The notes below the pieces were generated by a model, which saw only the letters and a program-made list of their open reading frames with translations, ran no database searches and was not told where the DNA came from. From NCBI GenBank assembly GCA_024137785.1, contig JAHRHZ010000081.1, positions 7,372,898 through 7,436,897 on the forward strand: DNA of 64,000 nt, written 5' to 3'. Positions within the stretch are counted from its first letter, which is position 1, and the number at the start of each line of letters is the position of its first letter. The DNA comes from Ginglymostoma cirratum (lineage: Eukaryota). The translations under genes were made by a program, and so were the position numbers. This document shows positions 1 to 64,000 of the stretch, in pieces.

Positions 1-124
1 GTGTCTTTAAGGGTCTCCATCTTTAAGGGCTGTATAGATAAAATGTTGAGCCTCTACGTGCCTGTTAATCTGCTGTAAGTCTGTAAAGCTGCACATGGGG
101 AAATCAGTATCTTTGCTGTAATAA

Positions 125-383
125 GAGATAACAAGGTGTAGATCTGGATGAACACAGCAGGCCAAGCAGCATCAGAGGAGCAGGAAAGCTGACGTCTCGG
201 GCCTAGACCCTTCTTCAGAAATTTCTAAATTTGTCTTTCCTAGGTTTCTGAAATTTCTGAAGAAGGGTCTAGGCCCGAAACGTCAGTTTTCCTGCTCCTC
301 TGACGCTGCTTGGCCTGCTGTGTTCATCCAGCTCTATACCTTGCTATCTCAGATACTCCAGCATCTGCAGTTCCTACTCTATC
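125..383. mobile_element. Penelope-like family A short fold-back element
   Basis: 125-225 is the reverse complement of 250-350 (24 nt spacer), followed by an unpaired tail; hammerhead-like core at 257-284. Confidence 0.85.
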
Positions 384-559
384 TTGGCTTAGAATGTGTT
401 TTATGGTTTTAAATAAACTAACCCACAGAGTTAATCAATCTTTGATGATTGGTTGGTAGTTAAATCATTATCAATAACATGACATTCATACAGCACTTAG
501 CATCCCATGCTGGGCATGTATTCAGGCTGAAATTAGCCGAAGTGATAAATATCAGGACA

Positions 560-1050
560 GATGGCGGCAGAGTAGGACTCCTGAGCAGGATCTAATCCAC
601 TTTGTCTGCTTCTTTTCTTTTTTTCCCACTATTTTTGCATTTCTTTCCATTCTCCTTGCACCTTGCATTCTTGGGTGGCATCAACGACGTCCAGGGTAAA
701 AGCCAGTGCAGACTCGTGGCCTCAGCACGGATCCAGACTCCCAGCCCAGGTGCGGACCCGGGCTCCCGGCCTCAACATGGACTCAGGCTCGATCTCCCAG
801 CCTCGAGGTGAAGCCCGGTGTGGTCTGGGTTGGAAGGACTGTTATTCTGAACTCTTATTTCTCTACTTTTCTTATTTATTGCTGGATGTTTTATTTCTTT
901 ATTTTTCTAAAATTTCCCTTAAGAATTTGTACTTCAGAATCTGTACCTGGGTACTTGTTACCTAAGATGGTGCTGTAATTGGTGACTTGTAAACTTTCAC
1001 TATTCTCATGTCAGGGGACATGTGACAATAAAGTTAATTGTAACTCTACT
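560..1050 (+). mobile_element. Probable non-autonomous retroposon ending in TGTGACAATAAA; a related 3' end lies at about 29190-29315 on the - strand
   Basis: Both loci share cctaagatggYgc...ttYcact...tgtgacaataaag; family not identified. Confidence 0.4.
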
Positions 1051-1244
1051 TCTAAATGTAAGGTGATCAAAAGCTTGGTCAAATAGATAGCATTTAAAGA
1101 GGGTTTTGTCCATTAAAGGAGGAGAAAGAGAGATATAGGTGTTTAGGGATGGAATTCCAGAGTTTAAAATGCCTGGTTCGCTAAAAACAATCACAAAAAT
1201 GGATCGAAGGATGTTGATGCATGAGAAACTAGAGTTGGAGTTAG

Positions 1245-1370
1245 AGTCTCTCTTACTCACTCATTCACTCATGCCTGCATTCTCTCTCTCACTCACTTAC
1301 ATACATCTACTGTCACTTACTCACTCACACATCCACTCTTTCAGTCACACAGTCACCCATCCATTCACAG
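1245..1370. repeat. Degenerate (CACT)n/(CT)n simple repeat
   Basis: Runs of ctca, tcac and ctct. Confidence 0.7.
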
Positions 1371-2388
1371 AAATTGGTATCAATAAACCAAAGGAGACCT
1401 GGGGAAGTAATGGAATAGAGAAGACTGTGATACTCTGCAATTGTTACAGAACAACTTTTACCTTCTATATCTATCTAAAACGGCAGTGCTTACAAGCCTC
1501 AGTTCACTATCTATATTTGCTTTTCCAGTATCCAAAACTTGAGGACAACTTGAGGATTAAAACATTTCATATCATTTCGTTGACCAGGAGTCAGAAATAC
1601 AATTTTAACTCGTTCTTTCCGGAATCTCAAAGTGCACCTCACCTCCCTCTGATTCTATTTTCTCTCATTGACTTTGGTTTAATGTCACCTAAAATCTCAA
1701 GTTTGGTCAAACTTGATCTCCTATCCTTCTGGCTATGTTATTTTGTTTTCTCACAATGACAAACATCTGTTTAGCAGATGTTTTAAAAGTTTATGTTGGT
1801 TAACTTATGTATATATTTCAGACACAGCATTTCATCCAAAGTATTTTACCTGAACTGAAAACTGAATGTTGGAACTTTAAATGTTAAAATGAGAACACCT
1901 CCCATCTTTATGAGCTCTCTGGAATTTAAGCCCAGATACAATGCATATTAAATATATATAATGGTTTGCTGACGGTGGATCTATACTTGAGTCCACTATA
2001 ATTGGATGCATACCAAAAGTGTGACTGTTGGGAAGGGAGGTGTAAACTTGTAATGTGTATTTCTTAACATAAGCAGAAAATTATATCAAGATTTGCTCAG
2101 GTCTGTTCATCCCCATGTGGTTTTCTGGGACAGAACACAAACTATACAATCTCCCCTGCAGTCCTGATTTCCTGGCTCAGATAGTAGATTTCTGGAAAAT
2201 GAGCCTGCAAAAAAAAACATTGCTTTGGAGAAAACAGACATATGTTGCTCAGTGTTCAGTTCTTGGCAGTAGTACAATACTATGGACTAGTGGCAAACAG
2301 TTGGGTGGGACCAGCAAAAAATCCAAGCCTGAAAACTGGTGAACTAATCTAAGATGATTCCATAAGAGTGCGATTTATTTTTTAAAAA

Positions 2389-2723
2389 TTCGTTCATGGG
2401 ATGTGGGCATTACTGGTTGGGCCAGCATTTGTTGCCCATCCCTAATTGCCCGGGGGCAGTTAAGAGTCAACCACATTGCTGTGGGTCTGGAGTCACATGT
2501 TGGCCAGACCAGGTAAGGATGGCAGATTTCCTTCCTTCAAGGACATTAGTGAACCAGACGGGTTTTCTGGACAATCGGTAATGGTTTCATGGTCATCATT
2601 AGACTCCTAATTCCAGATTATTATTGAATTCAAATTCCACCTTGGCCAGATTCAATCCAGGGTCCCCAGACCATTACCTGAATATCTGGATTAATAGTCT
2701 AGCGATAATATCCCTTGGCCATC
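2389..2723 (-). mobile_element. tRNA-derived SINE with an L2/CR1-group LINE-type 3' tail
   Basis: Reverse complement of the copies at 6305 and 8664; tail gggcaattagggatgggcaa...cccatgaa. Confidence 0.75.
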
Positions 2724-3060
2724 ACCTACCCCACATTATCATACCCAGGGAATTCAGATGGAGTAAGGCTGATGTGGTAGGGAGATTACTTGGTGATCAA
2801 ATCCAACAAGTTTTGGGAGCTGAACTCTACCTTGGGGGGCCCAGAGTTGTGAAGGATTGTTGTAAAAACCTACTTGGTACACTAATGCCCTACAGGGAAG
2901 GAAATCTGCCCTTCTTACCTGGTCTGGCCTACATGTGACTCCAGACAGATAGCAATGATGTTGAAATGACATAGCAGGCCACTAAGTTCAAGAGGAAGTA
3001 CAGATGGGCAAGAAATGCTAACCTGCCAGTGATGCCCACATCCCATTAAAGAATTAAACT

Positions 3061-3267
3061 AAAAATGGAAAATTACTGAAGAAATTCAGCAGATCTGATA
3101 GCAAATGTAGTGAGAGAAAGCAGAGATCACATTTCAAGTCCAGTCTGAAGTAGGCATACAAAACTTTAATTCTGTCTCTCTCTACAGATGCTGCCAGACC
3201 TGCTGAGTTTCTCCAGCAATTTTCTGTTTTTGTTTCAGATTACCAGCATCTGCAGTTCTTTATTTTA
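3061..3267. mobile_element. Penelope-like family B fold-back element, diverged
   Basis: About 3061-3135 is inverted relative to about 3162-3231, plus the tail ccagcatctgcagttctt. Confidence 0.7.
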
Positions 3268-3675
3268 GAGAGTGCAGTGGGTTGGGGCATGGAGGAGCAG
3301 ACAGAAGATCAGTGAGATTCACGGGATAATAAGCATGGGGCTGGATGAACACAGCAGGTCAAGCAGCATCATAGGAGCAGGAAAACTTGACGTTTCGGGC
3401 CTAAACCCTTCATCAGAAATGGGGGAGGGGAAGAGGGTTCTGAAATAAATAGGGAGAGAGGGGGAGGCGGATAGAGGATGGATAGAGGAGAGGATGCAGA
3501 CAAGTCGAAGAGGCGGGGATGGAGCCAGGAAAGGTGAGTGTAGGTAGGGGGGTAGGGAGGAGATAGGTCAGTCCAGGGAGGACGGACAGGTCAAGGGGGC
3601 GGGATGATGTTAGTAGATAGGAGATGGGTGTGTGGCATGAGGTGGGAGGAGGGGATAGGTGAGAGGAAAAACAGG

Positions 3676-4194
3676 TTAGGGAGGTGGAGATGAGCTGGGC
3701 TGGTTTTGGGATGCGGTTGGGGGAGGGGAGATTTTGAAGCTTGTGAAATCTACATTGATGCCATTGGGCTGCAGGGTTCCCAGGCTGAATATGATTTGCT
3801 GTTCCTGCAGCCTTCGGGTGGCATCACTGTGGCATTGCAGGAGGCCCAGGATGGACATATCATCTGAGGAATGGGATGGGGAGTTGAAATGGTTCGCGAC
3901 TGGGAGGTGCAGTTGTTTGTTGCAAACCGAGCGCAGGTGTTCTGCAAAGCGGTCCCCAAGCCTCCGCTTGGTTTCCCCGATGTAGAGGAAGCCACAACGG
4001 GTACAGCGGATGCAGTATACCACATTGGCAGATGTGCAGGTGAACACCTGCCTGATGTGGAAAGTCTTCTTGGGGCCTGGGATTGGGGTGAGGGAGGAGG
4101 TGTGGGGGCAGGTGTAGCACTTCCTGCGGTTACAGGGAAAAGTGCCGGGTGTGGTGGGGCTGGAGGGGAGTGTGGAGCGGACAAGGGAGTCACG
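3676..4194 (-). pseudogene. 5'-truncated but uninterrupted frame for the PLE zinc linker and GIY-YIG endonuclease (172 aa)
   Basis: RDSLVRS...PCNRRKCYTC...NVVYCIRCTRCGFLYIGETKRRLGDRFAEH...VANHF...LQEQQIIFSLGTLQPNGIN; VVY/YIG motifs, CCHH residues and catalytic-type R, E and N present; no ATG ahead of the domain. Confidence 0.9.
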
Positions 4195-4636
4195 CGAACC
4201 ATTTCAACTCCCCCTCCCATTCCTCAGATGACATGTCCATCCTGGGCCTCCTGCAATGCCACAATGATGCCACCCGAAGGAACAGCAAATCATATTCAGC
4301 CTGGGAACCCTGCAGCCCAATGGCATCAATGTGGATTTCACAAGCTTCAAAATCTCCCCTCCCCCAACCGCATCCCAAAACCAGCCCAGCTCATCTCCAC
4401 CTCCCTAACCGGTTTTTCCTCTCACCCCAAGCCACACCCCCATCTCCTATCTACTAACATCATCCCGCCCCCTTGACCTGTCCGTCCTCCCTGGACTGAC
4501 CTATCTCCTCCCTACTCCCCTACCTACACTCACCTTTACTGGCTCCATCCCCGCCTCTTCGACTTGTCTGCCTCCTCTCCACCTATCCTCCCCTCTCTCC
4601 CTATTTATTTCAGAACCCTCTTCCCCTCCCCCATTT

Positions 4637-4664
4637 CTGATGAAGGGTCTAGGCCCGAAACGTC
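4637..4664 (+). ncRNA. Minimal type I hammerhead ribozyme motif (family A)
   Basis: CTGATGA-a-GGGT(ctag)GCCC-GAAAC-GTC: both core boxes, stem II, palindromic ACGT stem III and a GUC cleavage triplet; stem I is weak (AUUU/AAGU). Confidence 0.7.
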
Positions 4665-4730
4665 AAGTTTTCCTGCTCCTATGATGCTGCTTGACCTGCT
4701 GTGTTCATCCAGCCCCATGCTTGTTATCTC

Positions 4731-4907
4731 GGACTACAATCCCCAGTTGTCGTTGCGGCGTTGACGTTACACGCACGGCGCGTGCGTACGTCGGACGAAA
4801 GCCAATCAGCCGTAGAGCATGCGATTGACGTGGGGCCCCGCCCCCAGGTTCCGCACACGCGCAGAGTTCTGGGTTTCACCCTCGGCTGCAGTCAGCTCCC
4901 GCCCGCC
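4731..4907 (+). promoter_or_regulatory. CpG-rich RAB8B proximal promoter and 5'UTR
   Basis: ACTACAATCCCCA (ACTAYRNNNCCCR, ZNF143/THAP11 motif) 4733-4745; CRE-like TGACGTTA 4762-4769; palindrome ACGCACG-gcg-CGTGCGT 4771-4787; CCAAT box AGCCAATCAG 4800-4809; TGACGTGG 4826-4833; GC box GCCCCGCCCCC 4835-4845; high CpG density in a CpG-poor window. Confidence 0.85.
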
Positions 4908-5031
4908 ATGGCCAAGACGTACGATTACCTCTTTAAGCTGCTGTTGATCGGCGACAGCGGCGTCGGTAAAACCTGCCTCCTTTTCCGCTTCTCGGAGGAC
5001 GCATTTAACACGACCTTCATCTCCACCATAG
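4908..5031 (+). CDS. RAB8B: Ras-related protein Rab-8B, coding exon 1 ([42 protein letters not shown]), 124 nt
   Basis: Kozak context gccgccATGG, P-loop GDSGVGKT, donor ag|GTGAGT at 5032. TCLLF and AFNTT are the RAB8B residues (RAB8A has TCVLF and AFNST). Confidence 0.97.
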
Positions 5032-5091
5032 GTGAGTTCGCAGTGAGGGAGTAGGAGCCGATCTCGGGGCCTGCCGTTGTTTTAGGGGCGC

Positions 5092-5440
5092 CCCACCTCA
5101 TCCCCTCCCCCCTCTCTCGCCCCCCCCCCCTTCACTCCCCCCCCCCACTCACCCCTATCCCCTCCCCCTCTGACTTGCCACTTCTCCCACCCCCCCATCT
5201 TACCATCTCCTGTATTTCCACCCCCATCTCTACCACACCCCCACCCCAACCCGTCTCCCATCTCTGCCTCCCAGTGCCCATTTCCCCACTTGATGCCCAT
5301 GGCCCTCCACCCCCAGTGCCCCCTTGCGTATTCCCTCCTAAGCCACCACCATCTACCCCTCCCCACCTCCTTGCCATCTCTTCCCTACATCTCCCTCAAC
5401 CTCCAAACCCCTGCACCCGTTTCCCTCAATTCTCCCCTAT
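5092..5440. repeat. C-rich low-complexity tract at the start of intron 1 (G4/i-motif potential)
   Basis: Many runs of three or more C on the + strand. Confidence 0.8.
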
Positions 5441-6304
5441 CTCTATAAACAAGGCAAGTTCCCATGAAAAAGGTTTTTGGTTCAGGCAGTGGGATGCCAG
5501 AAATTGGCCTGATGTTGAATAGGGTGAAGGAGTCTTTTTATGATTCTTGGCGGCCCCTGAGGAGCAGAACCTCTTGTGTGGCACAACTATGTGAACGTAC
5601 AGTTTCAAAGTACGAGCAAGAGAACTACTGCTGAGACGCATTTGAAACTTGCATATTAAGTATCAGATATTTGCTGGAATTTTGGATGTAAAGATCAGAA
5701 TTAAATTTGTTTTGAAATGTAATTGAGCAAAAATACTAATTTAATTGAGTTAGAAATTATTGAGGTCTGTGCTTCAGGTTTTTCTTTTTTTGCCCAAGTC
5801 GCAAATGATGCTGGTTTCCCAATTGAAGTTTTAAATTATTGTACAGATTTGTGGATGCTTTAGTGCTTTGGTCAGTGGTAAAGTACTTGCAGAAAAGCAT
5901 ATTACTTTGTAGCATGTTTCAAAAATAAACTTCATATTTAGGATGTTTGAAATGATATTCAATTTGGTTTCATACACCTGTGGAGATGTTACTACTTGTC
6001 TCAACCGAGCTTTGAAAATTTATACTAATTCAAAAATACTTCAGTCACCTTTTTTGGAAAAAAAATGCCATTTTACTGTTGTATACAATTCTCAATTAAA
6101 TTGTTTGTTTTTTTTTCAACGCAAAAGCTGACATTTGCTTCTCGGAAATGGGCTTTCATTTTTGATTTTCTCAAATGAAATATTTGTGCTTCCTCTTGAG
6201 AGATCTGGTGCTTGCTTAGAATCAGAATATGAGTGTGTTAACAGACAATTGCAGTGTAATAGTTATAGAATCTTTTCATATGTTGATTCCTTGATCAGTG
6301 TGGA

Positions 6305-6702
6305 TGCGATGGTCTAGTGGTAATATCGCTGGACTGTTAATTCAGAGACCCAGATAATGTTCTGGAAGACCCGGGTTCAAATCCTGCCATGGCAGATGGT
6401 GGAATTTAAATTCAATAAATATCTGGAATTAAGAGTCTGATGACTGTGAATCCATTGTTGATTGCTGAAAAACCCGTCTGGTTCACTAAGGTCCTTAACT
6501 GGTCCAGTTTACATGCGACTCTAGACCCACAGCAATGTGGTTGATGCTTAACTACCTTCTGGGCAATTAGGGATGGGCAATAAATGCTAGACAGCGACAC
6601 CCTCCTGGGATGACAGGCATTTTTATATTCATTCATGGGATGAGGGTGTCGCTGTCTAGCATGTATTGCCTGTCCCATGAATGAGTATAAAAATGCCTGT
6701 CA
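6305..6702 (+). mobile_element. tRNA-derived SINE with LINE-type tail; 3' end rearranged
   Basis: A-box-like ggtctagtgg, B-box-like ggttcaaatcc; matches 8664-9005. Confidence 0.8.
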
Positions 6703-8663
6703 GTTTGTTGCGATGGGGCCCTGGTAGTAGTTGTGGTGAGTGTTTTAAGGTGATGGATTTAAAATAGTAGTACAAGGTGAACGCATGTTACTGAATTAGC
6801 TTGCCTACTGGTTCTCCTGCAGTTCCTCCTTAAGCCTTTTAATATTTATTAGGAGTACTGAATAAACTAACATCAACTGTGAATTTTATACCTAGGTATG
6901 ATGTGTATTGACTGCATATTTCAGATCTTTTCTTAAGGTACGTTTACATTCAACTCTAGCATGATCATGCAGTTTGGTTGTGGCTTGTACAGATAACTGA
7001 AGTTCTGTGTGAATTTGAAATGAAATTTGTCCTGACTTTAGACAGGATGTGAATGTAGTGTAGTTCCAGTGTTGCATCAAGTTGCCTTTTCAAAAAAAAA
7101 AACGAAACAGACATTTTTGATGAACTGCAGGTGCATTTTCAAAACAGCGGACATCCCCTCACACCTCCACCACCACCCCCTCCATGTGAGCAGGGTAATG
7201 ACTTACAGGTCATGTTAGCTGTCAGCATTGAGACCTGCATCTTTGTATAAATGAAATGGAAATGGAGTTTGGAGATAGCTCTTTTTGTAATTGAAAATGA
7301 AATACAGTCAGTATTTCGTGTTGTAGAGTGGAGCTTGACTGTTATTTTTGAGTGAAGAAGGGCTAGCGGGCAGTCATTAATATGACTGAGACATTGACAT
7401 AAATAGTGCCTATGTTAAAATCTTACATTTTTGCCGTTATTTATACATAATTAATTTTTTTATTTAACAAAACTTGTAAACAAGAATTTGTTGTGAAAAC
7501 CAGAAAAATTGAGTCAGTTGTGTTGTAGGAAATTCAATGCTGTAGGGTTGATATGGCAGGATATGTTATTACTTCCAGCAATGTGCTGTTTCTGTGCACT
7601 GATTTGACATGGAATGTTTCAGAAACGTGAGCGCTGTGAATCTGTTTTTAATGTATATATGGTAGTATTTCCCACACTTTATCTCAAGATTTGAAAATGG
7701 TCATGACCCATCAGTGAGAACCGAGCACACAGGAGGGCAGCTATTATAACTTGTTCAAAGCTCCATGGTGGTCAGTGTTGCCCAAGGTGTCTCGAATCCA
7801 CTTAGGACACCAATCCCCATGTTGGGAATATGTGATAAAGTTATCCAGTCTGTTTTCTTTTAGAGCATAAAGCCTTTGTTTATATGTCATCTCAATTCAA
7901 GTACTTTGTTTGATAAGTTTGTTGTTCTTGATGCTATTGGTCAGAATTTGTATATCAATGAGGTTTGGTTTTAGACTAAAACATCGACATTAATATACAC
8001 AGAAAATCACATTTTTGCCAACAAACACCACTATGTGATATGTTTCATAGGCAATGCTTTTCATTCAACATTGCAATTTGCACCAATCCCACGACTGAGT
8101 CGTGGATTTCTCCATTGCTTCATGGTAATCTTATACAATACGCAATGTGTTTCCTATTACCATTCATGTTGGGGTGGGCAGAGTTTGTAATTAAATATTT
8201 CTCCAAGTTCAAGTAGAAACTTTGGCTCCTGTGTTGCATGTTACTGAGATTTTAATAGACCATTGCAAACTGCAGCTGCAGTTATGACAGACCAGTCCAT
8301 ACCTACTTTGTTCCTATGACAGAAGAACAGCAGTTTGGAAAGAATAAGAGGAAATTACTAAAAAGGTGCATAATTGACTTGTTCAACTGGTTGCATAATA
8401 TGTCCTGCAACCTTGATTAAAATGAGAGGACAAGTAGATGACCTGACTAGTCACTGAGTTACATAATAAGATGAAGTTACGAAATACTGTTTAGTCAAAA
8501 GAGGCTTTCCATAGACTGGTTGGAGCATTTCATTATGTAGAACATTTTAGTGTTTTAAAATATCTTCGAGGCATAGCAAATTTCAGTTCTGACTTGAAGT
8601 ATGTGGCACAGTCTTTAGATTCGAATCCATTCAGTTCAGTGTTTGAACACAAGTAAAGGGAAG

Positions 8664-9005
8664 TGGCCTAGTGGTATTATCACTGAACTGTTAATCCAGA
8701 GACCCAGATAACGTTCTGGGGACCCAGGTTCGAATTGCGCCATGGCAGATGGTGGGATTTGAATTCAATACATATCTGGAATTAAGAATCTGATGATGAC
8801 GGTGAATCCCTTGTCGATTGTTGGAAAAACCCATCTGGTTCACAAATGTCCTTCAAGGAAGGAAACTGCCATCCTTACGTCTGGCCTACATGTGACTCCA
8901 GACCACAGCAATGTGGTTGAATCTTAACTGCCCTCTAGGCGATTAGGGATGGGCAATAAATGCTGCCTGGCCAGTGACGCCCTTATCCTGTAAATGAATA
9001 AATAA
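8664..9005 (+). mobile_element. tRNA-derived SINE, near full length (further copies at 2860-3057 +, 42117-42411 -, 47525-47870 -)
   Basis: tggcctagtgg...ggttcgaatt head and gggatgggcaataaatgctg...aatgaataaa tail. Confidence 0.8.
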
Positions 9006-9039
9006 GAAATTGGTAGATTTTTTTTTTCCATTGAACATT

Positions 9040-9610
9040 AAAAATAGGAACTGGAGTAAGCTGTTCAGTCCATTGAGCCTGCTCTGGAGCTTACTGTTGA
9101 GCCTTCAACATCATAATGGCTGATCCTTTATCTCAATTCCGTACTCCCGCACTCTCCCTGTATCCCTCAGTGTTCTAGAAATCTTTTTTTTTCTTAAACG
9201 TATTCACTGACTTCACCTCTGCAGCCTTGCGTGGTTGAGAATTCCACAGGTTCACCACCTTCCGAGTGAAGACATTTCTCCTTATCTAAGTCTGGAATGG
9301 CTCAAGGATAACTATAATTTCCGCGTTCAGTCTGTCCAGCTCTGTCAGAGTTTTGTTTCAATGAGATTGCCTCTCATTCTTCTAAACTCCAGTGCTCAGT
9401 CAATCCAGGTTCATCTCATAAGCCAAACCTGCCATCCAGGAATCAGTCTGGTGAGCTTTCACTGATGTCCCTCTGTGGTAAGTAATCTTTTCTTGAGTGA
9501 GGAGATCAAAACTGCACACGACACTCCAGGCTCTGTATAGCTGCAATAATTTCATTGATCCCGTTCTCAAATAATCTTGCAGTGAAGGCCTACATACCAT
9601 TTGCCGCCTT
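9040..9610 (-). mobile_element. CR1 LINE 3' fragment, decayed
   Basis: Reverse complement resembles the CR1 ORF2 end and 3'UTR seen at 56060-56875. Confidence 0.65.
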
Positions 9611-10529
9611 AAATATTTCTCAGCCACGTAAGATATCTCTTTGAAAATGCAGGTTTTGTCACTTGGACTTCACTGCTTAAGTTACTGTTTTTAATCTGTT
9701 TCTTGCATGTATTGTTTTATAAGTATGTTTGTATTTTTATAAGCTTTAAATTGATAAACCTATATGATGCAACAGAATGTCCTATGTTTTTAGCTGCTGT
9801 GAGCGAGGGGTAACTAGGAGCACTGATGGAATGTTCTTAAATACATGCTTACAAGCTGCTTTGGAGCGTGAGTTTACTTGTATAGCGTGTGGACTTTTAA
9901 AACTCTGGAGTAGTAGGGATATAGTTTCACATTAAATCTTCCAATGCGGTTACTGTCACTCGACTGATAATCTACCAGAGCTTTTCTTTGAGCTGCCTAG
10001 TCTAATTGTGCTCCCTGATTGCTGAACATTCTTTTAATACCCCTTTCTTCTAAGCAACTAGCTAATTCTTTCTTAAAGAATGTATGGACTGTAATTCAGC
10101 AATGTTTTGTGACAAAGTATTGTGTACTAAAGGTTTTATTTTGGTGCTTTTATAGCCGTTAAAAGAGTGGCTTTTTTGTGTTCAGTTAATTGTCTGTCCT
10201 CTTTACTTGGGCTTTACTGTGATGAGGTTGTACATATACCAAACGCCCACTAGAATTTTAACCAAGTGGACATTTTCATGTCAATCTTGATTGCACCGAC
10301 AGGTTATTTGAGCAAGGGGACATCACTACTCAGCTTGATCTAGCTTTCAATTAATTGTCAACTTGATGTTTTCAGTAGGGGCTATATGATGGATAAGGTT
10401 TAGAAGTCCTGGGCACTCCCTGTCCAGAAACAGTGGGCTAATTTCTTCTGCCACAGCAGCCAGCCTGGCTTGGATCAGTTAACTCAGCACAAACTGGACA
10501 TAAAGCCACTGGGCTTTATAGGAATACAA

Positions 10530-10930
10530 ATTTTTTAAAAGATGTTTTGTACCCACAAGGTATTGCAAAGTGCTATATCGCAAATTAAATGATATGAAAA
10601 TTTGTAATGTAAAAAATGTGGCAGCTAATTTTTAGACAGAAAACTCCCACAAACAACTGTGCAGTAATGAACAAATCTTCCTTTCTGTAATGTTTTGCCC
10701 AGGACCCCAAAGAGACCTTTCATGTTTTTCTTCAAAATAGTGACATGGGATCTTTTTTATCTACCTGGGAGGACAGACAGATCCTTGGCTTTAATGTTTA
10801 AGTACAACCATGATCCAGTGTTTTAATTCCTTTTGAGCTCATTTCCTGCTGTGGGACTTGAACTCAGATTCTTGTGGCTCAGGTGTGTACGTTACCAACT
10901 GAACATGAGGCTGATATGCTAACTGAGTCG
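10530..10930 (-). mobile_element. Deu-domain (SacSINE1/AmnSINE1-like) SINE, decayed
   Basis: Reverse complement has aaaagatcccatgtcactattttgaagaa...ttgtgggag, shared with 19190-19455. Confidence 0.55.
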
Positions 10931-11715
10931 CGTCGGTGGTTGTTCATCATTCAAACTCATTTGGGTGGGGAATTTTTGTTACACTGACTGAGTTATTCAG
11001 GTGGCTACTTTTAATTGTAAAAGGTTTAGAAACTGTAAATTCTGAATACTCAATTTTTAGACCTGGACATGATAGTTTGTAAGATCCTTTATCTCTCTCT
11101 CTTGTGAACTGTCAATCGATATAGTATAACTTAACTAAATAATAGCTGGGGTTCCTTGAAAATGCTGGACAGTAAGGGTGAAATAACCAAATTGGAAAAT
11201 GGTCTTTCTTTGTGCCCTAAGCGTTAAATTATCCTTTTCTCAATCAATTGCCATAAACATTTACAATAATTGTAGCCGTTGTTCGCATTTAAAGCAGAGT
11301 CCAGTTTGTAGTTCGTCTGAAACTATAGAACATTACAGTGCAGTACAGGCCCTTCGGCCCTCGATGTTGCGCCGACCTGTGAAACCGATCTGAAGCCCAT
11401 CTAACCTACACTATTCTATTATCATCTTATAAGAGAGAGACGATGCCTGAACTGAGAGGTTATCCATTTTGAGATTCTTATTTTCAGTTCATGGATGACA
11501 TCTGCACGTGGCTTGAGATCCTGCTCTTTTAAAAGCATTTGGCCTGTGCTAAGCCATTGCTTACTCACTCCGTAAGATAGTCAACACATGTTGATGTCCA
11601 GTTTCTGCTCTTTGTCTTCACTGCTCCTCAATCATGCTGCTTGGCAATTTTGTGCATGGGTTGACTTTGCCCTGAGACTGTTTGTTTGAGTCAAGTTGTT
11701 GTCCGGCCTTATTCA

Positions 11716-12916
11716 TAGACATAGAGTCATACAGCATGGAAACTGATCCTTCAATCCAACTTGTCTGTGCTGACCAGATGTCCTAAATTAACCTAGTTCC
11801 ATTTGCTAGCATTTGGCCCCATCCCTCTAAACCCTTCCTGTTCATGTACCCATCCAGATGCTCTTTAAATGTTGTAATTGTACCAGCCTCCACCACTTCC
11901 TCTGGCAGCTCGTTACAGACAAGCACCATGCGTGAAAAAGTTGCCCCTTAGGTCCTTTTAAATCTTTCCCCTCTCACCTTAAACCTATGTCCTCCCACGC
12001 TGGGGAAAAGATCTAATCTATTTACCTTGCCCCTCGAGATGTTATAAACCTCTATAAGGTCACTGCTCGCCCTCTGACACTCCAGGAAAAATAGCCCCAG
12101 CCTTTTCAGCCTCTCCCTAAGGCTCAAACCCTCCCTTGTAAATCTTTTCTGAACCCTTTCAAGTTGCATAGCATCCTTTCTATAGCAGGGAGACCAGAAT
12201 TGCACACAGTATTCCAAAAGTGGCCTAACCAATGTTCTGTACAGCTGCAACGTGACCTTCCAACTCCTATACTCGATGCACTGACCAATAAAGGCAAGCA
12301 TATAAAACGTCGTCTTCATTATCCTGTTGACCTGTGACTCCACTTCCAAGGAACTGTGAACCTGCACTCCAAAGTCTCTTTGTTCAGCAACACTCCCCAT
12401 GACCTTACCATTAAGTGTGTTAGTCCTGCCCTGACTTGCCTTTTCAAAAGGCAACAACTCCCATTTGTCTAAATTAAACTCCATCTGCCACTCCTTGGGC
12501 CATTGGCCTATCTGATCAAGATCCCGTTCTAATCTGTTGTTCATTATACCTCAATTTTGGTGTCTTCTGCACATCTACATCATTCATATAAATGACAAAA
12601 AGTAGTGGCTCCAGCACCGATCTTGGTTGCACATCACGAGTCGCAGGCCTTTTGTCTGAAAAGCAACCCTCCACCACCAACCTCTGTCTTCTACCTTTGA
12701 ACCAGTTCTGTATACAAATGTTTCTGATGAAGGATTTAGGCCTGAAACGTCAAGTTTTCCTGCTCCTATGATGCTGCTTGACCTGCTGTGTTCATCCAGC
12801 CCCATGCTTGTTATCTCGGATTCTCCAGCATCTGCAGTACCTTTTATCTCTGTATACAAATGGCTAGTTCTGCTTGTATTTAACCTTGCTAACCAGTCCA
12901 CCACGAAGAACATTGT
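11716..12916 (-). mobile_element. CR1 LINE 3' part (RT C-terminus and 3'UTR), interrupted by a PLE insertion
   Basis: ORF 11948-12544: WQMEFN..K, LYRTLVRPLLEYCVQFWSP, LERVQKRFTR, GHRFKV, all typical of CR1 ORF2. Confidence 0.9.
12721..12850 (+). mobile_element. Family A mini-element (hammerhead motif plus 3' end only) with a 14 bp TSD
   Basis: TCTGTATACAAATG at 12707-12720 and 12849-12862; core at 12724-12751. Confidence 0.9.
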
Positions 12917-13473
12917 CAAACACTTGTTCTTGACTATTTGCTTAAATCAGCCATGTTGGACAGCTTTGTGACTCTAGCACAACTTGATGTTTGTGTGTTG
13001 TGTACTAGAACTACTTTGAACTACCAAGTTTTTGGGGCAAAGCATTTTGTACTGAGCTTAGTCAATGTTCCTCATCGTAGACTGGTTAGCAAGGTTAAAT
13101 ACAGGCAGAACTAGCCAGTTGTATACAGAACTGGCTTGAAGGTAGAAGCCAGAGGTTGGTGGTGGAGGGTTGCTTTTCAGCCTAGTAAAGGAATGCAACA
13201 GTTGTTGACACAAGTTGTTATTCTCCTTGGATGCTCTTGGCTACTGATTTGATGAAATAATTAAATCCATTTGGATGTGAACGTAATGAGTGTTAATGTG
13301 ATGGATTAGACTTTTAATTCATTTGTTTTATATCCAGCTAATAGTGAAAGGATTATTGCCTAAGAAAAATATGTTTACACGATCGGTGCTAATCTTCAGA
13401 AAAGAATTGGAATTTTTTAAGAATTGCAGCATTGGTAGGGGAGAAAGTATGGTGAGTGGGATTCATTGTTGCA

Positions 13474-13605
13474 GAGATAATAGGAACTGCAGATGCTGGA
13501 GAATCGGAGATAACAAAGCATGGAGCTGGATGAACACAGCCGGCCAAGCAGCATCGAAGGAGCAAGAAAGCTTGATGCTTCGGGCCTAGACCCTTCATCA
13601 GAAAT
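13474..13605 (-). mobile_element. Family A mini-element
   Basis: Reverse complement of the 12721-12850 type, including the tail; degenerate hammerhead core at 13574-13601. Confidence 0.85.
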
Positions 13606-13974
13606 GATTTCTGCAGGCTCAGTCGGAAGAAATAACCTTTGTGTTCTGTTCTGTAATTCTAAAATTTTTGTTCAGCCTTCAGAGATTAACGTTTCTCTAG
13701 ACAGAGTCCATGTATATGTTTATTTAGTCAGTTTTATTACAGCTCACGCATCACAAAACTTACTGATTACTTGTTCCTATAGAAGTATTTTTAATCAACC
13801 TCTTTGACCTCTTTGGTCTCAGGCATCCCTACTAGATAACATTTGTGCTTTATGAAGAAATTGGCATGTAGTCCTAGTTCTTAACTGTACATGTGTAGGT
13901 GTGTATTCCAAGATAGTTTTGTCTGTACTGATTCTTTCAGTTGTTGATTGGTCTAACGCAAATGTACAATACTG

Positions 13975-14590
13975 CTGTTGTTAGCAATCTGAAATAAAAA
14001 CAGAAAACACTAGAAATACACAGGAAGCCAGGCAGCATCTATGGAAAGAGACATGTTACAGGTTGATGGCCTTGCATCGGAATTGGAAAAGAAGTTGGAG
14101 ACTGAATAGGTTTTCAGCCAGTATAGAGACTGGGGGAAGGGGGAGTGGCGTGAAGAACAAAAGGGAAGAACTGAGAAAGAATAAAAGCATTACCTGACAA
14201 AAGTGAAAGGCTGAAGAGTTGGGAGAGCAAATAAGGATGCACAAGACATGTCCAGGTCAACATAACTAATTCACAGCTGACAGTGGCTGTCCAGAAAAAA
14301 ACAACACAGAATTTCCGGTCTGAAATTGTTAAATTCAGTGTTGAGCACAGGAAGATCTAAAGTGTCTAAATGATCAATGAAATGTTGTTCCGTGAGCTTA
14401 CGGTTTCCTTTGAGTAGTTTGCAAAAGTGATCACTTTGGGTGTGTGGCAGAGAACGAACATTACAAACAATTGGAAGCTGGTGATCATGCTTTGTGTGTG
14501 AAGTGGTTAGTCAATCTGCATTTGTTTTCCTTAATGTAGAGGATTCAGCCCTGTGAGCAGTGAATACAATATGTACTCAAGTTGGAGTCG
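13975..14590 (-). mobile_element. Old Penelope-like 3' fragment (family B-like end plus decayed endonuclease region)
   Basis: atctgaaataaaaacagaaaa...ggcagcatct end followed by sequence resembling the antisense GIY-YIG tail. Confidence 0.5.
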
Positions 14591-14599
14591 TTCACATAA

Positions 14600-15050
14600 G
14601 TTCACTAAATTTGTCCCTGGGATTGGAGGAGTTATCTTGTGATAACAGACAGTGTAAATTGGGCCTAAACACTCAAGTTTAGAAGAATGAGAGGTTATCT
14701 CATTCAAACATATAACTTTTTGATGGAGCTAAGAGACTGTTTCTCCAGCTGCTGAATCTAAAACACAGGAGCATGGTCCCCCAATGAGGGGTTGATTGTT
14801 TTGGATTGCGATGAGGAGAAATTACTTCACCTAAAAGGTGTGAAACTTTGGAATTGTTTACCCCTAAAGTTTATGGATGGTTGGTCATTGGATAGATTTA
14901 AGGGTGAGAGGTAATGTTTTGTTCTGTCAGGAAATCGATGGAGATGGGGAACAGATGAGAATTTGGAACTGAAGCTCAAGATTAGCTATGATCCTATTGA
15001 GCGACCCAGTGGGCTGAATGGTGTACTGCTCCTGTGTATTGTGTTCTTAT
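14600..15050 (+). mobile_element. CR1 LINE 3' fragment
   Basis: gagtttagaagaatgagaggt.atctcatt and ttcac..aaaggtgtgaa.ctttggaatt motifs. Confidence 0.65.
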
Positions 15051-15799
15051 TGGAAAAAATTGTTTAATTGGAATGACTTGAGGCCCCAGATTGGAATGTG
15101 GAAGGTATTGAGATGTTGCAATGAAAGATTTGTCTGTTGGGCATTATCATTCTGTAGTTTCTTTCACTTTTTTTTCTCTTCTCTCATGCTTCTTGAGGGC
15201 TTATGTGATCTAGTTTTTTTTTCATAGTTACCTCTGCTTTGCAGCATTGCTGGCTACCGATATTTGTGCATGTGAAAGTTTATCCTTTTTACCACTTCCT
15301 GAATCCCTCCAGGTATAGTTGGCAAGGTCAGGAATGTATTTACCAGAAACCTGTAAATCCTTTTCTTTCACATACTTTCTTATGCTGACATTTGTATTTG
15401 TCTGCTGAAGTTCAGCTGGTAGACTTCTGCCTTGATGACTGAAAAGAACAGAGGCCTATTGTGAATGAGCTATCCTATTTGGTTGGCACTCCCGGACGAG
15501 TGATTATGTGGAGGACTGGAGTGAAGCTGGTAGACAGCAATGACAAATTGAATTGGATCAAAGAATATTGTAATATTCACACTGCTTTGAACCAAAATTG
15601 TAAAAATAAGTTTTCAATTACTGAGAATATCTTCCCACGTATCTTCGAGCTTAAGTGTGCAATAATTTTGCCTTGTTTCGTTTCACTTTACAGATGTAAG
15701 TGATGCATCCAGAACAGGAAGTATAAATATACATGTGGACAGATGTCATGAATGTTCTGTATAAAACCCAAGATTTAATAACCACAAGATCGAATGGGG

Positions 15800-16362
15800 G
15801 ACAGTAACTCACCTCCTGACTCCCCAAAGCCTGTCCACTATTTGCATAAAGCCAGGATTTTGATGGAATGTTCCCAACTTACCTGGGTGAATGCAGCTCC
15901 ATCGACACTCAAAGCTTGACCCCATCCATTGCAAAGTGACCTATTTGATTGGCATCCCATCCAGAAACATTTTCTCCCTCCACACCACCAATCAACAGCA
16001 GTCTGTACCCATCTGCAAGATGCATTGCAGAAATTCACCCAGGCTGCTTAGAAATGGCCCTCCAAATCCACAATCATCTGGAAGGACAAAGGGCAGCAAA
16101 CACGTGAGAGCACGACCATCTGCAAGTTCCCTTTCAATCCACTCACCATCCTGACTTGGAAATATTTCATTTTTTATTTCAACTGTGACTGGTCAAAATT
16201 CTGTAAACCGCCACCCAAACAAAAAGGATTGTGTGTCCACCTACACCAAATGGACTGCAGTGACCAGGAAGGCAGCTGACCACCATATTATCAAGCAAAG
16301 CTAGTGATGGGCAATAAATGCCGGCCCAACTAGTGCTGTCCACATTCCACAATGAATGAAGC
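15800..16362 (+). mobile_element. L2/CR1-group LINE 3' end (donor of the SINE tail); related fragments at 23600-24310 -, 24410-24650 +, 28500-28980 -, 51960-52720 -, 54100-54300 +
   Basis: caagatgcattgcag...caccatcctgacttggaa...gatgggcaataaatgc motifs recur across the copies. Confidence 0.6.
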
Positions 16363-16369
16363 AAAGCAC

Positions 16370-17515
16370 AGAATGATGTAATTCAGTCTGCTATGTATCT
16401 GTCCCCTCATATGGAGCAGCTCACCTGCTCCCCCTCCTACCTTTACCTCATAGCTCTGCTGATTTTCTTTTTTCTTTTTTCTTTTTTCATGTAATGATCA
16501 ATTCCTTTTTGTGAGCTTCAGTTGATTCTGCCCCATGACACTGTCAGGCAGCATACTCCAAATCCTAACCCCACACTGTATGAAAAAGCTTTTCCGTGTG
16601 TCACCATTGCTTGCCAGCTACCTGAATTCTCTGATTTTCTCTCCTACCACCAGTGGGAATATTTTCTCCCAATTTACTGCCTGAGCTCTTATGATGTTAA
16701 GTACTTCATCAAATCTTTTCTCGATGTTGTGTTCCCTCAAGGAGAATAGTCTTAGATTATGCAGTCTTATTTTATGTAACTGAAGTTCCCTGTCCCTTGA
16801 ACCATTCTCCTGAATCATTTCTGGACTCTTCCTAATATCTTCACACCCTTCATAAAATGTGATATTGAACTGGATGCAGCTCTCCAGTTGAGATCAAACC
16901 TGTATTTCATGTAAATTTAGCATAACTTTCTTGCCATTAGACGTAATATCCTTATTGTCAAAGCACAGGTTGCTTTTTACCTATTGAACTGATCCTGTCA
17001 CCTTCTGTAATTTGTGCACAAGTGCATCCAGATCCCTCTGTTCCTGTATCTCTGTCTTTAAATCATATTTTTAAATATTGTACATCCACATTCACCAAAA
17101 TGAATCACTTAATACTTCCTGCACTAAATTTCATCTGCCATCTGCCTGCTCATTCCGCCAACTTGTGATGTTCTTCTGTATTCTTCTCTAAGTTTGCAAT
17201 ACCTCCCAAGTTTTGTATCTGCAAATTTGGAATTGTCCTATAAACCAAAATTTAGACCATGGGCCCTGACACTGATCCCTGAGGATTTCCACTATGAATC
17301 TTTCTCTGGTGTGAAAAGTATCTACAAACTTAGTCTCTTGTTACTCATGCAATTTTGTATGCAAACTGTTCCTGTCCCTTTTTATTCCGTGGATTCTGAC
17401 TTTTTTGTCAAGCTGGTTGTGCGACCCCTTATTGCGTCTTTTGGAAGAGCAAGTACACTTCATCAACCCTCAGTTATTTCATCAAGAGACTCAATTAGTT
17501 GAAATGATTTGTTCT
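16370..17515 (-). mobile_element. CR1 LINE fragment, strongly decayed (similar decayed pieces at 22750-23570 -, 30900-31250 +, 32370-32930 +)
   Basis: aaatttcatctgcca (antisense WQM.F); ORF remnant IYKTLIQPRLE at 32339. Confidence 0.55.
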
Positions 17516-18085
17516 TGTCAATGCTATGGTAGCTTTCCTTGGTGCATATTTGTCCAGTTGATTTTACACTTTATATGTGGATATTGATGTGAGTTGCCAA
17601 TTTATCATGCATGATTGAGCCTCCTGCAGTTATCAGCCTGAATACATTGTAAGTACTCAAATTTTGTCAAATGAGTCGAAAAGACGTTCATATGTTAATG
17701 CTTTAATCCAAAACCTCTTTTAACTGCATCCTTTGTTCTCTGATCTACAAGGGAATCCAAGTAAAAGTGTTGGGCAGTCAAGTGGAGTTAAGGCTGTAAT
17801 GAGACCAGTTCACTTCTTGAAGGCCAAGTAGCTGACTTCTGTTCCTATCTCTTTTGTTGTTACAATACTCAGACCTTGTGTGTTGTAAAAATCCTGTGGC
17901 ACTGTTGTGAAGAACGGGAGAGTTTCTATGGTGTCCTCGCCCTTTTTATTCCTTAGACTTATCAAGTCTAAGATTCTTAGTTGATACACTCATTTATAGA
18001 CATTTGTTTTTATTTGGGTGGGTTGCAGCTCATTTTCAATTTTTGATTAGACGATTCTAAAAAGTTCTCTTTCCAGAATGCTCAT

Positions 18086-18395
18086 TGGTTAGCACTGCTG
18101 CCTCACAGCGCCAGAGACCTGGTTTCTATTCCAGCCTCAGGTGACTGTGTGGATTTTGCACATTCTCCCCGTGTCTGCGTGGGTTTCATCCGGCTGCTCC
18201 AGTTTCCTCCTACAGTCCAAAGATGTGCAGGGTAGGTGGGTTGGCCATGCTAAATTGCCCATAGTGCCCAGGGATGTTTGGGTTAGACGTGGGAAATCAG
18301 GGGTAGGGGAATGAGTCTGGGTGGGATGCTCTTCAGAGGGCCAGTGTGGACTTGTTGGGCCGAATGGGTTGTTTCCACACTGTAGGGATCCTATG
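18086..18395 (+). mobile_element. HE1-like V-SINE (elasmobranch tRNA-derived SINE with CR1 tail); partial copies at 19858-19953 + and 41189-41371 -
   Basis: tggttagcactgctgcctcacagcgccagagacc head, V-domain ttgcacattctccccgtgtctgcgtgggttt, tail ttgggccgaa..g..tgtttccacactgta. Confidence 0.85.
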
Positions 18396-18689
18396 CTTAT
18401 TTCTGTTATTGATAATTTACCTTTTTTTCAGGCATATTACTGAGTTATTCTAAGATTTTTTTCATTTCCTAGGTTTTAACCCCAAAGATTATCCTGCCAA
18501 TGTCAGGTCAGACCTGGCAGCTCTCTTGCCTATGAGTCAGAAGGGTTTTGGTTCAAATTTTGAGCATTGAGAGACTGCTTCACATCAGAATGTGCCATCT
18601 TTAAACTGTTAAGAGGAAATGAAGCGTAAAAGTACAACTAAAGAGGACACTGCTGAGATCACTTCTAGATTGCTATCTACAGTTTTTGG

Positions 18690-19180
18690 TGGTTTTTGTT
18701 TTAAGGAGGGATATAACTGCACTGGATCTAGTTCAGAGAAGGCTCCTCAGGGTGATTCCTGGCTTGATGGATTTGGATTTGGATTTGTATTGTGCGGAAA
18801 GGTTGACCAGATTGGGTCGATACTCATCGGTATTTAGAAGAATGACAGATAAATTGAAGCATCTTTTGAAAGGGCGGATGCTGAAAAAATGTTCCACTTG
18901 TGGGGGAATCTAGAACTGTTGTGGCTGGAACCTGTTTACAGTTTCAAATATGTCATTTCCTATCTCAAACAGATTAGGAATTTCATCTTGGAGGGTTGTT
19001 AATCTTTGAAATTTCTACTCCACAGAGCTGGGCTTTAAGGCTGAGTTAAACAGATTTATGATCTACAAGGGAATCTGTGTGTGTGTGTGTTTGGCAGGAA
19101 GGTGGAGTTAAGGCCATAATGAGACCATTTCACATCATGGTCGGCAATTAGCTGACTTCTGAATCTAACCCTTATGTTGT
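18690..19180 (+). mobile_element. CR1 LINE 3' fragment
   Basis: DITALDLVQRRLLRVIPGL...ERLTRLGRYS in ORF 18686-18913. Confidence 0.7.
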
Positions 19181-19189
19181 TCTAATGCC

Positions 19190-19455
19190 CACACCTCGTA
19201 TGTTGTAAAAATCCGAGGCACTGTTATGAAGAGCAGGAGAGTTCCTATGGTGACCTTACCCATTTTTATTCCTCAAGCAGTGTCATTATTAGAACGTCTG
19301 ATTATCACATTGTTATTTGTGATCTTGGAACTTACTTGCCCATTTCCTATATTGCAGCAGTGACTACATTTCAAAAATACATGTATGGCTGTAAAGTACT
19401 TTCCACAGCGCGCTCGTGAAAGATGCTACTTAAATGCAAGCCTTTATTTTCCCTT
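19190..19455 (+). mobile_element. Deu-domain SINE 3' half (another copy at 47915-48175 +)
   Basis: gtaaaaatcc..ggcactgtt.tgaagagcagg.gagtt...cagtgactaca.ttcaaaa...gtgaaag..gcta...aaatgcaag. Confidence 0.65.
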
Positions 19456-20159
19456 TACTAAACAAGTACCTTCTGTGCTGGAATCTCAAGCTGATTTATA
19501 TGGAATTTTTTTATACCTAGTTCAACTTTGGATATTAGAATCAGAATCACAGATATCAGTTGTTCTCTGAAGTTATGATATCCCTACCTCCAGTTATCTG
19601 TATTTGGATGCAGATTCAAGTCTTCTTTATCTGCATCCTTTACTGGGTAAATGTACACTAGTAAAATGAGTTGTCTTGAGCTAATATCTACTTGTAGCCT
19701 TTTTATAAAGCTGTGTGGCATGTTTCCTGTTATAGTTTAGACTATTCAGTGTTCATGGCAGTTCCAGCATGCTAAGTACAGGATTTTGTTTAATCTGTGG
19801 TCTTACTTCATACAAGACATTGTTTGTGTCAGTGAAAGCTTGCTTACATAATTATGTTTAGGTCAGGTGGGTTAGACATGGGAAATCGGCGTTAGGGGAA
19901 TGAGTCTGGGTGGGATGCTCTTTGGAGGGGCAGTGTGGACTTGTTGGGCCGATTATCTCATGATTGAGAAATATGAATAAATTTAAAAATACACTAGATT
20001 ATATATTTCACTTGAAAGTTGTGGAATCCTTTTTTAAAATAATTGCACTGGGTAAATGAAAACCTAATGGAATGGACATCCATTAAGGTAAATTAGATCA
20101 ATGTTGAAAACATAGTTTGGTAATAGATAACACGCCACACTACATCGGTGAGACTAAGC

Positions 20160-20687
20160 GTAGACGCAGACCGTTTTGCAGACCATCTGTGCTCTGTACG
20201 TGACAAATGACAACACCTTCCAGTCGCCAACCATTTTAACTCCCACTCCCTGGGTGACATGTCCATCCTGAGCCACTTCCAGTGTCGCAGTGACACCACC
20301 TGCAAGCTGGAGGAGCAGCACCTCATGTTCCACCTCGGGAGCCTACAGCCCGATGGCCGAAACATGGAATTCACCAGCTTTAAAATCTCCCCATCCCTGG
20401 CGTCATCCGCCTCCTTGACCTGACACAACTTGTCCATCTTCTCTCCCACCTATTTGCTCCTCCCATCCTGCTGACCAATCCCTATCTCTCCTAACCTGCA
20501 CTCACCTATCACCATCCCACCTACCTTCCTCAGCCCCACTTCTCCTCTCTCCATTTGTTTCCCAGCTCCCTTCCCCCCCACCCCCCCACCATTTCCGAAA
20601 CGTCAGCTTTCCTGCTCCCTGGCCTGATGTGTTCCTCCAGCTCCATACTGTTATCTGACCCCAGCATTTGCAGTTCTTGCTATCTTA
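20160..20687 (+). mobile_element. Older Penelope-like 3' fragment with a GIY-YIG remnant
   Basis: tacatcggtgagactaagcgtaga (YIGETKRR), PVANHFNS, DMSILS, KLEEQHLMF; ends with the ccagcatttgcagtt tail. Confidence 0.85.
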
Positions 20688-21021
20688 TTGTTTGGTTGGT
20701 ATGTAGTGAGTGTAAATCAAACAATTCAGGCACATTCAAATATGACAGTTTTCTTCATGGTTGCATTTCGGACTTCTGTTATTCAGTGAAAGATTAATTT
20801 CAATGGGTTTAACTCGTTCAGTTTTTGCGATTTTAGGGAACATTTTGGGGAAATTTCTTGACTTACATTGTTTGTACTAATGCAGTTTTAAGTATTCATT
20901 CTGATGCGAATACTTCCTCTTTACAAACAGGAATATTTTTAACATTTGGCCAGGTTGAGTTTGTCAATACCAAAATACTATGTAGAGTTCTGAATCCAAA
21001 GTAAAATCAAAATGCTGAAGC

Positions 21022-21128
21022 TTGCAGTTCTGATGAAAGGTCATTGACCTGAAATGGTCATTCTGTTTCTTTGCCTAGAAATGCAGCCAGATTTACCAAG
21101 TATTCCCAACATTTTCTGTTTTGATTTG
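21022..21128 (+). mobile_element. Family B-like PLE end with a hammerhead-like motif
   Basis: CTGATGA-a-AGGTCA(t)TGACCT-GAAA at 21030-21054, then a decayed family B 3' end. Confidence 0.6.
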
Positions 21129-22519
21129 ATTTGAAGAAAAATTCAGGACTATAGAGAGGGAGCAGAGCAGTGAGAATAGTTTTGGATTGCAGTCGGTGCT
21201 TGTTTAATGTAAAGTTTAATATTGGTTAGTTAATGGGGCCAGTAATCTTGTGACACGAGATTTATTTTAACACTATTTCCTGTGTGACTTGATTGGTGCC
21301 TCCCTCACTCCTCCAGGATGCTGTCTCGCCCCACTCTGTGGTTCACCATGTGTAACTGGTTTCTCCTGAACTTGCTTTCCAATTCAAAATCCAGATTTGA
21401 TCCAAAGCTGAAGTTCTGATGTTGTAGAAATGAGTGTTCTGGCAGTTCAGCTGTGCAGGCACGTGTTACAACCCATGTGTTTTTTTGAATGAATTTCAAA
21501 GCTGCTTCTGCCTTGCTGCTCTTTTCTCAAGCCCTCAGTCGCAATGAGTTTAAAAGAGAGGGAAGAAGTGAGTGGAAGCATTTTGAAAATGCATCCAATG
21601 CTCCAAAGTAATATTCCAAAGGGAGCCAGTGTTTCAGTTAGTCATGACTTTCTGTAATACACCACACATAACTGAATGACCTTGTATGTAAATTTAAGGT
21701 TTTTTGGTATTTGTAAGTATGTAACTGTTGTGCCTCCAGAGTTAGTATAATGGTTGCAAAATTTGTTATTCTTGGCTTTGCCATAAATGATGTACATTAA
21801 GAAGGATTGTTCAACTCAAGGTTTTTACAAGAGTTGTTACGTTAGCTTGACTTTTTAAATGGTGGATCAAGAAATATTCACATGGCTCCCAGTCTGGAAG
21901 AATATTCCTCCGCAATAGAAATAACTAACATTCTGATTAAACTGCTTCTCCACTGGTATACTGTAATATTAATTGAATAGACCAGGTAAAATATCGGCTT
22001 GCCTTTGCGGATAAAACCGTAGCTGTACTCCAGGATTAGCTAGTGAAAGGAGAGAAGGGACTAGAAATGAAAAGCCCACAGTTGATCTGACAGCTAGTCA
22101 ATCGGTATGAAAAGATAGAAAGCAGAGCCATTGTACAGAAGTTTGCTTTATGTAGAGGTGCAGTAAAATATTGTGGATCCTTTTCCAATGTCTTTTCCAT
22201 TATTTGTGTCTATATAGCACTCTGGAAAGAGGTAACTTCATGGATAGTATTAACAAATGGGGTTACAACTTAATTCAAGACATTTCTCCTTGGGACGTCA
22301 GTGATTAGGGTATTGTCGACACCACTAAATGTAACACCGCAGATGACTCATTTGAGAGGGAGCTCTAAAGCTGGGCTTTCAAAATCAATCCAGGGTAGAG
22401 TATATTTCCTCATTTTATATGGTTATACAAAATCATGGCTAAATGGTCAATAGAAGCAGGATGCATAACATGTGAACTGTTGTACGTGCTCATTTCACTA
22501 CTTAATGGACTGCTGTCTC

Positions 22520-22687
22520 GTTAGAGAGAGGAGGCTGGTAGTGGTTTGACCTGAGGGTCACCCTGCCTCAGGTGAGGAGAGGTTGAGAAGTAGTCATTCA
22601 TAGTAACCTTAACCTGTGTGGAAATTGATCCCATGCTGTTGTCGTCACTTTGCATCACAAACCAGCCATTCAGCCAACTGTGCTAAA
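22520..22687 (-). mobile_element. tRNA-derived SINE head (second copy at 25705-25840 -)
   Basis: Reverse complement begins ttagcacagttggctgaatggctggtttgtgatgc...ggatcaatttcc (A/B-box-like); shared by both copies. Confidence 0.6.
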
Positions 22688-24777
22688 GTTTAAAGTTGGG
22701 CAAGATTCATGAAAACTACTGTATTATCTCTTGCTAGTGCTTAGAATAGTTAAACCACTGAAGAAGGCTATCTGGTCCATTATGTCTGTCCTGGCACTCT
22801 GAGAATAATTTAGCTAAATCCATTTCCTTGCCCTTTCCCTTTATCCCTGAACATTTATCTCTTTAATTATGAAACTTCACTTCAGATTCCTGATTGAACT
22901 GCCTCCATCACACACTCAAGCAGTTTGTTTCAGGTCCTAGACATCTACTGTGTAAAGTATTTTTCCTTTTTTTCTCTGTCCGTTGCTTTACATCAATATC
23001 CTTCGTTTCATGACCCTTGCACCAATGGAAGTAGTTTCTCTGTATTCCACTGTCTTGACCTTTCAAGGTTTTGAAAACCTCGATCAATTCTCTTCTTTAA
23101 GGAAGACAACCCCAGCCCCTCTCGTCTATCAATTTAACTGAAGTCCTTTTAATTAATATCCTACACCCTTTCTGAAGGCTTTCCTGAAATGCTGAGAATT
23201 GACCACTGTACTCCAGTTGAGGCCAAGTGGATTCTCAGCATAATTTGCTTGCTTTGTAATCTCAATTGTAAAGCCGAAGATTCTGTAGGCACTTTTAACC
23301 CATCTTCTCAACCTGCCTTGCCACCGTCAACAATTAGTGAAGATATATCTGCAGGCCCCTCTGCTCCTCCTACCTCTTTGGAAAGGTGCACTTTTTTTAG
23401 ATTGCTGACCCTTATTCTTGTGACCTGCATATATCATTTATCACTGCTTGTTAAATTCCACATGCCACTTGTCTGCTCCTTCAGCAAACCTGCTTAATTC
23501 CCTTTGATGCTAATCAAAAATTACCTCTTTTGATTGCCTTCATATTTTGTCATTCGCAGATTTGAAGTTGAGTCTTGTGTGCATTCAGACTTAATCTTTC
23601 TTTAAATTTATTCACAGAAGATAAACCTGGCTCACTGGCTAAGCTGACATTTGTTGTCTAATCCTCATTGCCCTAGAGGAGGTAATGGTGTGGTGACTTG
23701 TTGAACCACTGCAGTCCTTGGGTACCTAGACAGCATTGATGCTGCAGTGCATATGCTGCTGCCACTGTATCAGTGACGGATGGGGTGCTAATCATGTAGG
23801 CTGCTTAGTGCTAGATGGTGTCAAGCTTTTTAAGTCTTTCTTGATCTCCGTGCATCCTGGCAATTGCAAATATTCCATTGTACTCCTGACTTGTGCTTTG
23901 TTAGGCAGTCAGAATGTGAATTATTTGGTATGAAGTTGTCAACCTCTCACTATTTTTGTAACTATAATGTATATGTGTATGTATAAAGGGAAATAATTAG
24001 ATTCTGTCTTGTTGGAGATGACTATTGTCTGGCACTTATTCACCTAAGCATGGATATTGTCCAGTCCTTGCTGTATCTATACAAGGACTGCTTCAGTATT
24101 TCAGAAGCTACAAATAGTTACGAACACTGGGGAATCATCGAGGATGATTCTGACTTTAAAGGTTTCTAACTTTATTATGGATAGAAGGTGATTGATGAAG
24201 CAGCTGAAGATGCGGAGGCGTGGGGCACTACCCTGAGGAAGTCCTGCATTAGTGTCTTGGGGCTGAGATGATTGGCTTCTTCCAGCCTCAACCATCTTTC
24301 TTTGTGCTGGGAGCATAGAAGTAAAGAAACTTTTAAAGCTTTTCCAACAGTCACATCCTCAGGACGATGTTTGTCTCAATCGAACATTATTCAGCATTAT
24401 TCACAACTCGGTGTCTATAAGTCAATAGTGTGATGGAATACTCTCCACCTGCTTCAATGACTACAATTCTAACAGTACTTAAGAAACTTGATAGCATTCA
24501 GGGCAAAGCATTCCATTAGACTGGCACCCCATCTGTCACATTTAAGCGTTTGCTTCACTACCAATGCATGACGGCAGCCATGTATGTCATATGCAAGATG
24601 CACTGCAGCATCTTGTTGAGTCTCCTTTACAGCTTCCAAACCCATGACTTCCTCTGCTTCAAATTGAAAACAAGATGGTTTATCGAACTTCCCTTATAGT
24701 AGAGTTCTTCATTCCTGTCAACATGTTCAGACATTTCCTCTGTACCCAGTCTAGTGCGGTAACATCATACTGTAATA

Positions 24778-25177
24778 CAGGTAGTTCTCCTATAATGCGA
24801 TAGTTCTTGTGTAGTTCGCGCTGTAGAAAATCGCCATAGAAAATCGTGTTATAGGGAAATTGCTATACCTATACAGCAGAAAGTTCGTGTTATACGAACA
24901 ATGTCCGCCATTCATCATAGATAACAAGGTGTGGAGCTGGATGAACACAGCAGGATAAGCAGCATCATAGGACCAGAAAAGCTTGACGTTTCGGGGAAGG
25001 GTCTAGGCCCGAAACATCAAGCTTTCCTGCTCCTATGATGCTGCTTGGCTTGCTGTGTTCATCTAGCTCCACACCTTGTTATCTCGGATTCTCCAGCATC
25101 TGCAATTCCTACTATCTCCGCTATTCATCAGTCGTGTTACATCCAATTCGTGTCAATGAAATTAGCAGAATTACCTG
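24778..25177. mobile_element. Tc1/mariner (Tigger/pogo-like) MITE, split by a PLE hairpin
   Basis: TA|CAGGTAGTTCTCCTA ... TAGCAGAATTACCTG|TA: 15 bp TIRs with 2 mismatches and a TA duplication. Confidence 0.7.
24919..25118. mobile_element. Family A short fold-back element with a 14 bp TSD
   Basis: Inverted arms plus a 33 nt tail; TCCGCCATTCATCA 24904-24917 and TCCGCTATTCATCA 25117-25130. Confidence 0.9.
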
Positions 25178-25255
25178 TATGATAAACAGAACTCTTGGCA
25201 GTTGCTTAGACAGGCAAAGATACTTATTTCGGAGGCCTGTCACAAGAGCCTTCAT

Positions 25256-25489
25256 AAAAACTGAAAGAACTGCAGATGCTATAAATCAGGAACAAAAACA
25301 AAGTTGCTGGAAAAGCTCAACAGGTCTGGCAGCATCTGAGAAGGAAAAAACAGAGTTAAAGTTTTGGGTCCGGTGACCCTTCCTCTTTCTGAATGAGGAA
25401 GGGTCACTGGACTCAAAATGTTAACTCTGTTTTTAACTTCACACATGCGGCCAAAGCTACTGAGCTTTTCCAGCAACTTTGTTTTTGTT
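25256..25489. mobile_element. Family B fold-back element with a perfect 14 bp TSD
   Basis: ACAAGAGCCTTCAT at 25242-25255 and 25490-25503; arms about 25291-25385 and 25394-25489; 35 nt tail on the left. Confidence 0.9.
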
Positions 25490-27157
25490 ACAAGAGCCTT
25501 CATGTTGAGTCTTTTGAATTGGAGAAGTTTTTATGTTGCAGCTATCCCATGTGGATGCTTGGCAGTGGATGGCACATAGTCATGGCTTACAGGATCTGAG
25601 GTGACTGAATTGGGTTCCTGCTACAGGTTTTTTCTTGTGTTTATTCCAGACGTATCTCCCAGGGCTGGTCATCAGCAATGACCATCTAGGTGCATTAGAC
25701 TCCAGAGTAGAGAGAGATGACTTGTGATTTTTAACTTGAGGGTCAGGGTGAGAAGGTGGGACCTTCATGGTGACCTCAGCTGGCATGGGAATTGAACCCA
25801 CACTGTTGGTGTTACCCTGCTTTAGGAATGGCCCAACTAATGTCCAGTTGTTTTAGTGTAACCTTCCTGCTCTCATTCCATCCCCTGGTTAGTCTTGTAT
25901 ATCACCTTAACCACTGTGACTTTAGTCAGTGCTGGATAAATACGTTTTGTAAACGTGATGTTATGGCTTCCATTACAAGCCTATTTCCTGGGATTCTGTT
26001 ATTGAATCTGTCCATCTTTCTGTTTCTTTTGACTTCTTTGGTCTTTAGACCGCTTCCCTATGGGTTTTCAAAATTTTCTTTGTTTGACTTGCCTCCCACC
26101 ACAGTTCTATGCAACAGCTTGGCACGTTCCCTGCAATAAGGACGCAGTACAAAAGGTACAAGTTTAGGATTAGTTTAGGCTTGTGACTAAACTGTGTGAG
26201 TCACTTGCATGTGTTGTGGGATCTGGCAGCAGAAGTAATTGTTCAAAGCATGGAGTTTTGTTCAGGATTATAACCTTTGTGTAGTTTTATCACTACATCT
26301 ATTTACATGCATTTTCTTGCAATATTTATGTAAAGTGACCAATTATTTACTTCAGTTGCGAACAGTGTTTGATTTTAGTGTTGACAAAGGGAAATGTTCA
26401 GCAAAAGGAGGATGTGTCCATTTCCCACTCTATTGAGGAAAGTTTAAACAACATTTTAGGATAGCTTGATTTTGAGAACAATGCTTTGTCTCTGCATTGT
26501 AATAAGTATGTTTGGTTCAATTTGCACGTCTTTCTGGATAAACATGTTAAATGACTGTCCAGGCAAATTATGAAAGATTTTAGACAGATACAATTATTTG
26601 CAACAAAAATGTTTATTTAAGAAATTCTAATGTTTGGGGATCTAATATAAATTCCCAAAACTTGAGTGTATTTCTTCTAATTTGTGACAGAAGAATTATG
26701 TTCAAGGACATCCCAGTATCACTGTCACAGCAATAACTGCAGTAAATTATCTTGATCCAAACAAAATTGGAAGATATATGAGTTTACACTGGAAGACAAA
26801 ATCAACATTAATACAACATGTGGAATATGCATGCTTAAAAATAGCCATTCTCAAGTGAATCATTTCTGGAGTTAACTGGCAACGCCAGTCCCAGTTAAAG
26901 AGAAAAACTGAAATAAATCTTTTCTTCAACATCTCTGTTTCCTCCGCACCTCATCTGAAAGCACCAACTTACAGAGGCTCAATAGGTCTGTCGGTATATC
27001 TTCTGGTTCTTTGTAAACCTATATAATGAGTGCCATAGGAAACTTTGCAACCCAGGCCAGTATTGTCCGTCCTTCCTTCCTTGACGTATGTGTACATGTT
27101 TTCCAGCAGTATTTGCCGGATGGCAGTCTGAATTGAGATTCATCTACAATTTATACA

Positions 27158-27892
27158 AGATAACAAGGTGTACAGCTAGATGAACACAGCAGGCCAAGCA
27201 GCATCAGAGGAGCAGGAAGGCTGACGTTTCGGGTCTAGACCCTTCTTCAGAAATAGGGGAGGGGAAGGAGGTTCTGAAATAAATAGGGAGAGGGGGGAGG
27301 CGGATCGAAGATGGATGAGAGGAGACAGACAGGTCAAGGAAGCGGGGAAGGAGCCAGTAAAGGTGAGTGTAGGTGGGGAGTTAGGGAGGAAATAGATCAG
27401 TCCAGGGAGGGCGGACAGGTCAGGGTGGCAGAATGAGGTTGGTAGGTAGGAGATGGGGGTGGGGCTTGAGGTGGGAGGATGGACAGGTTAGGGAGGCGGG
27501 GACGAGCTGGGCTGGTTTTGAGATGCGATGGGGGAGGGGAGATTTTGAAGATTGTGAAGTCCACATTGATACCACTGGGCTGCAACCTTTGGGTGGCATC
27601 GTTGTGGCACTGCAGGAGGCCCAGGATGGACATGTCGTCTGAGGAATGGGAGGGGGATTTGAAATGGTCGTCTCTACATCGGGGAAACCAAGCGGAGGTT
27701 TGGGGACCGCTCTGCAGAACACCTACGCTCAGTTCGCACTAAACAGCTGCACCTCCCAGTCGCGAACCATTTCACCTCCCCCTCCCATTCCTCAGATGAC
27801 ATGTCCATCCTGGGCCTCCTGCAGTGCCACAATGATGCCACCCAAAGGTTGCAGGAACAGCAACTCTTATTCCGCTTGGGAACCCTGCAGCA
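27158..27892. mobile_element. Family A element with inversion (- arm 27158-27670, + arm 27671-27892, 3'-truncated)
   Basis: GIY-YIG remnants on both strands; intact hammerhead core at 27223-27250 (-). Confidence 0.9.
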
Positions 27893-28369
27893 CCCCCTCC
27901 CCGCCAAAACCAAAATCTCTGCCCCTCTGTGTACCTGCCCTCTGGCCGCACCCCTCCCTGCCCATTTATCCGCAAGCCCCTGCCAGTACACACAAACGAG
28001 CATGCATATGCTCCCACCCCGTTTACCAAGACAATGGTTTGAATATGCTGAACAGCAATGCATGATGAGCAAATATGCATTTTGGAGTTGCTGCTAGTTA
28101 GACTAACTTTTAAGTTCTGTTGGTAGGCTGTTTGATGGAATGCAATGAAGTAAAATCCCTTTCTTCTCCTGTCCCTGGAGAGGAAGATGCATTATGTGGA
28201 GTAGGGAGTAAGTGACTTAGTGATAATGTCACAGGACTCCTCACACAGAGGCTCAGGATAGTGCTGAATTTTTGGTTCAGGTCCCTCCGTGGCAGTTGCT
28301 GGACTTTAATTTCAGATTTGTGAATTGAATTCAAAACCACATCTTGATGGTGATCATGAAATTATTGTC

Positions 28370-28462
28370 ACAAAAACAGAAATTGCTGCCAGAAATTGCA
28401 GGCCTGGCAGCATCTGTAGAGAGAAAGCAAAGTTAATGTTTGCAGTCCTCTGACTCTTCAGC
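28370..28462 (-). mobile_element. Family B PLE end fragment
   Basis: acaaaaacagaaattgctg...ggcagcatctgtagagagaaagc..agttaatgttt. Confidence 0.65.
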
Positions 28463-30449
28463 ATGCAGTTTAGGTCAGGAGTTATGATCATAACAGAACA
28501 CAAACTGAGCATTGGTAGGGAGGCTTTTGTTGTAAGTGCCTCTCGGTAGTGCTGTTGACTTCCATCATTTTGCTGATAATTGAAAGGAAGCTCATTTAGG
28601 TAATAAGTGACTGGGATTTTACTGCTTTCTGTGGACAGGACATAACCTGGCAGTTTGTCAAATAGACGCAGTGCTCGAGCTTATCTAGGGGATGTGCAAA
28701 TTCTGGAGTATAGGTCTTTAGTACCAGTGTTGTGATGATGTTAGGGCTTGTAGGCTTTGCTGCATCCAGTGCTTCAGCATTTGTTGATTATGTGGAGAGA
28801 GTTTAATTGAAGACTGGCATTTCTGTTGCTGGGGACCTCAGGAAGCTGCAGAGATGGTTAATCCACAAGGCACTTTTGGCTGAAGATGGTTGTGAATATT
28901 ACAGCCTTATGCTTAGCACTGACATGCTGGGCTTGTCCATTGTTAAAGATGGATATATTTATGGAATCTCCACCTCCAGTTAGTTTAAGTTCCATGCAAC
29001 TGATAACTAACTCTGAATCCATGTTCTTAAGTCAGGAAGGATGCGATCTGCTCAACTTTGGAACCAGTGGAAGCCAGTAAAAATAAGAATGCTGTATGAA
29101 TGGGACTTTATGCAAGTTTGGATGTGATTATCTTTATGGAAGATGTGACATAAAAGAGACTGTGGGAGGGCATTGGAATAATCAATCAAGGTTGATTGAT
29201 TTGAGCTTTATTGTCACAAGTACTCAAGTATGGGAGTGCAGTGGAAAGTGCACTATGTTGCCACACACACTGCGCCATCTTAGGTGTGAAGATACCTTGG
29301 TACAAAACTTTGTTTCTCTAAGTTAGTACTTGCATCTAAGTTAAAAGTAAAGCATTACTGTCACTCTTAGTATAAGTAAGAAATAAAGTTAAAAGTTAAC
29401 ATTTCTGTCCTTCCTATTATTAAATCGAAAAATAAAGTATTAAAGGTAAAAGTTCAACAAGGCTGTCCTAAATGCACTGAAAGTAAGGTTCTAGCATCTG
29501 TAAATTGGTTGAGACGGTTATGGTCTGACACTTGCAAAGGAGGAAGTTTGGTGTCTTTGAATTCGTGCTGATTTGTGGTTAAAAGCTCACCTCAGTGTCA
29601 AATGGAACACCAAGCTTGCAGTTTGGTTCATCCTCAGACAATTGCTGGAGAAGGAAGCAGTGTTTGCAACAGTCATCAAAGATGATGGCTTCGCTCTTTA
29701 GGAAGAGTGGAAAAGATATCAGCTCATTCAGTATTGAAGCCTTGCGTTGGACATACTGGAGAGAGCTGATAGTAAATGTAGTGCCAGGTGGTGGTGGTGT
29801 GAAATATTGTTTGGAAGTGAATGAACGGAAGAGAGGTAGAATTACACTTTGCAATTTTGAGGACCTCTTGATGGCTTAAATAGTAATTGGTTAGTTTGTT
29901 TGCCATGTTCAAGAAGTTACTGCAGTAATTTAACTTCTGATTTGAAGGGTGGTCTCATGAGAATTTGAGATCCTGCTGTAGAACAAAATATTGTATGGTA
30001 ATCCCAGTCATGTAGATTTAATGACTAAATCATTGAGTGTGAATGTTTCAATTCTTTTTTCTGCCTCTGAAAACCAAAGCATTCGTTCTCACATTGTGTG
30101 GTTTCTTTTTGTGACCTTATTTAACTAAAACTAGGGAAGAGGTGAGCAAGCCAGCCCTCGAAGATGGCAATCTCCAGTAATGTATGTGTAACTGTAGAAT
30201 TAGGATAGAGGAGACAAATTAGTGGCTGGAGAGATGGGGTAAGAAGGTGCCCTTGAATCTGGAAATTCTCACATTGGTTCTGGAGGAGTTGGACCTGCAC
30301 ACACTAACCACAGTGCGACTCAACGACCAGACCAGTATCTTCATACATGGCTTGCTGGTGTTGGTAGAAGGATTTAGACTAACCTGACAGTTGGGTAGGA
30401 GCAAGAATGCTTTTTCTAAGCGATGCAGGAAGAACTTGGAGAAGGGAAT

Positions 30450-30587
30450 AAGAAAGGGTCACCGGACCCGAAATGTTGACTCTGATTTTTTTTTTTCTTC
30501 ACAGATGCTTCCAGACCTGCTGACCTTTTCCAGCAACTTTGTTTTTGTTTCTGATTTACAGCATCCGCAGTTCTTTCGGTTTTTATT
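30450..30587 (+). mobile_element. Family B mini-element (partial hammerhead plus 3' end and tail)
   Basis: agggtcaccggacccgaaatgttgactctg...cagcatccgcagttctttcggtttttatt. Confidence 0.8.
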
Positions 30588-31336
30588 AAGAATAGTAAAG
30601 TATTTGGTGAGCTGACAGTAAAATCTAAATTAGGTTTATAGTACATGTATATCAATGTTTGAATGGGGTTAGCAAGGTGGAGGGGCAAGTAGCTTCACAG
30701 AAATATGTTATCATTTATCTCAACAAAGCACAGGATTCTGTATTAAAGGATTGATTATGGAGTTCAAGCTTGTTTAAAAACAAATAATGTTTAATTTGAG
30801 TTTTTGCTCTCCGTAGTAATTTAAACAAGTGACTGATAATTGCCCCATTGTCCTATATGGAACTGGAAACCGAAATAAGCAACAAAAATGAGGGGAATAG
30901 TGAAGCCTATGGAACGAAAAGGACAGTGACAGGAAGCAATGCCACAGAGATTGATTGATTGTTTTTTGACTGGAGGTTACAGTGGTGGTTCCCAGAAGTC
31001 AGCACTTGGACCAGTTCTTTTATTGACATTTTTAAATAGATTGCAGACTGATATGCAGTGTGTATTATGAAATTTGCAGATCACACAATTTGGAAGTATT
31101 GTGATACAGTACAAACTTTGGGAAGACATGGGCTACTGGAATGATCAGCCACCTGTCAAATGAGGTGAAGTTTATTTTAGTAGGAACTATGAGGAGAGTT
31201 GGTATTAAGTCAAGGGCACAATTCTAAGCTGGATGTTAGAATGGACACCTGTGGGCAGGAGTCATCAGAGAAATTGTGGATCCTATTGCTGTTGCTGCTG
31301 ACCAGGGTCCTACCCTTCCATAGCAAAATGTAGCTT

Positions 31337-32090
31337 TTATTTAAAGGTATACTTTCCTCATAAAAATATCTTTATGTACAGACATAGTCACTGGAGCAAA
31401 CAATGACAGAAATTGCTGGAAAAGCTCAGCAGATCAGGCAGCATCTGTGGAGAGAAATCAGAGTTAACGTTTTGGGTCCAGAACGTCTGAACCATTAACT
31501 CTAATTTCTGCCCATAGATGCTTCCAGACCTGCTGAACTTTTCCAGCAATTTTTGTTTTTGTTTCTGATTTCCAGCATCCGCAGTTGTTTTGGTTTGTAG
31601 TCACTAGAGCAGTTTGATTTTGGTGCATTTTCTTTAAAAATGGAGAATGAACAAACCCAAGGCATTTCTTACTTATACGAGACTATATTTACATTTGAGG
31701 CACTGGGAAGGCCTGATAACTGAACGGATCCTCATTGTACTTCGGCAGAAAGACCTTAGATAGTGATCTTTCTCCACTGTGCCTTGCCGGCAGCTGTGCC
31801 AAGCATTAGTGTGTCCCTCAGCACATCGTTCTGGACCTTGGAATGTGTCAGTCTGCACACTCGATCAAGGTTAACCCCTTGCTCTGGAAGACCCAACAGG
31901 TTTGGGGCAGACCGAAGAGCATCTTTAACCAAGCCGATGTTTGTCTTAATGTGCATTCTGGGGACTAGCCCATACAGCAAAGAGTCCTGTGTCATGGAGC
32001 TGCTTGGGTCAAACCTTGACAAAAGCCACCCCATCTCCCACCAGACCTCCTTTGCAAAGGCACGTTCCAGAAGGAGACGTGTGATAGTCT
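31337..32090 (-). mobile_element. Tx1/L1-clade non-LTR retrotransposon 3' end, interrupted by a PLE hairpin
   Basis: ORF 31756-32115 ETITRLLLERAFAKEVW...QDSLLYGL...VKDALRSA...CRLTHSKVQ resembles a decayed C-terminal zinc-knuckle region (E..H...C..A..VW). Confidence 0.65.
31399..31597. mobile_element. Family B fold-back element with a 14 bp TSD
   Basis: TAGTCACTGGAGCA 31385-31398 and TAGTCACTAGAGCA 31598-31611; inverted arms plus a 34 nt tail. Confidence 0.9.
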
Positions 32091-34186
32091 CTTTTTTTTC
32101 CCTCTCCACTTTCAACCACTATTTCCCTCCCCACCCACCCCAAAAAAAGGGCAGTGTGTAGTGACGCACAGAGTCCAGGTGCACATGAAGGATCTCGCTT
32201 CTTATCAACCAAACAATGTCTTGTTGCTTTTTGGAACGCTCTGGTGATGAGACACCACCTATTGCAGAGCAGAACATGTCTGTATAGCTCTAGGTTCCAG
32301 ATATTGGATGTTGATGTACCTCCTGTTCCAGGCCCTGCTTGTCAGTATACCTGCACAAAATATTGAAGGTGACAGTGCAGATTGGTAATCAAAAAACATT
32401 TCCGATTCTAAATTGGAGCATACAATACAAAAGCAAGGTTATAATGAATATTTATAAAACTTTGATTCAGCCTCGATTGGAGCAATTTCTACATTTTTTT
32501 TTAGAAAAGATTAGAATTCAAAAGATTTATGACAATGATTTCAGGAATAAGGGACAGCAAAGGTATAGATTGGAGAAGCTGGTGGTGACGTCTTTAGAGA
32601 AGCAAAGACGTTTCATATGGGTGCTGAAAATCATGAGTTTTGGACAGAGTGGATTAGGCAAGACTGTTCCACCGGCAGAATCATCAGGACTGGCAAAAGA
32701 GAAGCTGATGATGTGGAGGGAAATCCCATTCAGTGATTACATAGTGAATGTAATGCTTGAGAGTCTGATGGAGGCAGATTCAACTGGGTTTTCAAAAGCC
32801 AATTGGGTAGACATCTGAGGAATATGATTTGATGGACTATGTGGAAAGGGCCATGGAATGGGACCAGCTGAGTTGTTCTTGCACTAATGTGGCAGGCCAG
32901 ATGACCTACTGTGCTTTTAACCATTCTGCGATTCTAAATTCTTATAAAACTGAACCAGCCAGCAGAATGATTGTTGTCTGTAGTAAAGCCAGAAGGGAAG
33001 TGAGATTACTTTTGTGGCTAGGTTTGTTCAAATTAAGCTGATGGGAGTTGTGAAATTGTGGGCATGGGGAGTGAACAAGACTAATTTTTCAGCCTCAAAT
33101 TAAATTTTATTTGTTCACAACATATGTGTAGCATAGCTAGGCTGAATTAATTGCATCTGTATCTATGAAGGTATGCGTCCACAATTGCTGTTGGCAATGC
33201 ACATGTATCAGCAGACATTAGTGTGGAACACAGGCTGTGCTTTCTATTGGCTAATTGGTCCTTGTTTGAAAATCTTTTGGTTTTGCTACTTCTCACCTTT
33301 TTCCCTGTCTTTTATCTGGGTATAGTTCACAGATGGTTCACTGTCCAACATGTTATCCAAGTAGATGTCATTTATGGAGATCCCTTGTCCTGCTGCAGTG
33401 TGGAGGACAACACCACTAGCTTGATCCTGCCCATCATCTGGCTCTTGTATGGCTGGAGTTTTTTTTTTTTTTTTGCAATGCTCATGTGTATGAATCATGG
33501 TAATTTGACCATGTTCACAGCCTGTCTTCTCCACTCCTGCTGCTTTGCTGATGTGGTTTGACAAACAAATAGTTTCTGAGCCTGAGCCATCCACTGAAAT
33601 AGTGCACAAGCAGTGCTGTATGCAGTTGGTAATTTAAATGGTCTTATTTGGAATATACTCTGCCAAATGTCCTATATACTTTTAGGTTCTATTTGTCAAC
33701 TCTCTGCACCAGAGAGATGCACAACCAGACGTGCATTTCCACAGAATACACAACATACATATTCATCTAATAGCTGTTACACTTGAAACCTTTAGCCTAA
33801 TTTTTGTAACTATCTGCACACTTTGCCTAACAACTTGATTAATACTGCAGCATAGTCAAATTCCATTCAGAGACACAACTGAGTTCCAGCTTCTACACAT
33901 GCACAAACTATCCTTGCATTATTTCTTTTGTTTTTGATCTTTTTGTAATAGGTTTGTCAATTGGGCTTTTATATGGCTGTTTAGACTTCTGAAATGACAT
34001 CTGTATGTAAACTTATAGCCTGAAGAGAAAAATAATTAAGATTTAGTTGCAGGAGATGTGGTTTATGGACCGCTGTTTGGAAATCTGGCCATGAGCTCTG
34101 TCACAGACTTTAGTTCTTGTTGAAATATTTAATAGTAAGATCTGACAGTTGCTACTTTACTACTTAAAATGCCAGTATAATTGTTT

Positions 34187-35035
34187 CAATCCGCCATCTG
34201 CAATCCGACCCCACCACCAAGACATTTTTCCCTCCCCATCCTTATCTGCTTTCCGAAGGGACCACTCTCCATGACTCCCTTGTCCTCTCCACACTCCCTT
34301 CCAGCCCCACGACTCCGGGCACTTTTTCCTGCAACTGCAGGAAGTGCGATACCTACCCCTACACCACCCCACTAACCCCATACCAGGCCCTAAGAGGACC
34401 TTCCACATCAAACAGGTTCGCAACAAACAACTGCACCTCCCAGTCGCGAACCATTTCAACTCCACCTCCCACTCCTTGGACGACATGTCCATCCTGGGCC
34501 TCCTGCAGTGCCACAGCAATGCCACCTGAACGTTGCAGGAACAGCATCTCATATTTCGCTTGGGAACCCTGCAGCCCAATGGTATCAATGTGGACTTCAC
34601 AAGCTTCAAAATCTCCCCTCCCCTGATTGCATCTCAAAACCTGCCCAGCTCGTAACTGCCTCCTTAACCTGTCCTCCCACCTCAAGCCCCACCCCCATCT
34701 CCTACCTCCTAACCTCATCCCGCCCCCTTGACCTGTCCGTCCTCCCTGGACTGACCACTCCTCTCCCTAACTCCCCACCTACACTCACCTTTATTGGCTC
34801 CAACCCCGCCTCCTTGACCTGTCTGTCTCTTCTCCACCTATCTTCTCCTTTATCCATCTTCTATCCGCCACCCCCTTTCTCCCTATTTATTTCAGAATCC
34901 CCGCCCCCGCCCCCTCCCCCTCCCCCTCCCCCTCCCCCATTTCTGAAGAAGGGTCTAGACCCGAAACGTCAGCTTTCCTGCTCCTCTGATGCTGCTTGGC
35001 CTGCTGTGTTCATGCAGCTTCACACCTTGTTATCT
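34187..35035 (+). mobile_element. Family A 5'-truncated single-orientation copy with no tail and a perfect 14 bp TSD
   Basis: CAGTATAATTGTTT at 34173-34186 and 35036-35049; linker and endonuclease remnant with an internal deletion; intact hammerhead core at 34943-34970. Confidence 0.92.
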
Positions 35036-35934
35036 CAGTATAATTGTTTAATTTTTTCCCTGTGGGCATTGCTGACTAGGCCAGCATTTATTGCCCATCT
35101 CTAATTGCCCTTAAATGATGAGAGCTGGTGAGCTGCTGCCTTGAACTGCTCAAGTCTGTGGAAGATACATGCACCCATAATGTTATCAGGAAGAGTGTTA
35201 AGACATTGGCATGTTTTGGAAGAACTTGACTCTCTGGAGGGTAAAATGTTGGGAGACTGGCCAGGGATGCATGAGAATAGATAAGTCCAGATATTGGATT
35301 TTCAAAGTAGTTGGAAGAAGTTAAGAAACTAATGACATCTTGATGGTTAGGCCTAACTCATTTTGACAGCAAGGATTTTCTAACATGTTATAAGCTTAAT
35401 ACTCTCGGATTATCCTTAAGGGCTTCCATCTATTGTACGCTTCTCGTACCTGTTATATATAGTGCACTATGAACACTTAGAAACAGTTTTTTCAAAGAGT
35501 ACTTAATTGACTAATTCATACCTCATCTATATTAATGGCTCTTAGATGAGGCCTTTCTTTGTTCAAAGCATTGTGATGTGGAGTCAGCACTTTTTACTCT
35601 GCAGGGCCAAATCTACAGTGCCGAAATCAACTGAAACAACCTTGTGGCCAGTGTCTCTGTAATTCCAATTTGAAAGCAACGAATTAAATTGTATTCATTT
35701 GAAGGTTGCCTGTATGTTTCACTAAGCAGGAACTGCACTGCTGCGTCTGCGCAGTCTAACAGACTGCCTACTACTGTGGCTTGACAAAATGCCATTGCAT
35801 CACTGAAGGAAGACAACTCTAGTTGCCTTAGTTCATCTTAAGCATAATCCTCTGACCCGGTCTCTTGCTGCATGAGGTGTTAGAGGATTTGTCTCCTCTA
35901 TTCTGCTTGAAATCAAATCTCATCTCGGGACGTT

Positions 35935-36093
35935 AAATGTCTTCAAGGCAGAGATTGATAAATCTCGCAAGGAATCAAGGGCTATGGGGAGAGTGCGGGT
36001 AAGTGGAGTTGAAATGCCCATCAGCCATGATTAAATGGCAGAGTGGACTCGATGGGCTGAATGACCTTACTTCCACTCCTATGTCTTATGGTC
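35935..36093 (+). mobile_element. CR1 LINE 3' end
   Basis: ttcaaggcagagattgata...cagccatgatt.aatggc.gag..gactcgatgggctgaatg.cct. Confidence 0.75.
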
Positions 36094-36854
36094 ATCTGTT
36101 GATCCAATGTAAAGGATCTCCTAATGTCTGCCCTGAATTACATTTTACAAGTCCGAACGTACAGTCCCTGTTGAACCTCACAGTGTGTGTATGCTGGAAA
36201 TAAAACCTTGCTATCTCTGGAATTGTCACAAAAGTTATTGATTTTGAAAAGTAAGCCTGTCTCGGGTTGATTGAAGCATGGACCAGGTTTCTGAATTTAA
36301 CGAAAATGACTGTTTATTACAAGTAATTGGACTGCAGCTGCAAGTAAACACTTATGAACAGTCAGCATATAACTCTACTAATTAAAACTCTGATTCCTTC
36401 ATAAGCGGCCTTTTGCACAAATGCACATACACACACTATCACGGGTGTTATTTTTGGAGGGAAAACAGTTCCGTTGTCTCTGTTCACAGGATCTGCTGAG
36501 ATTGTCGTTATGTTGATCAGAATGCTGCTTCTGATCTTCCTTCTCTTTCAAGAGGCACATGGTGCCTGGTTCACTAATAAAAGGTCCCTGACTTATTAAT
36601 TAAAAGTCACAGTTTACAGCAACTTTTGGAAGGAAGATGAACTGGTTTTCTTGAAACTTAAAGTGGCTTTAACTGCAGAGAACAGGGAAAGCACCTGAGC
36701 TGGTGAAGATCTTTGTATCATGTTTACAACCGTTCAGCTGTCTGAAAACTGATCACATAATTCTTGGCAGGCAGGAGGCCTTTGTCCTTGAAAACTGGTC
36801 ACTAGTTAATGAACCAATTATACCTGTGTTAGGGGTGGGAAGTAGACATTCTGT

Positions 36855-37045
36855 GTTTTGTCTGGGTGATTGCTTTGCAGAAAACTTGTACTCTGTTCGT
36901 ACAGAAGACCCCAGGCTTCCTGTTGCCTGCCACGTCAACAGCCCACCATGTTCCCCAGCCAGCATCTCTGTCTCAGGCCTGCTGCAGTACTCCAGCAAGA
37001 CTCCATGCAAACTAGAAGAGCAACACCACCTCTTTTGTTTCATCT
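36855..37045 (+). mobile_element. Decayed GIY-YIG fragment from a different PLE subfamily
   Basis: LGDCFAENLYSVRTEDPRLPVACHVNSPPCS...SVSGLLQ...KLEEQH aligns by eye to the family A endonuclease C-half. Confidence 0.75.
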
Positions 37046-40000
37046 TTAAGAACCCTGGTGCAAACTCTGGGGCAGTGTAAATTTATAACTTACACATCGG
37101 AACACATTTGATAAGTGATTAGATTTGCAGTATAATTTGCATTTTATGCATTAAGCTAATAGTAAAGAGTGCAAATTCTGTTTCACAACTGCTTCTAGCT
37201 ACATTCTTCTGCTTTTCCCCTTGTCTCTGTTTTGGCTTCTGTGTCTGCAAAGTTCCCTTGCGCTTTGGAGCATTGCTGTGAGGGGGATACATGGAATGGT
37301 GTAGGTGATACCAGGAACAGCTGTCAGAATTCCAGAACTCAAGTCAGATCTTAAAAGGAGCAGAACATGATTGCCAAGGATTTCAGCCAACTGGAAGGAA
37401 CGTCTTGTATTAAGACATCAGCATTATACTAGTTTAATTTCAGAAATCAGGCTTTGATTATTCTCATCTGTGGCTGCACAGTAAACAAACCTCACTTTAA
37501 AATTGCTGCTGGAAGTTTTCACAATTTTATCTGCAAAAACTTTGAGTAATAAGATTTTGACTAAAAATAGACTGAATTACTTGCAGTGATGTGAGATGGG
37601 CCTTGTTAGATTTGCAAAGAGTAGGAGTTGGAAATATAATACTGCTATAAGCTGCATTTACAGGAAGTGGTGAGATGCATTTTATATAGTCAAATTGACA
37701 GTTTACCACTTCCTGCACCTCTGCTGTCAGAGGTATATCCTGTCAACCAACTTAGCTTTGTACTCTTTGTAAATTAATATTTTGTCCAAGTTGCATGTTT
37801 ACCAGGTTTACTTTCTGCCAGATTTTGCTGTCTGTAGAAAGTTAAACCACAGTGAGTGTCACACTTCAGGAAACATCGTAAATTCTTGCTAAGGAGATTA
37901 AGCATTCAGTGGTAATTACATTTTGCTTAACAAATGGATGTCAGTACTCATGAGCATTTGTTCATGTTCAGTACAAAAGTCCCATCCCAATAAGTTAATT
38001 GTTCACTGAAATGAATATTAAATTCTGATTCAGTATTCATCATCAGACAATATACATGTGAATTCTAACCTGGCAATCATGAAGATACAAGATTTGGATT
38101 GGAGTAGCATCAAATCGGTTAAACCAAGTTCCTCACTCGATTTTCTGGCGTGCTGGAGTGGTTCAGTGAGAACCTAGGCCAGGTTATAATGGCTGAGTTG
38201 ATCAACCTTAGACAGCTGAAATACAAGGTACTTTCAGTCAAACGCTAATGACCTGAACTGCAATTTGTGTCAAAGGTATCAACTGTTCTGTGCTGGCGGA
38301 ATAGCAAAAGCAGTAGAACAATGTCCATGATCGACTGACTAATCTGTGGTGGTCAATTCAGGGTAGCTGAAACTTTTTCAGGGTTCGGAAGAAAAGTAGT
38401 GTTGAAATCCATCCTAAAAGAGATGGTTCTGCGGCACAAGGAAACCAGCTGCTTCTCACTGGGGTTATGTGACCAGTGGGAGCAGAGTGTTGTTAAGCAT
38501 GATTAAATTTCTTTGTGACATAACAAGACTGTGGCTAAACCTGTGAGAGGGTTAAGTTTTGTGGATCAGAGGGAGATGAAATTGATATAGCAAGTGTAAA
38601 ATTCTGGCATGATGCAGGAAATGAATGTTATAAAAGAGTAGGAGATGCCGACAGCAGGTTTGTCCATCATTCTGAAACCCAGGGATAACATTGGAATGTT
38701 TCAGTGCTTTCTGTCAGCCAGGATGAGGATGAGAATGGCTGCCTTCAATTTTGACATCGTGCTAACTCCCGGGCTTTCCAAGACTTCTCTCCCAGTCTTT
38801 GTCAAGGCTAATGTGTGGTAAATGATGAATAAATGGAATAAAGATTTTTTGTCTTACTGTATTTTTTAAAATCAGCATTTGAATGTGAAAAACAGCAAAC
38901 CACATGATGAATGCCTTAATGTAGTATTTTAAATAATGTAGACCACGTTTGTAGGCATATTGGATTTCATAGAAATCCAGTCATTTGTCAAGCTTTTGAC
39001 GCGCTGAGACATGTACTTCTGTAATTTCATCACTTCTTGCCAGGATTTTCAAACATGGTTAATAATACTAGTTGTAATCAACATGTTTGATTCTAGCTAT
39101 TTTCTTGCAATCTGCATAGATGCTCTTTCTAATTTATATTTTTGATTGTCCAAGTTATGAGCAAAAGGTGAGATTTCTGGTTTCGTTTTGTGACCATCCA
39201 TTAAAGTGAAAATATGGTAACCTGTTCAGCTGCATCTATAACTGAACCCAAACATCTCAGTACAGCAAAAACAGATTGTATTATTGGCATTACTGTCAAT
39301 AAAATAAGTTCTCATGAGCATGTTTTCAGAATACGTTCTCGTATTCCTTCTATTTTGTGTTCTGATTACAAACATAATATTGCATTGATTAGAACTGGAA
39401 TTTCAGCAGAATGAGGGCAGTGGACTGTGATTTATCGTGAACAGTACAAGTGTCTCTGTATTTGGAGGGGGAGGAGGAAAGAGCTACTTCAGTTAGGCTT
39501 ACATATGACGTCTGGGTTTACATTTAATTTGTGCGGAGCCATTGTGTTCGTAAATAGGAAGGAGGTTCGTCTTTGTCCTTCATGGGAGCATCTAGCAGAA
39601 TCTGGCTTCATCTGTTTGACAGCTGCCAACATTTGGCAATGTTTTCCTGTTCGTTTATTTTGTAATTTTTAATTTTGAAGTATTTATCCAGTATTTCTAA
39701 GTGTAGAGTTAGTTATAATAAGACTGTTACAATTAGAAATTTATTTCCTGTTTGGAAGCTTTGCATATTTGTATTTCCTTTCCAGTTCTTAGAGGGTAAG
39801 GCTCATATTATTTGAATTATTCCATTAAGTTGTCAGAGAAGCTCAGGATAGGTGCAGATAATAGAAACATATCAATCAATGCAGTAGCACCTGAGTTTGG
39901 GGTGTGGAAAATGTGCTGTGATAGAGCAGAGGAAGAGTTAGTTTGCAGCATTTAACTTGCATGCGGGTTGCTTGCCACCTTTCCCCGCCACTAACTTTAT

Positions 40001-40364
40001 CTTGTACTACATTTAATGAGTTTAAAAATGTTTATAGTTGTCTGGTTATCTTTATTTTTGGTGACTTATGCATGAAATGGAATTGTATATGGCAGAGTTG
40101 GACCTAACCGTAGTTTGCTAGAATTAGTAATGCTCTGGAGGAGGTCTGTCCATCTCCGGGCTGGCTCTATTCAAGAATGAGAACCACATCCACACTTCTG
40201 CAGTTTCCTTATAGCCCAGAATTTTTTCCCTGTCTGCAGATTGTTAGCAAAATCTAGCTAAACTCCTCCTCCTAACTTTCTGATTTCTAAGGAAATCAAA
40301 CCCCAACATCTCCTGTCCCACCATGCGTTGAAGTTCCTCATCTCTGAATCCATTCTTGCAAATC

Positions 40365-41175
40365 ATATAATTGTAGGATTTTACAGTACAAAAGTAGGCC
40401 ATTTGACCTATCGTACCTGTATTGGATTTCGAAAGAGCCAACCAGATTGTCCTGTTCTTCAGCCCTGACTCTGTAGCCCTTTAAATTTGAACTTTCAAAT
40501 ATATATCCAGCTGTCTTTCAAAACCTTGCGTGGAATAACCCTCCACCACTCTCCCAGACAGCGCATAGCAAATTGTAACAACTCTGAGTAAACGTGTTTC
40601 TCATCATCTCACTCCAAGCTCTCTTTCTGACGGTCTGAAATTGTGACCTCTAATTACTGACATACCAACAAGTGGAAACAGAATATCCTCCTTTATTCTG
40701 TCAAAATTTTTCATAATTTTGAACACCTCAAGAAGGTCACCTCTTAATTTTCTCTACTTCAAGGAGAATAAGCCTAATTTCTCTAATCTTTCCATGTACC
40801 TAAAATCCTTCATCCCTGGTATCATTCCAGTAAATATCCTTTGAATTCTCTTCAGGGCTTTAACATCCTTCTTTAAATAAGAAGCCCAGAACGGAACACA
40901 GTACTCCAAATGTGGTCTGGCCAGTGATTTGGAGACATGTAGCATCACTTCCTTGCTTTTATACTCTAGGTCTCTACTTATAAACCCAAAAATCCTATAG
41001 GGCTTATTTTCAATTTGCCTGTTCATCGTGCATCCTGAGGTCCCTCTGCTCCTTTACTCCCCTCAAAGTTGTACCTTTAAGCCTGTCTTGTCTTTCCGTG
41101 TTTCTTCTACCAAAATTCATTGCCTTACTTTTCCCTGCACTGGAATTCATCTGCCAGGCGCCTGCTCATTTGGCC
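40365..41175 (-). mobile_element. CR1 LINE 3' part
   Basis: ORF 40754-41026: EYKSKEVML..SKSLARPHLEYCVPFW...KDVKALKRIQRIFTGMIPGM. Confidence 0.85.
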
Positions 41176-41932
41176 ACCTGACAGTGTCCTCATAGAATCC
41201 CTACAGTGTGGAAACAGGCTGTTCGGGCCAACAAGTTCGGCCTCAGAACATTCCACCCGGACCCATCCCCCTATAATCCACCTAATCTCCACATCCCTGA
41301 ACACTACGAGCAATTTAGCATGGCCAATTCACCTAACCTGCACATCTTTGGACTGTGGGAGGAAACTGGAAAATGTTGAGTGCAGATAAAATACCTTTGC
41401 TAACTTAAACCAATGGAAAAAGACATTGTATCCTAGTCAGGTAATGAAGAACCTCCTTGGATATTTTCCTGAGACTTCACTTAAAGATGTGGGCGATGTT
41501 TAATGTGAGACAAATCATTTTCAGTTTGTCTTAACTTCCATCAGTTAGTAATCATAGTGAGTCTAATTTCAGAGAATTTTAAGGTGATATGGCACAGAAA
41601 GTAGCTTTCCAGTCCATTGTGTCTGCCAGCTCTTTGAAGGAGGTAGCTAATTACTCCCACACTCCTGCCTTTTGCCTATTGCCCTGCGTTTGTTTTCCTC
41701 CAAATGATAATTTTTGAATGTTCACCTTGAATCTTTCTGCTGGTGTTCTGCTTTCACTTGCTGCAGTTACCTTTCCAAAAAAAAACTTTCTTCATCTTGC
41801 CTCTGATTTCCTAAGTACTTTAACTCTGTATTCTCTAGTGTAATGATCTTTTGCCACAGGAAGCCATTCCACCTTACAAGCAGTTACAACTGGCTGCTGT
41901 TAAGCCCATTTGCAAGTCAGAACATAATGCAG

Positions 41933-42089
41933 GATAACAAGGTGTAGAGCTGGATGAACACGGCAGGCCAAGCAGCATCATAGGAACAGGAAGTCTTGAC
42001 GTTATGATGCTGCTTGGCCTGCTGTGTTCATCCAGCTCTACACCTTGTTATCTCGGATTCTCCAGCATCTGCAGTTCCTACTATCTCTG
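41933..42089. mobile_element. Smallest family A fold-back element (50 bp arms) with a 15 bp TSD
   Basis: Arms 41933-41982 and 42003-42052, tail 42055-42087; GAACATAATGCAGGA at 41920-41934 and 42090-42104. Confidence 0.92.
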
Positions 42090-45000
42090 GAACATAATGC
42101 AGGACAACTTTTTTTTATTCACCCATGGGATATGGATGTCAACAACATCACTCTGGGTCTGGAGTCACATGTAGGCCAGACTAGGTAAAGATGGCAGATT
42201 TCCTTTCCTCAGGACATTAGTGAACCAGATGGATTTTTCTGATAATTGACAATGGTCTTGTGGTCACCATTAGACCCTTAATTCCAGACTTCTTCGTTGA
42301 ATTCAAATTCTACCATCTGCCATGGTGAGATTTGATCCCAGGTTCCCAGAACATTAGCTGAGTTTCAGGATTAATAGTCTATCGATTAATACCACGAGGA
42401 CATTGCCTCCCCAAAAGCACGTAAAGCAGCTGTTTGGAAGTATAGGAAATGTTCGTAAAGTTTTTAAAATTACATTGTTGTATGGGATCGCATTCATAAG
42501 CATGAAAATCGGGGGCCACCTGTAGTTAAATTTTTCAAAACCCTTAATGATTTGAACACCTATCAGATCTCCCCTTAATCTCTCTGGGTGCAGGGAGAGT
42601 AAACTGGGCTTTTCTCAGGTTTTTTGAAATATCAATTCAGGGGATATGAAGGCACTAGTTAGGTCAGCATTTATTGCTTGTGCCTTGTCCTGATATCATT
42701 TCAGTAAATCTTCTCTATACCCTCAGTAAGACTTTGGTCTTCTGAGACCCAAAGTGTAATATGCAGAGCTATTCGCAATTGTCCAGTTGAGGCTTAACCA
42801 ATGATTTTAGTGTTATGCTGCATTAGAACAGTAGCTTATCTCAAAAAGAATTAATTGGTGATGGACTATTTTGGGGCGTCATGTAGTGACAGAAGTAGCT
42901 GCATAAATCTATTGCTGTAAGGCATCAAACTATTGTGCAATTGGATTTTCCTTACTTGTGAAGGCTTACCCCTTAAACTTTGTTCTTCCTTTCACAATAA
43001 CTTATGACACGATTTGATGCATTCCTATTACCAAAGTAATTTCTATGACAACTCTTCCTTGCACTTCAAACAAAAAACCCAGAAGACAATGAGTTGTGGT
43101 TTGTGCTGCACATATATGGAGGTATGATGTTTCACAATGGGGAAGAAACTTGCTTTTGAAGCAGCGGGAAGCTGGACTAGGACCCCTCTGAGGAAATGAT
43201 GTGGCACTTGCAGTGATATGCTACAGCTGATCATTTTAGATTGAGAGCACAGGGTGGCTTCTCATTAGCAGAACAGCTGACTGTCACGAGTTTTCTGGGG
43301 ACTTGTTCTAACAGTTTCTTTGTAAGCATTTATTACAGAAATAGTTTTCTGCATCTTGTCCTTTGTGCAGTTGCAGTCAAATCTGTAAATCATTGTACTT
43401 GACCTTTGTGACTTCCACTGGTTTTGGTAGTCAGCAGTGTGGGAATTCTGTGAAATAGCTTGTCAACAATATAAAGAATGTTTGCAGTGTAAGGAAAAGA
43501 ATGATTCTCTTGAAATATATTCAATGGCAACAGAACAGATTTTTAACGTTAACATGTGGGTGACCTTATTGAATTATTGCTGTGTAATTTCAAATACTAA
43601 TCTTTTAGTCATTTGTGTGTGGTGCAACATTAAAATCTATGTATGATTTCATTACTTAAGAGCCTTTCTACCAGTCAAATTAATTTGAGTTTTTTTTTTA
43701 AACTGTGAAAATGTGAACTGTTAGGTGAAAGGGAAAACCAGAGGCTGCAATACATGGTTGCATTGGCTTTTTATCTCCAGTACCTTGAAACTAGCCCAAA
43801 TTGATGGGACGAAGGCCCCTTATTTTTAACCCTGATAGAAAACTATGCAGAAATGAGCTGTCATTGCAAGTTCTGGTCAGCTGACATTGTCTCTAGATCC
43901 TTACACCTTCAAGCCCCTCCTCTGAGGCATATCCCACAATGTATAGTAGAAGCATAGCAAAATGATGCAATCCATATAGGCTCAAAAAAATTGCCTCACT
44001 ATACTACAGGGCACCCCGGCATAGACTAGCAGTGTTCTATGGTTCTTGCTCTGACATTCCTTTCATTCTGCCTCTGGTAGCCATGCCTTTAAACCTCTCA
44101 TGTCTTGAACTCTGGAATTCCCAACTTAAAACACTCCACCTCATTATCTCTATTTTCCTTTAGAACACTTCTTTGACATTAGGGTTGTTCCTAACTGGTC
44201 TATACTTGTACTGTTTTCCTGGACCTGTGATGGCAGTTACATGCATGACTTGACAGAACCTGAACACTCGAACCATGCACAAGTACTGTTACTGTTGAGT
44301 CCGTCCTAATCAGCAAATGAAACAGTACAGAATTTGTACTTATTGCTGAGCCACTCCTATTGAAAACAGCTCAGTCATGCTTTTAAAAAAAGGAATTATT
44401 GTGAACAGGAATTATCTGTTCCCCATCACTGTATTTCAGTGCTGCTCTATTTGAGATCAATTAACTGGGTGGAGGAGGGATAATGCTGGGATTTTTCCCG
44501 ACTGGGTTAGTTCTACCCTGTCTCACGTCTTCACAGGTTGGTATTCCTGATGCATATGAACAAAGCTTCAAATGACATTGCCGATCAGAGCAGGGAGAAA
44601 ATGTCAATTAAAGGTCACAAATCTTAATAGACCTGGATTTCTGTAGTGCCTGTTATAGTCTTGAGGTTCCAAAGGGCTTTACGGCCAATTAAGCACTTGG
44701 ATCATTATTGTAGTTTGAAGCAAGGCAATTGATTAGCTTGCATAGCGAGCTCTCGCATGCAGCAGTGCAACAATGGATCAGATCATCTTTTTCATTGTAT
44801 CAGAGATAAAAGGTACTTTGTTGTTAAATTGATAAATGCTAACCGGGTCCTATAATAAGACCTCCCTTACTGCCAATAAGGACAAGATATGATAACAAAA
44901 CTATCATAGGCCTATCTTCCAGTTTGAGAACAGTTGTGTCTACTTCCCCTGAGGGAGCAAGAAACAGGAAGAACATGAAAGGGAATCCTCCTCTTAAATG

Positions 45001-45455
45001 TACGTAATGCGTACTCACTTTAGCAAAGGGAAGAGAAGCCTGTCAGTAATCTAATCTGACTGCTTGTGAGCTTTGAAAGCTATTGTTTTGTTGTTATTAC
45101 CTCGCATTTCAGCCACCTTCAGTTTAAGGTGACCGTTTCACAATCTCCAAGATTTCTGTGTTTTATGCAGCCACTCTGATTAACAAATCATTTTGTGATG
45201 TGATCATTCATTATAATTCTGAATGCTTAATTATTACTGGCTATTAAAAGTAGAGCAGCTGGGTTCCACTTAAATCTCCATTCTGGTTTTCTGGTATGTG
45301 CAATGACAAGTTGCCAGGTTGTCTGTATTAGTTTTAAGATCCTACTTCAACAGGAGACAGAGGAATATAAATTGACTTTTAAAAACCTATACTTCCAGGG
45401 TCTGTTGTTGAAATATAGTTTACACACCCAATTAATTTGACACTTTCTTTTGCAG

Positions 45456-45516
45456 GAATTGATTTCAAAATACGAACAGTAGAGCTAGATGGGAAGAAAA
45501 TCAAGTTACAGATATG
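45456..45516 (+). CDS. RAB8B: RAB8B coding exon 2 ([21 protein letters not shown]), 61 nt
   Basis: Acceptor ctttcttttgcag, donor GTGAGT; phase matches exon 1; RabF1 (IGIDF) and RabF2 (KLQIW) motifs. Confidence 0.97.
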
Positions 45517-47437
45517 GTGAGTACTAGTAATTTTCATTAGATAAAATTGACGTGTTGAATCAAGCATGGCTTTTTCTGATCTGAATCTGAAAACCGAGCT
45601 TACAGTCATGGATTTAAAAACAACTAAAACATTGAAATTGTTCAGATTTGGCAGCATCCCTAGAGAAAATTAATGTTTCAAGTGAATTAGAAAGGCTGGG
45701 TTCAGTTAAAGCACTTGACTGGGTGTTTGGGAGTTGGAGTTCTGTGTAGTCCTTCCACAGTGTAAGTTTTTACATTTAGTTTACCTGTCATTTAACAACT
45801 TTATCCTCTGTAAAACATGCTCCTGACAATTCAGTAAATGAAGATCTATATTCAGGAAATTTCAGTAAACATGATTCTCCACTTCCCCTGTGGAGAATTA
45901 AAGAGAAGTTTTAGTTTCAAAAAAAATCAATGGGAAAGTATTGTAAAGAAAATATTTAAGGAAATTACTGAGCTTGAGGCTTGAAACAATGGCCATAGCA
46001 GGAAGAGTTGTTATCCAGCAGTTAGCTCCTACAGACACTGGGCAACCTACCTGCACAAAGCTTTTACACTGGGTCTAGCCTAAGGCAGCAGCCCTCACAT
46101 GAAAGCTCATTGAAACTAGAGTCCCATCACAGATTCAGAGTTGAGGTGAATTGTTGCCAAAATAAGGTTTTTCTGTGTGTTGAGGCACGGCACTGAGATA
46201 TTACAGTTTATAATGCCACTTGACAGAATTGCTGCACATACATAAATATTGCATTTTCTTGTTTGAATTTCCATGGGAAATGCTTACACTGCATGTTCCA
46301 ATACAATGTGAAAGAACATGGCCTTTGACAGATTGAAAGGTATCAGGAGCAGTTGTACATGTGCCAGCAGCTTCACTATGGGTCAAGATGCACATGCACA
46401 CCTGTACCAGACTTGTTTACAGTTGGCAGCAGGAGTCTCAGTGAATTGGAAACAGTTCGTTAAATGGAGGCCCAATTAGTCTGCATCCATCACCACCAAC
46501 CTCTGCTGGCTGAAGCCGTTCTCATATCGAACAAACTTTCATTTAACTCCGTTCTCTGTCTCCACATCAAAACTGTTTCTGTGGGTACCCAGATGGGTTC
46601 TAGCTATACCTGTTTTTCTTAACATGTAGAACGTTTCTTGTTCAGTCCCTGATGACTCATTCGGGTGTTCTAGTTTTTTCCACTCTGCTGAATAGTCTTT
46701 TTTTTGATCTTTTGTCTTTGTTTGCTCTCTGTGTCCCTCTCTCTCTGTCTTAAAAGCAAAAAATCTGTTCAGTCAATCTTCTTACCACTGTTTTCAGACA
46801 TGAACTATGGCATGTGCATTTCAATAGCCTCTGACCTGGGCTTCCCTGTCCCCATGATAACCAATCTGCACAAAGTTTATGGTTGGTCATACTCGTAGAT
46901 TGTTTGACTCTTCATTCTTCCATTGTACCTTGGATTCAGGAAGGGGTCCAAAACACAGTTGTGGAATTAAACTTTGTACTTGTAACACCACCTCCTAAAA
47001 GATTTTAAAAAAAATTACTGTGGTAATGTGACACTTATAAACAGCTTATCAACCAACTTACTATTTACAACACCAGTAACATTTTCTTCTCACATTTTAC
47101 CATGAAACATTCATCTTTGCTTAACACAACATTTGATTTACTGATAAAAATATAAAATTCAGTTTTTAGGAATTTTTTGGATTAGAGTTCATTTAATATA
47201 GGCATTGTCACTGTCCTAAAAACTGTCTACGGTGAGCACAACTGCTCTTGCCCTTGTTTTCAGGTGTGGATAGCCTCTGAATGTCGTTATAATTTGATCT
47301 GAGATTTTAATTCTGTTTAATTGTCACTTTTAACACCTGCCAATTCTGCTTTGTTGGTTATGAGTGTTCATAAGATAACTTTATGATGGTTTATTATGGT
47401 GCAGATGGCTTCGATTTGATTCCTTTAACCTTTTTTA

Positions 47438-47525
47438 ACACCCGAAGACGGAGTGAGACTCCGAAAGTTTGTTTTCTCAAATAAACCCGTTGAATTATAA
47501 CCTGGTGTCGTGTGATTTTTGACTT
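47438..47525 (+). mobile_element. Third PLE-type 3' end with a degenerate hammerhead motif
   Basis: ccGAAGA-c-GGAGT(gag)ACTCC-GAAAG, then aaataaacc.gttg...tataacctggtgt.gtgtga. Confidence 0.55.
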
Positions 47526-49231
47526 CATGGGATGTGGGCGTTCCTAGCAAGGCCAGCATTTCTTGCTGTTCAACTGAGTGGCCGGCTAGGCCATTTCTAG
47601 AACATAGTTAAAAGTGAACCAAGTTGCTCTGGGGCCTGGAATTTCATATCGGCCAGATTGGGCAAGGATGGCAGGTTTCCATTCCTAAAGGCGTTTGGTG
47701 AACCAGACGGACTTTTACATGAATCTGGTGTGGTCTCTATTATTGAGGTTAACTTTATGTTCCTGATTAATCAATTGAATTCTAATTCCACCAGCTGGCG
47801 CAATGACATTTATGTGCATGTCACCTGAGCATCTAGATTGCTAGTGCAGTGACAGTACCACTACGCCACTATCTGCCCATTTCACTTGATATGTTAAATT
47901 CTGGTTTCATCTGCACACTTGGTGGATGTGAAAGATTCCAAGGCAATATTTTCAAGGATGGCAGTATTCCCAATGAGTGGTCACTTGTCACCAGTAAAAC
48001 AGATAGTTAGGTCGTTATTCATTGGTGGTTTGTAAGGACTATCTGTATATAAATTGGCTTTGTTTCCCAGGCAGTGATAATGTTCCAAGAAGTACTGCAC
48101 TGACTGTAAAATGTTCTGAGACGTTTTGACATTGTGAAAGGCACTGTACAGTGCAAGTAACACTTCCCTTTTCTCTCTTTTAATCAGAAGAAAATTGCTT
48201 TTCTGGTGATAATCTTGCAATAATTTGTGATGTCACAAAATAAACCTACATTCCACCTTTTCCATTGCTTTTCTTGATGATAACGTTTTTGACAATATTC
48301 CCCGTATGATAAGATTCTGCATGAGTTTGTTGCCAGTTTCTTGCAATCATTTCTTTATTGTATTCCTTGCTTCCAATTACAAAATGAAGAATTCACATTG
48401 TCTATCTTATCGCAAGATTTGATGTTTGCTATTGCCTGTTAATTACCTGTGTATCGCACACCCAGTTCACTTTGCCTCAAACTATTTTAGATCTTGAGTC
48501 AAAACATCTCATAATTAACAGCTGCCAATCACCAGTGATCAGTGATGAACTATAGGTATTCGCATATTAAGCTACAAGTCAAGAAATGTAATATTTAGAA
48601 CACCCACCCCACACCACCTAAACTAATTCCAGATCAATTGATCTGCCCTTGTACTGTAGGCAACTCAAGTATTGAGTATTCCGTTGAAATAGTGGACCTA
48701 AGGTAGCTTATATTGTTATGAAGTTGGAGTAAAATCCAGAAGTATTCCCACTTTGCAATGTAGTGACTGAAAGACTGGTTTTGTGGAATGACTTAGTAAG
48801 ACAAATTAAACTACCCCCAGCTGTTTAGGGCACATAAGCCTGGAGAGAGTTAGGAAATAGTTACTTGGTAAAATGGAACTTGAGTATTCCTTGAAAAAGA
48901 GATGTTTTATCAAAGGTTTGCATCTTACATTCATCAGGACGGGTACAAGAAAACCACATTTCGAAAGTGAACAACAATTTGCACTGCATGAGAAACAGGA
49001 TGCTAATAGAGTCCACTTGTAAACCCCTTGCTCAAGACATTTCTATTGCAGTGTTATTGGGGGAGAAAGTGCAGATCTTTAGGTGAAACATGTCAGTCAA
49101 CTAGTCATTCAAGTGCAATAGGCTGGGCTAAATGCTGAGAAATTAATATGATCAAGCTTCATCTTATGGAATTGATTGAGAGGGCACACTGATCAATGCC
49201 ATGGTTTTTAAAATGAAAGTGTAAAGCTATG

Positions 49232-50750
49232 GAGATAACAAGGTGTAGAGCTGGATGAACACAGCAGGCCAAGCAGCATCAGAGGAGCAGGAGAGCTTGA
49301 TGTTTCGGGCCTAGACCCTTCTTCAGAAATGGGGGAGGGGGAGGGGGTTCCGAAATAAATAGGGAGAGGGGAGGAGGCGGATAGAGGAGAAGATAGGCAG
49401 AGAGGAGACAGACTGATCAAAGAGGCGGGGATGGAGCCAGTAAAGTGAGTGTAGGTGGGGAGGTAGGGACGAGATAGGTCAGTCCAGGGAGGACGGACAG
49501 ATCAAGGGGGCGGGATGAAGTTAGTAGAGGTAGGAGCTGGGGGTAGGGCTTGAGGTGGGAGGAGGGGATAGGTGGGAGGAAGGACAAGTTAGGGAGGTGG
49601 GGACGAGCTGGGCTGGTTTTGGGATGCGGTAGGGGGAGGAGATATTTTGAAGCTTGTGAAGTCCACATTGATACCATTGGGCTGCAGGGTTCCCAAACGG
49701 AATATGAGTTGCTGTTCCTGCAGCCTTCAGGTAGCATCGTTGTGGCACTGCAGGAGGCCCAGGATGGACATGTCGTCTGAGGAATGGGAGGGGGAGTTGA
49801 AATGGTTCGCGACTGGGAGGTACAGTTGTTTAGTGCGAACCGAGCGCAGGTGTTCCGCAAAGCGGTCCCCAAGCCTCCGCTTGGTTTCCCCGATGTAGAG
49901 GAGGCCACAACAGGAACAGCGGATGCAGTATACCACATTAGCAGATGTGCAGGTGAACATCTGCTTGATGTGGAAAGTCTTCTTGGGACCTGGGATGGGG
50001 GTGAGGGGGGGAGGTGTAGGGGCAGGTGTAGCACTTCCTGCGGTTGCAGGGAAAAGTGCCGGGTGTGGTGGGGCTGGAGGGGAGTGTGGAGCGGACAAGG
50101 GAGTCACGATGAGAGTGGTCCTTCTGAAAAGCAGATAAGGGTGGGGACGGGAAAATGTCTTTGGTGGTGATGTCGGATTGCAGATGGCGGAAGTGTCGGA
50201 GGATGATGCATTGGATCCAGAGGTTGATGGGGTGGTACGTGAGGACAAGGGGAATTCTGTTTTAGTTATTATTGCAGGGAGGAGGTTTGAGGGATGAGTT
50301 GCGGGAAATGTGGGAGACACGGTGGAGGGTGTTCTCGACCACCGAGGCGGGTGGAGTTGCGGTCTTTGAAAAACGAGGACGTAAACCTCCTCCCATCCCC
50401 AGCTCCTACATACTAACCTCATCCCTTCCCCTTGACCTGTTCGCCGTCCCTGGACTGACCTATCTCCTCCCTACCTTCCCACCTACACTCACCTTTACTG
50501 GCTCCATCCCTGCCTCTTTGACCGGTCTGTGTCCTCTCCACCTATCTTCTCCTCTATCCATCTTCTATCCTCCTCCCCCTCTCTCCCTATTTATTTCAGA
50601 ACACTTTTCCCCTCCCCCATTTCTGAAGAAGGGTCTAAGCCTGAAATGTCAAGCTTTCCTGCTCCTCTGATGCTGCTTGGCCTGCTGTGTTCATCCAGCT
50701 CTACACCTTGTTATCTCAGATTCTCCAGCATCTGCAGTTCCTACTATCTC
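49232..50750. mobile_element. Largest family A copy (- arm to about 50381, + arm about 50386-50750 with tail), 14 bp TSD
   Basis: TGTAAAGCTATGGA 49220-49233 and TGTAAAGCAATGGA 50751-50764; linker and GIY-YIG region with a frameshift and a stop codon. Confidence 0.92.
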
Positions 50751-53130
50751 TGTAAAGCAATGGAAATGCTTTTCGGTACAATAATTGCTGTAATTCTACA
50801 AAATACAAAAGACTAAAACCACTTCCTTGCAAAGGATTTATTTTTGTGTGAATTTGTCCACTGCATTGTAGCTATCTCCAGCAACTATGTTTCACCTACT
50901 TATGGAAATGCCTTGAATTATTTTGGATGGCAGTGGTGTGAACAAGCACACCTACTTCATGTGAAGATATTTCCCACAAATTTTGAAAGTGACTGATTTC
51001 AGATTTTATTCGAATTTCTGGTTTTATTCATTTCTTAAACCGATAGAGAATATCGGCATTTAAATTGAATTACTGGTGTTAAACTATTAGTCTTTCTTAT
51101 AGAACTTGGGAATTACGTTTGAAGAAACTCTTCTTCTTTTATATATGTGACAAGATATTGAAGATTCTGATGTTGGCAAATTTATCTTCAGTGTAACTCA
51201 GTTGTACTCTTCATCCTTTGGCTAATAGTTCACAAAAAACTGTCTGCATGTAGAATGTACAAAACAGAAACAGACCGTTTTGGCCAATCAGAACATTTTG
51301 GCATTTACTCTTAAGCCTCCTCCTATCCTTTCTCATCCAACTCTCATCAAGATTTCTAGATGTGGAGTGTAAAATTCTTTATCATCGCCTATATGTAGGT
51401 TGGAGATAAAACTGATTGAGCTGATGTTATGGAGTACAACACGGAGTTCTTCTTTAAAGATTGTTAATCTTGACCCCCCCCCCCAAAAAAAAACTTCTTG
51501 ACCAGATACCATTTTCCTAATGTGGGACGACTTTTAGCAGGCTCATATGTGAGGCTTACATGCCTGTATGAAACAAATCTGGGGAACCCATCCATCCTGA
51601 AGCAGTTAAATAATTAATGACTAAAAGGACTTGGGTGGTTTTTAGATTGGTCTAACATCAGCCGGTTGAGCACAATCAACCAGGATTGGTAATCAACTTC
51701 CAATCCAGCAACTGGGTTTTCCAGCAAATGTGTGGACATAAGTAAAAGAGAATAACTGTCTTCTCTGCTGGTATCTAATACTTTGGCCACACTGGCTTTT
51801 ATATCTCCTCATCGTTGTCTCTGAGAAACAAAAAGTGACTTTAACTGACTGAGATTATTTGTTAGTCCAACCATTTTGAATGCAGCAAAATCTAAGCATG
51901 GCTGAGAGTCCTGCTCATTCTTGAGCACAAAAGTTCTACATGACAGGCGGGATGTTGTCAGGCTCTGCACCCTTTGCTGTATCAACTGCTTTGAGCTGTT
52001 TTGGATGTCACTTTAAGTGAATTAACCTTGAGATGAATGAAGATTTTCTCCAGCGATGGGTTATCCTCTCGATGCATCTTACTGAGGATGGTTGTAATTG
52101 ATTCAATATTGTCTTTAAACACACTCACACTGAACTTCATCAGTGAGGTTCAGGATGTTGTGAAGGCTTCTCCTGCTGTTACTGGTTTAGTTTAATTGCC
52201 TAAGCCCATTCATGACTGAATGTTATATTGATGCAGAGCCTTGATCTGGTCCTTTGGTTGCAGGAGCATTAACTTTGTGTAATATGCTATTTCCGCTGTT
52301 TAATATGTATGTAATCTTCTGTTGTGGCTTCAGGTTGACATCTCATTTTTAGCTATGTCTTGTAGATATGCTTTCCTACATGCCAAGATTGGTTCCCTGG
52401 CTCGATGTCAGTGGTAGGTTGAGAAAAATGCCAGTCATGAGGTTACAGGTTGTGGTGCAATGCAACTTGTTGATGGCCTAAAATGCTTCATGGATGTCTA
52501 GTTGTGAGCAGGGCTAGATTTGAGTTAATTTGTTTTAAATCTATTCTATTTAACACGGTGGATCTTGAGCCAGAGAGTAAGGTCATAGTTTGCTGTGTTG
52601 CACTGACCCTGCACTCCTATTTACTGATGATCTACATGCACCTCACAGCACTGGAGAGTGCAGCAGAACTGCCTTTGCAAGATCCTCCAAATCAGATGAT
52701 AACAGAAACAGTCCAAGAGTGACATCTTTTTTCCTGTCAACCTGCCCAGCATTGAAGTGATAATTACACAAAACCAGCTGAAATAGCAGGAGAGGAAGCA
52801 AGTAATCCTTGATGTTGAAAGACTGCTGAAGGAGAAGGGAATGATGTCTCCATGATGAGTAAGTCAATTAGGGCGAAACGAAATAGAATTTTCTAACATG
52901 TTGGGTTTTGCACCACCTGTGACCTGAGTCCAGCTTTCCAGTATCATTCAAGGATTGGTCATTAGTGGTGATAGTAAACCACAGTTGGTGATGGCTGTTA
53001 CAGATTGATGCAGTGCAAAAGGAGGCTGTATGACCCATTGTGTTTGTCAGCTGTCCAACCAAGCATCTCATTTAATGTCATCAGATCTTCTCTCAGTCTT
53101 CTCTTCTCCAAGGCAATTAGTGTCATATAT

Positions 53131-53473
53131 AGATAACAAGGTGCAGAGCTGGATGAACACAGCAGGCCAAGCAGCATCAGAGGAGCAGGAAAGCTGATGT
53201 TTCGGGTCTAGACCCTTCTTCAGAAATGGGGGGAGGGGAAGGGGATTCTGAAATAAATTGGGAGAGATGGGGAGATGAATAGAAGATGGACTTTCTATTC
53301 CCCTCCCCCTATTTATTTCAGAATCCCTTTACTCTCCTCCCATTTCTGAAGAAGGGTCTAGACCCGAAACGTCAGCTTTCCTGCTTCTCTGATGCTGCTT
53401 GACCTGCTGTGTTCATCCAGCTCTGCACCTTATTATCGCTGATTATCCAGAATCGGTAGTTCCCACGATCTCT
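53131..53473. mobile_element. Family A fold-back element with a degenerate 14 bp TSD
   Basis: Arms about 53131-53285 and 53293-53437; AATTAGTGTCATAT 53115-53128 and AATTAGTATCATCT 53475-53488; intact hammerhead core at 53346-53373. Confidence 0.9.
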
Positions 53474-53499
53474 GAATTAGTATCATCTGTAACTTTTGA

Positions 53500-54090
53500 A
53501 ATGATGCCTTATATACCAAGGTCTAGATCACTAACATAGACCAACACTGACCCTTGAGCAACTACAAACCCACGACAAAGCTTCCTACTGCCTGGTAAAC
53601 ATCTACCAATTATTGCTCCCTATTCCTATTAGTTAGCTAATCTTGTATCCATGTTGCGACTGGCCCTTTTATTCAATGAGCTATAATTTTGCACAAAATC
53701 TATTATGCAGCTCTTTGTAAAATGCCTGCTGGAAATCCGTGTATCCCATATCAACAGCATTGTCCTGATCAACCTTCTCTATTATCTCTTCAGAAAAGCT
53801 TATAAGTTTTCCCAAATATAACTTTCCTTTTTGAAATTCATCCTGGCTATCCTTAACCTCAATTTGCCCAAATGAACAAATACTTCTGTTTTCAATTATT
53901 GTTTCTAGAAATGTACCGAAGTTAAGCTGACTGATCTGTAGTTGTCATGTTTGTCCTTGCCCCCTTTCTTGAACAAAGGGATAATGTTTGCAGTTCTCCA
54001 GTCCCCTGGTGCAATCTGTGAGGTTAAGGAAGACTGAAAAATTGTTGCTGATGATTCTGTTTTTTTTCCATTCTCACTTCTCTTAGTAAC
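53500..54090 (-). mobile_element. CR1 LINE RT fragment
   Basis: ORF 53905-54108: IFQSSL...PGDWRTANIIPLFKKGGKDK.DNYRSVSLTSV. Confidence 0.85.
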
Positions 54091-54519
54091 TTTGGATGTA
54101 CTCACCATCCTGACTTGGAAACATGTCTCAATGATACTGAAGGAACAGTGATAAACTCCTTAACAATATCATGAGTATACCTACAGCACAAACTGCAGTG
54201 GTTCAAGAAGGCAGCTCAGCATCTTCTCAAGGGAAACCGGGGATGGGCAATAAACATTGGCCCAGCCAGCGACATTCATGTCCCACAAGTGAATGTATTT
54301 TAAAAAAAGACTCATCTGTTCCCAAAGCGTTGTCAGCTTCGAGTGCAGGCAACCTTTCTAAAACTACCAAAGCCTCAATTTTAAACTCTTCCAGTGACTG
54401 AATTTCCTCTTGTTTCAGTATGGTCTAGTTAGCATCATCACCCTTGATGATAACAGTTGCTAAGTAATTTGATAAATACATTGAAGGGAAGAGGTTAACC
54501 GGGGAAAGAGTAAGACCCA

Positions 54520-56876
54520 TAAGATAACAAGCAGACAGCCTCCGTTTGAAGCAGCAGGATATTGTAAAGGGTTTGAATGGATACTTTTCTTCAGTCTTCA
54601 GTCTGGAAAAGGATAATGTAGATATAGAATTTAGAAAAATGGACTGTGAGGAACTTGCACAGTTTGACATAGGAAATGGAGAGGTGTTGGAGGCTCTGTC
54701 AGGCTTAATATCGACAAATCCCCCGGCCTGGATGAATTACATCCCAGGCTGCTGTGGGAGGCGAGGCTGGAAATTGCAGGGGCACTGCCACAAATTTTTA
54801 ATTCCTCACTGGCCTCGAGGGAAGATGCCAGAGGACTGAAAAACAGCTAATGTGGTTCCACTTTTAAGAGGGGCGGTAGAGACGAACCAGGAAATTACAG
54901 ACTGGCGAGTTTCACATCATTGTTAGGGAAACTGTTGGAGAAAACTCTGAAGGAGTGAATTAATATCGACTCAGAAAGGTATGAGTTAATTACGGATAGT
55001 TAGGAGGTGGTTATGGGTACATCAGTAGGAAGGGTTTAGAGGGATATTCACCAAATGCTGGCAAATGGGACTGGATTAATTTAGGATATCTCGTCGGCAT
55101 GCAGAAGTTGAACCAAAGGGTCTGTTTCCATGCTGTACAAGTCTATGACTCTAAGTACTTTAAGGTAATCAGGCAGAGTCAACATGATTTTGTTATAGGG
55201 AAATCATATTTAACTAATTTTTGGAGTTCTTTTGGAGAAGTACCTTGTGCTATAGGTAAAGGCAACCAATATATGTATTGTATTTAGTTTCTCAGAGGGC
55301 ATTTGGTAAGATGCTACATCAAAGGGCATTGTGGAAAATAGAAGCTTATGATACAGAAAGTAACTTGCATGGTTAGGAGATTGGCTAATAGAAAGCAGAG
55401 AGTAGGAATGAATGGACCTTTGTTAGGCTGGCTTGAGTGACCCACGAACTGGTGTGGGACGTCAAATTTTTGCTGTTAGTATAAATGATTTCGATGAAGG
55501 GTTTGAAATGTAGCTAAATTTGCTGATGCGATCAAGATAGCTAGGAAAGTGAGTTGTAAAGAGGACATGAGCCTACAAAGGGCTATAGATTGTACTCCAT
55601 TTGCCACATCTTTGTCATTCACAATGTGGAAAAGTGTGAAATTGTCTATTTTAGTAGAAATAATTTAAAAGCACTTGTTACCTAAACGGTGAGAAGGTGC
55701 AGAGCTCAGATGTAAAGAGATCTGGATGTCCTAATGCGTGAATCAGTGTTAACATGCAGGTGCAGCAAGTAATCATGAAAGGTAATAAAATGTTGTTTCC
55801 TTGAGGGAAATTGATTGCAAGAGTTAGAGAGGTTGTGCTTCTGTTATATAGTGCATTGGTGAGAATGCATCTGGAGCACTGTACAGTACTTGTCACCATA
55901 CTTGTGGAAGGATGTTAATGTATTGAAAGCAGTTCAGAGAAGGTTTACTAGACTAATAATTGGACTGAGCAAATTACCTTAAGGAAGGCTCAACAGACTA
56001 AGCTAATATCCTCTGGCATTTAAAAAAGTGACAATTGAAACAAACAGGGAGGCCGCAAGTATACTTGGAAGGGCTGGGAGAGTGGGCCAAGAAATGGCAG
56101 ATAGAATACAATGTGGGAAAGTGTGAGATTATGCACTTTGGAGGAAGCATAGAGGTAATAGACTGCTTTCTAAACAGGAAAGGCTACGAAAATGTGAAGC
56201 ACAAAGGGACTTGGACGTCCTAGTTCATGTTTCTCTTGGCTGTTAGGAAGGTAAATGCATTTTTAGCATTCATTTCAGGAGGGCTAGAATGCAAGAGCAA
56301 AAATGTACTGCTAAGCCTGTATAAGACTCTATTCAGGCCTCCTTTGAAATATTGGAAGCAGTTTTGAGCCCCCTATCAAAAGGATGATGTGCTGGCATTG
56401 GATGGGGTTTAGAGGAGATCTTGGGGATGAAGGCCTTGTCATATGAGCAACAGCTGGGGACACTGGGTCTAAGCTGGATGGAGTTTAGGAGGAGTAGGGG
56501 GAGATCTGATTGAAACTTATGGAATACTGAGAGGCATGAATAGGGTGGACGTAGAAAAGATGTTGCCGCCAGTAAGCGAGAGCAGGATCTGAGGGCACAG
56601 CCTCAGTGAAAGGATGACCATTTAGAAAGATGAGTAATTTCTTCACCCAGAGGGTCTTCAATCTGTGGAACTCATTGCTGCAGAAGGCTGTGGAGGCCAA
56701 GTCACTGAGTGTATTTAAGACAGAAAAAGATAGTTTCTTGATTGGTAAGTGGATCAAGGGTTACGGGGAGAGGCAAAAGAATGGGGTTGAGAAGTATATC
56801 AGCCATGATTGAATGAATGGCTGAGCAGACTCAATGGACCAACTGGCCTAATTCTGTTTTTATGCCTTATGGTCTT
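54520..56876 (+). mobile_element. Cluster of nested CR1 LINE fragments
   Basis: LNGYFSSVF, QSQHDFV.GKSYLTN, EWAKKWQIEYNVGKCEIMHFG, NFFTQRVFNLWNSL; 3'UTR ends near 55150 and 56875. Confidence 0.85.
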
Positions 56877-56929
56877 ACATAAGATCCTAAGGGAACCTGA
56901 CCAGATGGATGTGGAAAGGATGTTTCAAA

Positions 56930-57620
56930 GAACAGTACCGTATAGAAACACGCTGTTTGGCCCACTAAGCCTGTGCTGACAAGTGATGCTTTGTTAAACT
57001 AAAAGCCTTTTGTCTCTACGCAAGCAGTGTCCCTCCATTCCCTCCCCGTTTCTGTATCTGACAAGATGCCTCTAAATGTTGCTATTGTATCTGCTTCTAC
57101 CGTGTCCTCTTGCAGCACATTCCAGGCCTTAACACCCGCGTGTGAAAGAGGACTTGCCTCTCACATCTCCTTTAAACTTCCCTTTTTCACCTTAAACCTA
57201 TGTCCCCTAGTAAGTGACATTTCTACCCTGGGAAAAAGACTCCAACTATCCATGCCTGTCAATATTTTGCAAACTTCTAACAGGTCGCCCCCTCAACCTC
57301 CACTGATCGAGTGAATACAGTTTGTCCACTCTCTCCTCATAGCTAATACCTTTAACCCTGGCAACATCCTGGTAAACCTTTTCTGTATCCTCTGCAAAGC
57401 CTCCACATACTCTGATAGTGTGGCGACCAGAACTGTATGCAGTATTCCATATGAGGTCTCAGTTCTATACAGTTGCAACATGCCTTGCCAGTTTTTATGC
57501 TGTACATCCTGACCTGGATCCCTCTGCATGTTAATGCTTCTAAGAGTTCTTCCATTTACTGTATACTTCCCTCCTGCATTAGAATTCCAAAATGCACCTT
57601 GCATTTGTCCCCACTAAATT
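56930..57620 (-). mobile_element. CR1 LINE 3' part
   Basis: RPHMEYCIQFWSPHY and VEALQRIQKRFTRMLPGL in minus-strand ORFs. Confidence 0.85.
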
Positions 57621-58655
57621 CCTACCTACAGAGCACATTTATTGCCCTTGCCATTCTGCTACTTCTAACTGGTGCTCAGCTTAAAGGTGTACTGAATCAT
57701 TAACAGGGAGTGTGTAGGTAGTAATCAGGAGATTGCCCTGTCAGAGGATCTGGTGTCTGTGTGGGCTTTCATCATTGTTTCCTACTGTTCTGCCTCTTCT
57801 GGCAGGCCGGTTCTGATGGGAATGAACATACTGAGGATGTTGATGGAGAAATCTGGGATATTAGGTTAAATATATGATTCTGAGAGTGTGACACCATCGT
57901 GTTGTTGCTTGACTTGTGTTTTCTTGGCACAAGTTCCGCAGATGGTAGCCGACTTTACTGGGCGATGTGCAAATTTGCCATGTCTGGTGCCTAAATCAGT
58001 GCCAGATGTTTTATTCTTACACTCATTTCCGTTGTAACTTGGTACGACTGAGTGGGTTGCTAGACCAGTTGAGGTCAGCTGTTAAGAGTTGACCACATTT
58101 CTGTAGATTTGGCATTCCGTAGAGGCTGGGGGAATTTATAGACCATTGGGCTGAAAATTGCGCAGCTAATTTTGCTGTGGCACTCCCTAAGCTGTTGCTG
58201 TCAGCTAGGATTAATTGATCACTGCCTTGCACAGCTCCAGCCTCGACCCAACTACACCTGTTGTACATTCTCCCCTGACATTACCCAAGGCCCTTCCTGC
58301 CTCACTGGTTGCAGGGGTTGAGAGCTGGGTGTGCAGTCATCTTTAGCAATGCTGCTGGCAGACGCAAGCTGAAATCAGTGCTCCTGACAGCTGCTGCTTC
58401 AAACATGCTGCTGTGACACAGCAGCTCCAGCTAAATACAAAGTGGGGGTAAAGATGCAGGGAGGCAGGGACAATGGTCAGAAACAGGTAGGAGAACTCCC
58501 AGGTTGGCATCACTTGTTTTAACTGAGAATTCTGACTGCATTTGTCATAGTAACTGCATAATAAACCCCCTTTTGGAAGCATAGGGAATTGAAGTTCCAT
58601 AGTTTCTATAATGGATAATAACACTACTCTTATTTTATCCGATTTCTCTTTTAAG

Positions 58656-58716
58656 GGACACGGCGGGTCAAGAAAGATTCCGTACAATCACGACAGCATA
58701 TTACAGAGGAGCTATG
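58656..58716 (+). CDS. RAB8B: RAB8B coding exon 3 ([21 protein letters not shown]), 61 nt
   Basis: Acceptor tttctcttttaag, donor GTAAGC; G3 motif DTAGQE. Confidence 0.97.
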
Positions 58717-58951
58717 GTAAGCATGTACAGCCTGCTCCTTCAAGGTCGACTAAGTTAAAACTTTGTCACATGTTTCAATAGTTTCTTATGTTCCTCCGTG
58801 TTAAATTTTGTTTCCTAACACTGAAGTAGCTTGTGACATTTTACTCTAATGAAGTCATTGTTGGAATGCCAAGTTCTGATTTACATGGAAGAAGCAAGGT
58901 AGAAATGTACTCTGTATAATCTAAGCTGTTTGGTTTGTCATGTGTTTCCAG

Positions 58952-59029
58952 GGAATAATGTTGGTGTATGACATCACAAATGAGAAGTCATTTGACAACA
59001 TAAAGAACTGGATAAGGAACATTGAAGAG
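58952..59029 (+). CDS. RAB8B: RAB8B coding exon 4 ([26 protein letters not shown]), 78 nt
   Basis: Acceptor tgtttccag, donor GTGAGT; NIKNW is the RAB8B form. Confidence 0.97.
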
Positions 59030-61490
59030 GTGAGTTTACTTTGTTGAAGACATTAAGATTTTGTCTGCATCAACCAGTTCATGCATTCTCTTGATTTCCA
59101 CAGGCCAATTAATGCTGAGATAACAAGTTGTAATTTACAACTATTGAATCATTTTTAATGGCTCTGAGATGGTTATTGTCAATGAATGGGGAAGTAGTTT
59201 GAAAATGGTGAGCATTATTTTAAGTGAAATGGACTGGTGGGCACCGTGAGGGGCATGTTATTTATAACCTCTATTTCCAGACATGAATTGAACATCATGC
59301 AAGGAACATGGTATTAGATCTTTCATGTAATACTTTTAGAGTTTCAGTGGCATAAAATGGGCCATTTTTCACTTTCTTTCCATAAAGGCAGGTGTAAAAA
59401 AAATTCCCTTTCTGGATTTGCTAAGATTCAGAGTGGCAGGGGCTTTATTTAGTCTTTGGATGTACTTTTTTAAGGGGAAATAGATTGAGTTGTGCAATGT
59501 TACCTCCAAAACTGGTTTAAAATCCCAGTAAATCCACGTCTGGTCAAGATACTGTGGAAACACCATATGGTTAAACTTGACTTTGTGCTGATTTAATTGA
59601 TGCTAGGCCAAAGATCACTTTATTGGGTCGGTAGGCTGAAGATTGTGCCTGCTTTGTGGCACAAACCAATCCAGAGTATATGCAGGAACTTCAGACACAA
59701 ATCTGTACCCTGTGGTCTATTGCAGTTGGGAATGGCTGGTTTAGGATGAGCAAAAAGTAGCATTTTATTGAGCCTGTAGTGACAGACAATCATAGAAATG
59801 CAAACCCCAGGTGGCATTGAGAATTTCAGTAGATAACAACAGAATTTCATTTATTCAATAGTGTCTCTGTTTAGAATACTTGATGCTTGCATTGGACATT
59901 GATGAGAAATGCTTTGACTTCATCACTTTAAACCTTTGTTTGAGCACAAAAATGCATTTCTGTAGAAACAAATTGTGATTTAGTTGTCGTCATTTTTCTC
60001 CCTGACCTCAGTTTTTGAACTGACATTTCTCTTGTAGAAATGGGGGTTTGTTAGTGGTTAGCATTTTTATCTTATTGGCTAATTTTACATATCCTCACAT
60101 TTTAGGGCAGTAAATTACTTTTTATTATATTTTAATTTAAATTAATGCATTACATCTTAAAATTCACTTGTTGCAGAAGGAGTGGTTCAAATGTTGCTGC
60201 CCAAGTATTCTCCTCCTCCTAGTACTTTTGCCCATTGATTGCTTATGTGCACCCATGAAGCAATTAGAAGTATTGATGTCCTTGCATTGCTGAGCCCCCT
60301 AACTGCTGTCCTCAACGGGGTAAAGAAAGGAACAGTAGACCCTTGAGTCTTTTGAACCTATTTCTCAGTCACTTCAATTCATTTTCTTCAGTTCACAACT
60401 TTAAATCCTGTTCACGCAAGCCATCTTGCATTCTTGTTTTCCCAATATTTTTCTGAATTTGGTAGGAGTGTGAACTACAGAGAAGAAATCTGAGGGTGTT
60501 GTTGAGTATCTCACTGAAACCAACAGCAGTTGTATAATCACAGTAATGGAAGACAAACTGGATCTTAGGACTTTTGCCAAGGCACACGTCTCTGCAGACA
60601 GGAGAATGGCCACAGTTGAAGCGCAGTATGCAATTCTGGCCAGCGTAGTAAGCAAAGATACGAAGGGCAGTTCAGAAATAGACACCGAACCAGATGTCCA
60701 GTTAATGGAGTGTTGAAGAGCTTGCAATTGATTGCTGAAAAGTAATTTCTTTGCCAAAGTAAGCAAGCATGAAATTCAAAATTCTGAAGTGAGTAGACGA
60801 ATTGAATTTTCATTTAGCATTGGAATCTTCCCAACTGACTTGCCATGTTTTGGTTTTGTCTCTAACCTGTGAAATTCTAAGTCTCATCGTTAACATTTCT
60901 ACTACCTCATCATGCCACAAAATTTCATAAATGAACGCCCTTTAATGTTATGCTTTGATGGAAGTTTATAGTTTAGGTAGGCCGCTTTTGAGTTTGTGAT
61001 GGCATTTGCTGCAGTATGGATAGTGATGCCTTGTTAAGTTTGCTACTGAGTAATTGCCCAGTTTAAGGTTAACCTTTTTATTCAATGCTCGAGCATAGTG
61101 ATATTGAGAGAGTATTGCTATTGTTTAGATACAAATTGAAAACACTACATAATTCACTGGAGATAGCAAGAATGATTTTCTGTCACCTCCTTCGTGTTAG
61201 AACAGTTTGTACATCAATGAAACATATTGCCGATTTATAATGGAGCCATTTTATCATTTACTTTGCATTTTGTGCGAGAACAGCTGCAAGTACCAACTGA
61301 GATAGGATGTGAGCTTTGCTGCTTTGAAACTGCATATGTCTCCTGAAGTAGAAAGCTGTACATTGTGATGTAAATTACCAATATGTAGCCTTTTTATATC
61401 ATTTGGAATCCCAACAGATGAGAGGATTTAAAATTGATCTAGATGAATTTTTACTTGGGATTTAAACGTGGTGTCTTTATACCTTCTCAG

Positions 61491-61580
61491 CATGCTTCTT
61501 CAGATGTGGAAAGGATGATCCTGGGCAACAAGTGTGATATGAATGAGAAACGACAGGTCTCAAAGGAACGAGGAGAGAAG
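61491..61580 (+). CDS. RAB8B: RAB8B coding exon 5 ([30 protein letters not shown]), 90 nt
   Basis: Acceptor accttctcag, donor GTAAGG; G4 motif NKCD; HASSDVERM is the RAB8B form. Confidence 0.97.
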
Positions 61581-61690
61581 GTAAGGCTGTAAGAAATTGG
61601 TCAACCAATTTAAAAGTTGAGTACTGTGGCTTGGGTGTAAATTGCCCTTATTCAATCTGAAGTTTATAATCCTTATCATTGATTTTCCAG

Positions 61691-61756
61691 TTAGCAATAG
61701 ATTATGGGATTAAATTCCTGGAGACCAGTGCGAAATCCAGCATAAATGTTGAAGAG
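61691..61756 (+). CDS. RAB8B: RAB8B coding exon 6 (LAIDYGIKFLETSAKSSINVEE), 66 nt; the gene continues past the window end
   Basis: Acceptor gattttccag, donor GTAAGA; G5 motif ETSAK. I found no exon for the C-terminal helix or CAAX box before 64000. Confidence 0.97.
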
Positions 61757-62547
61757 GTAAGAGTTTGTAAATTTTGACATGCTAATCTCATTGACAAATT
61801 TACACACATGGTATTTATTTCCCATCCTTAATTGCCCTGAAGAAGGTGAGGATGAGCTGCCGCCTTGAGCCACTGCAGTCCGTGTGAGTGTTAAGGCCAT
61901 ACTGCTGTTAGGATGAGAGTTCCAGGATTTTGACTACTGGCAGTGAGGGTATGGCAATGTATTTCCAAGTCAGGATGGTGTGTGACTTTTTAAACCTTCT
62001 CTTTTATCCTGACAGTCTGACTGTCTAACTTTCCTCTTCTCCCTTCGGATTACCTACCCATCAACCTGTCACCTTAAGCTCGCCACATCATCCTGACGTT
62101 TTTTCGTACAGGTGCTGGCTCTCTGTTCTCGAGGGCAAGTTGGGGGTGGGCAGTAAATTTGTCAGTGATCCCAAGAACAAAAAAAAAATCCACGTTGAAC
62201 TCTCCTCCTTGCTCCCATCTGCAGCTGCTTATTCAACTTTAAAATCTGGATAAACAAGAATCTCCTTTGGATCATTGCTGACACTGAAGATGATCTCCTG
62301 GATCTTAATTTGCTGGCTTCCACCTCAACCTCAGACCACAGCTGTGAAATCTTTCCTATACTTTTCTGACCCACATTAAGTATGTCATGTGGTCCCACCT
62401 CTTCTGCCCTGCTGCACTTAAGCTTCTTTATCCCCCTCCGACCCACCCCCTCCAAAAAAATTACTTGAGTCTCCTCTGATTTGTCCTATTTATTGGAAAC
62501 CCCTCTATCTATAAACCCTTTTCCTACTTTCAGCAGGCACTGAGGTA

Positions 62548-63326
62548 CTGCATTTTGGTAGGGCAAAGCAGAGCAGGACTAACATAGTTAATGATAAGGT
62601 CCTAGGGAGTGTTGCCAAACAAAGAGCCTTTGGGGTGCAGGTTCACAGTTCCTTGAAAATGGAGTTGCAGGTAGATGGGATAGTGAAGAAGGCATTTGAA
62701 ATGTTTGCCTTTATTGGTCAGTGTATTGAGTATAGGAGTTGGGAGGTCATGTTGCGGCTGTACAGGGCATTGTTTAAGCCAACTTTTTGGAATACTGCGT
62801 TCATTTCTGGTCTGCCTGATAGAGGAATGTTGTGAAAGTAGAGAGGGTTCAGAAAACATAGACAAGAATGTCGCCACGGTTGTAGGGTTTGATAGGAAGA
62901 GACTGAATAGGCTGGGCTATTTTCTCTGGAGTGCTGGAGGCTGAGGGGATGACCTTTATAGAGGTTTATATCTTAATGAGGGGCATGGATAGAGTGAATA
63001 GCCAAGGTCTTTTCCCCAAGGTGGTGCAATCCAAAACTAGAAGGCATAGGTTTAAGGTGAGGGGGAAAGATTTAAAGATGACCTAAGGAACAACTTTTTC
63101 ACGCAGAGGGTGGTGTGTGTATGAAATGAGCTGCCAGAGGAAGTGGTGGAGGCTGGTACAGTTACAGCGTTTAAAAGGCATCTGGATGGGAAAGTGATTA
63201 GGAAGGGTTTAGAGGGATATGAACCAAATGCTGGAAAATGGGGCTAGATTAATTTAGGACATCTGGTTGGCATGGACGAGTAGGACTGAAGGGTCTGTTT
63301 CCATGCTGTACATCTCTGTGACTCTG
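62548..63326 (+). mobile_element. CR1 LINE 3' part
   Basis: QVHSSLK...VKKAFEMFAFIGQCIEYRSWEVMLRLYRAL; 3'UTR matches the copy at 11716. Confidence 0.9.
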
Positions 63327-64000
63327 ATTTTACTACTCCCAGTCTCTCTCTCAAACTTCCTGTATACTACTGATCAACTATATTTTATTCAGAAGGTTGA
63401 GCCTTTGTTGTTACATACAGCCACATTCCCCCAGCTGAGAAGATTGGAAGAGGGAATAAAAGGCTTAGAAGAGACGCAGTGATCAAATATATCAAACTCA
63501 ACTCAGTTGGGATGGCGCCCTTACCGAAGATAAAACCATGTTGCCACCTGCACCAGTGTCCTATTTTGCTCAAGTATCCTTTCCCTTTACCTCTCCCTTG
63601 CCATTTCCGTTGTTTGCTCTTCTTAGCCCCTCTGACTGCCTGGCTTTGTATCTGCATTGCCCTGTAACCTGTTTCAAGAATCCTACTTAACAAAGTAAAT
63701 ATGTTAAACATTTAATTCTGTTCACAAATTTAATATTTCTTAATGTTTTGTTAACAGTACAGTTAGGTGATTAAGTGAAATGGGATAAGATCATGCCTAC
63801 ATGTAGGATAAACATCAAGCGTACCAGTTACTCTTTAGAACATCAAACAGAGTATTTTGCCAAAACTAAGGATGGAACAGTCTCCCAGATCATTAACCCA
63901 CAGACTCAGTGGTTCTCAGTCAGAATAAGTGACTTCTGCTTTGTGGGAGCCAGCCACCTTTACTGATTGTAATGGAGGAGCAGATTCTAATCTCTGGTCT

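Follow-up and report, generated by a model that had tools for sequence, protein, structure and literature searches.

Inverted truncated copies of two Penelope-like element families in 64 kb of shark DNA, and their probable formation at insertion

Loci of two Penelope-like element families

The stretch analysed here (the window) is 64 kb of Ginglymostoma cirratum DNA and contains 17 loci of Penelope-like elements (PLEs), which fall into two families, A and B. The loci were counted in this window, and genome-wide counts are partial. Ten of the loci are inverted, head-to-head double copies (10/17, 95% CI 0.36-0.78 within the window). The original prediction had listed ten sites as inverted pairs of the same 3' end; inverted PLE sequence is indeed present at each of the ten positions it named, but at 27158 the right arm lacks the 3' end. 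Self-BLAST recovered nine of the sites with E values from 1e-31 to 0, and the tenth, at 3061, was recovered with a family-B query (E 1e-10). Where scored, the arms of the fold-backs are 83-99% complementary.

Seven fold-backs are short (157-345 bp), four of them from family A. That at 124..384 (261 bp) is made of a tail-less arm (125-222, element on the minus strand), about 30 nt of filler and a tailed arm (253-384, plus strand), both 5' ends lying at -98, and has a weak target site duplication (TSD) at 108-117/380-389. At 24918..25119 (202 bp), the arms reach -77 (tail-less) and -89 (tailed), meet at a blunt junction (24995/24996) and are flanked by a 15/17 TSD. At 41933..42089 (157 bp), arms reaching -72 (tail-less) and about -51 (tailed) share one base, and the TSD is 18/19 counting shared bases; at 53130..53474 (345 bp), they reach -160 (tail-less) and about -140 (tailed), with a TSD of 11/12. 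Family B contributes the fold-back at 3061..3268 (about 208 bp; left arm tail-less, right arm tailed, no significant TSD), that at 25256..25489 (234 bp), where the tailed arm is the left one, with the element on the minus strand (TSD 17/18 at 25238-25255/25486-25503), and that at 31398..31597 (about 199 bp; TSD 13/14 at 31385-31398/31598-31611).

Two family-A fold-backs are long. At 3322..4733 (1,412 bp), the left arm extends to -876 and contains a linker and GIY-YIG frame on the minus strand (3679-4203), while the right arm starts from -579; arm blocks are 91-99% complementary, and neither a tail nor a TSD is present. At 49232..50752 (1,521 bp, TSD 15/17), the tail-less arm (49232 to about 50395) encodes on the minus strand, with frameshifts, the C-terminal part of the reverse transcriptase (RT), the linker and the endonuclease (EN), and the tailed arm occupies about 50397-50752. 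A tenth fold-back, of family A, is broken (27158..27891): its left arm, with a hammerhead, extends to -574, its right arm covers only -668..-449 (EN coding) and has no tail, and the TSD is missing. A graded size series from 1.5 kb down to 0.15 kb had been proposed; the span stands (157-1,521 bp), but no complete fold-back between 345 and 1,412 bp occurs in the window.

Seven non-inverted loci had been overlooked, four of family A (12721, 13473, 20140 and 34160) and three of family B (13971, 28370 and 30464). The single 132-bp end at 12721..12852 (plus strand) runs from -97 to the tail within a 14/14 TSD (12707-12720/12849-12862), and in the opposite arm (13063-13180) of the older inverted repeat that it entered, the site is still empty. 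A single 135-bp end at 13472..13606 (minus strand) runs from -99 to the tail, with a TSD below significance. Two family-A copies are direct, both on the plus strand: an old tailed one from -666 (20125..20685), with a weak TSD and perhaps an inverted stub of 8 nt in front of it (20125-20132), and a 5'-truncated, tail-less one (34187..35038) with an internal deletion in EN and a 14/14 TSD (34173-34186/35036-35049). In family B, we found a single tail-less end (28366..28470, minus strand; TSD not found), a single tailed end (30446..30590, plus strand; no significant TSD) and an older family-B-type end (13962..14577, minus strand; 76% to the B query), which is linked to EN by running into a decayed GIY-YIG remnant (14319-14577, tblastn E 8e-6). 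None of the 17 loci contains direct tandem units, and the window holds neither a partial tandem nor a full-length PLE copy, the longest arm measuring 1,163 nt. A DNA pattern scan for extra copies gave none in viral contigs; five matches in metagenome contigs, only 19-27 nt long, were dismissed as chance.

Target duplications, tails and junctions

TSDs were scored at 16 loci, 27158 being left out, and duplications of 12-18 bp were found at eight of these. Among the ten inverted loci, the inverted 5'-truncated copy lies within one clear TSD at six (24919, 41933, 49232, 53131, 25256 and 31399; 12-18 nt counting shared bases), a quality matched by at most 1/398 random site pairs. The TSD at 125 is marginal (9/10, a level met by 3.5% of random pairs), and none was found at 3322 and 3061. 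The left-flank 10-13-mer of 27158 is found nowhere else in the window.

A one-sided tail had also been proposed. Exactly one tail is present in eight of the nine two-ended fold-backs and two tails in none; the exception is 3322, where it is on neither arm. The family-A tail measures 33-35 nt, and the break point in family B is homologous. On their 3' side, the copies stop at either of two exact positions separated by 33-35 nt, with the tail or without it; the two borders of the tail at 50720..50752 (plus strand) correspond to two exact element ends in public contigs.

Junctions differ at all ten fold-backs (seven aligned, three compared as printed sequence), as had been claimed. They are blunt, overlap by 1-2 nt or are filled, and most of their centres in the window are not clean palindromes. 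In all six two-ended family-A fold-backs, the two arms match each other at the principal subfamily columns (43, 55, 67, 83, 116, 119, 121 and 122) and at column 118, and the four short family-A hairpins represent four haplotypes. Subfamily marks of 53131 are common to the EN-coding copies 27158 and 34160, and those of the single end at 12721 to the EN-coding 3322. Family-A 5' ends recur near -97 to -99, a little upstream of the hammerhead, a clustering that is not significant (P 0.06 under a uniform, 0.15 under an exponential model); when 5' ends are mapped on contigs, private changes of the reference copy clip the alignments at 50652.

Coding content and hammerhead

The claim that long copies carry GIY-YIG coding DNA proved correct: in Pfam, the frame at 3679-4203 matches PF01541 with E 2.8e-5 and 24.7 bits (cutoff 22.6). 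The frame at 49730-50470 matches it below cutoff (E 0.0017), and no Pfam family was found in the 27663 fragment or the 34168 frame. The window EN is 93% identical over 175 aa to the whale-shark protein P0001, which has an RT motif (RYIDD; RVT_1 E 9.3e-5, below the Pfam cutoff) and EN in one ORF, and the predicted link of these ends to PLE RT/EN genes is thereby borne out. The linked window copies extend back only to P0001 residue 210, the RT-EN linkage being seen through relatives, namely P0001 and others of 750-950 aa with 41-53% identity. Protein P0002, compared with the window frame 34394-35104, is continuous from RT via EN into the hammerhead region. No solved PLE structure was matched (best E 0.1). 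A search for the tail as source of the ORF N-terminus gave one unrelated chimeric match only, and an N-terminal match was absent for 25 of 45 long relatives.

A CX2-5CxxC motif is present in the RT-EN linker of the window frame and of P0001, as well as in 37 of the 45 long relatives. By sequence, families A and B are taken as PLE families with an EN linker of Neptune type; Neptune is defined by this motif upstream of GIY-YIG (PMC8557442), but Nematis has the same linker and Neptune is paraphyletic in that paper.

A strict minimal-hammerhead core was recognized by sequence in 8 of 26 arms, all of family A (0 of 9 family-B arms). The putative core in the tailed arm of 49232 (50623..50650, plus strand), with a predicted cut site at about -66, is of the minimal type I defined in PMC4209133, where metazoan PLE hammerheads have the same core and palindromic positions 15.2-16.2. 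That paper also describes, in Schistosoma, paired motifs lying 100-700 bp from each other on the two strands, which probably come from truncated PLEs. In the short hairpins, the strict core occurs in 2 of 14 arms (the right arms of 125 and 53131); five of the seven, namely those at 24918, 41933, 3061, 25256 and 31398, have no intact core. The Rfam hammerhead model was unmatched at gathering score and even at E 5, and Rfam miRNA models match the hairpins sub-threshold, with E down to 6e-9. The pairing probability of helix II is 0.0 in both whole core-bearing hairpins and near 0 in three of four single arms (0.85 in 53131R only); in this weak folding test, the core of these two hairpins appears to be buried in the long duplex. 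Among ten short family-A 5' ends, not one coincides with the cut site predicted for the hammerhead near -66; the closest is found at -72. A body-tail stem common to both families is conserved; as an RNA structure it was rejected as unsupported, with 0 of 14 pairs changed on both sides.

Origin of the hairpins

An inverted truncated copy with a one-sided tail is a published PLE pattern (PMC2377424, PMC8557442, PMC3846280), and for D. virilis this literature describes inverted repeats as the PLE structure seen most often. Fold-back, claimed to be a dominant outcome in this lineage, is a common one here. According to the same three papers, canonical EN+ PLE insertions share with the shark copies the head-to-head arrangement, a 30-40 bp tail at one end, a TSD, a C-terminal GIY-YIG and heavy 5' truncation. 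Unlike those insertions, the shark ones often have both copies reduced to 50-160 nt, the whole insert being a small hairpin, and their TSDs are of 12-18 bp, against 8-10 bp in reported A. vaga PLEs. A search of openly available literature, assessed mostly from listings, returned no account of shark PLE fold-backs, of tail-to-tail joints in sharks, of PLE twin priming or of MITE mislabelling; passages of PMC12910113 contain nothing relevant.

We propose, with a probability of about 0.6, that the hairpins are truncated insertions of the two families, each formed at its own insertion when both cut target ends primed reverse transcription. Staggered nicks about 14 nt apart would yield two 3'-OH ends, of which one would begin cDNA synthesis where the tail ends and the other where it starts. 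Each cDNA would stop early, the two would be joined by end-joining and the gaps filled, and the size series would reflect how early each had stopped. Formation at insertion, as originally suggested, is most likely because junctions differ, arms share subfamily marks and the short family-A hairpins are of four haplotypes; by sequence, the pattern fits such an origin rather than MITE-like amplification. The two primings appear coupled, since eight of nine two-ended fold-backs have exactly one tail; independent twin priming without coupling fits poorly (at least eight one-tailed of nine, P about 0.02 for p = 0.5).

In 5' inversions of L1, twin priming likewise involves two target 3'-OH ends that prime on the element RNA; each event leaves one TSD and a junction of its own, where microhomology is scarce or absent. 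Unlike the situation in L1, where the second primer acts at a variable internal site and the 3' end is not duplicated, both arms of the shark PLEs begin at fixed sites 33-35 nt apart, hence a palindrome.

The mechanism would be carried over to the shark lineage by analogy with in vitro data on PAc, a Poseidon-clade element of Anolis carolinensis, whose protein nicks and extends both strands, initiates synthesis at two positions within the RNA, one on either side of the tail, and has no need of hammerhead cleavage (PMC11167929). As in the shark families, two fixed ends bound the tail and the hammerhead lies just upstream without setting the ends; unlike them, PAc belongs to the Penelope/Poseidon clade, for which the cysteine linker is not described, and the paper describes tandem loci. 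Its in vitro work shows no inverted products, and the word 'inverted' is absent from three text supplements, which counts against the insertion model, as do the missing TSDs at 3322 and 3061. Gene conversion after insertion may also have homogenised the arms.

Public contigs add a further observation. In run X6, loose ends accumulate at two positions, with 616+476 contigs for the tail-less end and 502+746 for the tailed one; their flanks are mixed (agreement about 0.4). An exact tail-to-tail joint, in which the tailed end meets an inverted tail-less end (50752-50718 on opposite strands, with no shared letters), occurs in 39 contigs of X6. The insertion model does not predict this recurrent joint. 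In an alternative that we hold to be rather unlikely, the fold-back is made before integration: RNA or first cDNA would prime itself, so that the tail forms the loop of an intermediate, either a hairpin or a closed one, which the endonuclease opens at a tail border. The products would be one-tailed head-to-head units and, in rare cases, a tail-to-tail joint that had stayed unopened, in line with the one-tail pattern; self-priming was proposed in PMC3846280 and a tail from EN-mediated resolution in PMC8557442. However, the joint is found in only one contig of X1 and is not seen within the window, one old junction multiplied or a re-insertion at the element's own tail would yield it as well, the junction centres are mostly not clean palindromes, and the results for PAc speak rather for priming by the target at the two sites.

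A more elaborate version is speculative and still less probable. Here, the joint would be an unopened hairpin or circular intermediate with the tail as loop, and the arms of about 100 and 130 nt would be strong-stop-like run-off cDNAs, for which priming takes place in the 5' terminal repeat and synthesis runs out at a transcription start a short way upstream of the hammerhead; long copies would then need a retrovirus-like strand transfer, and the families would be a very large natural record of the PLE integration cycle. Should either the tail-to-tail joint or the -98 run-off end be confirmed, this would point to a specific intermediate. As the family is very abundant and its two ends are exact to the base, tabulating it across the genome could serve to test the way in which inverted copies and tails arise in PLEs.

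The original prediction had suggested that the mini-hairpins may form a non-autonomous class containing a ribozyme; we consider such a class, itself transcribed and inserted again by means of the PLE protein, quite improbable. Short copies are very abundant in public contigs of two related organisms, 5' ends recur near -98, and other non-autonomous PLE derivatives exist (PMC8557442; bioRxiv 10.64898/2026.07.22.740005). Moreover, five head-to-head-type joints in X6 are deep (243-1,316) and could mean amplified junctions, against the insertion model, but each is a single contig with fewer than 30 letters on the short side. A self-amplifying class is argued against because every site has a unique junction; the haplotypes, the scarcity of intact cores and their apparent sequestration in the duplex weigh the same way, and no short-hairpin joint is among the best-supported 15 of 663 joints. 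Short hairpins formed at insertion are likely dead ends, not templates. Non-LTR retrozymes, described in the same preprint with one chondrichthyan reported, are also short, non-coding, derived from PLE pLTRs and of type-I hammerhead; they are direct tandem repeats with a ribozyme per unit, whereas the shark loci consist of inverted pairs or isolated ends, in most cases lacking a core, and identity with them was rejected on these grounds. The supplements of the preprint may contain a related chondrichthyan family.

That the pairs arose after insertion, as neighbouring independent copies or through a rearrangement on the spot, or that fold-back reads produced them as assembly artefacts, is a very doubtful reading: 27158 and 3322 are visibly damaged and the 49232 junction is unspanned among the contig pieces listed, but a single TSD frames both arms at six sites, the arms differ by 1-17% plus indels, unlike an artefactual fold-back, and their subfamily is identical. 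MITEs or other DNA-transposon derivatives moved by cut-and-paste, suggested by the small size and inverted arms, can hardly be entertained given TSDs that are long and variable rather than fixed at 2-9 bp, the asymmetric tail, the variable junctions (in the window, the genome-wide view being partial), the occurrence of the same ends, with TSDs, in non-inverted copies, and continuity with GIY-YIG/RT coding DNA, a linkage that already largely refutes them. This small hairpin, common in shark introns, is explained as PLE debris, and annotators should call it neither a MITE nor a microRNA precursor.

Inverted Penelope-like insertions in a repeat-rich window

The ten sites named in the original prediction are all real inverted structures of Penelope-like elements (PLEs), here called fold-backs, in which two truncated copies of an element stand head to head. 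In the window (64 kb, 41% GC, rich in repeats), family A is represented by 17 terminal arms from 11 loci, of which seven are inverted, and family B by nine arms from six loci, of which three are inverted. The inverted share is 10/17 (0.59, CI 0.36 to 0.78), or 11/17 if an 8-nt stub is counted: the bases at 20125-20132 match an inverted tail-less end just before an old direct copy, within a weak target duplication (TSD), and this locus may be a fold-back whose second arm is very short.

The identification as PLE ends was also right, given the linkage of these ends to GIY-YIG and reverse transcriptase (RT) coding DNA. Coding DNA in the long arms specifies a GIY-YIG nuclease and a linker that contains a CX4CxxC motif. 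In one ORF, a whale-shark protein (P0001) combines an RT motif with thumb, linker and nuclease; its identity to the frame at 3679-4203 is 93%. A second protein, P0002, reaches into the hammerhead region, thereby connecting the family-A end with the RT gene. Whale shark (93%) and zebra shark (87%) supply the closest named proteins, which points to a probable orectolobiform-type shark as host; relatives of 750 to 950 aa show 41 to 53% identity, and the same linker is found in 37 of 45 relatives of at least 740 aa. A CX2-5CxxC-type linker is described as a mark of Neptune and Nematis, not of Poseidon (PMC8557442). At 13971, a family-B-type end passes into the decayed remains of a GIY-YIG sequence (E 8e-6). 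Over 73 nt, family-A and family-B ends agree at about 75% of positions, and their break point falls at the same aligned place. Two more old PLE remnants have no recognised end: a nuclease fragment at 36823-37065 (+, E 9e-9) and an RT fragment at 46506-46640 (+, E 7e-6).

Such structures follow a known pattern, of which the window holds a well-preserved, real case with new family members. The standard PLE insertion is described as an inverted 5'-truncated copy beside the 5' end, plus a 30 to 40 bp tail at one end (PMC8557442, PMC3846280), and in D. virilis the inverted-repeat structure is given as the most frequent form (PMC2377424). Hammerhead pairs on opposite strands, 100 to 700 bp apart, were noted in 2014 (PMC4209133), and a PLE expansion in whale-shark introns has been reported (10.1101/443036). 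Our literature search, outside subscription journals, turned up no paper that deals specifically with these shark hairpins. For the sizes, 'graded series' is an overstatement: seven hairpins measure 157 to 345 bp and two others 1,412 and 1,521 bp.

We looked for TSDs at 16 of 17 loci, with 398 random site pairs as the control. They were clear at eight (six fold-backs, 12721 and 34160), marginal at 125 and 20125, and absent at six. The end at 12721 is inserted in an older inverted repeat (12656-13180, arms of about 130 nt); it occupies one arm, and the other retains the empty site, with the target present once; this provides a built-in empty-site control.

Formation of the fold-backs

Element coordinates are counted backwards (negative) from the tail-less 3' end, taken as 0, with the tail at +1 to +35. 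All ten junctions in the window are different. The family-A arm pairs start at -98/-98, separated by about 30 nt of filler (125), -876/-579 (3322), -77/-89 (24919), -574/-668 (27158, whose right arm has lost its 3' end), -72/-51 (41933), about -1163/-320 (49232) and -160/about -140 (53131); the centres of the three family-B fold-backs also differ. In 6/6 two-ended A fold-backs, the main subfamily columns are the same in both arms. The four short A hairpins represent four haplotypes, 53131 having marks in common with nuclease-coding copies. Distinct junctions, arm-matched marks and separate haplotypes thus uphold the proposal that each hairpin formed at insertion. Long arms of separate insertions sometimes start almost alike, at 20140 and 27672 (-666/-668) and at 4193 and 27668 (-579/-574), which may be due to chance or to preferred stop sites.

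How could such pairs be generated? The PAc protein is described as nicking and extending both target strands and as initiating at two internal positions of the RNA, one at each border of the tail (PMC11167929). Applied to the present elements, nicks about 14 nt apart would supply two primers, one starting at the tail end and the other at the tail start; both cDNAs would terminate early and be joined head to head, and repair would leave a single TSD. Direct copies, either tailed (12721) or tail-less (34160), would be single-primed products. Nine fold-backs have two 3' ends; eight of these are tailed on one arm, 3322 on neither arm and none on both. Under independent choice of sites at 0.5, such an excess of one-tailed pairs would have P of about 0.02 (hand-worked), which suggests that the two starts are coupled. 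By analogy with PAc, we give this two-primer, target-primed formation as a whole a probability of about 0.6.

The main rival model, put forward in PMC3846280 and PMC8557442, starts from a self-primed hairpin or closed intermediate, which the nuclease then opens. An unexpected result in public contigs speaks for it. When contigs of two sequencing runs, X1 and X6, were aligned to the 49232 copy, an exact opposite-strand joint from 50718 to 50752, linking the tailed end to the inverted tail-less end with the tail as loop, occurred in 39 contigs of X6 and one of X1; in X6 it had 53 letters on the short side and zero shared letters. This joint was not found in the window. The same product would result from an element that re-inserted at its own tail or from amplification of one junction. 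We consider the self-primed route unlikely.

Amplification of existing junctions was seen neither in the window nor in public contigs, where the 15 joints with the best support, out of 663, include no short-hairpin junction; genome-wide it may still occur. The family is very abundant in public contigs, with at least 419,834 contigs aligned in X1 and at least 152,564 in X6; counts from this alignment are lower bounds, and private changes of the reference copy clip alignments at 50652. In X6, among the 12 loose-end rows listed of 2,899, loose ends are concentrated at two places, the tail-less end (616+476) and the tailed end (502+746), and their flanks are mixed. Counting against formation at insertion are five joints of head-to-head type in X6, at depths of 243 to 1,316; each is a single contig with a short side below 30 letters.

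Arm starts and the hammerhead

The starts of four family-A arms, from three insertions, lie between -97 and -99; they coincide with the A of an initiator-like motif shortly before the hammerhead. Called with the initiator consensus, the motif matches 1.3% of window positions and five sites in the 356-nt arm, and the clustering in family A is not significant (P 0.06 to 0.15). At 125, a short echo of the arm's first bases stands just ahead of each of the two arms. Several family-B arms start near the first hammerhead box, the boundaries of the two single B copies being uncertain. The -97 to -99 starts could correspond to run-off at an RNA 5' end. For D. virilis, the RNA start is placed 46 bp ahead of an intron rather than at the hammerhead (PMC2377424; PMC4209133).

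Family A has a minimal type-I hammerhead of the sort described for metazoan PLEs (PMC4209133), which an Rfam search left undetected. The strict core is kept in 8/26 arms overall, in 2/14 arms of short hairpins and in none of the nine family-B arms. In the two hairpins that keep it, the predicted fold buries the core, a weak test since helix II is also unformed in three of four single arms. No family-A arm in the window has its 5' end at the predicted cut site near -66, in agreement with PAc, for which insertion is described as independent of hammerhead cleavage (PMC11167929). With so few cores, their burial and the absence of cut-site ends, the idea of a ribozyme-containing class is not supported, and neither is that of a new ribozyme-bearing, non-autonomous one.

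Neighbouring gene and other repeats

The young-looking insertion at 3322 stops about 175 bp upstream of the start codon in the first exon (4909-5032; Pfam Ras E 3e-10) of a Rab GTPase gene, presumably RAB8-type. There, without tail or TSD, it directly abuts an ACTACA-type promoter motif (4733-4750), which we take to be ZNF143-associated, at the edge of a CpG-rich stretch. The insertion could affect the promoter of this gene.

Decayed coding remnants at 11713-12550, 57030-57613 and 62515-63327 are similar to one another and read, in our opinion, like CR1-type LINE 3' ends; Pfam gave no match for the two such frames tested. A separate interspersed repeat family, with copies near 2377, 6299, 8664, 42136 and 47524, also makes inverted pairs (2387-3055 and 6570-6702, the latter consisting of two interleaved inverted repeats) and has a weak tRNA-like match at 6306-6394 (E 2.4). 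The PLE hairpins at 53209-53360 and 41933-42052 match unrelated microRNA precursor models with E down to 6e-9, far below gathering scores, and PLE hairpins are thus a source of false microRNA calls.
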